Below, one piece after another: positions 1 through 64,000 of a stretch of DNA of 64,000 nucleotides (position 1 is its first letter; the number at the start of each line of letters is the position of its first letter). The position numbers and the translations under genes are program-made. Location: NCBI GenBank assembly GCA_904063045.1, contig CAJFCJ010000014.1, positions 1,981,643-2,045,642 of the forward strand, read 5' to 3'. This DNA comes from Dimorphilus gyrociliatus. Lineage: Eukaryota > Animalia > Annelida. The notes beneath the pieces were generated by a model, which was not told the origin of the DNA, ran no database searches, and was given only the letters and a program-made list of their open reading frames with translations.

Positions 1-224
1 CTGAAGTCATAAAGTATAAATTTTATATCTATGAGTTGTATAAGTGCAGTAAATCCTTTCATGAGACACTTCTAAATAATGTTTAAGTAGATTTATAATT
101 GATGAATCTCAATCGATGTTCTATTGTTTTATCAGTTTATGGTATTGGCTGCATACAGCGCTTGGAATTCATTTGACTTTCAGTAATTTTCATGCAATAT
201 CAAGAAAGCTTTTTAAATGTTCAA

Positions 225-1920
225 ATGCTGTGGAATATTATCCTAATTTTTTCACTTATCCTTTCTTCTGGTAGTTATACTTTTCGGAGTATTCTGACGA
301 GAATTTTTTAATTTTTTAATCAACAGCCTGCTCCCAAAATAGTTGCCAAGCTGGTTTTCAACTTAAAGGAAAGGGTTGTTATAAGATCTACACAAATTTG
401 GCTTCTGGTGATCAAGCTAAACAGATATGTGAAACTGACGGATATTCATTAGCAAGTTTATATCTTAAAGAGAGTTACGAGGCTGTTAATGAATGGTTAA
501 ATTCTGGAGGTATATTTTGGTTTAATTTTTGAACAAGATAAAATGAATATTCTGTTAATTTAGTCATAACGGACTCCTGCTTATTAAACGGCGCCTATGA
601 TACAGCTAAGAAACGTTGGTACTGGAATACAAAATTTGGTCCTGTTGAATTTGATTTTAATTGGGTCCAGTTTGCTGTAGGTGAACCGAATAATGTGAGT
701 TACTTTTAATGAATACTATTATCATAGCTGATTTGGAAGTTAAATACCCTTTTTCAAAATTTCCTCTTCAGTTAAAAATTGTTAAATTTTAATTATTATA
801 ATGTAGAGCAGAAAATTATTGATGTTTTTGCAAAATGGCTACTGAATTGGCTGATCATTTAACAGTTGTATCCAATGATAATGTGGGAAAATTTTATTAT
901 TTTATCCCGCAGTTAAATATCTCCTCTATGTCTTTAATAGTTTATTATATTCGAAATGCCAATAATAGGCATTTCTATCGGAATGTTGGACATAAGAAAG
1001 ATATTGAATAAAACGTAAAATTACTAGGCTTGAAAATATTCAGATAATCTGTTCAAAGTATATAGAAAAAACATATCAAACAACGGAACAGTGGTATATA
1101 CAGTATATCAAAAATATCAACTCCCAACATTTCAAAAGTTAAGGATGAAAAAATTCTTTGAAAGGTTTTACGAATAAAAATGGAGCAGTATCTAAATGGG
1201 GCTGCTTAAAGTCAGATAGAATCAAAGAAATTAAACTGTGTAATGGATACATCGATATCATTAAATACCAAAGATATTAAAAGGAAACCTTTCCGTTTTA
1301 TTTGAAAGACATAATACACCGATACAGGATGGAACGAAGTCCAATACAAAGACTGACCAGCCAACAGTCCTGAGCTCAATATAACCGAAAACTTATTGGC
1401 GTACATAAAAAAAACCGTATGCCAAAGCATGAAATGAGCAATTACGATGATTTATGGATAAACAGGGAAATTTCACAAAGTACCTAAAGTTTTCACAAAA
1501 GACTTAGACTGTATAAAAAAATCTTTGTTATAGTATAAAATATTACAAATGAAAATATACATTACTTCGTCATACAGTATATGAAATATACTAAAACATT
1601 GTCAAAATGTAAAAATAGAACACTTTTTATCTGTAATAGAGAATTATTCTCAAATATTTATCACCTTCCGATATTAGATGATCAGTCAAGTTAGTAGCCT
1701 TTTCGATATTGTATAGTATATATTCGTTACATTTTAGATTAATTCACCACACAATGCAGCTTTTTTAAAAAAAGCACCTAGTACAGAGTTCCATCTGGAT
1801 GATTGGACAAAACCTTCAAAAGCCGATCACTTTCTTTGCGAAGATGGTATGTTAAAAACATTTAAAGATCTTGAAATACATTCAAATTGCATCAAGAGTT
1901 ACAATAATTTATATATTTAA
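225..1920 (+). CDS. Secreted C-type lectin domain protein (4 coding exons)
   Basis: Exons 225-270 (signal peptide MLWNIILIFSLILSS), 327-509 (CQAGFQLKGKGCYKIY...AKQICETDGYSLASL), 564-694 (WYWNT...WVQFAVGEPNN) and 1738-1846 or read-through to 1920 (LDDWTKPSKADHFLCED). Joins are GT-AG and phase-consistent. EPN and the terminal FLCE are CTLD hallmarks. The 3' end is uncertain because of a donor at 1847. Confidence 0.85.
865..1513 (+). mobile_element. Decayed Tc1/mariner (IS630-Tc1) transposase relic in lectin intron 3
   Basis: Broken frames give DEK (1144), GAVSKWGCL...NGYIDIIKYQ (about 1180-1272), HNTPI (about 1310, cf. DNAPIH) and *PANSPELNITENLLAYIKK (1354-1415, cf. WPxxSPDLNPIENLW). A candidate right end ...CTG followed by TA lies at 1509-1513. 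The left boundary is uncertain. Confidence 0.75.
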
Positions 1921-2880
1921 AATATCAACTACATTTTCAAACATAAACATAATGGGATAATAGTAACATATACAAAAGGAATTTACATTAAATTGGCTAT
2001 AGGCTAGATTTTGTGGTGATGTATATATTGAAAGTTTTTACTTAACGTTATATAATCTGTTCGCTGGGAAATTTTCTTATGCAAATATATAAAGAATAAT
2101 ATAAATATATTCACAAATCTTTAAAAGCTGAATATTTTCATCCTTCGCAGCTTTGGAAATAATTGTTAAGATTTTCTGGTGTAAAGTCCACTATTTTCAT
2201 GATTCATAATATATATTGTATTTTCTGAGCAATATACAATATATATACTGTATACACAATAAATCAAATTATGGAAGAGTCTATTGAAGATATCTCTACA
2301 AATTTTTTATAAATTATTCATTATATTTGTAGAAATTCTATTATGAATTTCATTGCTTCGTGGTTATGTCTATTTTAAGATGGTTGTGTTTTGCAATGTG
2401 CTTTCGTTTTACGGCGTGTAATTTTTTTATACATGTCAATTTTCAATAGAAGTTCTCAGGAAACAGAGAGAGAGAGAGAGAAGTAAGGTAAGATAATAAA
2501 TATTTACGTATATTCTTCTATTTGTATAGGCATCTAAGATCAAATAATATTGAATATTAAAGAAAAGAGTCGAAATTGATTTTTATCCTACATTCGTTTC
2601 TTATTAAAATGTTATAAATTAACTACAGTCTGTTACACTTAATTTTATATTTAATAGGATGAAATTAGTACTGTTTCATACATTTTGCGCTAGATGTGCA
2701 ACTACTATATAGTCTTAATGAATATTTACAAATTAAATTAATACTATCTATAAAAATACTTCTTTAGTTACCTTTTCTTGATAAATAGTTCAGCTGTAAC
2801 AATCATCCTTGTAAAACGATTTAGAAATAGCAACACTCTATAACTTACAAGGATATAAATTATTTTTATCAGAGCAGAAA

Positions 2881-3610
2881 ATGAAAAAACAATCAATCAC
2901 AGTCAACAAGACGTTCACCATTCTCTACTCTGGAAATATCTTCCTCTCAATGACTTTTGTCGGGTTCTCACTTCTAATGCCCACTATTCAAAAGACTATG
3001 AAAAATTACTGCAGAAATACTAATTCAAATTGCTTGGTTGATGGAAATAAATTCAACTCAAACTTTGAAATCTTGTAATAATCTTTTTTTGAATCACAAC
3101 AACCATTATAGCTTTTTTCGTTTTATAACAGTCAAATTATTATTGGAGCCACATTCATTTTACTAGCATTTATTCTTACTCCTGTAGTTATTTATTATCT
3201 AAAGAGGAAGATAGATCTGGAATTACCATTATTCATGGTTCGTTTAGGTATATTCTTGGCAATTATGAGTATTATGTTCTGTATATTCTGTATCCTTTTT
3301 TATGAATTGTCCATTGGCAATTTACATAGAATTAAAAATATGTAAGTATTCTATTAAGATGATATTAAATATATCTAATTTTTTAAATGAACACAGCGTA
3401 ATCATCCCAAGTTCCATTTGTTTGGGCTGGTCGTCGTTTGCCTTAGTCTATTTTGTTTCCTATCTCGATTTATCAACAATTTCTTTAATTTTAAAAAGAT
3501 TTTTTCTGAAAGCCAATCATTCTTTAGATTATGCTTCTAGTGGAGATAAATATCTAAAACTACTAGCAATATCAACAAAGACAATAACACCAGAGACTCG
3601 GATATTTTGA
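2881..3610 (+). CDS. Orphan 4TM protein, array member 1
   Basis: Exons 2881-3074, 3132-3341 and 3397-3610 with two phase-2 GT-AG introns. Four hydrophobic segments; two Cys in the first loop (YCRNTNSNC). Confidence 0.75.
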
Positions 3611-5515
3611 AAGAATATGACTTCAACTTGAAACTTTTTAATAGTACAAAAGATTGCTATTCAATGAATAATCAATTTATACTTTGGTATTTAAATTCAA
3701 TGTATTTCTTACTGATTAAAAGTTAGTCAAGTTACGTGGAAAGGTTACAGGATGCGATTAATTATTTCCTGTGAACAAAATAGACCAATACAGATAATTC
3801 ATAATAAATGTGATAAATATACATTATTAGTCCAGTTGTTTGTTCCAGAATAAGGAGCTGAAACTGTAATTTCTTTAGATACTTTTATACAAAATAATTA
3901 ATCATTTCTATATTTAGAGATTGTTTCTAGATACTTATTAAACTAAAGAAGGACAATATAAAATATATAAGAGTACGTATATATTTTATATATACTATAT
4001 ATATAGTAAGAATATATATTAGCATCTTTATGTATACTATATCCAGTTCAAGTGCATGTAGCTTATCTTATTTTAGTGGCAAAGGGGAATTAAATTAATT
4101 AAGAAATTTATTATCTGCTAGTCTCGAATGCATTTAGTGCAAATTTATTGAAACGTCATCAAGTGGTGAAAAAATAGAACACTAAAGATAATTTTGTATG
4201 TCTCCAAAACAACTCAATACTTCTAGCTGTAAAAACACTTGACAACACTACCATTACATCCTACTTCCTGATTACTTTTAACTCTTCTTAATCGTAGAAT
4301 ATTAAAATTAAAATAGATATCGTCGCGAATTTTTACGAATATATAATAAAAGTTCGTTCTCCCTATACTGATAGGAATGCAAAAGGAAATAATAATATAA
4401 ATTAATATTAAGCTCTTTTTTTTTAGATGAACAGTTGATTATAGCACAGTAAGACAAGCTGACCAAAGCCGTCTAGCTGACCAAAACGTATTACTAAAGA
4501 TATTTAAAAAAGATGGAAAAAGACAGCGGGGATGGCGGAACTATAATTAATCCGCAATTAATTTCTTCTAAATTCATTGTATTTTATATTGAAAGTATTG
4601 TTCTCAAGAGAGGATTGAGAAGAGTCACTAAAAATATATTATATCTCTCATTGACAATGAAAAATATTTAATTTCATACTTTACTAATTAAACAAAGTTT
4701 TTAATATAATAGTTTAATGTGTATACAACGAATAATTTTTCTGATAAAAAATGATTTGTCACGTGATCCTAATTAAATTAGCTATCAACTAAAATAGTAA
4801 TACAATAAGAAAGCGTTAGAATTGGCTTGTCTATATTCTGGTTATATTTTACACAATCAATCTATTAACGTCTTATTCGACTTCAAGCGTTTCTTGTATT
4901 TTTTTTAAATCTTCGTATTAATTGTTATTTTAATAGTTCTATTTTCAATATAAATGTAGACAGAAAACTTTAAGAAATAAATATAAATACTACGAAAGAT
5001 GAATATACTTTGAGAACTATTAATAAAGTCAATAAAATAATTACAGTTGATGAAAGATAGTACTAAATTACAAAAAATACAAATAGAGTTCTTCGAAACG
5101 CAAACTGCAAAAATGACTGAGAAAAATATACCTTGAACTGTAGCAAAGAATTAAAAAAATTAGTACACTATTACTCCTATATCATTCATTGTTAAATCAT
5201 GAACCGATAAAAGATAATAGCATCTTCTCATATAAAATTTGTATAGTTTCTAAAAAATAATAAAAGAAATAAATAATATATTGTTTTCCTTTTATGGAAA
5301 AAAATCAATAGTTGACTGCATAATTTAATTTTCGCGTGGGTTTATAAACTGCTTACAAGCTTCGTCACATCTCACTTTGTAATGATTAAGGTAACAATTG
5401 TGTAATTTCATTACTGTCATGTTTCTTCTTTTTTGTTCATTTTAACACTAACCTATTTTTTTGTTATGTTTTAGTATATTCCATTTGATTTAAAAACTTG
5501 AATTATTTAATCATT

Positions 5516-6649
5516 ATGGGAAAGCTTATTAATAACTGGTTTTCGGCAATTGGTATCTTTATCATTGTATTTATCGTTTTCCCGTCAGTCTATATACTGA
5601 TGTTGAAAGATAATATTTACAAAGCCTACGAAATTATGCCAAAGGAAAGTCGAACGGCCGCTGAGGATGTTATCAAGGCCAATGTTGATTCGAATATGGA
5701 AATTTCAACAAATAATTTTTCATTGCTGAAAAATTATCTAAGTTCTCATAAAAGACATGAAAATGTAAAAATTGAACAATCTAACGTTTCAACTGTTAAA
5801 CAAAAGATTCAAGCAGATGTAAAGTGGTTTATTGCTGGGTAATTGTAATTTTGAATTTGATATAGTTTCATTTAGAATTTAGTATAGTACTTATACTCCA
5901 TTATTTTTCAGTGAATACGGACCTTTTGTTCTATTTTTAACTTTATTTGGCTTTTCTGCATTCTTTTGTCTACCGACAAGTTTCTTCTATATTTACAAAA
6001 GATGCTCAATAGATAATCCTCAGGACATGCATTATAAGACGAGAAAACAATTGTACTGCCTACTAATTTTGCTTATTGTTTGCTTACCAATGGCAACAAT
6101 TTCAATGTATACATTTTTCTTTAAAGCTCTAAGGAGTAGAGAAGATATACAATCAAAAGTTATTATTGAATCTTTTCGTCATCAGATTGGGTAAATGACC
6201 ATTTAATTATAATATCTTATGATTTTGTATTTCAAACAACATTTTACAAATAATTCAGATATTACGAAATTGCCTTATATGCACTATTTATGATGGGAGC
6301 TGGGTTTTCTTTAATGATTCCTTGCGCTTCTATTTATCTTTTACGCCAATTAAATCAAGAACAATACTCATTCGATGATTATTTCGGTGATGATGACGTA
6401 TTTAACACTACTGTTGTGGTACCAGCTTCATCTCCTGATCCTGAATCTCCAAAAGTTACAAGTCCCAAATTTCTAATTTCGGTAAAGATATGAAAGCTAA
6501 AACATTTATCACACTTTTCATTATATTTGCAGTTTCCAGGTTTAAATATTAATAAGAAAAAAATAATAGCTCCTCCAAGCTACAAGCTAAGGCCTCCAAA
6601 CTATGAAGAAGCTGTACTTACTCATTATACCTTTGAGCAAATAGATTGA
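5516..6649 (+). CDS. Orphan 4TM protein with tandem PY motifs (PPSY, PPNY), member 2
   Basis: Four exons starting 5516, about 5912, about 6260 and about 6532 (intron phases 2,2,0). Four TM segments; the tail reads APPSYKLRPPNYEEAV. Confidence 0.8.
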
Positions 6650-7806
6650 AAACAAAAAGTATTTCCGCTTATCTTTCACCCGGTTGTCCATCATCACAGA
6701 AGCTTTTATCTCCTTTTAAGCCTATTTTATCCAAGAAACAAAGACTTTTTTCAATTAAAGATAAATGTTAATTTGATTTATCAGCTTCTTAATGTATAAA
6801 TTGTATTGAATGAATGTTTCTCCTTTTAAATAACTTCACGAGATTGACAAAAAGGTTAATGACCGTTCATTAAATATTCGTTTATTATAGTAACGAATTA
6901 TATCTCTTCATGTTTGATATATAAATACTTTTCAGTAATAAAATACATATATAAAGATAGAAAGTAAAGTAAAACGCAATTAATAACACAATTAATAGAA
7001 TATCTCATTAATTTAAAAAAAAAATTGCTTAATTATGATTATAGATGAGTATTATGAAGATTGAAGAAAGGACTTAAAACAGATATGAATATAAAAATTT
7101 TTAGACAATTAGAATATGGTTAAAAGTGAAAATACACATCAGTTAAATTATCCGGAAAGTGTCATCTTGCAGAGAATAATTACTTATTGGTTCTATTTAT
7201 ATTAACGAAAACTTACTTGTCAACTATACAGTATTACTGTATAAACTAAAGATATAAAATATACTCTGTAACACATTATTCTCATTTTCCAGTATTTTCT
7301 AATTATATTTAAATGTATATCTACAATATTCTTTTGCTATATATAATAATGATATAATTAAGTGATGATATTTCTCTTCCTTTCATGCGTTCTTCCCTCT
7401 TAAACGCCTACACAATATCCACTAATATAGAGATTGTTATCATTGCTTTTATTCTCAATTAAACAGACATTTTACTTTTTAATTATTCAAATGATTTATC
7501 TTCTTTTAGAGGATATTGTCTATCATGGACTAAACTGGAAATAATATTTTTGTTTCTATGTGTGTTTCACAAATGCTTATTATGCTAAATATGAAAAGAG
7601 AGAAGAAAAGAAATAAATTAATCTTATAATATCAACATTCTTCCCGAATCGTCCAACATCAAACAGATTTTGAAAATCTTTTGTGTCTTTAATCTATGTG
7701 AAACTAAATTTAGATATATCTGTATTAGTAAAACAGGAACACAAAAATATTCTTTGTTTCTGGTAAAAGAATGGAAACAGTGTTAAAAACGTAATAGAAT
7801 GACATG

Positions 7807-8800
7807 TTAAGGTTTTACACTAAATAGTGTTTCCATTGCGTTTTTCTCCATCTCTGATAGTGTTATCAGAATTTTTGATGCATCATCAATATATTTAACA
7901 TCTTCAGTTTCAGCAACTTCCTCGAAAAGTTGGGCAACTTGTGTCCAAAGTTTACTGATTTCTTTAAAATCAATGTAGGCATCATGATATTCCTCTGTAC
8001 CAAGCAATTCGTAAGACTCGAGTAAGAAATCGCGATACATATTGCGGAATACAGCACCACCCGTTCCAGCTCTCTCCATAAGCATTGCTAAAGTTCCAAA
8101 ATCCTTTTTGACATCTTTGCTTTCTTTAAACCACTTTTTAATTTCTGTGCTACTCTTAAGAATTCCTTTGTAGCCCATGTTCGATATTGGAGGGTTTAAA
8201 TAGCTTTTTGCATTATTATAAATGGCATTTTTAATAACAGCCTTTAAATCATAGGGTTCTGATCCTTTCTCTATAATAAAACTCTTATTTTTAGATGACA
8301 TTGGAGCTTTTTCACTTCTTGCTAGTTCTAAATTCTTTAATTTGGTTTTTAATTCCTTTTGTTCCGCTGTATCAATCATATATGCGTCCGTTTCGTCATA
8401 TCCAAATATTGTTGCATAATGGGCTCCAAAGTGAATCTTTTCAGGCATATAATCCATATAATCCAAATGGTAACAATCTAATTTTAGACCAACTGGAATG
8501 TCTTGATTCTTTAACATTTGTCCAAGCCTTTTTAATTGAAGCAGTTTCTTTTAATTCAACCTTTAGGTTTAAATTTTCGCAAATTTTTTGTAATAATCCA
8601 TCCGGTTTAGGCCGTCCACCAAAAAATGGTGTATCCATAGATTTCATTCTCCAACCCATATAATTTAGCCCTTCACCAATACCGAACAACATCGGTTCGG
8701 AGAGATCAATACCTAGATGTTTCAGCAAACATCCAACAGCTGTTGTCTCGCAATGTTGACCAAAAAAAGGTTTAAAGTTGTGTACTTTTTTCAAACTCAT
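7807..8800 (-). pseudogene. Bacterial-type BtrH N-terminal / DUF4872 protein (papain-like NlpC/P60 fold), intronless, one frameshift
   Basis: ORF 8441-8875 (ATG 8800: GQHCETTA, LSEPMLFGIGEGL, PFFGGR) overlaps ORF 7807-8517 (IPVGLKLDCYHLDY, HFGAHY, MERAGTGGAVFRNMYRDFL). These match my recollection of bacterial BtrH_N/DUF4872 proteins. The frames switch at about 8502-8517. This may be an assembly error rather than true pseudogenisation. Confidence 0.85.
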
Positions 8801-9671
8801 GCTGTTAACTGTAATTGTTGATTCCAAACGCAATTTACCTGCTAAATGGAGATTAAAAGAAGTGCACTCAAACAAGCAGACTACAAATTTTGATAATTCA
8901 AGTTTATTTTTAGAATATTATTGCTATTACTCTCTCAGGTAAATTTTATCTTATTAATCGGCAAGAGATACGGAAGAGGATAATCAACTTTAGAAATTAA
9001 GCAATTATAACACATAAATAAGAAAAATATCGAAACCGGAAAGGGAAATAGTTTTCAATTCGTTACGTTTTTAAATTTCGTTTAAAACTATTCTTCTGTT
9101 CTGTTGAAATCAACTAATAATATTACCGAATTTATTGAAAAATTAATACTTCAAAAATCGTGTCAGTAGAGTAGAGTAGTTTGGTTAATCTCTGACTGTA
9201 AAACGCAAATGATTCTCTATAGCTATATCTTACAAAACAAGTAGAAAGTAAATTTAGATTGTATTGAAGGAAAGTATATATATATATGTTGGATCGACAA
9301 ACTACAAACGTCGATAATGGACTTTACATAGGGGAAGATTAGTCATGTTCTTAATGAATTGAATTTGAAGATAACATAGTTCAAATAATAGTCAAGATTC
9401 AAGGACGATTTTAAATGTTTCAGGTCTTCTTAAACATTTATGGAAGAGTTAAATATAAGAAAAAAAGATATAATATATACGTAAATAACATTGTATATAA
9501 CGATCTATGTTGATATACAGCAAATATTTATGAAGCTTTTGTTTTTCTTAATTGCCATATAGTCTTTCCTTTTAGACTCTGTAAATACGAAAGAAGATAA
9601 GATTGAACAGGTAATCCGTATTTTCTGATATTTTGTCTAATGATAAAGTTACTTTAAATGGCTAATAATGT

Positions 9672-10782
9672 TTATTTCTTATGTACAATTGAACTATAGG
9701 AAGGAGGAGGAGTCATATCATTATCCTTGTTTATGTTTCTTCAAGTACAAAAACAAAAAATTGAAGAATATTAATTAGAAATTGAATATTTGAACAATAA
9801 ATTGTTTACCTTGTTGGGTTAACGTTGGTAGTCCTATATAAATAAGTAGCAGTATCCCTTTTTCTTGATATGTTGTTTATTTCTGAAGGATCTCTTTCCT
9901 GGTAAAAATATAGATATGTTATTTAGATATACTATAGATACTCTATTAGATATAGCATATAGTTTACGAAAGTTTGCTTGAAATAGATTGATTTGAAATA
10001 TTTAATATAAATTGACTTACAATCTCTTCTTCGTTTCGGATATCACTTGAAATTTTTGCTGCTGCTTCTGCAATAATATATTTACAGTATATTATAATCA
10101 AATTTACTTATATTAATTAAAATAAAGCTTTACTCTTTTTTTCCATAAAGTATATCAATATTAATGCTGAACGCCAAACAAAAAGTGGGACTGCTACTAC
10201 TAATCCATAGATCATTCGTATTCCATATTTATAATATTTACTATTATGTGGATTATTGTAGTCTCCGCATACTTTCAAGCTATTAACTGATGGATCATAT
10301 ATGACTAAGTAAAACATGTTCAAGCATATTATATACGCATAGTTAATATTCATTAAACCAGCAATTCCAATTTTAAAATTTAAACTTCCATAATCTAAAT
10401 ACTTTAGACCAAATGGTAATCCAAAACCCCCAAGTAAGACAGCAACGACCGTCGTAGCTATCATATAGCATTGATATTTTCTAAAAGTGATCATATTTTC
10501 CATTTATTTAAATAATGTATAAATAATAATAAAGTTTAACACTTACGGTACTATGAATGATGTTACAATACAAACTTTCGTATTTATAGTTGGGACCTCA
10601 GTTTTATTGATTTCGTAGGGTTTTAGTGATACATCTTCAGGTATGGCTTTATATGAAATTATCTCACCAAAATTTTCCCTCCAAATGATAATGTGGTAAA
10701 TAGGGCCAATAGTAACGCTTGCCAATATGCCTAAGAATGTGATATTCGCACACAACAGCAAAATTCCTTCTTTAGCAACCAT
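9672..10782 (-). CDS. Orphan 4TM protein with PPPSY tail, member 3 (subfamily B)
   Basis: Five exons, intron phases 2,1,0,2. Motifs GPIYHIIIWRENF, KVCIVTSF, NYAY and KVCG; the last exon encodes MTPPPSYSSIVHKK. Confidence 0.85.
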
Positions 10783-11387
10783 ATTTCTTAGTAATGTTTA
10801 TCACAAATTTACTGGTATAACCAAATAAATTTCTTGATCAACACATTCGCGTCTACAAGTTTTTCTGTTAAATATACTTCAACGAAGACTTGTTGACGAA
10901 CGAATGTATCTTTTATTAATTATTTTCACTATTTATACCATTTTCTTCAGTTAGCACTACTCAATCATAAGCAAAAACTGATAATTAGGCCTGAGTGAAT
11001 AAATGTTTTCAATATGACATTTTTTTTAGTCTCAGTCTAAATTAGGTTGGAAAGGTTGTGTTATATATATACAGTATATATGTTTTACAATGCTATATAT
11101 ATATATAAAAGATCATCTATAACAATATTAAAGCTACATGGTGTTTTTCAACTTTCTCTAAAGCGTTACAATTTCAAATGTAATTAATTAATCTTTTTGC
11201 CTCTTTGATATTTTAATTAAAACAACTTAAAATACTAGTTAAACATTACAAACAATTATTTTTATTGATTATTTATAGAAGTTTTTATTTGAAAAAATAT
11301 TAATTTGCTAAAATAGAAAAAAAGGAACAATTAAAATGTTTTTTGTTGAAAAACGTTGAAAATGATAAAAAGTCCCCTAATCGGTAA

Positions 11388-11424
11388 ATATATATCTATA
11401 TATCTATATATATATCTATATATC

Positions 11425-11459
<35 letters not shown>

Positions 11460-11460
11460 C
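11388..11460. repeat. (TATATC)n/(TA)n microsatellite
   Basis: Read directly from the sequence. Confidence 0.9.
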
Positions 11461-11613
11461 GTATAAAAGATAAAAATAGGTTACAAGCTTTTTAAATATC
11501 AATGACAATTAATAAAAGAAAAAAATATTTATAATATAAAAATGGTACTTTTGTTCAATTCTTTAAATTTTCTCTATCTTTACTTAGCCAATTAAAGATT
11601 GTTACTTACTGAT

Positions 11614-12462
11614 TTATTTCTTTGAAATAAAATCCATTTCTGTAAATTCCTTGTTATAAAGGAAAAAGAATAATACGGTTATGTAAAATAAGGAAAATGA
11701 TATCATTCAACTTACTAAATTGGAGTGATTTTGAATATCATTTGAGATTTCGTCAATATTTTCTAAATTTAAAAAAACAAATGGAAAATATTTTATAAGA
11801 AACAAGCAAGGAAATAAATTTTTACCAGCGCATTCTTTACTATACATCCATAAAAGTATTGACCTCCAAATGAGTAGTGGTATAGCAACGACTGACCCAT
11901 AAATTATTCTTATTCCATATTGGTAGTATTTATAATGATGATAATAACCGTGTTCTCCGCATATTTTAAAATTATCAACAGTTGGATTAAATATAAAGAG
12001 ATAGTAGATATTTAAACATATCACATAGACATAGTTAACTATCATTAAACCAGTTACTACAATTCTCAACTTTGAACTTTGAATTTCTATATAATTAATT
12101 CCAAAAGGAAGTGCTAGGGTACCAAATAACACCATGATTGCAGTGTAAGATATCATTAGTTCTTGATAGTGCCTAGAATTCACAAATATTTTGAATAAAC
12201 TGTTCAATAGTAACAATATATCTTACGGTTTTATAAAAGAAGTCACTATGCATATTTTCATATTTGAATTCATAGCCTGAGTTTTATTAATGCTGATAGA
12301 TATTAATGATCTATTTTCTATGATAGCCTTGTATTCGAGCACATCCGTAAAATTCTCTCTCCACGAAAGAAGATGATAAAATGGACCAATAGTTACGCTA
12401 GTTACTATTCCTAAAATTATTCCACAGGAACACATAATCAATAATCTTGTTTTAACAATCAT
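11614..12462 (-). CDS. Orphan 4TM protein, member 4 (closest paralog of member 3, short tail without PY)
   Basis: GPFYHLLSWRENF, KICIVTSF, NYVY, KICG and IPLLIWRS align with member 3. Same first three intron phases (2,1,0); the fourth exon stops after EFTEMDFISKK. Confidence 0.85.
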
Positions 12463-12912
12463 TCTATCAATCTATCTATTTCCTTTATTTTATCCCGTTA
12501 AACATGAAAGAGTCTTTTATTTGTTAATTTTTTATTAATTCAATCAATTCTCTTTTAAGGAAATAACTTGTCAGCTTCAAATATTTAGCTTACTTCATAG
12601 ATATTCTATTAAAGATAGTTTACATATTAAAAACAACCTTCAAAGTAATTTCTTATAATGTACAGTGTCCGTAAATACTTTCCCATATTTGTTTTTTTTT
12701 TGTCTAATTTTGAATACAACTCTTTAGCTTTGCTATATTGAACTTTCTGTAATATAATTGATATATATTAGTATATATATACATATAAATTTATATATAA
12801 AAGGAATAAAAAGTGGCATTTTATCAAAATTCTACAATTAAAATAGGATGTATATATAGAAATAAACTATTTCTTTTTCCTCTTTAAAATATTCTTTAAA
12901 AGTTATATATTT

Positions 12913-14006
12913 TTAAAATTCGCTTCTGTTTGAAGAATTTTCATCTTTATTTACTTCCGGTTGCGATAGCCAGTAGGAAAGTGAAAATACACTTGAAAAC
13001 ATAGTATGAAAACTATTTAAAAACGTCTCATTTGAGGTTGGATTATCGATGTTGGCATGAGATGACGGTGATGAGTTTAAATTTGATTTTGATATATTCG
13101 GTGATTGATGCATAGTATTAAATTGTTCAGGAGATGACGTCTCATTAAAAAGATATCTAAAAAAATTAAGAGAATAATATGGAAACTTGATAAATTAAAA
13201 ATAATCTTACCCTTTATTTATAGAGCCGGATGGCAAATTTTCAGTAGCTAATGTTTGAAACGCTATTGCTTCTGTAATACGAGGCTGAGTAAGTGATTAA
13301 TCATTAAGTTTAAATAGACAATTACACTTGATGTATACTTACTGAATTATTTTGTTTAGGCGTAGTCACAAAATCTTTATTAACTTGATCAGGGATACTC
13401 CTATCGCCAATTAAATTTAAGCAGATAACTAAATAAGATTGAAATGAGATAATTTTAAAGGAATACGAAAGAAAACTTACAAAGCATAGCCAAGTAAATA
13501 AATTCGGGCAGTGAAGCAATTGATAGTAAAACGTATGAGACTAGAAATTTTGGCGCTTCGACACTTTCATCACAGTTTAGAGAATGATCAAAAGAAGCTC
13601 TCTTTTCGTAAAGGATACTTATACATATCACATAAAAGTTGTTGAGTATTACCAATACAATAAAGAATATATTAAAATTTGAACAACAGCTGTACAAGAT
13701 ACAAGGCAAAAGGACGAAGGAAGTAAACACTGATATAAAAATTGGATAGCCCTCGATTACTGAAGCAAATCGTCTGTAAATAACTACTAATTATGAATTA
13801 TATAAGAGATATAATAAATTAACAAACAGGTTCTTATATTGTATATTCGTACAATTTCTATATTCTTCTTGAACTATTTCAGAGGTTCTTTCAAAATTTT
13901 CCTGAGAGTATAAAACATGGCAAACGGGTCCCAAAGTTAAATTTGGAAGGGTAAAGATTGTTACAAGCAGAATCGGTAAAAATAATTGTTTAGAGTTTTC
14001 ATTCAT
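12913..14006 (-). CDS. Orphan 4TM protein, member 5 (subfamily B, Ser/Asn-rich tail)
   Basis: GPVCHVLYSQENF in exon 1. Five exons with phases 2,1,0,2, joining the ORF-track pieces at 13791, 13455, 13322 and 12913. Confidence 0.7.
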
Positions 14007-14431
14007 TGTAAAACTGGTTTATTATATAATTTAAAATAGTTTATAGACTAGAAATATACCGAAATGAAAGGAAAATAAAATTAAGAGTATTGAAATAAAT
14101 AAAATAGACATATAAAAGTATCGCAAATTATTCCAATCCGTTAAGGTGTCCACATTTAAAAATATCTATTATTTTGAATGAGCAGTTAAGCTATCTATAA
14201 CTGTAATTATACATGTAAAAGTTGATATTTTTAAAAAGAAAATGAGTAAAATTTCAATCAAAGTGTCCGATACAAACGATTACGTGATTATATAGTAATA
14301 ATATTTTGATTTTATTAATATACTATTTATTGTACAATTTAGACAATTGAAAAGATTTATTTGCTGATAACTCTTATCAGGCTACTTCTTAATTATAATA
14401 ACCTTACTATCTAATTTACGTGAAATACACA

Positions 14432-15469
14432 TTATAATTTTGTTTTTATAGACTTATCTTCACTTTCCTCTGAAATATTTAAAGTTGTGACTGAACTTGA
14501 TAATTCTTGAGAGCTATCTCCTTCTCCAAGAGATTCAGTGTGATCTTTATTGAATGATGATTCAGTTGTTGAACAACTTGAACAATTTGTTAAAGTAACT
14601 GTTGAAGGTTCACTTTGGTCAGAAGGTTGCAGCCTTTCGTTAATTTCTAATGCTCTGAAAGTTCTAATGGATTAGTATTTAACAGAAATATTCTATTACT
14701 CATTATAACTTGCCTGTTATCATAGGAAGCGGTTGCAACATTACTTTCTGTACTATTTCGCACATACATTTCATTATTATGCAGTTTACATCGATTAGCG
14801 TTATTGGTAGAATCGTAAGTAAAGTGCTCTTTTAGTTTCAGAACTATAAATGGGACAAAAGTATTAAAAAAAAGACTAATCTGTTGTTTAAAGTTTATTT
14901 GAAAAATCTAACTTAAGATTAGAAAGGCAACATGACCTAGTATTCCAATTGCCAAGAGTGTATAATCAGTTGTAAAAGATGTCGCTTCAAAGTCATGTTG
15001 TTGACACATTGAATATTTTTTCAAGGTAGTTCTCATCGTTCTCTCACATAGAGAAATTATGCAAAAAGCGTAAACGATACTATAAATAATTAACAGTTCA
15101 ATTACTATGAGTGCTCCAAAAATGCCTTTACTCAATTTCGAACCGTTGCAAAAATATAAACAAGTAATAAAAGATAATCCATTAAAAATAACAAGTAAAA
15201 AGTCATAGGATTTCACTATCTCAATATGTTGTCTATGGAACAAAGATGACTGCATGATACTATTCCAGTATCTCAACTACTGAAAAATATTTTACTTACA
15301 TTTCAAACTTGTGCACTGTACAGTTTTTTGTTAAGTTACCAGTATATCTTATAGAGCGATAGAAATCAGTTTCATAATAGAAAATATTCCAAGAAGCTCC
15401 CACAAATAAACAAGAGAAGGTAAATAAGATAAAGATGATAGAAGTAAAAATTCGCCATATTTTCTTCAT
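14432..15469 (-). CDS. Orphan 4TM protein, member 6 (Ser/Glu-rich tail)
   Basis: ATG 15469 (MKKIWRIFTSIIF...KNCTVHKFE), phase-2 intron, then a TM2-TM4 exon within ORF 14908-15276, a phase-1 intron and an acidic Ser-rich terminal exon. Tail splicing is partly uncertain. Confidence 0.7.
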
Positions 15470-16138
15470 ATTAAACGTAATATCCTGTTCAACAAATCTT
15501 AGGGACAATGTCAAAAAAAAACGTTAAATTCATAATAAAATATTAATATATTTAGAATAATATTACCTTAAAAAAATATATCTATAAAAAAGAAAATGAT
15601 GATAATGAAAACTTGAAAAGTTCTACTATTTTTAAAGAAAATTTACATCTCTGTTCCATTTGAGAGAAAGTACTGGTTTAAAAGTTCTAATGTAACAATT
15701 TTCCTACAGGATTACTAGGAAAAAATATTGATTTTGTTTGTGTAACATATTGGAATTATTTGAAAATAATCAGAGTTTTAGTTGTTGTAACTATTGTATA
15801 AAAAAAATGGAACATTGTTTTTAAAAACTAGGTGTTTTTGTTAAGTTTTCAATAACAATTAATCGATATTTAAATATATAGAAAAAGTATTAGTATATTA
15901 TTTTATTTAATTAATTATTATATTAATTAAGACTTTGGTTCAAGTAATACATTGATTTAAATCTTTTATTTCAATAAATAGTTGAAATTGTAAAATAAAG
16001 TAGTAAATCCTCTTGAAACTGGACTTCTAAAGCTATATTGAAATATTATACTTAACTATAGAGCAGAAGAAAATTTCGCTCTGATTTTATTGACGATAGA
16101 AAGTATTCTTTTGAATAGATATTCGTATCTTTTGAAAT

Positions 16139-16802
16139 TCATTTCTGAATTCTTTTCGTAGACTAGCTAAGGTTTGCTCTCCCTTCTTCGCTACAATAGT
16201 TTTTACATACAGAGAAACTACTGAACAAGGTCATTCAATGAGATTTACAGGAATTTGGTATAATCTTCATAATATATCAATTGTAATGAAAATATTAAAA
16301 TGAGATTACTGTATTCACCTAATAAAATATGAAATGCCATTTGTTAAATTCATTATAATTGAAAAATCTGAGTTAGGACATTGAGTATATTGAGAATATG
16401 TTAAATTATTGAAGTATTTATGCATTACTATCATAGAATAAAGAAAACTTATAATTTCTGTGCTTATAACAAAAACGTTAGGGGTCATAGATGCCAATAA
16501 GCAAATTTGTACAAGAACAGACCCAAATACTACAGTTGCCGGATAGTATTTAACAAATGAAAGATAATTTCTAAAAGAAAAGGATTTCATTATACAACTA
16601 TTTCATTCGCAATAAAGGTTACTTACAAACTATTTTCGTAAACCATTATACAGCGTTTTCCTTGATATTCAGTTAGTTTAACTGCACCTTCGAAATTTTC
16701 TAGATAATATATAAAGTGGCAAAGTGGCCCTAGGAGAACACTAACAAAAATCGTTGTTTTGTAAATTGCATTTTTAGCTAGATAACATTTATCCTGCGTC
16801 AT
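16139..16802 (-). pseudogene. 4TM member 7 with a probable nonsense codon in TM4
   Basis: Exon 1 has GPLCHFIYYLENF...KRCIMVYENS and a phase-2 intron. Exon 2 lies in ORF 16315-16590. Exon 3 reads RLYQIPVNLIE*PCSVVSLY with TGA at 16231-16233, close to the Trp in TM4 of members 3 and 4. Confidence 0.6.
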
Positions 16803-17569
16803 TCCTAAACACCTGAAAATTTCAAAATTAGAATAGATACACCATCTTAATATAAAATATTATGATACTTTAAAATAAGAGCAACGGCAAAATGAGGATT
16901 GAACAGAATAATCCGCAATAATTGGTTCCAGAAACGCAGTAACTTCTCACAAAAAATTATATCATATTGAGTCTATAAGTATTCTAGTATGAATCGTTGT
17001 TCACCCGTTAAAAGGAATTTATATAGGCCTTTTTCATACGTTTCTATTGTGGAATTTCGACATTGTCTACTCGACAAATGGTCATAGGTATTGAAAAATC
17101 AAGTGATGTGATTCCAATAAACAACCTGTTCTTTAAATATTCTAAAGCAATGGCAGTTTAAGATATTATTTGGCTATTAGAATTGGATTAGTTAATTATT
17201 CTAATTAACAATTAAAGCTAAATAATTATTATATTATCCTCCTATTTTTTCCTTTTGCAGTATTTTCACTTAAAGTTATTTGAATGTTTTTAAATTTGAT
17301 GAAGACTTGTAGCAATTAATTTACTATTATTTCATCAACCTTAAGTCCATAAATTAAGGATAGTATGCCATATTTTGCATAATTTTGAACAATGTTTATG
17401 CCAATCACTTCTTTGTTAGGATAAGGGATTTAGTATATATTGTATATTGAAAGGTTATTATTAATGTCCTAGAAAACTATTGATCAGTCACTTTAAAGAA
17501 GTCACATGCAATCTAATATTGTTTAAAGCATCAAATTAGTGTTTTTTTTAAATTTCTCTTAATGTGAAT

Positions 17570-18420
17570 ATGGTATCAACAGAAGAGAAAGTTACTGAAA
17601 ATAATAAGGATAGATATCAGACTATTGGACTCATTGTTTATGTTTGTATTTTAGCTTCTATCAATTTTGCTTGTGTGGCGATCCTACAAATTCTTATCTC
17701 AAAAGTGGATTTTCATCAAATTCTTGAATTTAAGAGACTTTATAATCATTCGTTAGGAAATTATGAAATAAATAGGGATTTGTCTATGACTCAGAATTTA
17801 AGAATTATCGAACAGAAAAAAGATTCTGAAAATGAAGTCTGTTTGATTACACTTTATCACAGGCCGTAAGATATATTACACTTCTTATATATGTTAAAAT
17901 AATAGCCATTTTGTTTATGATAATAGGCCTTTTGACGTTTGGCTAGTTGGCTTTGTACCCTTTATAGCATCATCAATTGTTGGACTTTTAATAATAGTCT
18001 TATCTTTGCTACCCTATTATACATTTAGTTGTAAAGCAAAAGCAATTGGTATTTTCATGGGCAGTGCAATAGTAAATCTCTTATCATCTGGTATTTATGG
18101 TACTGTCCGTCTGTCTTTGTTAAATAAAACTGTTGGAAAATTGAAATTTTGTCCCGATTACATAGTGACGAGGTTGGAGGATCTTTTCTAAAATCAGTGA
18201 ATTTTATATTTTCGTCTTGCCATCTATTTTTTTTTGTATTTCTTTTAGATATGAAACCAAAGATGCTGAAGATCTGTTCAAGCTATTAGCAGGCGTGGGT
18301 TTCTGTGGTATATTTGTTTTTCCAGCCTTCTATTCAATATGCTTGAACGGTCGCCATAAGGACGACTATGGAGAAGACTCGGAGAGCCAATTTTCAGATT
18401 CAGTTGAAGCTTTGAATTAG
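17570..18420 (+). CDS. Orphan 4TM protein, member 8
   Basis: Exons 17570-17866 (EVCLITLYHRP), about 17927-18170 (KFCPD) and 18250-18420, with two phase-2 introns and four TM segments. Confidence 0.75.
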
Positions 18421-18927
18421 TGATTTCTACTTCTTTGTTTTTTTTTACTTGAAATGGTCCTACGTTCAGCATTGCAAAATATCTACAAATTATAAAAAGT
18501 TCTTGAGCAGTTTTAATAAAAAAAAATCCATATATGTTCTTTTCAATGTGCCATTTTCTATAGAATCTGATTTCTGTAACAACTGAACGCGAAGGTAAAT
18601 ACATTGAAACTATCTTTTTCTCTATATATATACCAAAAAACCATTAAATACCATTGGCAGTGGCAAGCATATCTCTTGTTGCTTTGTAGTAAGAGATAGC
18701 TCTTAATCTGTATAAAATTTTTTTCATCTGTCTATAAAATCATTAAATACTCCTTGGTATATTTTTTAAATCCGCTTAACAACATAGGTTTTTCTCGCTT
18801 TCCCTTATTTGCTTAATTCAAATTTATTGTTAACTTCAGAATTATTGGAAAATACACTAAGATTTCCGAAAAACATGGTATATTAAATTGTGTGTAAACT
18901 AACTATCTTTCATTTGAACATTTGCAA

Positions 18928-19201
18928 ATGAGAGATATACTGAGTATGTTGAGTACAATTGTTATCATCTTATTCTTCAATGTTATAGTTTCTACCGCCT
19001 TTTGAGCTTCATTTACCAAGAGCTCTGATAAGTTTAGTTTATAAAGATCAGGATCTTCATGAGCAATTTTCAACTGATTGAAACTCAACCTGTCAATTCT
19101 ATTCTACTGTAAGTATTGATTTTGGCAAATTATGAATTTTGAAAGAATACGCATCCGCAATAAATGCAATTACTTTTAACAATGAAAAAATTGACCAAAC
19201 T
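18928..19201 (+). pseudogene. Possible decayed 4TM first exon plus micro-exon
   Basis: The ATG is followed by a TM-like stretch (MLSTIVIILFFNVIVSTAF) and then several stops. Donors GTAAGT at 19089 and GTAAGG at 19202 flank a 57-nt intron-like gap. A 61-aa minus-strand ORF overlaps, so this is ambiguous. Confidence 0.3.
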
Positions 19202-19700
19202 GTAAGGACTTGTCATTAATTTATTATATGTTAATCTTAAAATTGAGGTAATAAAATAATAAATTTATATTCATAGCAAGTGTGAAACTTTTCCAAATAA
19301 AATATACCTTTGACCTAAGATATTTAATCTTGTTGTTATTGATTTAAGATTCCTTTTTTTTCGTATTTTAGTCATTTAAAAGACTTGAATTACTATTATT
19401 AACATAAGTGTTAATATTTAAATAATTTTCTCTTATTTCTAATAATAAAAAACAATACTATTTTCCAGAAATATTTTAATGGAAACCCTGTATCGTGGTA
19501 TTAGCATAAATATTATTGACACCATTGAAATACAGTACTTGTGTTTATTTTTGCCAAAATAGAAAAAGGCCTTCACTGAAGACCGGACAAGGATATACAT
19601 CGGATTAACTTCTTTCTTGTCCACAATAAATTCAAATTCTTTTCATTTTGTTTGATTATTTCTGTCTTGCTGTTAATTTTTTTTCTGATTAATTAATAAA

Positions 19701-20536
19701 ATGTTCTATTGTAATGTATTACACAACTGTAAAACTATTTTATTTCATATAATTCATATTATTAGCATGCAGCTTGTTTTTAATATTGGTATTATTTATT
19801 ATCTAATAACATATCATTTAAATACGCAGTATAGACATTTTCCTGAGTTAATTAGTGATCATAAAATACTGTTAGAAAATAATAGAGAAGTAGGATTGAA
19901 ATTATTAAGAAATATCTGCTTTGAGATAGAAGTTAACGAATGGTAAGTGAACGACATTTTTATCTATTTGTATTCTAACTAACTGATTTCTTTCTTTTTT
20001 GTAAATCTTTTATATATATATGAATAGGTTTGGAATAATTTTAATATATATTTTGGTCTTAAGCAGTCTAATGTTTACGAATCTATCAAATATGTTTATA
20101 ACCTTTGGCTATGGATATCATCTTTCGATTACCCGGATGCAAAAGAAAATATTTATTATCTATGGACTAATTAACTACTGCTTTACAATTTTTGACCATA
20201 TTCGATATATTTCGCAAACACCAGCTAATAATCTTGCAATTTGTCATTTGACTACCTTTGAAGGGATCAGAGCTTTTCAATATATATTAATATATATAAT
20301 AGGATTGACTTGTCATATCTTTGGACAAATAATATTTTTTAATTGTGCAGGTAATGTAACTAAAAATAAAGTATTGTTTATTTTATTAAGTTTTTCTCTT
20401 CTTTTAAGCGAAAGAAACTAAAAGTCAAGAATATCTTTATAAAAAATCACAATTAGATTTCTATTGGATAAATATATTCAAAGCAAATGAAACTAATTCG
20501 GAAATTATTAAAAAAGAAGAAGAAATTCCTGTATAA
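19701..20536 (+). CDS. Orphan 4TM protein, member 9 (immediately upstream of IL-17 copy 1)
   Basis: Three exons, phases 2,1. NICFEIEVNEW|FG junction; GLINY; AICH; tail AKETK...EEIPV. Confidence 0.75.
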
Positions 20537-21071
20537 TCTTATTATTTCTATAACAACTAAAAGAAAAGTTATCAGGGAAGAAGAATTAAGTATACCGATT
20601 AATTAGTCTGACAGTTATATTCAATATTTGTTTATTGCAACATACTATACAATTAAAGTATGGAAATTAGTTTTTTTAAATAAAGAATTTCTACTTGTTT
20701 AAGTAAAACGATACAAGTAAGAAAGTTTTTCTTGTATTTCCAACTTAGAGATAACTATGCTAAGGAAATTTCGTATAAACGAAAATACGTTCTAATAATC
20801 TTATCAACAACATATTCATTGGAATTATCAAAGTTATTATAGATATCAGTATTTTAGGATTGTTTTTGCGTAATTTTATAAATTTTCATACAAAAATAAG
20901 ATGGATATATCGTTGGAGTGTATTAAAAAATAATACCAAAAATACATATAATCACAAACTCGAAAGCTCATTCGTTGAATTCGATTGCTGGTTTAGTATT
21001 AATAGCTTTAATAATTTATTAAAGTTTAATTACAAAGAGAGTATTTAACTTAGCTTACGAATACTACAAAA

Positions 21072-21656
21072 ATGACTTTTGGCATAATTGAAACTTCTAC
21101 TTTTGTCACCTGCTTACTATTTTCAAGTGTTCTTTGTGCTCCTTTATGGAAAGACGCTTGCCTTCAACTGGATCCTCCTAATTTACAAGACACTTTGGCC
21201 GAATATCGAGCTCAATATGACGTTCAACCAACATCAATGAATTCCTACTTTAGTAAGTCGTTCGGTGATTATTTAGTAAGTGAAAACGAGAATGTTACGT
21301 GCCCTAAATCCCTAACTGATCTTCAAATTGAACTCAATAAGAAGAAGATTACAACTAAACCATCCACTTGTCCAACATATTCAGTTATCAGCTATAATGA
21401 AGACCGCTATCCAAGATCTATTAAGGAAAGTCTATGTAGGTGTACACAAACTGAAAATAATGGGTGTTTAACACGAACAAGTCAAACTGACCGTAGATAC
21501 GAATGTGAAGCAGTATACGCAGAAATAGTTGTTTTATACAAAGAGAGAGGCACTTGCGAAGGAGAATTTTCAAAATACGTTCCCTCCTTGTATAGGCAGT
21601 CAATGGGGTGTACATGTTCCTATAAAATGTATTTGAGAGCAAACATAAGCTTTTAA
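21072..21656 (+). CDS. IL17: Interleukin-17 family cytokine, copy 1 (single exon)
   Basis: Signal peptide followed by the IL-17 cystine-knot pattern STCP-YSVISYNEDRYPRSIKESLCRC...C...CEAVYAEIVVL...C...GCTC. Confidence 0.92.
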   Translation: MTFGIIETSTFVTCLLFSSVLCAPLWKDACLQLDPPNLQDTLAEYRAQYDVQPTSMNSYFSKSFGDYLVSENENVTCPKSLTDLQIELNKKKITTKPSTCPTYSVISYNEDRYPRSIKESLCRCTQTENNGCLTRTSQTDRRYECEAVYAEIVVLYKERGTCEGEFSKYVPSLYRQSMGCTCSYKMYLRANISF

Positions 21657-23028
21657 CAACAGAATACAAAGAATACTGGCAATTTTATGTTGACAAGCAT
21701 AGTATTATTATTATATTATTAATATATAACTACATGATGTGTTGAGGGAAAATACTGTATAATTTAATTTATGTATAGTATGTTTCATAATAATGCAAAA
21801 ATTATTGAATTGAATCTATTTTTTGATCTCATAAAACAAATATATTATTTTTATGAAGAGAAGCTAATTGAAGTTAATTAAACTCCATTTTCCTTTGTAT
21901 TTGAGTTGTCGTTATATACGATAAATATAAGATTTAAGAATAAGTAAACGAAATCTTTAAGAAATAGTTATTTCTAGTTTTTCTCTGAGAGTACATACTT
22001 CTCAAGAGTAATTGTTAATACAAGACTCAATAATTCATTGAAATACGTTGATTTTTATAAAGAACTTTAAGGGAAATTTCTTAAAAGTACGAAAAAACAT
22101 TTTAGAACTGATTGTTCCTACGACGATCATGATAACGAAAATTTTTAGATGTAAAATGATGAAATTTTGACTATTAAAGCTTTTTCTATAATTCATATTA
22201 GACAGTTATATTAGTCACAATCTAGAATATTTTTAAATTGAAGGAAACTACACTGTATTATTTGATTAAAGATTGTTAAACAGTTGATAAAAAAAGTTTT
22301 ATCGTGACAAGATATTTGTTATATTAAGCTATCTAATCTTTAGTTGTGTTGTACATGCTTGGAATCAATTAACAATTAATCTCATATTTTACAAGTGTCC
22401 CTTATTGGCGTAATTAACATAAATGTCGTTGATGGGCGATAACGTTCATTTAGAGAGAATAATATTTGAAAATCGAAGGACTTAATAACTTTGTTCTTGT
22501 ATTATTTAACTTTCACAATTAGGGGACAATAGAGAGAAAGCATTGAACGTTAAATATCAATTCTAGCAATTAATATTTAATATATTTTATATTCAATAAA
22601 TTACTATAAAAACAATGTTTTATACAATTAAAACATCTATCTTCATTCTTTTATTCTTAGTTTAAATTCTTTGTTTCCTTTTGCATAGAACGATGCTTTC
22701 CTCCAATAGAGGCGGCAGAGCGCTTTTGCAAGAATATCGAGTTAATACATAGCAACGAGCTGCATATATCAATCTTGTAGTATTTGATAAATATCAATTT
22801 CCTAATACATTTTATAAATTTTAAATTCTAGTACAAATTATCAATAATATATAGGTTGGTTTAATTGATTTAAATGGCGTATACTATGGCAGTTACTCGA
22901 TTTAATCGGGTTTGAAATATGTACTGGTTTTTATTGACAGAATAATTCTGGTTTACATTTGTGTATATTTTACTCAACTACGTTTGAACAAGGAAATAAT
23001 ATACTTTTGTTTCCTAATATTCTTTAAT

Positions 23029-24031
23029 ATGGCTAAGCAAAGCGCTTTTGAAAAAATACACAGATCTTTTTCAACATCATTGGTTATAATTGTATTATTG
23101 TTTAACTTATCCTATGGGCCAATATATCATATAATTATGTCTCAAATAAGCATTGTTAATAGAGTCAGATACATCACATATACAGAAAATAACACAAAGG
23201 CTTTGTATATTACAAGGAATAATGCTTTGAATATAAAAGATAAAGTTTGCATGGACGTAACCGTTTATAGTTGGTAAGTAAGAGAATAATTTAAAAACGA
23301 TAACTCATATATAGTTTTTTCAAAAATTCTTTAAGGTTTGACATGATGACACTATACGTTTTGGTTCTAGTCAACTTTTTTAGCTTTTTCTTAATAGCTC
23401 AATTAATAAAGAATACATCGTATCGTTTTCTTCCTGAACTATGGACGAATATAATTACTGTTCTTGGAATAATGAATTATATTTATGCAGCTATTTTACA
23501 TTTTATTTTATTGAAATATAAGAAGGAACAAGCTGACATTTTTAAAATATGCGAAAAATACAATGTTGATGGTTTTACATACTTTTGTTTATGTTTGGTA
23601 GGACTTTTCTTTCATCTATTGGTTATTGGTGGGAGTTTATTTCAAATAGGTTTGTTTGATAATTGATAAATTAAAACTGTTATGTTTTTTTTTATTTTCT
23701 AATTTTAATCTTTGTTTTGTTTGTAGCTAAGCATAAAAAAGGTTTAATAAAAATTCTGGGTATACGCTGTCATGAACTGTCTGAAAATGATCTCGTCAGT
23801 GATACCAGCTCTGATATCTATCAAATTCGAACTTTAAATACCTCCAACGAAGAAATATCATGGGATGACAGTAATGAAAGTTTAAAAGTAATTTTTTGTA
23901 ATTTTCAATAACGACTAACAATATTAGATAACTTTTTTTAGATAAGTAATTTTGCTGCTTATTACCTTGTTAAAACCTCTTCATTGGCTGAATACGAGAT
24001 TAATTCAATTAGATCATATATATCTAGTTGA
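23029..24031 (+). CDS. Orphan 4TM protein, member 10 (between the two IL-17 genes)
   Basis: GPIYHII (identical to member 3), KVCMDVTVYSW|FD, GIMNYIY and KICE. Phases 2,1,0. The last exon 23942-24031 is tentative; the alternative stop is at 23911. Confidence 0.8.
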
Positions 24032-25601
24032 TCAATCTTACATTGACTATTAGATTGGACTATTTGGCTTCTTGGTCTTTTCTTTATTTTTTTTTAATAT
24101 ACTATGTTTTGATATAAAACGTTTCTCTTCAGCACAAGCTGTTCTTCTTAAGTATACAGAAATTTATGTTACGTAATCATATTATTAAATAAATAAATTT
24201 AAATTGAAAAATGAAGAAAGTATCAATTTGAAAAATTTAAGCGACTAAAATATGATAAAACTATAAAAAAGTAGCTTGATGAATAACTGGTATTCAAAGA
24301 TCAATAATAGACATCTAAAGTGTAGGATATGCGGAGATATTTTTAGGAATCGTCAATCATATATAACCAATCATAAACTGATTCACTGTAGAAAAGGTAG
24401 TGGAAATTTTTCAATAACTATTACTAATAGATAGAATAATTATTCTCTTCTTCTTCCTGCTTTTCAAATTATAATTAAGCAAATATAAATGAATGTTTAA
24501 TTAGCAAAGTTGAAAGTTCTAGTCATTTTGAAGATGATCGATCCATTTCACCAATGGATATAAGTACTGAAGTTGATGTAGAACATATGGAACTTTAGAT
24601 ATACAGTATACAGTGTGTATATATATATATATTAGAATGTCATTTAGTAATTAACGGTTTCACTCACAAAGTTCAACTACATAATTTAATTTTAATATTT
24701 CTGGCTAAATATCAAACAATATCTTTTCTATTTAATAACCGTTTTCAATATTTATTTTAATATCTAGAATGATCTATTGGTGGAATAGATATTCTTTTAT
24801 CTTAAAAAAAATTAAAGCACTTGAGAAAATATTTACACTTGAAAACTTAGTAGCCAATGAAACTTAAAAATCTTCTCTTCCTTCTTGATGCTTGTTATTT
24901 TCTTTTCCAAATTAAATTTTACAATAATTACTGCTATTATGTAATTGGTATTGATTGACTTTTGCATAAAGTAAATGCTGTACACGTGTAAGAATATATA
25001 TAATACACGGGCAGCGGTTGCAGTCATTTTAGTAAATAGATAGAGCACTACATGATAATTAATTTCGCCTTATATTATTAGTACTATCAATATATGAGAA
25101 AGAGCTAAATTGAATATCCTATTGGATATCAGAGTTAAAAAATAGCAGTAGCAATTTTATGAAATAGAACAAATGTTTTGAATTATTTGAACGGAAAGCA
25201 CCAATATTTACGAGATAGTTAAATATATAGGTAAGTCGAATTAAAAATTCATGTCAATTATATACTTTACAAAATATTAAAGACACTGTTATCTATCGCT
25301 TTATCTTATCTTTCAAATTTCTGAGGGAACTTTGTATAAAACATATTATATCCTAAGCACTTCTTAGAGTTTACGCAGTTATTCAGTACTTAGTCATTTG
25401 GTATTACAATGGAATTTTTCGCGTTCTGATATGTAAGTTTCCAAGACATATTCGAAGACCTTATGGTTAAATTAGACATAATTTAGAATATTTAAGGATT
25501 GACTTTGCGTCTTCAACATCAGTCGCAGCAAATTAATTAACAAAGAATACTAAACAATCTTTGAAAATTATTTGAAAGATATCCTATTGAATATTACGAA
25601 A

Positions 25602-26171
25602 ATGATTTTTAGCATAATTGAAACTTCTACTTTTGTCACCTGCGTACTATTTTCAAGTGTTCTTTGTGCTCCTTTATGGAAAGACGCTTGCCTTCAACTG
25701 GATCCTCCTAATTTACAAGACACTTTGGCCGAATATCGAGTTCAATATGACGTTCAACCAACATCAATGAATTCCTACTTTAGTAAGTCGTTCGGTGATT
25801 ATTTAGTAAATGAAAACGAGAATGTTACGTGCCCTAAATCCCTAACTGATCTTCAAATTGAACTCGATAAGAAGAAGATTACAACTAAACCATCCACTTG
25901 TCCAACATATTCAGTTATCAGCTATAATGAAGACCGCTATCCAAGATCTATTAAGGAAAGTCTATGTAGGTGTACACAAACTGAAAATAATGGGTGTTTA
26001 ACACGAACGAGTCAAACTGACCTTGAATTCGAATGTGAAGCAATATACGCAGAAATAGTTGTTTTATACAAAGAGAGAGGCACTTGCGAAGGAGAATTTT
26101 CAAAATACGTTCCTGCCTTATACAAACAACAAGTTGGCTGCGGTTGTGTTCATAAGACTATCTATGCATGA
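25602..26171 (+). CDS. IL17: Interleukin-17 family cytokine, copy 2 (single exon)
   Basis: Near-identical to copy 1 over about 510 nt; the C-terminus diverges to QQVGCGCVHKTIYA. Confidence 0.92.
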   Translation: MIFSIIETSTFVTCVLFSSVLCAPLWKDACLQLDPPNLQDTLAEYRVQYDVQPTSMNSYFSKSFGDYLVNENENVTCPKSLTDLQIELDKKKITTKPSTCPTYSVISYNEDRYPRSIKESLCRCTQTENNGCLTRTSQTDLEFECEAIYAEIVVLYKERGTCEGEFSKYVPALYKQQVGCGCVHKTIYA

Positions 26172-27055
26172 TCTTCAAAATTTTGTTTTGTGTATTAGAA
26201 TTCTTTTAAATGAAAGAATTCATCAATTAGCACTAAGAAATGCGTTTAATAATTTCATGCATTAAGATCTTATAAATGATTCTGATAATTTAAATGAAAA
26301 GTGATTTTGTTATAAAGTGCTTTTTTTGTTATTTTGTTAGAACCCGTTGTATGTTTTATTTAAGTTTGATGTTTTAAGTTTAATAAATTGCTTATATCAA
26401 TCTCTGACTTTTTCTTATACGAATTGGAATGATAGTAGTAAAATTTTTAGGAGAAACGTAAAACGAATCGATAGCATAGTTTCTTAATTAAAAATTTAAG
26501 ACGGGAATAGGTTGTTTGATCTATTGAAACTTCAGAAAAGTCTGCAACAATATGTTAAAACTATATTTATCACTAAAAAGCTATTGTTTTTCTTTAGAGA
26601 TATTACAAAAGATATTATTTTTAGTTTCTTTTTCATTTATAGCTGTTAGGTAGAAACCTAGTGACATTATGTTTATCACGTTCTTTTCAATTTTAAACAA
26701 CATATACGGAATACATTTATTCCGTTAACTAACCTTAGCATTTTCGGAAGTAATAGAAAAGAGAAATAGAGAAAGAGAGTAAGATAACGACGTTGGGGCT
26801 AGAGGAAACTGGGGAAGAAAAAAAGAAAACTCCTATAATAAAAGTTATAAAAATTTATAGGTCAAAAGTTAAATTTACTGATAATTTTTTCCAATTTCTT
26901 CTTTGTCTTTTTTGCGATGCAATATAAATTAAAAGTATTCAGACTGTTCTATTAAAACTTATACATAAATAGGAACATTTATTTACAGTATACTAACAAC
27001 GATCCACAACAACGTGTTCTATTTACTAAAAAAATCATTTATGACAATAGTTTGA

Positions 27056-28018
27056 TCATTTTTCACTAATAAATGTCTCAACAGTGTTATTATTTTGAGA
27101 GTTTACCCCCGTAATATTCATAATTGACTCGTAAGACGGGGGTAGTAAATCATCGTGTTGTCCAAATAATGGAGGATTTCCATCTCCATTCGATAGCGAA
27201 TACGAAGGAGGAGATCTAGAATCCGATAATTGCGAGGAATTCATGTACCTAATAAAATGAATTATCTATTAATTTTAATAGAAAATTTTATAGCGAAAAT
27301 ACCTTATATTTTGTGATATTGTATTAAGAATTTCCAAGTGGTTTTGGGGGCCTATCTGTAAGTTATCGGATGTAGCAGGCCTTTGATTTTCGTGATCCGA
27401 TTTAGGAGATAAGACTAAATAAAAAGAGATTATAAACAAACACATATATATTGTGATATAAAAAAACTAACGTATACTCATTAAAAAGCATACATTAAAG
27501 AACATTGTAATTCCTATAATAATAAAGTATTTCTTAAATGTTGGTCTTTCACAGTCTAATTTGCAGAATTTATACAAATTAAGAGATGTTTCCATTGTTG
27601 TTATGTATCTAAGGATGATACAAAGAGCATAAATATGGCTAAGAAATTCAAAAAATCCCAGAAGAAATGCAACAGATAATGAGCATTTGCTTATTCTTGC
27701 GCAAGAACATATGCATATACCAGGGAAAATAGAACATATGGATAGAATTAGAATTACTATAGACCAACTTTCTGCTATTCCAGCATATCTCCTTTTAAAA
27801 GAATAAAAGAGATAATTTATATTTTACATACTTAACAATATACATGCTTACAATTGATATTTAGTTATGATACAACTTTTTTCCAACACTCCTTCATATT
27901 CGATTCCTTTAATAAAGTCTTCTCTAGAATATTGAATATGCCATATTGGACCCAACAGTAGAATAGGAAATGATAAAAATATAAGAATAACAAATACTAT
28001 TAGAGTAAAAATATCCAT
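27056..28018 (-). CDS. Orphan 4TM protein with two PPSY motifs, member 11
   Basis: Exon 1 has GPIWHIQYSREDF...KSCIITKYQ. Exon 2 (about 27478-27790, absent from the ORF track) has three TMs and KFCK. Phases 2,1,2; the tail contains SPPSY and LPPSYE. Confidence 0.8.
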
Positions 28019-30141
28019 TTCTCAAAAAATCGTATATTTTTAAATACTGTCGATAGATATGAATATTAATATTTCTAATAAAGAAGAGTTGAAAATTTTC
28101 TTTTATTCATTAAATACAACGTTTAAAATATTGAAAATCATTACATAATTATTAAAAGTCTTAATCCAAGTAGTCAATAGTATCGCCTTGATGCTTTACC
28201 GATTACCAAGAAGCTTCTTTTAAAAATATTATTCCAACATTGAATGATGTCCACAAAAGTATTATATTAGTCTAATGTATTGAAGAGTTTATGTAATATT
28301 TTTGGTTTTGGTGGGAGACGCCTGAAACTACAAAAAAAAAAAACTCTAAATGAACTAAATTAATTAATGAGGCAGAAAAAGATGAGAAAATCAGGCATGT
28401 TACTTTTCATCCAAATAACCTAAATTATACATTTCTAAAGAATGGTACACTTTGAGTAACTAATCAACTGTTAGTTTTGTTACTAAAATAAACCAAATAT
28501 AATAATAAAAAACTATTGATTAACAGGTGGTACTAAGACAAAAGTGGCTACAAACATCACACTATAGCTGTAATATATTTTACGATAAACAGCTTGTAAT
28601 ACTGTGAATATTTTTAAAAATCAATTTAAACTAATAAGTTTAAATAATGGCTAAGATTGGAAGAGACAAGTCACATGATATCTTCAAAAGATTTATATAT
28701 GGAAATGGTTTTGCATAACATGTACCTTTAAATTATTCAATTCTAAAATTGATAGAATTGTATTCATATGTATATGAATATAAAGGGATAATAGTGAAAA
28801 CTTTTCAATTTTTAAATAGTAGTTTCCGCAATTTTTAAAAGTGGAGATAAAAATTTACTTGTAACATAGTGTACGAGTATCATGACTTGTTATCTTAATA
28901 TCTTAATCTTCCCTAGTAATAGAAAGTTACTGCAAAAAGGTTAGATATAAGTGTGAATCTAAATGGCAAGAAAAAGAACCATAAGGTTGCAATATGCCAA
29001 CATATAAGATCTAGGAGAGAAAGAGGGAGAGAGATATTCTATACTGAATACACTTACCTTTCATCGACAAGTCAACAATCAGTGTTGAAATAGAATTCCA
29101 TTAGATTTTAAAGAGCATAGGATAAAATTTAACAATTAGGGAATTTCTTTTTATTTCCTACATAGACTTGCCCTTGTCAAGAATTATCTATCATGACTTA
29201 ATTAAAGGATTATAAATAATTAGTCAAGTGGCAAAGCAGAATGCAAAGTTATAATATAAGGTCGAACAGTTGTCAGGGTCAAATAGATTTAATTTTACTT
29301 TCGCTTCGTATCATTGTTCAGAATGTAAAAACATCAACTTTAATTGAACATTTTAACTTCTTTTCAACAATAAAAATTGAAATAGTTTTTAAAGTTTTGC
29401 TTGAAAAATGGCTTGAAAAATGTTTTTACGTTTTCAATTATAGAAAATGGAAGGAAGAGAAAAAGCGCTGCGTTGACAAAAAGAAATATCTTCAATGTCC
29501 TTTCCGAAAAAGGCAAGCCGTTGATATATATGAAGGTTAAATTCAGTATCACCATATGATGGCATTCATTTAATTGGACTAATCAATACATTTGTAAGAG
29601 TCTAGAGGTGAGAGCCTCTAAACAGTCTAGGCAATTTTCGTTTAATTACTTTACATAAAAATGAGCAACCAAATCAATTCGATAGCCTTGAACGACTAAA
29701 ATAAATTTATAAAATATCTATTCATTTACAGGTCACAAAACGCACATATGCCATTATATATCAAAAACATTCAAGCAATTAAATGACTGTCTGGACTATT
29801 AGAATTGATTAAACTAGGTTAAATAAAAAATAACAAAATTACATTACTAATAAGTGTACTAGTTAAAGAAATATAACGTGTTGTTTATGTAATTTTTAAA
29901 AGATCAAATTGAAAGACTAATGAAAAAATATGTTCAATTAGATATATATTTATTTAATATCATTCAAAAAATAGTAAGAATTTGTCTATTTTCTAAATAT
30001 TTAAAATCATTATTAAAAATTTTATGACATTCTTTTGATTCACAGCACACTATGACAAAATACAATTTAAAGTGATGTATATATATATATACAGCTATTA
30101 AATTTAAAAAAAGAATGCTTTAATCAGAAGAGATTTCATTA

Positions 30142-31106
30142 TTAATTTCCATCGTTGTTTACAAGACTGTAAGGAGGAGGTGGACCAAATTTTTCTTTTT
30201 CAATATCCTTAAATAAAAATACAAATAATAAAAATTTGAATTATTTTTAATAATTTTAATTTCTTACATTTTCAAATAGTAGAACATCAACTGATGAAAA
30301 GTCTTTAGTTTTTCCTTCCTCCGTGTCTATTATATTGGTAATTTTTTTAGAATCTCTTTTATCTATTTAGAAAATAATGTAAAAATTAGAAAATAATTTA
30401 ATAAAGTTATTGAAAACAATTACTTACAATAAATTTTAAAATAAAGTAAAGATGTGACCAATAGGGCTATAGTTACAGCTAAAAGTGCGATTACATAATC
30501 CCTGTTCAATAATAAAAAAAGTTAATTATATATATATATGTATATATATAGATACTGTATAATAAAAATATGTAAAACCTTAAGTTGTATCTGCCGAATA
30601 AACAAAGCTGCCAGTCACCAAAGTATTTACAAGCTAAAAGACTCAGTATAATACCAATGAACAATACTGCTGAAACCATGGTATAGCAAAGACATATTCT
30701 GCCAAACGGTTTTTGCCTTGTTTTAGACAAATAGATAACAAATACGACATCAATTGGAATGAGAAAGAAAATCGCATATTTAATATAAACTGAAATAGTT
30801 CTGTAAATAAAAACAAAAAAGAAAGTATATTAATTCAATTTCGCAATATTTAGATTTTATATAACTATATTACCTGTCATGAATTTTTTTCCCCATAATA
30901 CAGAATTTATTTGATTTTAAAATATTATTCATACAAGAACTGATTGTTGAATTAACTGTATCAGTTTGTCTTTGTAGCAAAAATTCCTCCACATTATTAT
31001 AATCTGTTATTTTTATTTCATAGAAAAATGGCGATAGCAAAACTACACAAATTAACAGGGAACAGATGACAAAGCCATTCTTAATTCGACTATCAGATTT
31101 GGACAT
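30142..31106 (-). CDS. Orphan 4TM protein with PPPPY tail, member 12
   Basis: Five exons, phases 2,2,1,0. KFCIMGKKIHDR| and QLCL; the terminal exon encodes DIEKEKFGPPPPYSLVNNDGN. Confidence 0.8.
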
Positions 31107-31533
31107 GTTTAATAAAAATATCTTTCTTCTAAAATATTGAAATCTTTATAAAATTTCACTTGTGCTGATCTGATGTCAAGTGAATTAAATGAAATGCTGT
31201 AATGTAATGACGTCAGAGAATATTAGCTATTGAAATGAGTTCTTGTTGAAACAGTGTCCATAACTCACAGAGTACATAGTCCTCTACAGTTTATTTCTAC
31301 ATAAAACACGTGGACTACAGTTTTGCATATCGTATAAGAAATTTATTTTATTGATTAAATTCTTTCAACAGTCTGTAATAGCAAATAATAATAAAACGAA
31401 TAAAAATGAAGAAAAACCCTTTATTATATATTTATGCACAACTCTACTATCCGTTAACATAATTATAAACTTTCACCCAAAATAATTAATATGTTATTAA
31501 AAATATTATATATTAATAAGTATAGTAACCTAA

Positions 31534-32313
31534 TTAGGAGTGTATTACATTACTTAAGACTATTTGATTCCTACGAAGATGATAACTTTCGTATCTTCTA
31601 CCTAATTTAAAAAAAATGTTTTTCATTCAGTTTTCTTATAATTAATTAAGTAATTAATTACCATAATATTTAGAACAAATAGTAATATTAATAACAAGAG
31701 ATGCTATACCAACCAGACAACCTAGTAGATATCGTCTAAAAGATATTTTATATGATATTTATAGAGTTTTCAAAAAGTTTAAAAAGTTCAACCTTTCTGG
31801 TTTTCCATCAAGGAAACATGGTTTCCAAAACGTTTCAAATAAATTGGAAGATATAACTAACCAGAAAATGAATATTATCGAATGAAATATAAATAAAAGT
31901 ATAAAATTAATAGTTTGTAGCAATTGAAACTTCTTTGCCTTTAATAACAAACATAAAAGATTGATATCTAGCATTATGCAAATGATGATTGTCAGAAAGT
32001 TAGCTTTAAGAGATAATTGCCTAAAATATTTTATATTAATAAATATTATTAATATACAGTTTATATTCGAATATTACCTTTGAAAATCTTTTTTAATTAT
32101 GCAAATTTTATACCCAATAAGAAAATTTGTTACGTAATTTTGAAATCCTTGCTTTTGTAGAGATGTATCATTGTTATATCCTTGGAGTTTGTTGTTTTCA
32201 TCAAAATCATACAAAAATGGTAATGGTAACGTAGTAAATGTAATTATAATTACTGATAATAAAACGAATTTTATTCGAAAAACTAATGCAGATACGTGAA
32301 CTGATCCAAACAT
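31534..32313 (-). CDS. Orphan 4TM protein, member 13
   Basis: KICIIKKDFQR| phase 2, KPCF in loop 2, then phase-2 and phase-1 introns as in member 12. The 3' end is uncertain. Confidence 0.7.
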
Positions 32314-32932
32314 TTCTATCCTAAAATTGAATATCATATGATTAGAACTTTTTCATTTAGAAATTTATTCAACAATAAAATCTTTATTCTTAATCTTTTG
32401 AATTCAATTAAATGTTAAAAGAGAGAGAGAGAAAGAAAAATGATCAACAATTAATCAGTTGAACAGAGAGTTCATTATCTTTTTTAATATAGCATGTAGT
32501 CGTTTATTTTTATACAACATACTTCTTGTTCACTTGTTAAATAAGTCTATCTGTTTATTTATTATGAGCGACAAATCAGAATAGGCTCATACCTAGCTAT
32601 AACTTTCTACTTCCTTATTGGATAGACACTTTTTCGTCAAAGTGGTAAATGGACAAGCGTAAAAGTCTTAGTAAATAAATTATATTGTTTAAAGTCGGAA
32701 GAGAAAGAATTTAATTTGCTTACAAAGGTTTCTACAACAATTAATTTTGATAATGATACAAAAGAAAGTGATATTTATTTTTCCATTGCCAATTTCTCGG
32801 CATAATTCGAATTAAAGTTCTGAAAAATGATTTAAAAGATAGAAAAGGTAAAAAAATAACATAATGTAAATTGAAGTTATTTAGTAGATAATCAAAGTTC
32901 ATATCGTTGTTGATATATCTTTCTAACAGTCC

Positions 32933-33948
32933 TTAATTTTCCCTAGATGTACTCGGCTGTTCGCGTGTTTGCCAAGATGAATTAATGGTTGAGAATCTTG
33001 ATTTATAGCTGGGTGGAGGACTTTCACCGTATGGGGGAGGAAAAGGTACACCATTTGAAAGTCTTTGAACATTATCAGCAGCAATCTCAGCGTCATTTAT
33101 AACGGATATTCGTACTTGATTCTTTTGAAAAGGGAAGATAATAAAGCAATTAAGTATATAAAACCATATAGCTAGCTAATAAAAACACACTAACTTCGAT
33201 ATTCCTTAAATTTTGACTGTTACGATGCCTTGATGATCGGCTAACACTTTTAGCACTTTTCAAGACGAATACTGAAAATTATTAATATAATTAGAGTTAA
33301 TTCCTTAAGAATCTTATTAACTATTTTAAAATCTTACAAAATATACAAATAGTTGCTGTAAAAACAAAGTAAAAACACAGCAAAGCTCCATCTAATGCTC
33401 TACAAAATATATATATAATGTGTAATTAAATGACAGATAAAACATAGAATTGATTATATTCCTACCGAAGAACCAAAATAGGACCTGAATTAACTGTTTG
33501 ATTATTCCTCACTAACATCACAATCTCAAAAAATAAACCAATTATAAACCAAAAATGGAAGAAAATATGATGCCACCATTTTTCTTTCTTCTTTTCTATT
33601 ATATATATTGCAGGTATCCATAGAAATAGTATTAGTATCTTGAGCACATACGTAACTACCAAAATGACAATAAAAGGACTGAAAAGATAAGTGAGAAATG
33701 ATGCAGAATTCACAAATATTAGTTTAAAAGATATACAGTATATACACATACATTTTATAAGATATGTCCAAATATTCGAACGGATCAGTTTCTTTTATCA
33801 ATTTACTATTAGATTGTAATGTTTTATCCATTTTTGTAAATTGAGAGAAATTCTCAAAAATAAAATAATTAAACAGAGATAAAAGTATATTCATTATGAG
33901 AATGATTGTAAAATTCAAATATAGACAGATTCTTGCCGATTTTTTCAT
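32933..33948 (-). CDS. Orphan 4TM protein with PPPY and PPSY, member 14 (subfamily C)
   Basis: Five exons, phases 2,2,1,0. TM2 motif YVLKILILFLWIPAIY; tail PFPPPYGESPPPSYKS. Confidence 0.8.
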
Positions 33949-34982
33949 TGTTCTCTAATAAAGATATCAGTATGAGGAGCTAAGTCGTAAATAACTATAT
34001 AGATTTAGAGAAATTGAATTTCTTACTGTTCTTTAAAATCCTTCGCAATTATCCAAAAAAGAAACGTTGAGACAGTAAAATACAAGTTGACAATTATTTT
34101 TACACTAGTATCGTGTACTGCGTGTACACAGTATAAAATTGATATATAGTTTAATTCTATTTTCAGGACATTTGTCATTGAATATACCTAGATGTTCAAT
34201 ATTACCAAATGCTTTTATAAATACCTTTTCTAACCATAGAATATATTATATTTTTATTCAAACTTTCCTTTGAAAGTACTCTTGTAATCGAAGATTTTAG
34301 CCTATAAATTCTTCGTGACTCTTATACATTGGTAATATAGTATATAGAACAATGTAGATCACTTCAATATTCTAACCATGCAGTAGAATAGTTATATACT
34401 TAAATTATATTTTGCAGATTATGAAAAGCAAACTTTTCTTCCAGTTGTTAACATTAAAATCTCAAATTTTAGTTTACTTCTTTAATCTCCAAATATAGTT
34501 AAGCAAGTCTGACCGTTGGATTAATAGTTTTCAATAGAGAAAAATCCATAATATTGTGATATTTCTTTTTGTTTATGACGTTGGAAACTTATAAAATAAT
34601 CGATTAGTAATATTAAAATCATTAGTTTACTATGAATTATTGAGCCTTTGTGTCTATTTATATTTTATATATAAAAATTTTAAATAATTTTGTCCAAAGA
34701 TATAAATATTAGGTGTTTAAATTACCAAAAATAATTAACTTGAACATGTAGAAAAAGACTTTCTTCCTCTTTCAAAACAGTATTGTTATTATTTATTACG
34801 ACTGTTATTTATTGTAAAATTGAATATATGCTCTATTTATACGGTATACAGTATATATATTGCATAATGAAGGAATATAGGTACAAATAGACAGTTTCAA
34901 AACGGATTCTATTCATTTTCAATACCAGTAAAAAATTTATAACTTTGCTAACTAAATTTTAGTGATTAACGATATTTGTTTC

Positions 34983-35705
34983 TTATATAGTTGTAGGACA
35001 ACATTTCCTATTAATACAACTGCCAAGATATGCTAAAATAAAGAGATAGGCTTTAATATAAGTTTTTATTGTCTATTTAAAAAACTTACCAAAACATGTA
35101 TAAAGTAATCCAATTAAAACAAAACTTAGCATATATAATAACGGCATAAAACTGCAATATTAATAATATAATTATACTAATAAGGAAGAATTATGCCAAA
35201 AATCTTACCTAATACTTGGTAATGTATAAGCTAACTTAGACTTCTTAGAATGATTATACGTAAAGAATTCAAGGAAAAAATTTAATATTAGTAAAAAATA
35301 TAATAAAGTATGACAGATGGCTTTTTGTCTTTCCTTTAAATCATACAAAGCTGGGATCCATATTATAATAAATAAAATTTTTATAATATAGGTCAATGCT
35401 ATGAACGCAATGAAAAAGCTGAAAATATTTAATGATGAGCGGAATTTACATATTTTATTAATAATAATAAAAATCAATATCACTAACCTTTGAGGAATAA
35501 TGTTCAATTCATGTAAAATATCGTGTGATTTATTCGTAATAATCGATCTATCGTATCCTAAATCTATATATGGTACCACACTACAAATTTCATATAGAAA
35601 AAATTGTAATATAGTTAAAATCGGTATTGTTGTTGAGAAGATGCAAAAATTTATCATTATCAAACAATCTGAAGATATTTTCCTAAATCTAACAATAAGT
35701 TCCAT
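34983..35705 (-). CDS. Orphan 4TM protein, member 15 (subfamily C, short Cys-rich tail)
   Basis: ORF 35205-35705 reads through a 69-nt stopless phase-2 intron. Motif YIIKILFIIIWIPALY; the tail ends GSCINRKCCPTTI. Confidence 0.75.
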
Positions 35706-36047
35706 TTTGCGAAATGTGAAGAAGTCTATTCAACTGGATGATTTGAAAAATCTCATAAAAGTGGAAGTTGGTTGCAAAGATCATTTAGTATTAGACATTA
35801 TACCGTATATATATATACAAATTTATATACTAATATATATATATATATATGTATTCCTTCATTGTTGATGAAGCAATCGGCCGTAGCCTTCTCTACTCGA
35901 TTCAATAAAGAATTCAAATTTTACTACTGTATTAAATTTTTACTATACAAATGTACAATAAATTGGTCTATTTACGTGACGAAACTGAGTTTATTATTAA
36001 CTGTTAGCCATCGTGTTTAAAGAAATAGTTGTTTGGACATTACTTGA

Positions 36048-37329
36048 CTACTTTGAAAGATTAGGTTCGGTGTTCGATGATTCGTTCTGCAGTATTGTTA
36101 CATTTGGCTGCTCTGACATACAAGCAGTATATGAAGGAGGATCCGAATCGTAAAATGTAGCTATTGGCTCATCAAATAAATATTCATCAGCGACAGCGTC
36201 GCTAAATTAACGTGACATACAGAAATTTTAATATATACAAATTCTACTAGTTTCGTATACTAACTCAATATCGGTACAAGTAGTATGAGTATCCATCGTA
36301 TTTCGGGATGAAATTGACAAAGCATTTAAAATGGAAGGTGAATGGATGATATCATTGGATGTAGACGAAGATATCGGCTGATGTAATCTACTACAATGTA
36401 TTGTTAGGTAATTGCTAATATTTAAGAATATTTAATACAAGCTAATATTTTGATTATGCTCCTCTGAATAAATACTAAGAAAATTAGATGACACTACAGA
36501 AATTCCTTGACAGTTGGAGCTCTATTAAAAGTTCAGAAAATGATTAAAAATGAATTAACACTTTTTAAAAAAGTCGATATCTTTTACCCCATTAGTCCTA
36601 TTTATTGTTTGCATTTGACTATTTTCGCTTAGATTGCCTCTTGGCAATTCTGAAGAAAGATTTTTAGATAGAACATCTAAAAAATATTCATTTAATAGAT
36701 TATATCTACAAAATAAGAATAAGAAATTATTAGAATATTTACATCGGAGAGCCTGTGATATATCAATTAAAATATAAAATCCAAGGAATATTCCAGCTGA
36801 AACTCTGAAAGAATATTCAAATTTTTTCGATTAAATCTTTACAGTATCTTTTTTACTGTTAAATACAAACTGAATAACTTTAGGTGAACCAATTAAATTA
36901 GTGGAACCTATTTTCGATAACATTGAACATTCTAAAAGTATATTTAGGATAAATATTAGATGAAAGATAAAATATAATCTATATTTCTTCTTCTCGTTCA
37001 TTTTATAAATAGCTAATAACCATAGAACCACAAAGAAACATTTTAAAATATAGGATATAACAACAATTGTTAAAAAATATCTGAAAATGTTCAAGTATTA
37101 AGTTTATAATATTTCAGTTTAGATATACAAACGTTTCATGAGAGATTCCTAGAACTTTAAAAGGATCAATTTCCGGATATGTTGTTGGCTTGGTTGAATT
37201 ATTTAATATTTTATCATACGGTATATTTGTCATTATTGAAACAGCAAAATATTTAAATGTTGTTATTAATGGAATCGTTAATAAAAATAAAACAAAATTA
37301 ATCCACAATACTATTTTATTAATAGCCAT
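36048..37329 (-). CDS. Orphan 4TM protein with PPSY, member 16 (subfamily C)
   Basis: The DPF motif in loop 1 is shared with member 14; TM2 motif YILKCFFVVLWLLAIY. The terminal exon has DSDPPSYTAC. One internal tail exon could not be phased exactly. Confidence 0.7.
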
Positions 37330-37759
37330 ATAGACGAACTTGCTCCACTTTTGAAGACTTATGTAAAAAGAAGTAATTGACAATAATAATTGTACTTTTG
37401 AATATGTAACAAAAAAACCAGCTTAAGATAGCAAAACAGGCGAATTTTACTAGTACAAATGTAATTTATTTTTATATGTATTGAGCTAGTTTTATAAACT
37501 ATTGGCCTGATGCCTTCGTTTTACGAAACGCTCTTTAACTACCACATTATGAATGAAAAATTTTCCCATTTTTCAATATAGAGACAGCTTGGTTCATTCC
37601 TACTATACAATTAAATGTAATAAAAAACGACATAATAGCAAATAAACCTGTACTATTGAATGAAAAGATGATTTGAGACGAACGAAAGATACGTTGTATG
37701 CATAATTGTTACAAATAGACAAAATATAGTTTAGTATTAGGTAGCAGTTAGATTCTTAG

Positions 37760-38370
37760 TCATTATTATAAATATTTTAGAGCCTTTCGAATCTGAATAA
37801 TGGAGAAACATGTTTAAAAAAATTTCCGCAAACTTTAATTGATGCTTTCACAGAAAACTTTCACAGAGATCTCAAACAATCAATTCAACATAAATTACTT
37901 ACGTAAAGGTGATAGTTTTGGGATTTGTTCAATATATTCTAATGAGCAAACTTTTAGGTAGCAGATCAAGAATGCTACAACTGTTTGATATAAGTTAAAA
38001 ATGTACAAATTGCAGATTGGTTTCATTTTAAGATTATATATCGAACAGTATATTATATCAATGTATTTCAGCACAAATTGATCTAAACTTCAAGACTTCC
38101 ATTCTTAAAGAAAGATACAACTTCAAAGATAACATTTGTAATTGTCATAGTTCAGATTAATTATATATTAAGATTTTCAATCATTTTCAATGTTTACTAA
38201 TTCAGTCAAATTTAAAGTATGTGAACTTTAAATGTACTATTTCATACATTCATTATGATTAATAGTATTTGTTCAAGTTGTTGTCTATAATAAATTAGGT
38301 AAATTCTTCAAATAATCGAATACTATTCTCATTAGTATCAATTTGGAAATAGTGATTACTCTATCAAAAT
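37760..38370 (-). pseudogene. Possible decayed leucine-rich-repeat coding relic
   Basis: Stop-ridden frames contain LRR-like pieces: YLKNLPNLL, LNLTELVNI, LEYIEQIPKLSPL and CLRSL. Confidence 0.25.
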
Positions 38371-38383
38371 ATATGTACTTTAT

Positions 38384-38396
38384 CGCCATCTGCCGG
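38384..38396 (-). promoter_or_regulatory. CTCF-like motif
   Basis: The minus strand reads CCGGCAGATGGCG, close to the CTCF core CC(A/G)(C/G)(C/T)AG(A/G)(T/G)GGC, within AT-rich DNA. Confidence 0.35.
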
Positions 38397-38962
38397 AATT
38401 GCATCGCATTAAAAGATAGAAGAAATGTACAAAGATACTTGTTTATTTAAAATAATAGTAAATAACTAAAAAACAATAAATTGTATTTATTTTACAGAAT
38501 AAACTTTTTTCTATATACAAAAAAAAAACAATTAATTAAAATATTTTTATAAAAAGTATTAAAGTAAGTATTTTATCCATATTGTTATAAAATATTATAA
38601 ATTTAAATAATCTTCAATGTTAGTTGGATGGTGAAAAGTATTTCTAAACAAATGCGATTATATACCAAAGAAATAGAGAGAGAGATAAAGAAAAAAAAAA
38701 GACAAAAACAAAACAGAAATAGACTTCAAATCTTATTATTCTTTAACGAAGAAGATAGTTGAAAATTGAGTTTTTTTATAATTATAAAAATGTTATATTT
38801 AAACATATAAAACTCTACTACTTTCCATTAAGTGAAGAAGTTAAAAAAGAGAAAATTTTGTGGGCAAATAAGAAGTAGACAGACAATGAAAGAAAGATAT
38901 CAATCCAATAAACAAACTCTAAGAGTTTTTTCGTTTCTTTTTCTTCTTTATATTAGAAAATT

Positions 38963-41305
38963 TTATAGTTCAGTTTCAACCCCTCGGTGAGACCTGGCTA
39001 AAGCAAGTTCTTGATGAGCGTACTGATAGCTCTGCGATCTATCATCACCTCCGTCGCGGTGTAAACGTTCCATATTTTGCTGACAATATCTATAGCTAGC
39101 CGTCCTTCCATCGTCAGCCACGTCAACGACTGGATTGTCGTATTCATATTGATTTTGAGTAAAACTTCTATTTACTGGAGCTAGGTTTGGACGTGGAGCT
39201 GGAACTGGAACTGGAGCTGGAACTGGAGCTGGAACTGGAGCTGGAACTGGAGCTTGAGCTGAAACTGGAGCTGGTCCTGGAGCATTAGCATATCGAATTG
39301 GTTCATCCGGATAATATTCTTGTGCACCTGATATCGTGTAGATGGTATTATCCCTTCTCGATTCATAGGCCGAATACGAATTGTTGAGTTGTGCTGGACC
39401 AAGACTATCGAGTCTAGCAATAGGTGGGACGACTACTTGATCTAGATAATTTTAAATAAAATAATCAAAAAGAGAAAAACAAACGCAATTACTGAAAAAG
39501 CAAAACTTGAATCGCTAACGAAGCCTATAGAGATAAAGCTGAGAATGGCTAAAAATGTCTTAAATTGTGTAAGAGCATTCACCTTATAAAAAAAATTTAA
39601 ATAAATAAAATTGCGCAATCTAATATCTGAAATATATTAATATATAATGAAATTAATTAACGTATTATTCCCTATTTATTAACTTATTAATTGAATTAAT
39701 TCTTATGTTATATATTTGTTTAAACAGGTTTTGAACGGTATTTTAGATCTAGATGAAAAGTTAACTTGTTATTTACATTAACTGATTTGACTATTGACAC
39801 TAAACAGTAAAAACAAACTAGGATAATTTGATAAAAGAAATCTGTAAAAAATCGAACAATTGAACAAGAACCTGACTAATTACAATTGAACAAAGAAGAA
39901 GAAAGAAGCTTTTAATTAGCGAACAAACATTAGTATTATGTAATTTCAACTATGATAGTTTACCTTGTTGTTTCGATTGTTGTTGATAAGGTTGTTGCAG
40001 ATCTTCATGTCTTTGATTTAATTGGCTATTAGATTCGAATGCATTATTCATGTATTCTGGCTTCGCAGTTTGTAAATTAGCTTCAACAACTTCAGGAAAA
40101 CTGGGAGGTGGTGCATCTTTTGTATTTTTGCCAGATTTATAATCTCTCCATTCTAAGAAACGTTTCCAACCTTCAGCACAACTGGCTCCTTGCCTATTTA
40201 TTAAAAGATAGAAAATATTAGAGATTTTATCCTATATTATTATAATTATATGGCATATCTATGTATATTGAATGGCATAGTTTTTTGGCAGGTAAATAAA
40301 AAAATAGAAATTCTAACGATAACGATAAGACGTGCTCAGAATGACACTTTATCCAAGTATGATGCGTATTTGCTTTAAAGTTTATAATCTACTTAAAAAA
40401 ATTTCATAATATGGTAAAAGATTAATTATCGAATTAATTAACGTTTATTTGACCTATTTAATATAAGAAAACAATAGTATAGCTATATTCTTATAAGTTG
40501 ATTTCTTTTTATGTTAGAAAGACTTCGATACCTGTTTATTCTTAAAGGAAAAAAGTATACATTAAACAATCATTACTAGTCACGTTTACACCTAAGAAAT
40601 TCTAACGTTTTGCTTTCGATTTATCTATAAAAAGTTAATAAAAATGTTGATTTTGGTAACATAAAAACGTAAAGTGTAAATATTCTTAGCTAAAATATAA
40701 GTAATGGACGATAGAATGAATCAGTTTAATATTAAAAGAGACACGTATGTGCGTAATGTATGCTTTAAAGATTATAATATGCAAATAAACTTACCTATAC
40801 CATAAAACCAGTAAAATGAAGAGTATTACTAAGAAGAATAAACTAATTCCGCCGCAAACTGCTGCCGCAGTCTCGTTGCCTGTAAAAACAAATAAAATAT
40901 AAACAACTTTCCAGATATAAAACAGCGGGTTTTTGTGTTCTTTTGCTTATATCTTATCTAAGTGCCAGAATGCCAGACCAGCTGGAAATAGAGAGTACAA
41001 TCTGCCGTAAAATAACAATATTATCTAACAAACATAACGTAAGGGGTTAACAGAGAATGAGTTTTATATTATACAATTAGATAAAAGACTAGTCGGCTTG
41101 GTTTTTAAACGTCTTTCATACTCTTGAACGTAATTTTTTAAGACGAAATAATAAGAATTCATTAATAAAAATCAATAATATAATCTTCTTTCTAATACCA
41201 ACTTTATGCTAAATCAAGAAAAATAACATTTAATGACATGTCATGAATTGCGTTCACAATTGTGGTTTATTATCAATTCAGATAAAATATGTATCTAAAT
41301 ATCTA

Positions 41306-41340
<35 letters not shown>

Positions 41341-43629
41341 TTATTAGACGATATATGAGTACAGATTTTGTTCGTTGGCGTATGTAATGTCAATATGTTG
41401 TAGGTACATTTATACAATATCCATATGGTATTTTTCCTCGTTCTCTCAATATAGTACGCGCGCTCTTGAACGACAACCTCATAATTCATTTTTTTTTTAA
41501 CATAGTAAAGTTTTGAAAATATGGCACAGAACGTGCTGTACAATCTATTGTTTTATCTTGAATGTTAACGTTTAGAGCGTGTTTGTTACAAAATTTTCAC
41601 ACATAAGCTCTATATTTCTCAAGCTTCTTATTTACTGTTATAAATTATAAATAATAAGAAAAAGTAAGGTAATCCAGTACATTTAGCTGATAACTAAAAA
41701 TGCATTTGATATTTAAGACTTTTACACGCTGGGCAAGTCCAACATAGTCAATAGAATTATTTGCCAAAACCCCTATTGATAAAGGCCTACTTCAAATGTC
41801 CCTACCCCACTTGAATAGATATTAAATTTCCTAAAATAAATCAACCCAAACTATTCCAATTTCCGAATTGATCTCTGGTTCACATGGAAAAAACTAAATT
41901 CCGATTGACGTTTCCCTTTTCTAATCTAGACAGTAGTGCCATTCTTTCAAATCATAGAAGAAGAAAACAGTATACCACAATGCTTCTTATTCTATTGTTT
42001 ATTTCAATTGTAAATAGTTAAAATGTATTTAATGAAGCAAAAAAAGGCCTAAATAAAAAACAATAGTAAATATTTACTTTTCTATTCTTAATTCTTCTTT
42101 AGTTGGAAACTTGCAACATTAAATGCTACGGGTAAAATACTGTACACGAATAGTATACTGTATAGTCGACCAATATAAAACATATGCTTTATGCTATAAA
42201 TTTTACTAATAGAATATATTTAAATATATAATTTATAGTACATACCATCTGTATCGTATAGAATAAATATTCTTCTCATATTTAATATATAATTTGATAT
42301 GTTTAATTATTTTACAGAATGCAAAGACTTAATTTTGAATAGAGATTTGAATATTACTGAATATTTAACAGGTTAATAAAATTTCGTATTTTCTAATACG
42401 ATTGTATTGAATAGAGAAATGAGTAATTGAATCTTAGAAGAGGAGTATTGGACGAAGGAAAATGTCAGGGTTATCAAATCTTTTATGTAAACATAGTAAT
42501 GAATGGAGGCTTTTCTCGCTTCTTTCATCTTATTTTTACAACTTGCCTAAATCAGCTAATGGAAAAGAGTTAATGGAAAAAAGGGAGCATCGATTAAGAC
42601 TAGAAATTATTTTCTGTATTTTCATTCCAAGTTCAATAGATAGATAGAGAGAAAAGACTAATTACTGATATCTATGCGAAACAATACAATATGAACAAAT
42701 TAAATTTATAACCTACTTTTATGTTAGATAGATAAACAGAAAGACGATCTACCGGAGGCTTTTGTCTAATAAATACTGCAAATAGTTTCCTTCAACACTA
42801 ATTACAAATGATGAAAGAGGTAAATTATATTCAATTTTATAGGTGTCTTTCATTCGATTGAAGAATGAAAAGGAAGAGAATTTGAATTGTAAGAAAGAAA
42901 TATGTACAAACCGCTAAATATTTATCCAGCACAGTAAAAAGAGCTTAATATATAAGAGAAACCCTTTAAATATGTATAAATATATATTAATTCAAGTTAG
43001 ATAAATGTCTATACCTTTAGTATTTTAAATAAAATATAAAAAATTTTGAATATAAGAGAGAGAGAGAGAGAGAAGCGATAAATCCTATTCAATTGTATGG
43101 AAATGCCTGGTACAATAATAATGTCATATATATATATATATATTAAATTTAATAGTAATAATAATCAATTTATTAACTAATAAACTATCCATATTTTGTT
43201 ATTTAAATTAAACAGTTGAAATAAACCTATAATAAGCTTTATAATTCATATATCTATAGTAAAAATTCCAATTATTCATCTATAATATCAAAATACAGTA
43301 GACGAATAATGGTAATTTCGTTTATTACTATGTCTTGGATTTTTATAAATCATCTATTATCACTACTTTGTCTACTTTGTCCTTATTGTTAGAACGCAAA
43401 CACAATTAATGTTATTTTTCTGTAGATTTGCACCCTTTTTTATTATTATTTTGTACTATAGACAATATATAGTAATTCAGTAATTTCCCTACGTAGAGAC
43501 TGTACACTCTATTCAATGGAAAACGTGTTGAATCCTAACGTAATTAGGTCAGTACTCATATATCATTTTTAATATTATTTAGAATAATCAAATTATTAAG
43601 AATATATATTTCTTACCTGAAAGCGCCAT
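38963..43629 (-). CDS. Single-pass (type III-like) membrane adaptor protein with Tyr/Pro-rich tail and C-terminal PDZ-binding motif
   Basis: Exons 43617-43629 (MALSG), about 40795-40880 (NETAAAVCGGISLFFLVILFILLVLWY), about 39963-40194 and 38963-about 39441, with phases 1,2,1 all in frame. Ends VETEL. Confidence 0.8.
39194..39283 (-). repeat. Coding 12-bp tandem repeat (CCAGCTCCAGTT) encoding (PAPV)n
   Basis: Seen directly inside the last adaptor exon. Confidence 0.9.
41304..41338. repeat. (TA)n microsatellite
   Basis: Read directly from the sequence. Confidence 0.9.
41715..41945 (+). mobile_element. Possible L1/Tx1-type LINE ORF2 fragment in adaptor intron 1
   Basis: A locally GC-richer stretch translating DFYTLGKSNIVNRII...FRIDLWFTWKK with stops, loosely resembling the post-RT region of Tx1/L1 ORF2. 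Confidence 0.25.
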
Positions 43630-43699
43630 TTTTGCGCCTTTTTTGTAAATCCTTTACCATTCAAATTGCTCTTGCATTCAATATTGTAAATTTTCATCG

Positions 43700-44000
43700 A
43701 TAGCCGAACAATATTGACTGATCTCAAGGTAAGTTACCGTGGCGCCACAGTGCAGCGGTGGCGCTTCGATCAATTATAGGTGAAATTCAAAAAGATTTCG
43801 TAATAAAAAACTTCTTATCTAATTTTAATATTTATTGAAAACATAATTCATTGAATTGTTACGTAATAAACATACTCAGCTAACGAAATGCGCTTATGAC
43901 GTAATTGGATATTTTTGTTATTAATTTAAAGTTATAGTAGCGCCTTCTGTAGGATAATGTATATTCCATAAAGCAGTCTACAACAATTATGGCGGCCGAT
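43700..44000. promoter_or_regulatory. GC-enriched promoter region upstream of the adaptor gene
   Basis: Inverted repeat GCGCCAC...GTGGCGC (43742-43764), CRE-like TGACGTAA with adjacent ATTGG (43897-43908), CTCF-like AGCGCCTTCTGTAGG (43939-43953) and YY1-like ATGGCGGC near 43989. Confidence 0.45.
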
Positions 44001-45030
44001 TTGAAAATGTCAATAGAAAAAAGACAGGAAGTAGGAGAAAAATATAAATATATCATTATTTCTAAAATTAAACTATTAATTCATAAACAAATGGCTAAAA
44101 ATAGATTGATAACATTTATAAATAGTAAAAACTTGAACAGAACAAAAAGTAAGTTCTGAATAAACTTTTGAAAAATGAATTTTATGAATCAAAAATAGAA
44201 GAAGAAAGAAAGAATGAGAAAAACTGTATAAATAATTATATGTATCCGTGCTAAAGTAGGTGTAACTATGTATTAGAGTACAGTTGATCCGATACAGGAA
44301 GAACATATAAATCGATCTAGTTGCTAAGTTGGTATATCAAATTAAGGTGTTTTAAACTATTAGAAATTTGCATATATAAATTATAAATATATATAGATAT
44401 ATATACATATTTATATGCAATTAATTAATAAATTAATGAAATAATTTCCATCTAATTTAAGATTTTTAATTTATGCAATAAATTCAAATTTTATGAATAG
44501 TTCATATAAGGAAAAAAATCTGTTAGCCTTTATGTACAATTCAATTTATGAATACTCTAGATAGGAAAAAAAAGGAAATTGCTTTTCCAAGTTTATCGAC
44601 ACAGTCAATGATACAAAATCCCCATTCTCCGAGTGGACAAAAAGCACATCTAGTTTATGGACATTTTCATACTTTATTCTTTTTGTTTATTTAAAGCTAG
44701 TACTTGAACATGAAATATAATAAACAAGAGATAAATGTATAATATAAAAAATTTAATTTGTAACACGTACTGTCTAATATGCATACATTTTTTTATTTTT
44801 ACCTTCTTCCTTTCTCTTTCTATCCATCTTCAATCGCCTATTCTTTTAATTCTTCTTTTCTTCTATCTATCCTTTTCTTTTATTTTGTTGTATTAATTAG
44901 AGATAATTTTCCACGCAATGTTTATATATATATATAAATTGTATATATATGATCAAGTGTTTGTTCAAACTTTGTTTGTTGAATAAAAAGAAATGAAAAT
45001 AAACAACGTAGTTTGAACAAGTTGAATAGT

Positions 45031-45810
45031 TTAATAGTCAGTTTCTGGTACTTGTAATAGATTCGGTGCTTTGATTATTGATGGTTTTCTCTCCTTAGGA
45101 AAAGATTCTTCATCCCTAAATGTATATATCTTATATAAATATCTTATATATAAAAGTATTGAAAATATTTTCGGATCATATTGCGCAATAATTGATTAAG
45201 AAACAAAGAAACTAAGCAGATTAATTTAGCAGGTGAATATCACATCTACTAATATATGTATATATATATATATCAATTATATATGCGTTATGTCATTTTT
45301 TGTAGCCTTTTAAGGATATAATTCAGTCCAGACAATTACAAGCCATTTAAAAAAATCATAGGCCAATTGAAATCCCATATTTATTCACTTATTCTAGTCT
45401 TCGAAAGAGCTATATTATATATCTTTCCCTTTCTTATGATTTTTAGCTTTTTTATATATTAAAGAAAAAACTTACAATTTAATCTTAATTCTTAAGTTCA
45501 TATTGAAATATTTGAAATTTTTCGCCTTGACAGAAAAGAAAATCTCAAAAAATTGTTCTTGGAAATATCGGGAAACAGATAAAGTACTTCAAAAATTAAT
45601 ATTCGAATATATAACATAAGAAACCTAGTACCTAATAGAACAATAAATGCATAAGGTATAATCGATTTCTATTCGTAAAAACACTAACCTAGTTTGCTTA
45701 TCCTCGTCCATTCTTCTTATAGAATGTATACTTCCAGCTCTTTTTCGACTACTTAAACTTCTTTCCTTGTTATGAGATATTGCTGTAGATTTTGAACCGC
45801 TACAGCCCAT
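45031..45810 (-). CDS. 68-aa disordered protein with N-myristoylation/palmitoylation signal and LxVP motif
   Basis: Exon 1 45689-45810 (MGCSGSK...) and exon 2 45031-45115, joined by a phase-2 GT-AG intron. Product ends RDEESFPKERKPSIIKAPNLLQVPETDY. Confidence 0.7.
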
Positions 45811-46882
45811 AACTTCTTGCTTCTAACGCGTATAGAAAACGTTTGACGGGTAAACGAGTTTAGAGAGCTTTCGATCGTATCTAAGTCTTTCCCGTTTTTC
45901 TACACTAATATGCATATTCATAGTCTAATCCCTATTTGCTGCACGCGATATTCAAATTACTTTTTTAAATCTACCGATTATTTTCAATAGGAAGGCTTCC
46001 GTTATATTATTTAGTATCAGAAAAGATCACCGCATGATCTCCATATCTCTTAAACAGCTTATTGTGCAAAAAGATACTTTAAAGGGTTTAGAGTAAAAAA
46101 GAAAACAAAGAAAACGCTTGATAGTAAGAAGATATTCGCAATAAATAAATCCTACTAATTAATAATACAAGTCTAGTTTTATCGAAATAAGAGAATAAGA
46201 ATAAAAAGAGAGAACATTAAAGAATACGAAAATAAAACTAAGATCTAGAAGTGAAGAAGAAAACATTTAACCATTATACTTTATTCTTTATTATAAAAGT
46301 AATAATATTAACAATAATATTAAATATTAATATATACTATACAGTATAATATAGAAATAAAGCAACCATTTCTTATTAAATAATTAGGTAATATTTATAA
46401 AAAGAAAGTTAATTTCTTCAACGAATTTTAAAACTATCCAACAATTTTATATTGATTTTGAAATATTATTGAATTTTTTATTCTAATAAAGAAAGAATGT
46501 TAAAAATAAGAGAACAAAAACTCTCAATTAGTTTTTCAAAAAGTTATTTATTGGAAAAAAAGATTTTTTTTTTAAAAACGATTGGTTATATCTTGGAAAT
46601 TGCCTTTTTTTTTAGGTAATATTGATAATTTTTTAATATTCTAAAAATAAACAATTTCTTTCTAATTTCATTATTCGATAAAAAGAATAATTGATTTGAA
46701 AATTTTTCATTTATATCTTTATTTCCACATTGTTGACTAGAGAAAAGGTCATAAAATAATGATAAAAAATGAATGAAATGGATTTCTTCGGTTTTTTTTT
46801 AAACTCTTAAAAAAAATGCTATTTTTGCTTCTATTTAATGCGAGAGAGACAGTAGATATTATCTCCTGTAGATGGCGAGAAT

Positions 46883-46926
46883 TATATATATATATATATA
46901 CAGTATACTGTATATATATATATATA
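46883..46926. repeat. Palindrome (TA)n-CAGTATACTG-(TA)n
   Basis: A perfect palindrome of about 42 bp containing both TACAGTA and TACTGTA. Confidence 0.85.
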
Positions 46927-48316
46927 TTTTGAGGAAAACTTCAACTAAATTATAATCATAGATTTTCTGTCAAAGGAAATCATGAACGCATGAAAGACAC
47001 TGTAGAATTCACCCTAAAAATCAATTTACAAAAATCAATAATTACTTTTACTGTCTCCAATGTATAAAAGTATGTCATTCTTTTTCAGATATGATAAGTA
47101 AGAAACGGGATTATTGTCACTTTCGCTGGATCGATAACGATCTCTGAATTTATCGTAAAGAGGATAATAACTTTTTCAAATGGTAATCTCTCTAATTTCT
47201 TTATACAATTTACTGACTGACGAAAGTATAATGCCTTGTATAGAGTTAGATTCCCTTGCAGCACCTTGTGGTAGGTTGAGTTTATATGGGAGGTGACTAC
47301 AATTTGTCTTTCTACTAATCAAAATTTAGAATGTTGTTACGTCACAAATATGTGAGAACCTTAGTAAATTTGTTTGCTACAGTCAAATTTCTCTGACTGT
47401 GAGAGTGCTATTTACAAATTTCAGCCAAGGTTAGATACTTTGCAAGTTTCTTACAGTTCCACTATCGAAATGGAGTATTAGAGGAGAAGATTTTTTAGTA
47501 CCTTTCACCCACTTACAAGTCCTTTCTATTGTAAGAGTTATAAACTAAAATATTTGGTCGGTTGGTCCCTAAAGCATATTCACCAGTAATCTCAATCAGG
47601 TAACTCCTAGAGTCTATCAAACAAATTTGCCACCTACTGTTAAAATCCGCTCACAATGTAAGTTTTAAAACTGTATGAGATCCTCTATTATTCCTATACA
47701 AAGCACATATGATACGCTGGATACGCTATACATATAAATGAATATTTACTTTTTACTTTACACAGTACATGTCATACGTTCTTCCATGAAGCAATTGTAC
47801 TAATTGCATTATTATTTCCTTTTTGGCTACACTTAATTAGTGATTAATAAAGAAAAAGAAATGCGTGACAAAGTTAAGTTCGTTAAAATTCTTCCCTAGT
47901 CATAACATATATACTGTATAAACTAGGGTGATAAAAAGACGCTTACGAACATTTCACTGATCAAGTTTTCTGTAAAACACATCACTTTTCATATTAAAAT
48001 GCTCAATTTTATAAAATCTCGTCAACTGGGAAATATAAATTTAAATTTCTATAGTTTTATTTATAAAAAGTAAACGTAAATGATTAGAAAGTATGAATTA
48101 TAAGTATTATAATTATTATGTTCTATATTTAAATGGAAAAAGAAGAAATTGATTATAAAAACATTTATTCCTTTATTTAGGCAAAGTAAAAATATAAATT
48201 ATGATTTGATATCTTTATCTTTGAATTCATAAATTAACATCTGCATGTTGAAATTCCGTTAAATTATTATGATTAGTATGAGAACTGCTGAGGAAGTAAA
48301 AATACTGACGTATTAT

Positions 48317-51046
48317 TTATAAAAGCACCAATTCTTCAACTTGATCTTCTATTTCATCCAGCATATCTGGTGGTGTTTTTGAATTTGTTCTTCCTTTAGG
48401 TTTATTAGATTGAGTATTTATCTCTGGTGATTCGATTTTATTAGTATCAATCGAATTCTGATTAGATAGCAAATTCTTTTTGATAGGCTTTTTAGCAGAA
48501 GAGGAGAATGAAGAATAGTACGAGTTATCATCATCTTTAATAATATCATTTACAGGTCTATTCCAAAGATCTTCGTCTTTTTCATTTTGACTTTTATTAG
48601 CGTCCATTGCAGCTAACTTTTCCTTAAGAGCATTCAACTGTTTTCTCTTTTCCTTAGCAATGGCAGCTTCTTTTGCCTTTTCCTTTTCTTCTCTATCGTT
48701 TTTTAATTTCTCCTCGCGAGCTTTTTTCTCACTTTCTAATTTCCTCCTTTTTTCTTCTTCTTCCTTGAGTTTTTTATCAATTTCTTCTTGTTCTTTTCTT
48801 TCTTTTTGTATTCTTTCTTTATATGCAATTTCCTCTAATTCCTTACTCTTCTTTTGTAGCTCTTCGAATTCGTCTCTTTCATTTTGATCTCGTATCTCAT
48901 CTTGTCTTCTCTTATCAATATCAAAATTTTTTCTTCCATAAGGACTCTTTGACGGAGAGCCATTTTTTTCTCTTCGTTGATTTTCATGCATTTTATAATC
49001 GTATTTGTCAATTTCGACAAATTTTTCCCTTAAATCCCTTTCAAATTCCTTTTAAATGGGACAAAAGAAAAGAAAATATATGTTAAAAACTTAATAAATG
49101 ATAGTAAATAAATAAAAAAAGACCTCTTTTTTAATTTTGTAATTTTTTCGAACTTTTCCATCATAAATGAAATAATTTTCTCTTCCTCTCCTCTCAATCT
49201 CTTTTCCTAAAGATTTAAGAGAATCGGAACGATGTCGCGGTGAGGAAAGTACTGGAGAAACAGATTTAGGTAATTTATGAGGAATCTTTACAATTCTTCT
49301 ACTATAGACATTTCTAATATCCAATTCTTTTTCTTTCTCCTAGTAGATAAAAAAAAAGATAAAAGATTATGTAGCATATTTAAACATATCTGATTTTTCA
49401 TTTAAAACAGTTAGAGTACATGAATATACTGACAGTATAACGTTAATTTAGCAAGTTATTAGGACTATATAAAATTATATAACAACTTGTTAAAACAACA
49501 TAAAACAATAACAACAATATAGTATACTGTACATAGTAGAATACTAGTAGCTTCTTAGTTGGATAGTTAGAATAAGGGAGATTAGTCTTTTTTTTAAAAA
49601 AAAAGAATTGAATAGTACACAAAATCATGTGAATATACAATATATGTATATAGTATTAAATATGGAGAAATAGATATAATAAGAAACATCAAAAAGCTAG
49701 TTACTAACAAAAGTTAGAGAGAGAGAGAGAGAGATTAAAACATTTAAGATAATTAATGTATATTATTTACAGTTCTAAAAAAACGAGTACTTTTTACTAT
49801 GGACTTTGATATTTTCGCCAAATGTTTCTGTTGAATTTGTTTGAATTTTTAAAATAAAGAATTTGAGTAGAAGAAGTAAAATTCAAAGACTTTGTCATTT
49901 TTTTTCGTTAAATATAGAATTATTTAAGAATACTTATATAATAATAATTTTACTATAATACCTTTAATTTAACTTTAAGAATATCAGCTTCCTCTTCCAT
50001 ATCTTCAATTCTCTGAAGTAATCTCTTATACTTTCCCTTAAATGATTTAATTTCATGACTATGATTATTCTTAGAGTTTTCGAGGCAAAGTTCCATACTC
50101 TTGTTAAAAAACATTAGAAAATTTATATATAAATATAAATAATACTTTAATATTGACGTTAAAGATTTAATATTCAAACATACGTCGGCTTTTTTCTCAG
50201 CTTCTGCTGCTTTTTTCTCTACTTTTTCAAGTTTTGATTGTAAATCGATTCTTTCTTGAATATGATTATCTTCCGATATCTTTTTAAGCTTCTTTATTTC
50301 TCTTTTTAATTTATTTATTTCAAAATCGTCATCTTTTAATTTATCATTAATTTCCTCTTCAATATCTTCTTGCCTTCTCAACTGCTCTTGTAAATTGCGT
50401 AACTCGGCTATTTGACTTTTTAAAACTGATGGTAGATTTGCATGCGCATGTTCATATTTATAAATTGATCTTTCTTGTATTCTTTGCTGTTTCTTTAAAA
50501 TTGCATTCTCCATTTTAACTTCTTTCACTTCCATTTGTAATTCATTAATTCGATTCCGAAATTCGGATGATTTCATTAATCTTGGAGATTTTCTCTTCAT
50601 TCCCGTGTGTTGATTACGAGGAGAATAGTTAGACTGATTTGTCCTACGTCCTTTATTACCCATAGTCTTTTTAGTGAGCCTTCCGTGAACTAATAAAAAT
50701 AAATTATTACAATAAATATCTATAAAGTAATTCTCTGCATTAGGAGCCATATACACTCGGTTAAGCTGCAAGTCAATTTGCACTAACTAATTAATATATC
50801 GATTTCAATTGAATTAAGAACATTCTTAATGGAAAGCAAATAGATAAGTTAAAAGCGAAATCATTTATCATCATTACAATGAAATATTTGATCTCTTCTA
50901 CTATTTTATTTACCTTTCTGATCTTCAGTAATTCTCGTACTCCTTCCATCATCCGTTTCAAAATTTTCGGAATAATTTGAATATTTATCAGAGAATTTAT
51001 CAGTATCTAAAGTTAATCTACTACGATTGCTAGGACTCTTCGGCAT
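48317..51046 (-). CDS. LCA5: Lebercilin (LCA5/LCA5L)-like coiled-coil ciliary protein
   Basis: Five exons from ATG 51046. The coiled coil INELQMEVKEVKMENAILKKQQRIQERSIYKYE...LPSVLKSQIAELRNLQEQLRR and the motif KEKEKELDIRNVYSRR match the lebercilin domain pattern. Confidence 0.8.
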
Positions 51047-51693
51047 AGCTTTCTCTTTCTTTTCTTATCAATATTAAAAAGAAGGATATTGGACGTTTTT
51101 ATTAAACATTCTCTTAAACTGATACGGTCTCTCAAGCAGAACACATTAGAAACTAATCAATGACTATGATTACAAAAAGTCGATTTAACTCAGCAATGTA
51201 TTCCAAAGAGAGCGTCTCGTTGCTCGGTAACCTACGATAATGTAAATTTTAAACTAGCTCCACCTAGTCCCTCTGTTAAATTATTAACTATTTGTTTAAT
51301 TGAAAATCGTTGGAGAATGAACAATTTTCTTTAAACATGAATATTTAATAGTTAAAGAAAAGATGAAACCAAGAAATTTCATATCATAAATGGCTTAAAT
51401 TTTCGTTACGATAATTTTTAGTTCACTTTCCCCAATGTATCTATCTTTACGTGAACAGTACGGAATTCTATAAATAGATTATAATCGTTAAACCGCAAAG
51501 AGAATACCTTGTTTTTTTAAAAAAAAAAACTATTTTGATTGTGAATCATAAACTATAGTAATAAACTATTCATTTTCACACAAATTGGCTTATAAAATAT
51601 CTTTTATCTATTGCATATTATTATAATTCGTCAACAGCCTATCTAATTACTTTAATTATGTGTTTTTCATTAGCAATAACAATATTATGAGCG

Positions 51694-54600
51694 ATGGGAT
51701 ATAACATATATTTTTATATTCTTAATTTTGGATTATTCTTCACTATTTTACCAGTTTTGTCTATTCGTCGATTATCAATTGCGTGTCATAAATTTATTGG
51801 CTTTCAAAATATTAGAATTGTTAAACTTTTAGTGATTTTTACAAACGGAGAAATAAAGTCATGTAGTTTTGATTTTAGAAACACAGCAGCGATAAGCAAT
51901 AATTGTCACTTGTATTTTACTGAGGCGTATGACGATCAACCGCTTCTATCTCCAATTTTCTCTCAAGAAACGTGGCTAGGTGACATTTTTGCATTTCAGA
52001 CAAACTATGAACTCTCTCCATCTCTTGTTGCAAAATGCTGTTATTATAGATTAAATGAAAAACATGAAAAGCAATATTGTTATTATACGCATTCCTTCAA
52101 CGAATATTGGATATCAATTGAAGAGACTTTAACTGTAGGAAACATTTACAAAGCAGAAGCGGAAATTGGGAGAATTTCAAGAAAATTTGAAAAAGATTTA
52201 ATAGACTTCATTGACGTTTACAGTTTAATTTCCAAAATAACTAAAATTGGCCAAGCGACAAGTCAATTTCTTAGCCTAACAGTTTATGCAATAAGTAAAC
52301 TTAGCAAAGATATTAGCTTGTGTACAGCAAGGAATCCTTTCAAAGTTGTTCCATATTCTACAGATCATTTTAAATTATTAACATTCAAAAGTGATTTTGG
52401 TAAAAAAGCTATTGTTAATCTAGTGTATGAAACAGTTTTTCAGATGCTAAACGTTGTTGATGATCTACTATTTAAAGTTGCTTATACTGGAAATAATTTA
52501 GTAATAGCAAAATCTGGCATTGCTGCAATAAATGTTCAATTGAAGAAAGATATTGACTCTATAAATCTTGTAATTGAAAAATCAATGAAAACTAAAAATG
52601 TAAAATTAATATTCAATTCTAAGAATTTTACTTCTAAAGGAGATTATTTCTTTTTCAAAAATCCGCTTATTTCCAATAAATTTGAAAGAAAGCTGTCAAT
52701 TTTAGCATTATCTGATAGCAACCTATTCAAAACACATGAATCCTTTCCAATTGTAAGTAGGATTGTCAAATTAAAATTCTCGAGGGAGACAAATCAAACT
52801 GAACTTGAACACGATGAAAAAGATAATGATAATGATGAAAATATAAAGATTGAAGCTTACATTGAAGTAGATAAGAATAAATTAGATAAAATATCACAAA
52901 AGAACAAAATGCCTAAAAGAATAAGGATGATAAATTTCAAATTCAAATGTTCTGAATATAATCATAAAGAGAAAAGATGGAAAAAATTGGCAAGGGCAGT
53001 ATTATCTGATGGTAAAGTTAAGTGTACATGCAAATTAAACTCCTACTTTGCTGTTCAAACAGTAAGTTATTTAATAATTAAATTCATTAGTACATTTTTT
53101 ATACGGACTCTATAAATAAATTATTTAAATCATAGAGTTTGAAGTTGAAAGGAAGTAATTCATATTTAATTCAATTACATTATTATAAAATTTCATTTTG
53201 ACAGACACTGAGATGGAGAATGGCTCCTTATTAAAAGTTAATCATTTGAAATATTTGATACAGTAATAGACAGAGGATATTATGTAATGCTATTGACTCT
53301 AATTTCTTTCAACAAAGAACAACCAGTAAAAGAGTAAACTACTTGCTTGAACTCTTTGCAAATTTAGACCAAAGGCGTATAGTTTTGACGTTATTTCCCT
53401 TTATAAAACCACATATCAACAATGACCTTACAAAATTAATAGCAGAGATAAAGTGTTACTCAGAATTTTAGCCTGGTATTAATCACCAATATTTTACTTA
53501 TAATTAAACTACACAAATTAGGAGACCTATGAAGGCCATCAAATATTACAAATATTAGTTAGGATTCATGATATTTGAAAAGATTGATCAGTTAAAAAAA
53601 TAGCCATTGCGTAAAATTCTCTGTCAATCTATAATAAAGCAATGTTGATACTTTTTTTGTTATTTTTTCTTTATAATTCTAGCGTTTGAAGTTTTTAATG
53701 AAAAATCATATGAAATCTTTCTTTATGACGATGGTTATTTTGATTTTATCAGTTCCATGTTTAACAATGTCACTTATTCAATATTTATTTATAAAGTAAT
53801 GATTATTAATTTTCTTTTAAATATTTATAATAATTTAATATATTAAATATATTTTAATGATTCAGAAATGAAAGTAAATCTACAGTAGAACATTCAATAT
53901 TTAATCTTGGATTATCATTATTATGTTTGCATTTAGCTTATATTGCTGGAATTTACTTTATAACCAATAATACAATATGTATAGTAATTTCATCTTTTAT
54001 ATGCTATTTTTCCATAGTTTCAACTCTATGGATATTTGAAATAAGTATAATAATATATCTTTTCACTCTTCAACCATTAAAGTTTATACACAACAATTCT
54101 TCAAGAATTCTCCATTTTGGATTAAAGTGTATTTTGCCTTGCTGGGGTAAGTGGTTCTTTTTAAACATAAAAAAATGAAAACACTTTTCCAAACATATGT
54201 TTTCATTATCAAGGTATTCCTATTATAATTGTTTCCATAGTAGTGTTATTTCAATGTTTAAATGGGAAGAAGATGATATTCAAAGATAGAAATTTGTAAG
54301 TTACACTTCAAATCCTTTTTCAAGTTTATTATTAAGACTTTTAAAAATAGGGAAAGAGACAAAAGAAAGAATAGTTGCTGGTTTGAAGGTTATATCTTTA
54401 ATGGAGAATTTGTGTCGACTCTTTTAATTTTACTTTTCATTCATTTTATCATAATGTTTCGGATATTGCCGTTCGTTTCTAAAAAGATTCAAAAGACCCG
54501 TAAATTATGTGAAAGTGAAAAGCGTAAAAAACAATTCATTATATATCTCTTCTTAACAACAAGTATTGGATTAAGTTGGGTATTCGGTGTAATTTATATA

Positions 54601-54780
54601 AAAGAAACATCTCTTTTGTCATATATGTTACAAACGTTGTTTTGTATATTTCTGTCTTTTCAATGTTTCTTCTTATTATTATTATACATATGGAAAGAAA
54701 AATATACTAGAAATAGATGGAAAACTCTTTGCTGTTCAAGAGAAAAAACAACAATGAATAAAAGATCATTTACAATATAA
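51694..54780 (+). CDS. Adhesion GPCR (GAIN/GPS plus secretin-like 7TM), copy 1
   Basis: Exon 1 51694-53061 carries the signal peptide and ends W...GKVKCTCKLNSYFAVQT. The 7TM exons start at 53683 (ILSVPCL, HLAYIAG, WGIPIIIV, CW, GLSWVFG, SFQCFF). Confidence 0.85.
53150..53640 (-). mobile_element. Possible decayed mariner/Tc1-type transposase fragment in aGPCR1 intron 1
   Basis: This intron is about 620 nt, versus about 50 nt at the same position in the paralog. The minus strand gives FLTDQSFQIS*I...WPS*/SPNL, resembling FLxxxFxxxWI...WPxxSPDL. Confidence 0.35.
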
Positions 54781-55286
54781 AAGATATTATTTTTCCTCTT
54801 CTATTCCTATGTAATTGTTAAATGTAAAGCAACTACTGGAAATGTGACATTATCTTGTATTTCTATACAATGTATATGTATTTGATTACAGGAAATTCCG
54901 GATATAGAGAACAATAAAAGGCTATTTCTTTAGTAAAACAATTAAGGTGTTTATATGTATATACAATATATTTTTTACAATCTATTTCAAAGGGAGTTGT
55001 ATCCTTCTTTTGAAGTTGAGCCTAGTATGATTATTCAGCTAATTTTTTTTATCAAATCTATTGTTTACAATAAAGAGTAACATGTTTATGATATGGGATG
55101 CTTTTTTATGGGCTAAATAATGTTCTCTTTTATATTTGTAGAATTTAGAGCATAAATATATTGTAGACCTATGTAGAATGACTGGCCAACAAAGTTTAGC
55201 ATTTAGGAGTGTTAGCTGCTTTTATTTATGTCTACTGACTGTTTCCATTCCATTGTTTTACATTTGCAGTGGTATTCAATATTGTT

Positions 55287-57896
55287 ATGGATTGTAAAAA
55301 CGAATATTATTTCTATATAGTTGGATTATATGTTATTTTGTTGCCAACTTTAGTAAATGCTTTTGAAATTTTAGCCAACTGTCCATTTGTTATGGATCGC
55401 CCAAGAGATGGAATTATTAAACTATTAGATATGGATAAAAAAGTTTTAGCGGAATATTGCGACAAGGAATTGTACGAACAAGAATATAATATTAACATTT
55501 GTCCGGAAAAAGGTAAGATGTACTCTGAATGGAAAGGAGCAAATTATACAAATCAAATAAAAATGAACGGAATCATTTATCAATATGATATGCTTTACTT
55601 TTCATTTATTCTAAACGAATATAATCCAAAATTTGAAATTTTATATGCAAATTGCTGTTTTCTCGATTTCGACTATGTTGATGATAGTATGAAATATTCT
55701 GAGCATTGTTCAAGTCAAATGCTGTATAATAATTCAAGTAATTACAATAATTTATCCCAAAGATTCATCTATAATAGTATTCTATATGTTATTGTATTTT
55801 CTTAGGGAAAATTTCAGATCTAAAAAATGTACTAGTAACTAAAATAGACAAAAAAAACGTAGACAATATAATGGAAATTACAGAAGGTATTACGAAAAAA
55901 ACTCAACCTTCCATTGAAGCTATTTTAACCATTTCTAATATCACTTACGCTATCAATAACACTGGTACTACGTCTAAAAGTGTCCTTGAAAAAACAATTG
56001 CTTTAACTGATGGAATGAACGAATGGATAAATTTTATAGTAGAGGAAGATGATGACTACGATGATTATTATGATGATTACACCGACAATATTGAAGAAGA
56101 TCCTAACGATGAATTATACGATGCTACCTATCAGATGATAGACGTAGTTGATAATCTATTATCAAGAGTTGATTACGTTGGAAATTATTTAAGTATAACA
56201 AAATCTGGAATTACAGCAATAAGCGCTCGACCAAATAAAGATATTAACTCTATAAATCTTGTATATGAAAAATCGAAAAAGATTAGTAAGAAAACTGAAA
56301 AAGTAGAGTTAACATTCAATTCTAAGAATATTTCTTCTAAAGGAGACTTTTTATTTTTTAAAAATTCATTAAATTTGAATAAATTACAACAGAAATTATC
56401 AATTTTAGCATTAACTGAAAAGAATCTATTAAAAAGTCATAAGCTTTTTCCCGTTGTCAGCAATATTTTAAAGATAAGTTTGTCTAAATTAAAAAATTCA
56501 AATCTAAACGATACTGTTGATATTGCGGAAACTGAAGTCCACATTGAAATCGATAAAGATAAAATGGATGAAATAGTAAAAAATGATAAGAAAACTAAGG
56601 AAAACGGAAGAAAAATATTTACATGTGCAGAATATAATAGCAATAAGAAAAGATGGAAAAAATTACAAACTAAAATATTACCAAATGGAAAAGTTAAATG
56701 TATAACAAACCGTTATGCTCATTACGCCATTTTAATGGTTAGTTAATATAATAAGATTCTATATTTATATCTATAATTTATTCATTAGGATTTACAATTT
56801 TCATCAAAAGGAGATTTAGCAATGTCTATTATAACGAATATTGGTTTAATCTTATCAATTCCTTGCTTATTATTTACAATTTTAAGTTATTTATATATTA
56901 GGTAAGGAGAAATGATATCTATCTATTAAATAATAACATAAATTAGTTATTCATTCTAGAGAAGGAAGAAAGACTACTGTACAACATTCATCGTTCAATC
57001 TCGGACTATCTATATTGCTTTCTAACATCGCTTTTCTTGCTGGTATAAATCTATCCAATTATCCTAGATTATGTATTGGAGCATCCATTATAATTTATTA
57101 TTTTCTATTGGTTTCAATTTCTTGGATGCTTGAAATGGGCATAATATTCTATTTATTTACAGTCCATCCATTAAAATTTACATTCAAGAATTCATCGAGA
57201 ATTCTTTATTTTGAATATAAGTGTGTTTTACCTTGTTGGGGTAAGCTTATTCGATAATAATATTAAAAAGTATACCCTTTATTATATTGACAATTATCCT
57301 ATTTATAGGTATTCCCTTGATAATTGTTACTTTAGCAATATCAATTGGAAGTTCATTACTATCGAAATTTGAAATGTATAATGAAAACTTGTAAGTAAAA
57401 ATGAATTTAGCGTTGAAATGAATATTAATTTATCATTTATTGATCAAATAGCTGCTGGATTAAAAGTTACATCTTTTATGGAGGATTTCTACCCGCAGTT
57501 ATACTTATGGTTCTCATAAACTATATTATTATGTTTCGAATTTTACCTTTTGTCTTAAAGAAGATAAAAGAAAATTCAACATTGAAAGAAAACCAAAAAC
57601 GAACAAAACAATTTATCGTATTCTTGGGATTTGCAACAATGATGGGATTAGGCTGGATTTTTGGATTAGTATATGTTAAAGACTTAATGACTTTAACATA
57701 TTTTTTTCAAATATTATTTTGTATTTGTTCAACTTTCCAAGGGTTTGTTTTCTGTCTATTATATTTATGGAGAGAGCATGAAGTTAGACATCGATGGAGC
57801 AAGATATGTTGTTCTTATAAATTAGTTAGTAGAGCGGCAATTAGCCAATCTTCTGCATTAAAAACAACAAAAACGGAATCATCATCTGTCGTGTGA
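55287..57896 (+). CDS. Adhesion GPCR, copy 2 (tandem paralog)
   Basis: Exons 55287-55737 and 55806-about 56737 (ends KVKCITNRYAHYAILM), followed by 7TM exons with the same intron phases as copy 1 (SIPCLL, SNIAFLAG, WGIPLII, CWIK, MGLGWIFG, STFQGF). Confidence 0.85.
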
Positions 57897-59547
57897 GAAA
57901 ACTAAAGAATATGTATATTAAAAGTTATATATATAAATTGATTAAAATCTAAAAAAACAACTTTTTTCTTAGTTTTCAGTAGATATTTTTAAGTTGAAAA
58001 ATGCCTTCCCTGTCAAGTTACTAATGAATTAATAATAAAATAATATTGTTCTTACTAATTTTCTTCTTTCTTTATTATCCTATCGTAAACTGCTTAGAAC
58101 GCCACCTAAACCCCTGGTTTTTGATATTCTTATTATAGTCCCTCCCCTTATAAGCTTTACTTCGTGAAGGACAGTTATTTCAATAGACTAAAGGAAGTAT
58201 ATAAATGTATACTTAAAGTAAGTAAAGAGAAAATTAATTCCAAATCATTTCTAGAATTATTGAAACATAAGAAGTCATTTTTTTCATTATCTTTAAAATA
58301 TTGCAGTTGTCTTTAGGGGTAGAAGTGAAATATTTGATGGTAAACATTATAATATTTATATAATATCATTCGTTGTGTACGTTATGCGAACGTTCATCAG
58401 GATATCTCTATATACAGTATGCATATTATTATAAATTATGTATTTATTTAGAATTTGCCGTATATCGCTATTTTATTTTAAGGAGAAACAATTGTGATCT
58501 AAATAAAATGATAGAAGGAAATAGGAATAAATCAATTATCTTTATTATAAATTAATAAGATTGAGTAATAGGCCCTTTTTTTCTATATTTGATTAATAAT
58601 TTTACAGTATCATTTATTTCCTTCCTTTCTAAAAGAGAGTAAACAAAAACCTTATATATCCAACATATAAAAAGAAGGGAAATGGACTAAATATACAGGC
58701 AATAATTTCTTTTTTTTTCATCCTAACAAGCTAATTAACTCATTAATACAATTTTCGAAATTACTATTCTATTTTACTTTGTAAAAGCAGTTACAGAGTT
58801 AGAAGAAGAAATTGTTGAATAAGAAACAAATTGTATATACGCATTTAATGAAAAAGTGCAATAGTTATAATGAATAAACAGATTTTCATTCTATTTATTG
58901 ATTATTAGTTATACATTAAAAAAGAAATATGAACGATGTCTTTGTAATCTTTCGTAATAAAAATCTTAAATCAATATTAAACTTGTTAATCTTTAAACAG
59001 TTTATTTAAGAAAGTATAATGTTAGAACAAGTATGTTATATACAAGTTATTTACTGTAATTATACAGTATATTAATATATTAATAAAAGGAAAGATAGTA
59101 TTTTATATACGAGATCTCCAATTAAATAATATTGACAGATCATGAGTATAGTGTTTCTATATATTGTAAATATGTTGTAAATAAAGAATAACGAATATAT
59201 TATCAACCACTTACAATACTTACTTTTATTAAATGTAGGATATTTTCTGTTTACGGTTAATAGAAAAAAAATATGTCGGTACTTCTCCTATGATCAATTC
59301 GAATCAAGTAATCAAGTCTATTAATATTTTAGTCAAGTACGCTTTAAGAATCTGGGCCGTTAATCAGTTAAAATCTTATCGTAATATATAAATTTGGTTT
59401 ATGAAGAAACTATAAGTAAAGAGTTATAAATTATCAAAATTAATTATAAACATTCTTTTCTTATCAGATAGCAGATTGTTGCCAAGCTCAAAGATCAGAA
59501 TAAACATTTAATAGAGACGCCACATAAAGTAGATGTGGTGTTAGTCA

Positions 59548-60507
59548 ATGAATAGGAAAGAAGATAGAAGTGGTAGACTGCAAACAGTCTTCTTATCTTT
59601 TTTCAATATACAAACAATGAACGTTGAAGTTGATAAACTAAAATCTAAGGTATTCTGGCAATCTGTTGGTGCCGAAGCCGTCGGAACTTTTATTTTGGTA
59701 TTTGTTGGCTGCGGGAGTTGTTTAACAAATGAAGGAAGTCCGATATTAAGGATTTCCTTAACTTTTGGATTAGTTCTGGCGGCAATTATCTACGCAATTG
59801 GGCCAGTTAGTGGTGCTCACGTAAATCCCACAGTGACTATTGGAATGGCAGTTTGTAGGAGAATAAGTATAATTAAAGCTGTTTTTTATATAGTGGCTCA
59901 GTGCCTTGGAGGGATAGTGGGTGCGGCTATACTTTATGGCCTGACACCCTCTAATTTGAAACCAACGCTTTTGGGTACGACTTCTCCAGCTCCAAATGTC
60001 ACAGATGGACAAGCCTTCGGAATAGAATTATTTATTAGTAGTATTTTTTCTTTTTCCGTATTTTCAACAACAGATCCTATACATAACGATGGTTCTAGTC
60101 CCTTCGTAGTCGGTATTGTAGTCGCTGCTATACATATGTACGCTGTTCCATTAACTGGTTCTAGTCTGAATGCAGCTAGATCTTTTGGTCCAGCTTTAAT
60201 CTCAGGAATTTGGAAGAGTCATTGGATATATTGGTTTTCGACAATTTTAGGAGGTGTAGTCGGCGGTGTACTTTACGATCAAGCTTTCTCATCTAGATCA
60301 TCGTTAAGAAGAGTAAGAAAAACATTTATGGGTACAAAGACGCGTCGCGAACCCAATCTAGATGATTCAATAGATGATAGAGATATAGATTCCTATGATG
60401 AAAAATCATTTTTAAAGGAGAAAACTAAAACTGAAAGAAATTTACCAACAGTTGCTGAAGTTGACGAAGTTGATGAGGCAATTGAAGAAGAGCAGCTACA
60501 ACCATAG
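59548..60507 (+). CDS. Aquaporin (classical, AQP4-like), intronless, NPT/NAA motifs
   Basis: FWQSVGAEAVGTFILVFVGCG, SGAHVNPTVT, TGSSLNAARSFGPA and HWIYW. The start may be the Met at 59617. Confidence 0.93.
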   Translation: MNRKEDRSGRLQTVFLSFFNIQTMNVEVDKLKSKVFWQSVGAEAVGTFILVFVGCGSCLTNEGSPILRISLTFGLVLAAIIYAIGPVSGAHVNPTVTIGMAVCRRISIIKAVFYIVAQCLGGIVGAAILYGLTPSNLKPTLLGTTSPAPNVTDGQAFGIELFISSIFSFSVFSTTDPIHNDGSSPFVVGIVVAAIHMYAVPLTGSSLNAARSFGPALISGIWKSHWIYWFSTILGGVVGGVLYDQAFSSRSSLRRVRKTFMGTKTRREPNLDDSIDDRDIDSYDEKSFLKEKTKTERNLPTVAEVDEVDEAIEEEQLQP

Positions 60508-61204
60508 CAAAAAAAAGAGAATGAAACCAAATAGCTAATTTAGTTAATTAGTAATCTAAAGTTCATAGTGTTTTAAGATTGTTAGCATGAGTATCCGACT
60601 GTCTATCTATCTATCTTCCTTGATCACTATTATTCTTTGAAGTCCTTTAGTGTTAGCTTAGAGTTTTCGTTTCGGAATAAAAATGTTGAAAAATCTTAAT
60701 AAAGAATGTTTTTTTTATCTACAAATACAATATATAATACAATATATAAAATTACGAGTAAATGCTTTATACCTTTGTTTTTCAAAGCAATCAGTGAAGT
60801 TGGAAAAAATATAAGAATGGAAAATAAACACGAGAAGACACAATCTCTTAATAGTTTTTCATAGTTTCATATATACAGTTTATTATTTTAATAATATTTC
60901 GTATGTTTTTAGTATATTTTTCTCATTTTTTTAGAGATAAATGTAGATATATATCTACATTAAATACATAGACAGGAAACTATATGTATTTAATAAACTA
61001 AAAGCGCTTGATTTGTTCTCATAGTTACGGGAAAATCTTTTATTCATTGACTAATAGAAGAAATTATATTTACATTGTTTTTATTGAAATTTATTTAGTT
61101 GTAAATATTCATTCTTATAAAAGAAAAGGTAAACATTTATTACAATCGAACGATTCTATTTGAAATAATTTCGAGATTTATTTATCATCAAATTATATTG
61201 CCAA

Positions 61205-62227
61205 TTACGTCCTCGTTGTTTTTAAATATTTACATGTTATAAGATTTAACATCTCCATTTTGAATTTTGGATTGGTTAAACAGTATACCGCCCAGTTTAC
61301 TGTATGATTGACAAATAATAAATTATCCCCAACCACTAAGCCTAAGCGTATTAAAGCTTCGTGCTTAGAAGATAGAGTATATTCAAGAGTTTCAAAAATA
61401 CAGAATGTAGTTGTACAAAAGGCGTAAATTACGCAAACTGCTATTAAAGTTAAATTTATTCTTCTTGCTTCTAATGATCTTTCAACACGGGCTTGTTTAA
61501 TTTCGCAGGAATTTTCTAAACTATTTGTCGACAGTTCAATAGACCCAACTGAACAACCTAAGGATGCTCTTGTTTTCCGATAAGCTTTTAATTGTCGAAT
61601 AATAATAATTGTGCAAGGTATGATGACGAGATTTGGTAGGATTGAATATGTTATAGCATCAACAACGTACCAATATTTGCTCATAATTTCGTAATAACTA
61701 CCAGTTTTTCCGTAATGACACCTTTTTCTTCCAAATTTATCTGTAGTTGGAACTGTTACTTGAAAACAAATGAATATCAGACTTGCCACTAAAAATATAA
61801 CGACAGCTACAATCTTAGCGCATTTTACAGTTCTTCTAACTACTGGAAATATTATTGCAATCATTCTATCAACGGCAACTGACACAATCATCCATGCAGA
61901 AACATATGAAGCGATATAATAAGGAGCAGTAAATCCCGAACAATTAAAATAGAATCTTAAGTAAACTCTATTATTAGTTACTCCTCTTATAAATCTTTCA
62001 AGAGCTCCAGGTGTGGCTGTTAAAATATCTGAAACTGCCAAAACTGAAAGGTATATAATAGTTGGAGTTTTCTTTTTCAACCTAAATAAGACAATAAAGG
62101 CCAATGAGTTACCAACTAGTCCAATAATCAAAAGGACCGGCATTGTAAAACAATAAACCCAATAAGAAATCTGGCAGTACCATATTCTAGGATCATCTTC
62201 GCATACGAGAGTTACATTCTCTGCCAT
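61205..62227 (-). CDS. Rhodopsin-family (class A) GPCR, FMRFamide/peptide-receptor-like orphan, intronless
   Basis: GLVGNSLAF, YLSVLAVSD, VAVDRMIAI and NHTVNWAVY, with seven hydrophobic segments. The likely start is MAENVT (N-glycosylation site); the ORF extends to 62290. Confidence 0.9.
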   Translation of the reverse strand: MAENVTLVCEDDPRIWYCQISYWVYCFTMPVLLIIGLVGNSLAFIVLFRLKKKTPTIIYLSVLAVSDILTATPGALERFIRGVTNNRVYLRFYFNCSGFTAPYYIASYVSAWMIVSVAVDRMIAIIFPVVRRTVKCAKIVAVVIFLVASLIFICFQVTVPTTDKFGRKRCHYGKTGSYYEIMSKYWYVVDAITYSILPNLVIIPCTIIIIRQLKAYRKTRASLGCSVGSIELSTNSLENSCEIKQARVERSLEARRINLTLIAVCVIYAFCTTTFCIFETLEYTLSSKHEALIRLGLVVGDNLLFVNHTVNWAVYCLTNPKFKMEMLNLITCKYLKTTRT

Positions 62228-64000
62228 TACAAATTTCGTAATAAGCGATGATAGCGCTTGTTTGTAGAGAGCAGACGTGAAAGCCAACACTCAGCTAAAG
62301 GCTTATATATATATATATAAATTTATATATATATATACTAATATATATACTGTGTATATATATTTTTATAAATACTGGCCAATTTACAAGTTTATTTTCG
62401 ATTTCCCTCCTTTTACGTGATTTATCATACGATTCTTTTGCTATTAACCTTCTAATTTTAAAGAACAGGCTTTTTATGACAGTATTGCATAAACTTTATT
62501 AATCATAGTTTCCTCTTTTTCGCCGCTGTTTGTCAGCATCCGCTTGGCCTCTTCTCTTTATATGTTTGTCTATACATCCGGATTTCTTTCTGCTATTAAA
62601 TTGAAATGATTATTGATTTAAAATGTTTATTTTTTCTGTCTACTATAGGACAAGTACCAATTAGTTAATGACAAATTACTCTTAATATGCATATATATAT
62701 ATATATATATATTCTTTAACAAATGTAAAAACCTTTACTATGATTTGCGATAGTAATATGCATTATAGTAACACAAACCATCCATAGTTATTCTTTACAG
62801 CTTTCTTTGCATAAATTAAGTTTATTAGGCTTATAACTATACAAATTTGAAATACAATTAGTATAAGTTATAAGCGATAAATGACGATTTTGATGTTAAT
62901 GCTGAATTATACATCATCTTGATCTTGTAAATGCATTCGATTTTCAAATTACAATACGTTTCATTCTTGTCAATATTTTATTGGCTTTCTCAATCTATTT
63001 CTCTTTTCTTTAGATCTGTTTGATCTTATTCCACTGTTTAGTCCTATATGGTGATTAAGATGGCGTTACTTTTGACTATTTAAGTAGACCTTATGTGTTT
63101 TTTACGAGAGAAACGAAATAAAATTGGCAAAAGGTTAAAAGTGTTTTGTCGAAATAAATTACAGTTAAATTTATAGTTTATTTGTATATTTGCTTTTAAA
63201 ATAATATAGAGGGAGTGCAAACTAATCGTAGAACATTCTATAGTAGTTATAGTCTTAATTTATTTCAAGGTTTATAAATATATAATACATGTGTCTGGTA
63301 ATGAGAGTAGTAAATACAATAGTTCGTTAAGTAGATAAATTGACATAGACTATAGAAAAGGTATTAGTATAATTTAACGTTTAAACTCATCTGTAATAAG
63401 GTCATTTGTAAATTTATAAGGCGATAACCATTTCAAACATTTTCTATAGATCTAAAAATTCAATCTAAGAGAGTCTTAGTAGAAGAGTTAAAAAACAATT
63501 GTGCGTTAAAAAATGATATGTGTTTTATCAAGAGTTTCATTCACAATGAAGATACGGAATAATCAAAGATATAATTTAAATTTAACAGGAAGTTAATTTA
63601 TACCTGTTTCCTCTTAAACATTACAGTACAATAGAATGTGATATTAATATCCAGTAAAACTATTCATTTAGAAGTTATTTATAAATATATTTTCAATAAA
63701 TATAAATAAGATTTTTAATAAAATTCTTAAGTTTCTTAATAATTAATAAACTAATAGTATATTAAACTTTATCGTTGTACGAATTTTGAATAATTTAAAA
63801 GAAAAATGTCATATTCTTTTCTTTATTATTATATTTTTTTTATCTCATATTTCTATTTAAAATAAATGACAGATTGATTTGTATATGCTCCTCCTACTCC
63901 TCCTCCTCATTCTTCTTATTATTATTATTCTCCTCCTTTATCTATCTTAATTTTGTTTAGTTCTTATTTCTTATTCCAATTTTCAGTCTTTTAATAAAAC

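Follow-up and report, generated by a model that had tools for sequence, protein, structure and literature searches.

The genome of the tiny marine annelid worm Dimorphilus gyrociliatus carries, at positions 2881-37329 of the window (the whole 64,000-nucleotide stretch of DNA analyzed here), a tandem array of 16 candidate loci that spans ca. 35 kb and follows one gene plan. With moderate confidence we read this largely unannotated array as a taxon-restricted set, either one family or a few related ones, of small four-pass glycoproteins whose loops would be joined by disulfides and of which some would engage Nedd4-type ligases.

Gene content and transcript support

The number and layout of the loci (five on the plus and eleven on the minus strand) agree with the first-pass annotation of this DNA, which counted about 16 tandem genes on both strands and described them as strongly diverged; the closest pair, gA and gB, is just 48% identical. 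Neither close paralogs nor identified orthologs exist for the dN/dS comparison that the first pass proposed, and the rapid birth-and-death diversification that it suggested is conjectural. The loci are listed below, with transmembrane segments given as TM1 to TM4.

g01, 2881..3610, plus strand: exons 2881-3074, 3132-3341 and 3397-3610; 205 aa; prediction only; four or five hydrophobic segments; first intron phase-2; no PPxY; unlinked in sequence to the other members.
g02, 5516..6649, plus strand: exons 5516-5838, 5912-6190, 6259-6481 and 6533-6649; 313 aa; prediction only; long Cys-free first loop; TM4 in exon 3; tail end APPSYKLRPPNYEE, with PPxY at 6572 and 6593.
gA, 9672..10782, minus strand: RNA-supported exons 10782-10547, 10480-10134, 10067-10021 and 9898-9810; 261 aa; predicted last exon 9738-9672, encoding TPPPSYSSIVHKK and a stop.
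gB, 11614..12462, minus strand: exons 12462-12227, 12172-11826, 11762-11716 and 11649-11614, from a spliced contig; 221 aa; no PPxY; 48% identical to gA by BLAST; missing in the official annotation.
gC, 12913..14006, minus strand: exons 14006-13828, 13773-13481, 13428-13343, 13284-13211 and 13156-12913, from spliced contigs (runs X2 and X1); 291 aa; Ser/Asn-rich tail without PPxY; unannotated.
gD, 14432..15469, minus strand: exons 15469-15300, 15232-14913, 14843-14714 and 14654-14432, from a spliced contig; one intron GC..AG; 280 aa; tail acidic, rich in Ser/Thr and PPxY-free; unannotated.
gE, 16315..16802, minus strand: predicted exons 16802-16627 and 16570-16315; GPLCH..LENF and both loop cysteines present; TM4 and tail not found, so that the gene may be incomplete or decayed.
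gF, 17570..18420, plus strand: annotated (DgyrCDS10143, P0002); 237 aa; first loop, of about 59 aa, the longest in the set; tail short, acidic and PPxY-free.
gG, 19701..20536, plus strand: predicted; exon 1 19701-19942, exon 2 from about 20028; z = 8 when scored with the profile of gA-gI; PPxY absent.
gH, 23029..23911, plus strand: predicted exons 23029-23273, 23336-23649 and 23727 onward; GPIYH, both loop cysteines, four TMs; no PPxY.
gI, 27056..28018, minus strand: exons 28018-27852 and 27791-27472, followed by the exons of the tail; last ORF (27265-27059) contains PPSYSLSNGDGN...LLPPSYESI; officially annotated just as a 142-aa 3' fragment (27056-27595).
gJ, 30142..31106, minus strand: predicted; exon 1 31106-30874, exon 2 from 30800; last exon encodes GPPPPYSLVNNDGN and a stop, in a PY module very like that of gI.
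gK, 31654..32337, minus strand: predicted exons 32337-32078 and 32020-31762; TM4 in ORF 31758-31657; exon 1 terminates in YKICII; no PPxY.
gL, 32933..33948, minus strand: exons 33948-33752, 33678-33466 and 33399-33338 (TM4); tail ORF 33175-32936 contains PFPPPYGESPPPSYKS; in the cysteine-free subgroup.
gM, 35090..35705, minus strand: exons 35705-35488 and 35418-35209; TM4 exon ends at about 35090, its acceptor tentative; no PPxY found; a 69-nt intron is in frame and stop-free, and since the 166-aa ORF reads through it, the apparent TM2 of that ORF is intron sequence.
gN, 36048..37329, minus strand: exons 37329-37133, 37080 to a boundary at 36857, 36796 onward (TM4), and tail exons; last ORF (36206-36051) contains DSDPPSYTACM.

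The published annotation omits most of these genes, gF being the sole member that it describes correctly. Spliced transcript contigs give open reading frames for four others (gA, gB, gC, and gD), complete in three of them, and confirm their introns, the last exon of gA being predicted; the remaining 11 are prediction-only models, and joins between tail exons are mostly predicted throughout. A check by RNA was possible for three unannotated genes (gB, gC, and gD), and each is spliced with its frame intact. Where RNA evidence exists, the array genes are supported as real. In the official model P0001, a BtrH-like gene is wrongly fused to gA. Two IL-17 genes also sit inside the array.

Gene plan and relatedness of the members

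All 16 loci present the same succession of a short N-terminus, TM1, a variable loop 1, a phase-2 intron, TM2-TM3, a short loop 2, TM4, and a tail of low-complexity sequence assembled from small exons. The intron, placed before TM2 in every member by the first pass, lies where loop 1 ends, and the RNA proves its joints, all GT..AG, in gA (10480/10547), gB (12172/12227), gC (13773/13828), and gD (15232/15300). It recurs in the official gF model and is the best or sole GT..AG solution in the remaining loci; outside the window, seven further members likewise close exon 1 on a phase-2 donor. Other features are less uniform than first described. Four hydrophobic segments are seen by hydropathy in most models, the exceptions being gE, with no recognizable TM4, and gK, where TM4 falls in a further ORF. 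The motif GPxxH...E(N/D)F, ascribed earlier to six members, is complete in five (gA, gB, gC, gE, and gI), while gH has the GPIYH part alone.

From the four TMs, the distribution of sequons, and the loop charges we infer a cytosolic tail; by this topology, both termini would face the cytosol. Loop 1 would be an ectoloop of 25-70 residues with predicted beta strands and most of the N-glycosylation sequons, which indeed cluster there. A basic loop would join TM2 and TM3 (net charge +9 over seven genes), and the second ectoloop would comprise 15-30 residues (20-30 in the seven members measured). Cysteines occur in both loops of gA to gK (11 of the 16 genes) and in neither loop of g02, gL, gM, and gN; in those 11, a disulfide probably links the loop-1 cysteine, which sits where the loop ends, to that of loop 2.

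The single family of the first pass is not supported by sequence for all 16 genes. Nine genes (gA to gI) are linked by BLAST at E < 1e-4, and gL, gM, and gN form a separate linked trio, but gJ and gK pair only weakly (E 0.5 at best), and g01 and g02 show no sequence link to other members by BLAST or profile comparisons. No link between gA-gI and g01, g02, gJ, gK, gL, gM, or gN is significant by BLAST, HMM, or hhalign. These results would suit several unrelated families lying side by side (gA-gI; gL-gM-gN; gJ-gK; g01; g02) that acquired the plan and the PPxY motifs by convergence or by exchange of terminal exons, as would the division of the core in the cysteine-free groups, where TM4 occupies its own exon. 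We nevertheless hold such an origin to be rather unlikely: the phase-2 intron position is common to all groups, gJ and gK carry the K-x-C-I exon-1 ending of gA-gI, the match of PY modules across groups extends past the four motif residues, and the groups physically adjoin.

Relatives and folds outside the array

When 1.84 billion proteins were searched exhaustively with profiles, relatives appeared solely in D. gyrociliatus and in a few AT-rich contigs, the exon-1 profile matching six proteins. Pfam returned nothing for P0002 (gF) and P0004 at E up to 10, nor for the exon pieces at E up to 1, and neither NCBIfam nor PDB sequences (a library of all deposited chains) yielded a match. At the level of sequence comparison, these searches support the orphan status that the first pass had assigned. 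It had also noted the absence of the tetraspanin CCG and the claudin W-GLW-C-C, and our regular-expression search likewise found CCG, GLW, and W-GLW-C-C in none of the 16 models. The Foldseek comparison that it proposed for placement in a known family gave no significant match: two AlphaFold models reached pLDDT 60 and 66 (pTM 0.43-0.44), and five fold searches with these low-confidence models gave no placement, all matches having E > 0.4 and TM-score < 0.35.

The nearest named neighbors by language-model features point to the claudin/PMP22/LHFPL/TARP-gamma group, of which the array genes could be very diverged members with a beta-sheet loop 1, acting at sites of cell contact or as auxiliary subunits and having gained PPxY secondarily. 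They have four TMs, a loop 1 larger than loop 2, and three predicted loop-1 strands; every named neighbor of gF in the ESM Atlas feature search was PMP22_Claudin, L_HMGIC_fpl, Claudin_3, or Amastin; and TARP gamma-3 and gamma-8, TMEM202, and claudin-3 are among the weak Foldseek rows, although the Foldseek/VIA matches are not significant. The Atlas scores (0.78-0.80), however, are under the level that the tool rates above a lead, and neither P0002 and P0004 (E up to 10) nor the exon pieces (E up to 1) match PF00822, PF13903, or PF10242. The array genes have one cysteine per loop, whereas claudins have two in loop 1 and the W-GLW-C-C signature. Against the five-stranded sheet of the claudin fold, built from loops 1 and 2, the low-confidence models have two to three strands, all of them in loop 1. 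We regard this identity as unlikely.

Much less credible is that the array genes are diverged LAPTM-type or CD20/MS4A-type proteins, from a known family of lysosomal or plasma-membrane adaptors with PY motifs. They share the layout generally known for LAPTM4/5 (four TMs, larger loop 1, C-terminal PPxY), but neither gF (P0002) and P0004 (E up to 10) nor the exon pieces (E up to 1) match PF03821 or PF04103, the PDB sequence searches were empty, and these families are missing among the Atlas neighbors. Equally improbable is that the functional genes are gA, gB, gC, gD, and gF only, the rest being decaying copies or chance ORFs, for although the official annotation omits most members, gE lacks a recognizable TM4, and AT-rich DNA easily yields hydrophobic ORFs (such as the false TM2 of gM), at every locus the exon ORFs come in pairs that keep the conserved motifs, cysteines, and intron phase, gB, gC, and gD proved intact, and 54% of the words sampled from 27050-37040 are present in the run that gave the spliced contigs.

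PPxY tails and comparison with known systems

PPxY motifs, presented by the first pass as a trait of the family, end the tails of six of the 16 genes (g02, gA, gI, gJ, gL, and gN); the other ten are without them, among these gB, gC, and gD, whose tails are RNA-supported, and gF, whose tail is annotated. The window contains 10 PPxY in six frames versus 3.3 +/- 1.9 in shuffles, and nine of the 10 are sense-strand motifs within array-gene tails, a placement more than chance would give. In a second cluster (locus L007), three of three members have PPxY tails, which, like those of the six genes here, end in one or two copies. The PY modules are alike across subgroups: PPSYSLSNGDGN of gI resembles PPPYSLVNNDGN of gJ, and PPSYKLRPPNYE of g02 resembles PPAYSLFPPNYE on locus L007. 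PY exons are joined to the core in the official gI fragment model and in P0004.

PPxY is known to bind the WW domains of ITCH/Nedd4 ligases and to activate them (PMC8811627). By sequence, and with a putatively cytosolic tail, the six members have the hallmark of PPxY membrane adaptors of Nedd4 ligases, which makes a link to this ligase family a reasonable suggestion for them; because ten genes are without the motif, the family as such cannot have ligase recruitment as its function. In the bearers, PPxY would bind the WW domains of Nedd4-family HECT ligases, with ubiquitination of the bound protein and its removal from the surface as the outcome. Alternatively, the protein would recruit or activate the ligase close to neighboring membrane proteins, by analogy with NDFIP, LAPTM, and ENTREP. 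Members without PPxY would escape ligase control.

Immune, allorecognition, or chemosensory roles have as their sole hints, none of them direct, the two embedded IL-17 genes and a remark in the genome paper that local expansions in D. gyrociliatus mostly concern immune genes. It is conceivable, if quite improbable, that the array and the IL-17 genes form an immune or surface-recognition locus specific to the worm. Variable four-pass proteins with disulfide-linked loops would there display diverse ectoloops, and the PPxY copies would couple the engagement of a ligand or partner to Nedd4-mediated endocytosis. If true, other animals would have no counterpart of this recognition family, which the published annotation would have missed in a genome where very few families are reportedly expanded.

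Tetraspanins share with the array genes four TMs and the occurrence of large diverged families in invertebrates, but their second loop is large and bears CCG, against 15-30 residues without CCG here. Connexins, innexins, pannexins, and CALHM proteins were considered and rejected: they have 2-3 conserved cysteines per external loop, at least 300 residues, and family motifs, whereas the array genes have one cysteine per loop or none and no Pfam match, and the pannexin-3 and LRRC8 Foldseek rows have E > 1 and TM-score < 0.2. For MS4A/CD20-like proteins, including FAM189/ENTREP, P0002 and P0004 gave no PF04103 match at E up to 10, and the PDB sequences gave nothing.

LAPTM4A, LAPTM4B, and LAPTM5 are likewise small and cross the membrane four times; their termini are cytosolic, the first of their lumenal or external loops is the larger, and L/PPxY motifs at the C-terminus bind ligases of the Nedd4 family. 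The array genes resemble them in the four-pass plan, the predicted cytosolic termini, the larger first loop, and, in six of 16, the C-terminal PPxY with its presumptive binding. They differ in having no sequence or profile match to this family (Mtp, PF03821; Pfam E up to 10), and while LAPTM genes are conserved in one to few copies across animals, the array family numbers at least 19 strongly diverged copies in a single species, mostly PPxY-free. In the membrane proteins NDFIP1/2 and ENTREP/FAM189A2, cytosolic PPxY motifs engage WW domains and relieve the autoinhibition of the ligase (PMC8811627). The first pass had cited ENTREP/FAM189 as a four-TM comparator; the isoform studied in PMC8811627 is described there as a type I protein that spans the membrane once and has an ectodomain of CD20-like type. 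NDFIP proteins differ from the array genes in their three TMs and N-terminal motifs, and neither they nor ENTREP have sequence similarity to the array genes. Pairs of PPxY spaced a few residues apart are also present in array tails, as putative ligase-binding sites.

Gene models and transcripts of the array

The array of candidate four-pass (4TM) membrane-protein genes is real and mostly unannotated, and it has no detectable relatives beyond Dimorphilus gyrociliatus and a few contigs. Its first-pass annotation proves correct in outline. Hydrophobic stop-to-stop ORFs stand as neighbouring pairs or triplets at 16 sites (g01, g02 and gA to gN) between 2881 and 37329, and a profile of exon 1, built from two members, retrieves eight exon-1 ORFs with E < 1e-11, every one of them with TM1. 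The motif GPxxH plus E(N/D)F that had been described for six members is found in most of these eight; in gD and gF it has diverged, and gH shows GPIYH alone. A cysteine a few residues upstream of the exon end is invariant in an alignment of 11 exon-1 pieces.

Public-read evidence covers positions 9900-15600 of the window. One 2017 run gives a contig of 6172 nt that lacks 13 introns; on the minus strand each of these has GT..AG or GC..AG borders. A coral metatranscriptome independently supports two of these splice joints. When the contig pieces are joined, gB (221 aa), gC (291 aa) and gD (280 aa) have complete ORFs and residues 1-210 of gA are covered, which bears out the spliced models to that extent. 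These four genes each have a phase-2 first intron, placed between the cysteine-bearing end of loop 1 and TM2. At each remaining locus the best, and often the sole, frame-keeping GT..AG pair is a phase-2 intron in the equivalent place, as had been proposed for the whole array; that of gL, gM and gN is confirmed from the DNA reading, and exon 1 of seven relatives outside the window likewise closes on a phase-2 donor. gM owes its long ORF solely to a 69-nt intron that is in frame and stop-free, and the 166-aa ORF that reads through it was dropped as a full-length reference.

By hydropathy, most models have four segments; gE has no recognisable TM4. TM2 to TM4 lie within exon 2 in gA to gI; TM4 lies within exon 3 in g02, gK, gL, gM and gN. 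Eleven genes, gA to gK, have both the cysteine of the loop-1 end and one cysteine in loop 2; g02, gL, gM and gN have neither. That the two cysteines occur or are missing together suggests a disulfide between the loops. N-glycosylation sequons cluster in loop 1, and the loop from TM2 to TM3 has a net basic charge; both features fit a topology with cytosolic termini.

The 6172-nt contig spans gD, gC, gB and gA and retains the intergenic parts. A 619-nt GT..AG intron (donor 11609, a few bp past the gB stop codon; acceptor 10990) links the last exon of gB to a point some 200 nt before the gA ATG; a microsatellite of the TA/TATAGA type (11383-11465) lies within it. The official model P0001 also splices exon 4 of gA onto the BtrH-like gene that follows. 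Together these features suggest that five co-oriented genes are transcribed by read-through or as conjoined transcripts. An operon was set aside, because assembly of overlapping or read-through transcripts accounts for the contig and the genome paper reports neither operons nor spliced leaders in D. gyrociliatus (PMC7854359).

Genomic setting and relatives elsewhere

G+C content in the AT-rich window is 24-30%, and its introns measure 52-69 nt. Between 7.5 and 28.4 kb the official annotation holds only five genes: the gA fusion, gF, two IL-17 genes and gI, the last cut to a 142-aa fragment. It lacks gB, gC, gD, gE, gG and gH, of which gB, gC and gD are nonetheless transcribed and spliced. The neighbouring genes are as follows.

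Neighbouring genes in the window
7807-8875, minus: BtrH_N/DUF4872 gene with bacterial-type domains (Pfam), immediately downstream of gA
21072-21656, plus: IL-17 gene 1 (Pfam PF06083, E 3.5e-11)
25572-26171, plus: IL-17 gene 2 (Pfam PF06083, E 9.4e-12)
51694-57896, plus: two tandem paralogous genes, each with a big N-terminal part and, after it, several short exons rich in TMs
59548-60507: aquaporin gene, after the tandem pair
61205-62290, minus: rhodopsin-type GPCR gene, after the aquaporin gene

The two IL-17 genes are very similar to each other and sit inside the array among gG, gH and gI. The BtrH_N/DUF4872 gene is divided between ORFs 8441-8875 and 7807-8517, which overlap and differ in frame and so imply an intron or a frameshift, and the tandem pair looks adhesion-GPCR-like.

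Searched against all 1.84 billion representative proteins, the exon-1 profile gave six matches and none in other annelid or spiralian proteomes. Matches were thus confined to D. gyrociliatus and a few AT-rich contigs, in keeping with the orphan status first assigned to the genes.

Exon-1 profile matches and members outside the window
P0001: 499-aa official model, a mis-spliced gA fused to the BtrH-like gene
P0002: gF (DgyrCDS10143 of the annelid D. gyrociliatus, contig CAJFCJ010000014.1, assembly GCA_904063045.1)
P0004: member of the second cluster, L007
Two 77-aa exon-1 ORFs on AT-rich assembled contigs
A 272-aa protein, matched weakly
L007 (contig CAJFCJ010000005.1, 7860-15080), three members, with exon-1 ORFs at:
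8756-9019, minus
9989-10237, plus (P0004)
13763-14095, plus
L002 (AT-rich contig), members: 993-1590 and 4603-5292
L005 (AT-rich contig), members: 512-793 and 1273-1551, head to head as in the L007 pair

The official model of P0004 appears to lack TM2. On the AT-rich contigs, which come from other sequencing runs, the members are arranged either in tandem or head to head; those of L005 are only about 50% identical in exon 1, and the contigs have no non-coding DNA that is similar to, or can be aligned with, the known loci. They represent either another dinophilid species or further loci of the D. gyrociliatus genome. Word-based protein searches found nothing with the exon-2 ORF of gB and gF itself alone with alignment A5.

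Family unity and comparison with known folds

Within the window BLAST interlinks gA, gB, gC, gD, gE, gF, gG, gH and gI at E < 1e-4 and sets gL, gM and gN apart as a separate linked group; the best E for gJ and gK is just 0.5, and g01 and g02 are linked to no other member. Even the closest pair is only 48% identical. Against a profile of the first group gG scores z = 8 relative to shuffles and the other genes z <= 3.4, and hhalign between groups is not significant. The exon-1 ending K-x-C-I of gJ and gK is, however, common to the first group, the position and phase of the intron are identical in all groups, and PY modules of different groups are alike in more than the motif residues: gI PPSYSLSNGDGN and gJ PPPYSLVNNDGN; g02 PPSYKLRPPNYE and a member on another contig PPAYSLFPPNYE; gL PPPYGESPPPSYKS and P0004 PPPYDSIPPSYES. 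On these shared features we treat the 16 genes as one family, which is likely though unproven; the first-pass annotation, right in outline, overstated a unity that BLAST extends only to gA-gI and to gL-gN.

In six alignments (A3, A4, A6, A7, A8 and A11) MAFFT matched exon-2 fragments with the TM1/loop-1 region, and in A3, A4, A7 and A11 it set TM3 and loop 2 (...K-x-C...) of gA to gI onto TM1 and loop 1 (...K-x-C...). An internal 2+2 TM duplication was tested on account of this pattern and rejected, as hhalign of the two halves was not significant (P = 0.037 over 25 columns).

Pfam assigns no family to gF or P0004 (E up to 10) or to the exon pieces (E up to 1), NCBIfam yields nothing, and PDB sequences give zero matches for the exon-2 profile and gF (E up to 10). 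The array genes contain no CCG, GLW or claudin motif, as the comparison with tetraspanins and claudins had already claimed. The ESM Atlas contains gF: its closest clusters are unnamed (score 0.89), and every one of the closest named clusters (0.78-0.80) comes from the claudin/PMP22/LHFPL/amastin group, a similarity that by the tool's calibration is a lead only. Exon 2 of gA returned nothing usable there. Two AlphaFold runs on gF, with A5 and the partly misaligned A10 as input alignments, reached pLDDT 60 and 66 and pTM 0.43 and 0.44, and at this confidence place two to three strands in loop 1. Fold searches with the gF models (AFDB clusters, Swiss-Prot models, PDB twice, Atlas, VIA wide and VIA second look) gave nothing significant and only generic helical-hairpin matches; claudin-3, TARPs, pannexin-3 and LRRC8 are among the rows at E > 1.

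PPxY tails and possible roles

The window holds 10 PPxY motifs over six frames, where shuffles within 200-nt blocks give 3.3 +/- 1.9. Nine of the 10 follow TM4 on the sense strand, in g02, gA, gI, gJ, gL and gN. In-frame exon chains can be traced to the PY exon in g02, gA, gJ, gL and gN, and the official gI fragment model (27056-27595) runs from late exon 2 through the end of the PY ORF. PY tails, described as general to the array, are thus borne by six of the 16 genes; no PPxY occurs in the tails of gB, gC and gD, which are RNA-supported, or in that of gF as annotated. At L007 all three members carry paired PPxY.

The genes encode small four-pass proteins whose variable ectoloops are probably glycosylated and disulfide-linked and whose tails are assembled from small exons. 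Cytosolic PPxY binds the WW domains of Nedd4-family ligases, and membrane proteins that carry it can undergo ubiquitination and can activate the ligase (PMC8811627). PY-bearing members may act as ligase adaptors or else limit their own presence at the surface, and paralogues that have lost the last exon would be free of ligase control. Of the functional reading first put forward, only the ligase-adaptor part is plausible; the suggestion of an immune, allorecognition or chemosensory role draws solely on the embedded IL-17 genes and on the remark in the genome paper that the few expansions are mostly local immune-gene copies (PMC7854359).

The D. gyrociliatus genome was presented as streamlined, having no more than nine expanded families and, among annelids, the lowest mean family size (PMC7854359). 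The array family numbers at least 19 members (16 in the window and three on another contig), with others on AT-rich contigs. As the annotation mostly omits or fuses them, counts of genes, orphans and expansions for this species are underestimated. Paralogues with and without PPxY offer a natural series in which to test the effect of a Nedd4-binding tail on surface life. Taxon-restricted families of membrane proteins are common in invertebrate genomes, and the array is therefore a useful rather than a startling addition to them.

Follow-up and report, generated by a model that had tools for sequence, protein, structure and literature searches.

A transcribed bacterial BtrH_N/DUF4872 gene in the chromosome of the annelid Dimorphilus gyrociliatus, probably a young pseudogene

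A gene of bacterial origin encoding a BtrH_N/DUF4872 protein lies in the chromosome of the annelid Dimorphilus gyrociliatus, where it is transcribed and carries a genuine break in its reading frame. It occupies positions 7807..8800, on the minus strand, of the window (the whole stretch of 64,000 nucleotides analysed, from contig CAJFCJ010000014.1 of assembly GCA_904063045.1), with its ATG at 8800-8798 and its stop codon at 7809-7807, and its coding region is distributed over two frames. Taken as a whole, an explanation by transfer, transcription and subsequent decay into a young pseudogene is probable. On this explanation a bacterial gene of about 1 kb entered the chromosome of this small, AT-rich annelid at the downstream end of an array of four-transmembrane (4TM) genes. 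The encoded protein, predicted to have the CtaG/CcbD/AziU3/U2/BtrH fold, would have received an acyl group from a carrier-protein thioester on its active-site cysteine and passed it to an amine or hydroxyl acceptor. In the animal the gene is transcribed, a spliceosomal intron of 49 nt linking its exon to host sequence farther upstream, and a net deletion of 8 nt now shifts the frame between the cysteine and the His/Asp pair.

The coding region is formed by two overlapping open reading frames (ORFs) in different frames of the minus strand, 8875..8441 (ORF A, first ATG at 8800) and 8517..7807 (ORF B), which can be joined only near 8500-8512. Frame A includes an N-terminal piece of 98 homologous codons (8507..8800, minus strand) that is 58-63% identical to bacterial proteins and carries Cys17 (codon 8752-8750) in the motif HCETT. 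It continues as an out-of-frame tail of 22 unrelated codons (8441..8506, minus strand), ending with the stop at 8443-8441. Frame B, open from the ATG at 8517, provides the C-terminal piece (7810..8505, minus strand), which comprises helical DUF4872 and what remains of the papain-like domain. The putative catalytic residues of this piece are a histidine, the second of HFGAHY (codon 8421-8419), and an aspartate (codon 8373-8371). An earlier note on this DNA had given the same coordinates and family and had pointed to the cysteine of HCETT and the histidine of HFGAHY, all of which hold; the single coding sequence of about 330 codons that it described exists only after frame correction.

The family assignment is supported by Pfam scores far above the curated cut-offs. 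BtrH_N (PF14399, gathering cut-off 29.7) matches the N-terminal piece with 74.3 bits over profile positions 1-84 and the C-terminal piece with 35.3 bits over positions 88-133, and DUF4872 (PF16169, cut-off 28) reaches 156.1 bits over positions 2-173 of 173. The annelid coding region is about 60% identical to prokaryotic proteins of 328 residues, and Cys17 of ORF A, together with H29, H33, D41 and D49 of ORF B, sits in invariant columns. Among NCBIfam models the sole match is DarH_acyl (NF053550), with 103 and 49 bits for the two annelid pieces and 177 bits for the bacterial homologue P0001, all below the cut-off of 300. A search of the PDB at the sequence level, run from one sequence as well as from a profile, gave no true match, and none was obtained with the PADLOC defence models.

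P0001 is 61-63% identical to the annelid pieces, and its AlphaFold2 model (pLDDT 90) has a two-part fold, with a papain-like N-domain and a helical C-domain. The best PDB match found by Foldseek, over the full length, is CtaG (9qvj; E 6e-12, TM 0.69-0.72), with AziU3/U2 and CcbD next in rank; for C39 peptidases and phytochelatin synthase the match is limited to the N-domain of the model. The spacing between histidine and aspartate in the annelid copy is 16, equal to that between His128 and Asp144 of CtaG, and the triad is assigned from this spacing, by analogy with CtaG and not from measured geometry. Pfam BtrH_N has been placed beside C39 and C70 among papain-like enzymes (PMC10318531). CtaG, BtrH and AsbE have recently been grouped in a class of papain-like transacylases that depend on a carrier protein and combine a Cys-His-Asp triad with a helical C-domain (PMC12865890), and in the chemistry predicted for BtrH the acyl group passes via the active-site cysteine (PMC10318531, PMC12865890). 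By analogy, the intact protein would be expected to form an acyl-cysteine intermediate, followed by transfer or hydrolysis. The papain-like Cys-His chemistry and the family suggested by the earlier note agree with the Pfam matches and with the CtaG-like fold of the bacterial homologue.

A word-indexed search of 5.8 billion proteins returned 3545 matches, the best 120 of which show 56-63% identity and are mostly 326-329 residues long. All named entries among these best 120 of 3545 are prokaryotic, and no match exceeded 63% identity in this collection, Logan assemblies included. A scan in which each prokaryotic species was represented by a single genome found at least 584 loci, spanning Bacillota, Bacteroidota, Planctomycetota, Chloroflexota, Atribacterota, Pseudomonadota, CPR phyla and DPANN archaea. 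In the ESM Atlas, the nearest clusters are 75-100% bacterial (6 of the 10 listed are 100%). In a plasmid collection only distant relatives were present (25-41% identity), mostly on large actinomycete replicons.

In a maximum-likelihood tree of 92 rows, the annelid sequence falls inside a bacterial clade with an SH-aLRT support of 99, which the tree program places in its starred class; the 30 rows of this clade are mostly marine and belong to Bacteroidota, Planctomycetota and Chloroflexota. A sister link to Planctomycetota is weak (84) and may be a long-branch effect. The annelid terminal branch is the longest of the tree (0.69, against a median of 0.12); it could belong to an unsampled donor lineage. 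Since all named relatives are prokaryotic and the annelid sequence is nested within a prokaryotic tree, the direction of transfer, from prokaryote to animal, is secure. Horizontal transfer from a prokaryote, the origin proposed in the earlier note, which had looked to a protein search and a phylogeny for confirmation, is thus very strongly supported. The matches listed from the protein collection also support, short of proving, the view that orthologues are lacking in other animals. No paper on DUF4872 was found in the literature searched and, judged by titles, no report of a transfer of BtrH_N/DUF4872 to an animal; the transacylase class likewise was not found reported from animals. The D. 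gyrociliatus genome paper does not include an analysis of gene transfer (PMC7854359).

Across bacterial phyla, CPR bacteria and DPANN archaea, members of the prokaryotic family share 60-80% identity, and they are often AT-richer than their flanks. No neighbouring gene family occurs in more than 5 of 71 bacterial loci, so that a conserved operon partner was not found, and a carrier protein adjoins the gene in none of the five bacterial contexts inspected, nor is one located nearby in the annelid window. A minority of loci adjoin AraC/MerR-GyrI-like or HTH-WYL regulators or a protein of the beta-lactamase family. On a bold and at present doubtful reading, the identity across phyla, the AT-richness and the occasional drug-sensing GyrI-like neighbours could mean that the family represents an unrecognised and highly mobile gene for the modification of xenobiotics.

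The gene is part of the animal chromosome. The window is located about 2 Mb into its contig (C14) of the 77.9-Mb assembly, where the gene is single-copy, and no intact second copy was found elsewhere in the genome assembly. Contigs assembled separately by Logan from short reads of public runs were placed on positions 6300-10800, namely a DNA contig (X1) and two contig sets whose splicing marks them as RNA-derived (X2, from 2020, and X3, from 2017). The two RNA sets come from different studies, and X1 may share its sample with the genome assembly. X1, which is 21 kb long, covers 6300-10800 including both junctions, with 0 differences. In X3, the exon 9100..7760 is joined by a GT-AG intron of 49 nt (9149..9101) to 9150-9738 and continues into the 4TM exons. 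An intronless gene whose named relatives are all prokaryotic is what would be expected from contamination, or from a chimeric assembly joining bacterial to animal DNA. The odds of this are negligible here: the short-read contig spanning both junctions is independent, the flanks are AT-rich and non-bacterial, similarity ends at the edges of the coding region, the position is far inside a contig, and the splicing of the gene's exon into host sequence could not arise from a bacterial contaminant or an assembly chimera. True integration, as the earlier note had supposed, is therefore virtually certain.

Similarity at the DNA level to the bacterial homologues is confined to 7822-8811 (64-66% nucleotide identity). 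Flanking repeats, target-site duplications and relics of bacterial neighbour genes were looked for around the gene and none was found.

The gene is located at the downstream end of an array of 4TM genes on the same strand. Its immediate upstream neighbour, outside the transferred region, is a host 4TM gene of about 260 residues and five exons (9672..10782, minus strand), delimited by RNA contigs and ORF inspection, with its ATG at 10782, its stop at 9674-9672 and GT-AG introns of 66, 66, 122 and 71 nt. On the other side lies a convergent gene on the plus strand, which has a 51-nt GT-AG intron at 6481-6531 and ends near 6865. Both neighbours are spliced in RNA contigs, in line with the two intron-containing animal genes recognised by the earlier note, and the intron sizes of the flanks fit the median of 66 bp reported for D. 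gyrociliatus (PMC7854359). The same note had placed the gene in an immune-looking locus. The sole basis for this tie is the presence of IL-17 genes 13 kb away, including an ORF with an IL17-domain match at 21072-21656, and it is not retained.

It had also described the coding region as GC-richer than its flanks. This is numerically true (0.34 against 0.24-0.26), but it reflects the difference between coding and non-coding DNA: the coding sequences of the host within the window span GC values of 0.27-0.37 and their GC3, about 0.27, equals that of the BtrH-like gene. GC and GC3 were also discarded as signs of foreignness or amelioration, since host coding sequences and bacterial homologues share GC3 (0.27 against a median of 0.295).

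Transcription of the gene in its host is documented by the RNA contigs of both studies. X2 and X3 are spliced contigs that cover the gene from 7735 and 7760, respectively, to 9054 and 9100, with 0 differences and 0 gaps, and their ends define a short 3' untranslated end (7735..7806, minus strand). The intergenic region 6866-7734 is covered by neither RNA run. Upstream of the coding region, the 49-nt GT-AG intron (9101..9149, minus strand; GTATTAAT...CAACAG) has been removed in X3 and is retained in X2, which is unspliced over 9071-9611. Between this intron and the 4TM stop lies a stretch represented in both RNA contigs (9150..9671, minus strand), which is non-coding and without a long ORF. X3, with a length of 6172 nt, reaches 3.5 kb farther upstream across other genes of the array; it is evidence of continuous transcription, not of a single mRNA, and does not prove that the gene has a promoter or mRNA of its own. 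The 4TM stop codon is overlapped by an AATAAA (9676-9671), so that the 4TM mRNA can probably end there. The segment from 9150 to about 9650/9671 is probably the first, 5'UTR exon of the BtrH-like transcript, a product of 4TM read-through, or both. The possibility that the ORF is fused to the protein of the 4TM gene upstream was considered and rejected: the 4TM frame stops at 9674-9672, and there are stops in frame A upstream of the ATG at 8800.

The break of the frame, located at 8500..8512 (minus strand) by alignment to bacterial proteins, is a property of the gene. Between the motifs WxN and PVG the annelid sequence has a loop of 6 residues and one extra base, compared with 9 residues in every one of the 41 bacterial sequences where both motifs were recognised. 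The resulting net deficit of 8 nt shifts the frame between the catalytic cysteine and the His/Asp pair. The sequence of the break is identical, without gaps, in the genome assembly, in the DNA contig and in both RNA contigs, and is thus neither an assembly error nor an intron. That the shift stems from a misassembly or a homopolymer miscall can be dismissed, as the same sequence is present in one DNA and two RNA contigs and 8 nt are missing, not 1. A short intron between the two frames was equally discarded, given that RNA contigs and genomic sequence are colinear from 7760 to 9100.

A second small lesion is found 40 nt downstream of the frame break. It is a perfect tandem duplication of 9 bp (8446..8463, minus strand; GATTATATG twice), which adds the residues MDY just before the segment with the histidine. 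The segment has 10 residues in the annelid copy, compared with 7 in 62 of 64 sequences.

The consequence of the frameshift is that, in DNA and RNA contigs alike, the catalytic Cys, His and Asp are not encoded on one translatable polypeptide. The product of ORF A would have 120 residues, 98 native and 22 unrelated, and would be devoid of the histidine and the aspartate. ORF B is without the cysteine and has no obvious route of translation: its ATG precedes the stop of ORF A and stands behind many earlier ATGs, so that normal scanning would miss it. The working enzyme gene envisaged in the earlier note is therefore at odds with a break that is real in DNA and RNA contigs and that parts the cysteine from its partners. 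In the sequenced strain the gene is, with fair confidence, a young transcribed pseudogene.

It is conceivable that the gene still works, by a rare +1 slip of the ribosome at AAA-G, by reassembly of the two fragments, through the DUF4872 part alone made from an internal start, or from a hidden intact allele. The two pieces are equally preserved (58-63% identity), the gene is transcribed in two studies, the ATG at 8517 opens frame B just before the junction, and the Lys-tRNA that reads AAA could shift to pair with AAG at 8512-8509; moreover, assembled contigs drop rare variants, such that an allele of this kind could escape notice. Equal preservation, however, is also expected if the lesion is young. 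The site has neither a stop nor a rare codon that could promote a +1 slip, and the position of the frame B start, upstream of the frame A stop and behind many ATGs, makes reinitiation or leaky scanning unlikely. A papain-like fold severed between the cysteine helix and the histidine strand is not known to be active as two fragments. Persisting activity thus seems quite improbable, and the copy is better regarded as a pseudogene that would now be inactive.

The history of the gene before the break can be approached through the pattern of its substitutions. The annelid copy retains the consensus residue in 92% of the columns with a conservation of 98% or more, in 82% of those in the 90-98% class and in only 21% of the variable columns. 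At highly conserved columns it shows 16 departures, compared with a bacterial median of 3, a ratio close to that of the branch lengths, which implies that the pattern of constraint among sites has been kept. Apart from the frameshift, its 330 codons include no stop, whereas a random sequence of the same composition would have 0.082 stops per codon. As many as 171 possible single-base changes would create a stop, and the chance of remaining stop-free falls below 5% beyond about 0.05 neutral changes per site. The avoidance of conserved columns and the absence of in-frame stops together point to selection on the protein that lasted until recently. The ORFs being still free of stops, the break is young relative to the 35-40% divergence that separates the gene from any known relative. 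The gene would thus have encoded a functional protein in the past, more likely in the worm than in the donor.

As the main alternative to the preferred explanation, the gene could be a recent arrival from a divergent, unsampled bacterium that was broken at or soon after insertion, never functioned in the animal and is transcribed only by read-through from the 4TM gene. No orthologue with more than 63% identity was found anywhere, the Logan assemblies of public runs included. That none was seen in other animals is also easier to reconcile with a young transfer than with a long period of use by the worm. The RNA contig X3 runs without interruption from the upstream gene, the stop-free ORFs point to a young break, and the gene has the composition of its low-GC homologues in bacteria (GC3 0.27, the median of the homologues being 0.295), donors being as AT-rich as the host and composition therefore uninformative. 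Against this, in a family that has been sampled thousands of times, the annelid sequence is the most isolated row, with 63% identity to its nearest neighbour, while the median for bacterial rows is 82.5%. Any flanking bacterial DNA has left no trace, a spliced intron is present upstream of the ORF, and the AATAAA over the 4TM stop suggests that the 4TM mRNA can end before reaching the gene. The likelihood ratio of codon usage also leans towards the host, albeit weakly and with overlapping host and donor ranges. On balance a recent, never functional arrival appears unlikely, and divergence within the worm, followed by a late loss of the frame, appears somewhat more likely.

A bolder extension of the same history would see in the gene a long-domesticated transacylase of the carrier-protein type, the frameshift being a recent lesion of an inbred strain and the gene being intact in wild dinophilids; in a rarer variant, the enzyme would be active in two pieces or through decoding of the frameshift, and the donor family might be a mobile, xenobiotic-modifying one. 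This extension is doubtful at present.

Transfers of bacterial genes into animals are known, but outside rotifers, nematodes and arthropods the examples are still few. The annelid record grows with each one that physical linkage and splicing confirm. The BtrH-like gene also offers a snapshot of the turnover of acquired genes, in which a protein that would have been under selection, transcription and an upstream intron are followed by a probable knockout through one small deletion. It carries a caution as well, namely that transfer candidates described from "frame-corrected" sequences should not be counted as functional. The DUF4872 donor family, for which no literature was found and which is unusually mobile among prokaryotes, may deserve biochemical study.

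Among characterised enzymes, the ligase of closthioamide biosynthesis CtaG (PDB 9qvj; PMC12865890) has the solved fold closest to that of P0001 and the same two-part build, and its Cys-His-Asp triad shows the 16-residue His-to-Asp spacing of the annelid and bacterial family. The two share a mere 13-15% sequence identity, with no match at the HMM level. Moreover, CtaG belongs to a biosynthetic cluster with two carrier proteins, whereas the 328-residue family has no conserved neighbour and the annelid copy is broken in its frame. BtrH, the ACP:aminoglycoside acyltransferase of butirosin and namesake of PF14399, is a member of the same N-terminal Pfam family, a likeness that is conveyed by the Pfam family and not by the BtrH sequence. 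It is encoded in an antibiotic gene cluster together with the carrier protein BtrI, a context that the 328-residue DUF4872 family does not have. The DarH-type acyltransferase model (NF053550) aligns along the full length of P0001 and with both annelid pieces, although with scores below the cut-off, which makes the BtrH-like gene a relative and not a member. At the level of the genome, the closest parallels are other transfers from bacteria to animals, which likewise consist of an intronless coding region of bacterial type, embedded in animal DNA and transcribed, with eukaryotic splicing around it; the BtrH-like copy differs from them in having a genuine frameshift.

In the same-strand array that holds the bacterial-type BtrH-like gene (7807-8800, minus strand), one RNA-derived contig of the 2017 set X3 (record 14, 6172 nt) runs unbroken from the bacterial-type gene (7760) across the adjacent spliced four-TM gene (to 10800) and for 3.5 kb beyond it in the upstream direction, and thus crosses several genes of the array. 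This continuity is read-through or overlapping UTRs; the species has been reported to have neither operons nor trans-splicing (PMC7854359). The spacer between the two genes may also be crossed by a plus-strand transcript, since a joint at 9608-9698 in the 2020 RNA-derived set X2, in which 89 nt are skipped, shows GT..AG on the plus strand and is therefore oriented antisense to the four-TM and BtrH-like transcripts. This joint is weak, its shorter side being 27 letters.

At the 3' end of the bacterial-type gene, the stop codon lies between the two arms of a 15-nt inverted repeat (7770-7784 and 7823-7837, 87% complementary and 38 nt apart), and a T-rich run comes after the repeat, directly ahead of the RNA contig ends. 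The repeat could be the relic of a donor terminator or a chance match.

The four-TM genes form a tandem array of diverged members on the minus strand (10117-17000), each with a first exon of approximately 79 residues and a second of approximately 120-170 residues separated by an intron of approximately 66 nt; their proteins have no Pfam match. Farther along, on the plus strand, lie an ORF of 194 residues with an Interleukin-17 domain (21072-21656, Pfam E 3.5e-11) and another of 199 residues (25572-26171). Spliced fragments of the four-TM gene, at 10037-10352 and 10653-10800, are also present in a 2024 coral metatranscriptome run (X6), with an identity of at least 99%. The sampled coral seems to be home to the worm or to a very close relative. 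The bacterial-type gene is not covered in this run, whose depth is only 2-3.

Sequences of the 328-residue BtrH_N+DUF4872 family differ unusually little among very distant prokaryotes (loci L008-L087, proteins P0001-P0120): Clostridium shares 73-79% identity with DPANN archaea and CPR bacteria. The GC content of the family gene is at least 5 points below that of the flanking DNA in 13 of 65 prokaryotic loci (largest gap, 0.316 vs 0.473), and no conserved neighbour was found among the loci compared. The family seems to be a highly mobile accessory gene in prokaryotes. A literature search found no paper on DUF4872. A minority of the bacterial loci have the gene beside regulators with small-molecule-sensing domains of the AraC-GyrI-like/Cass2, MerR-GyrI-like and HTH-WYL types (for example, L003:9013-10518, L033:3596-4537, L018:2234-3049 and L020:3379-4320), and one such locus additionally has an MFS transporter and an Eis-like acetyltransferase close by. 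These neighbours hint at a part for the family in xenobiotic or antibiotic response.
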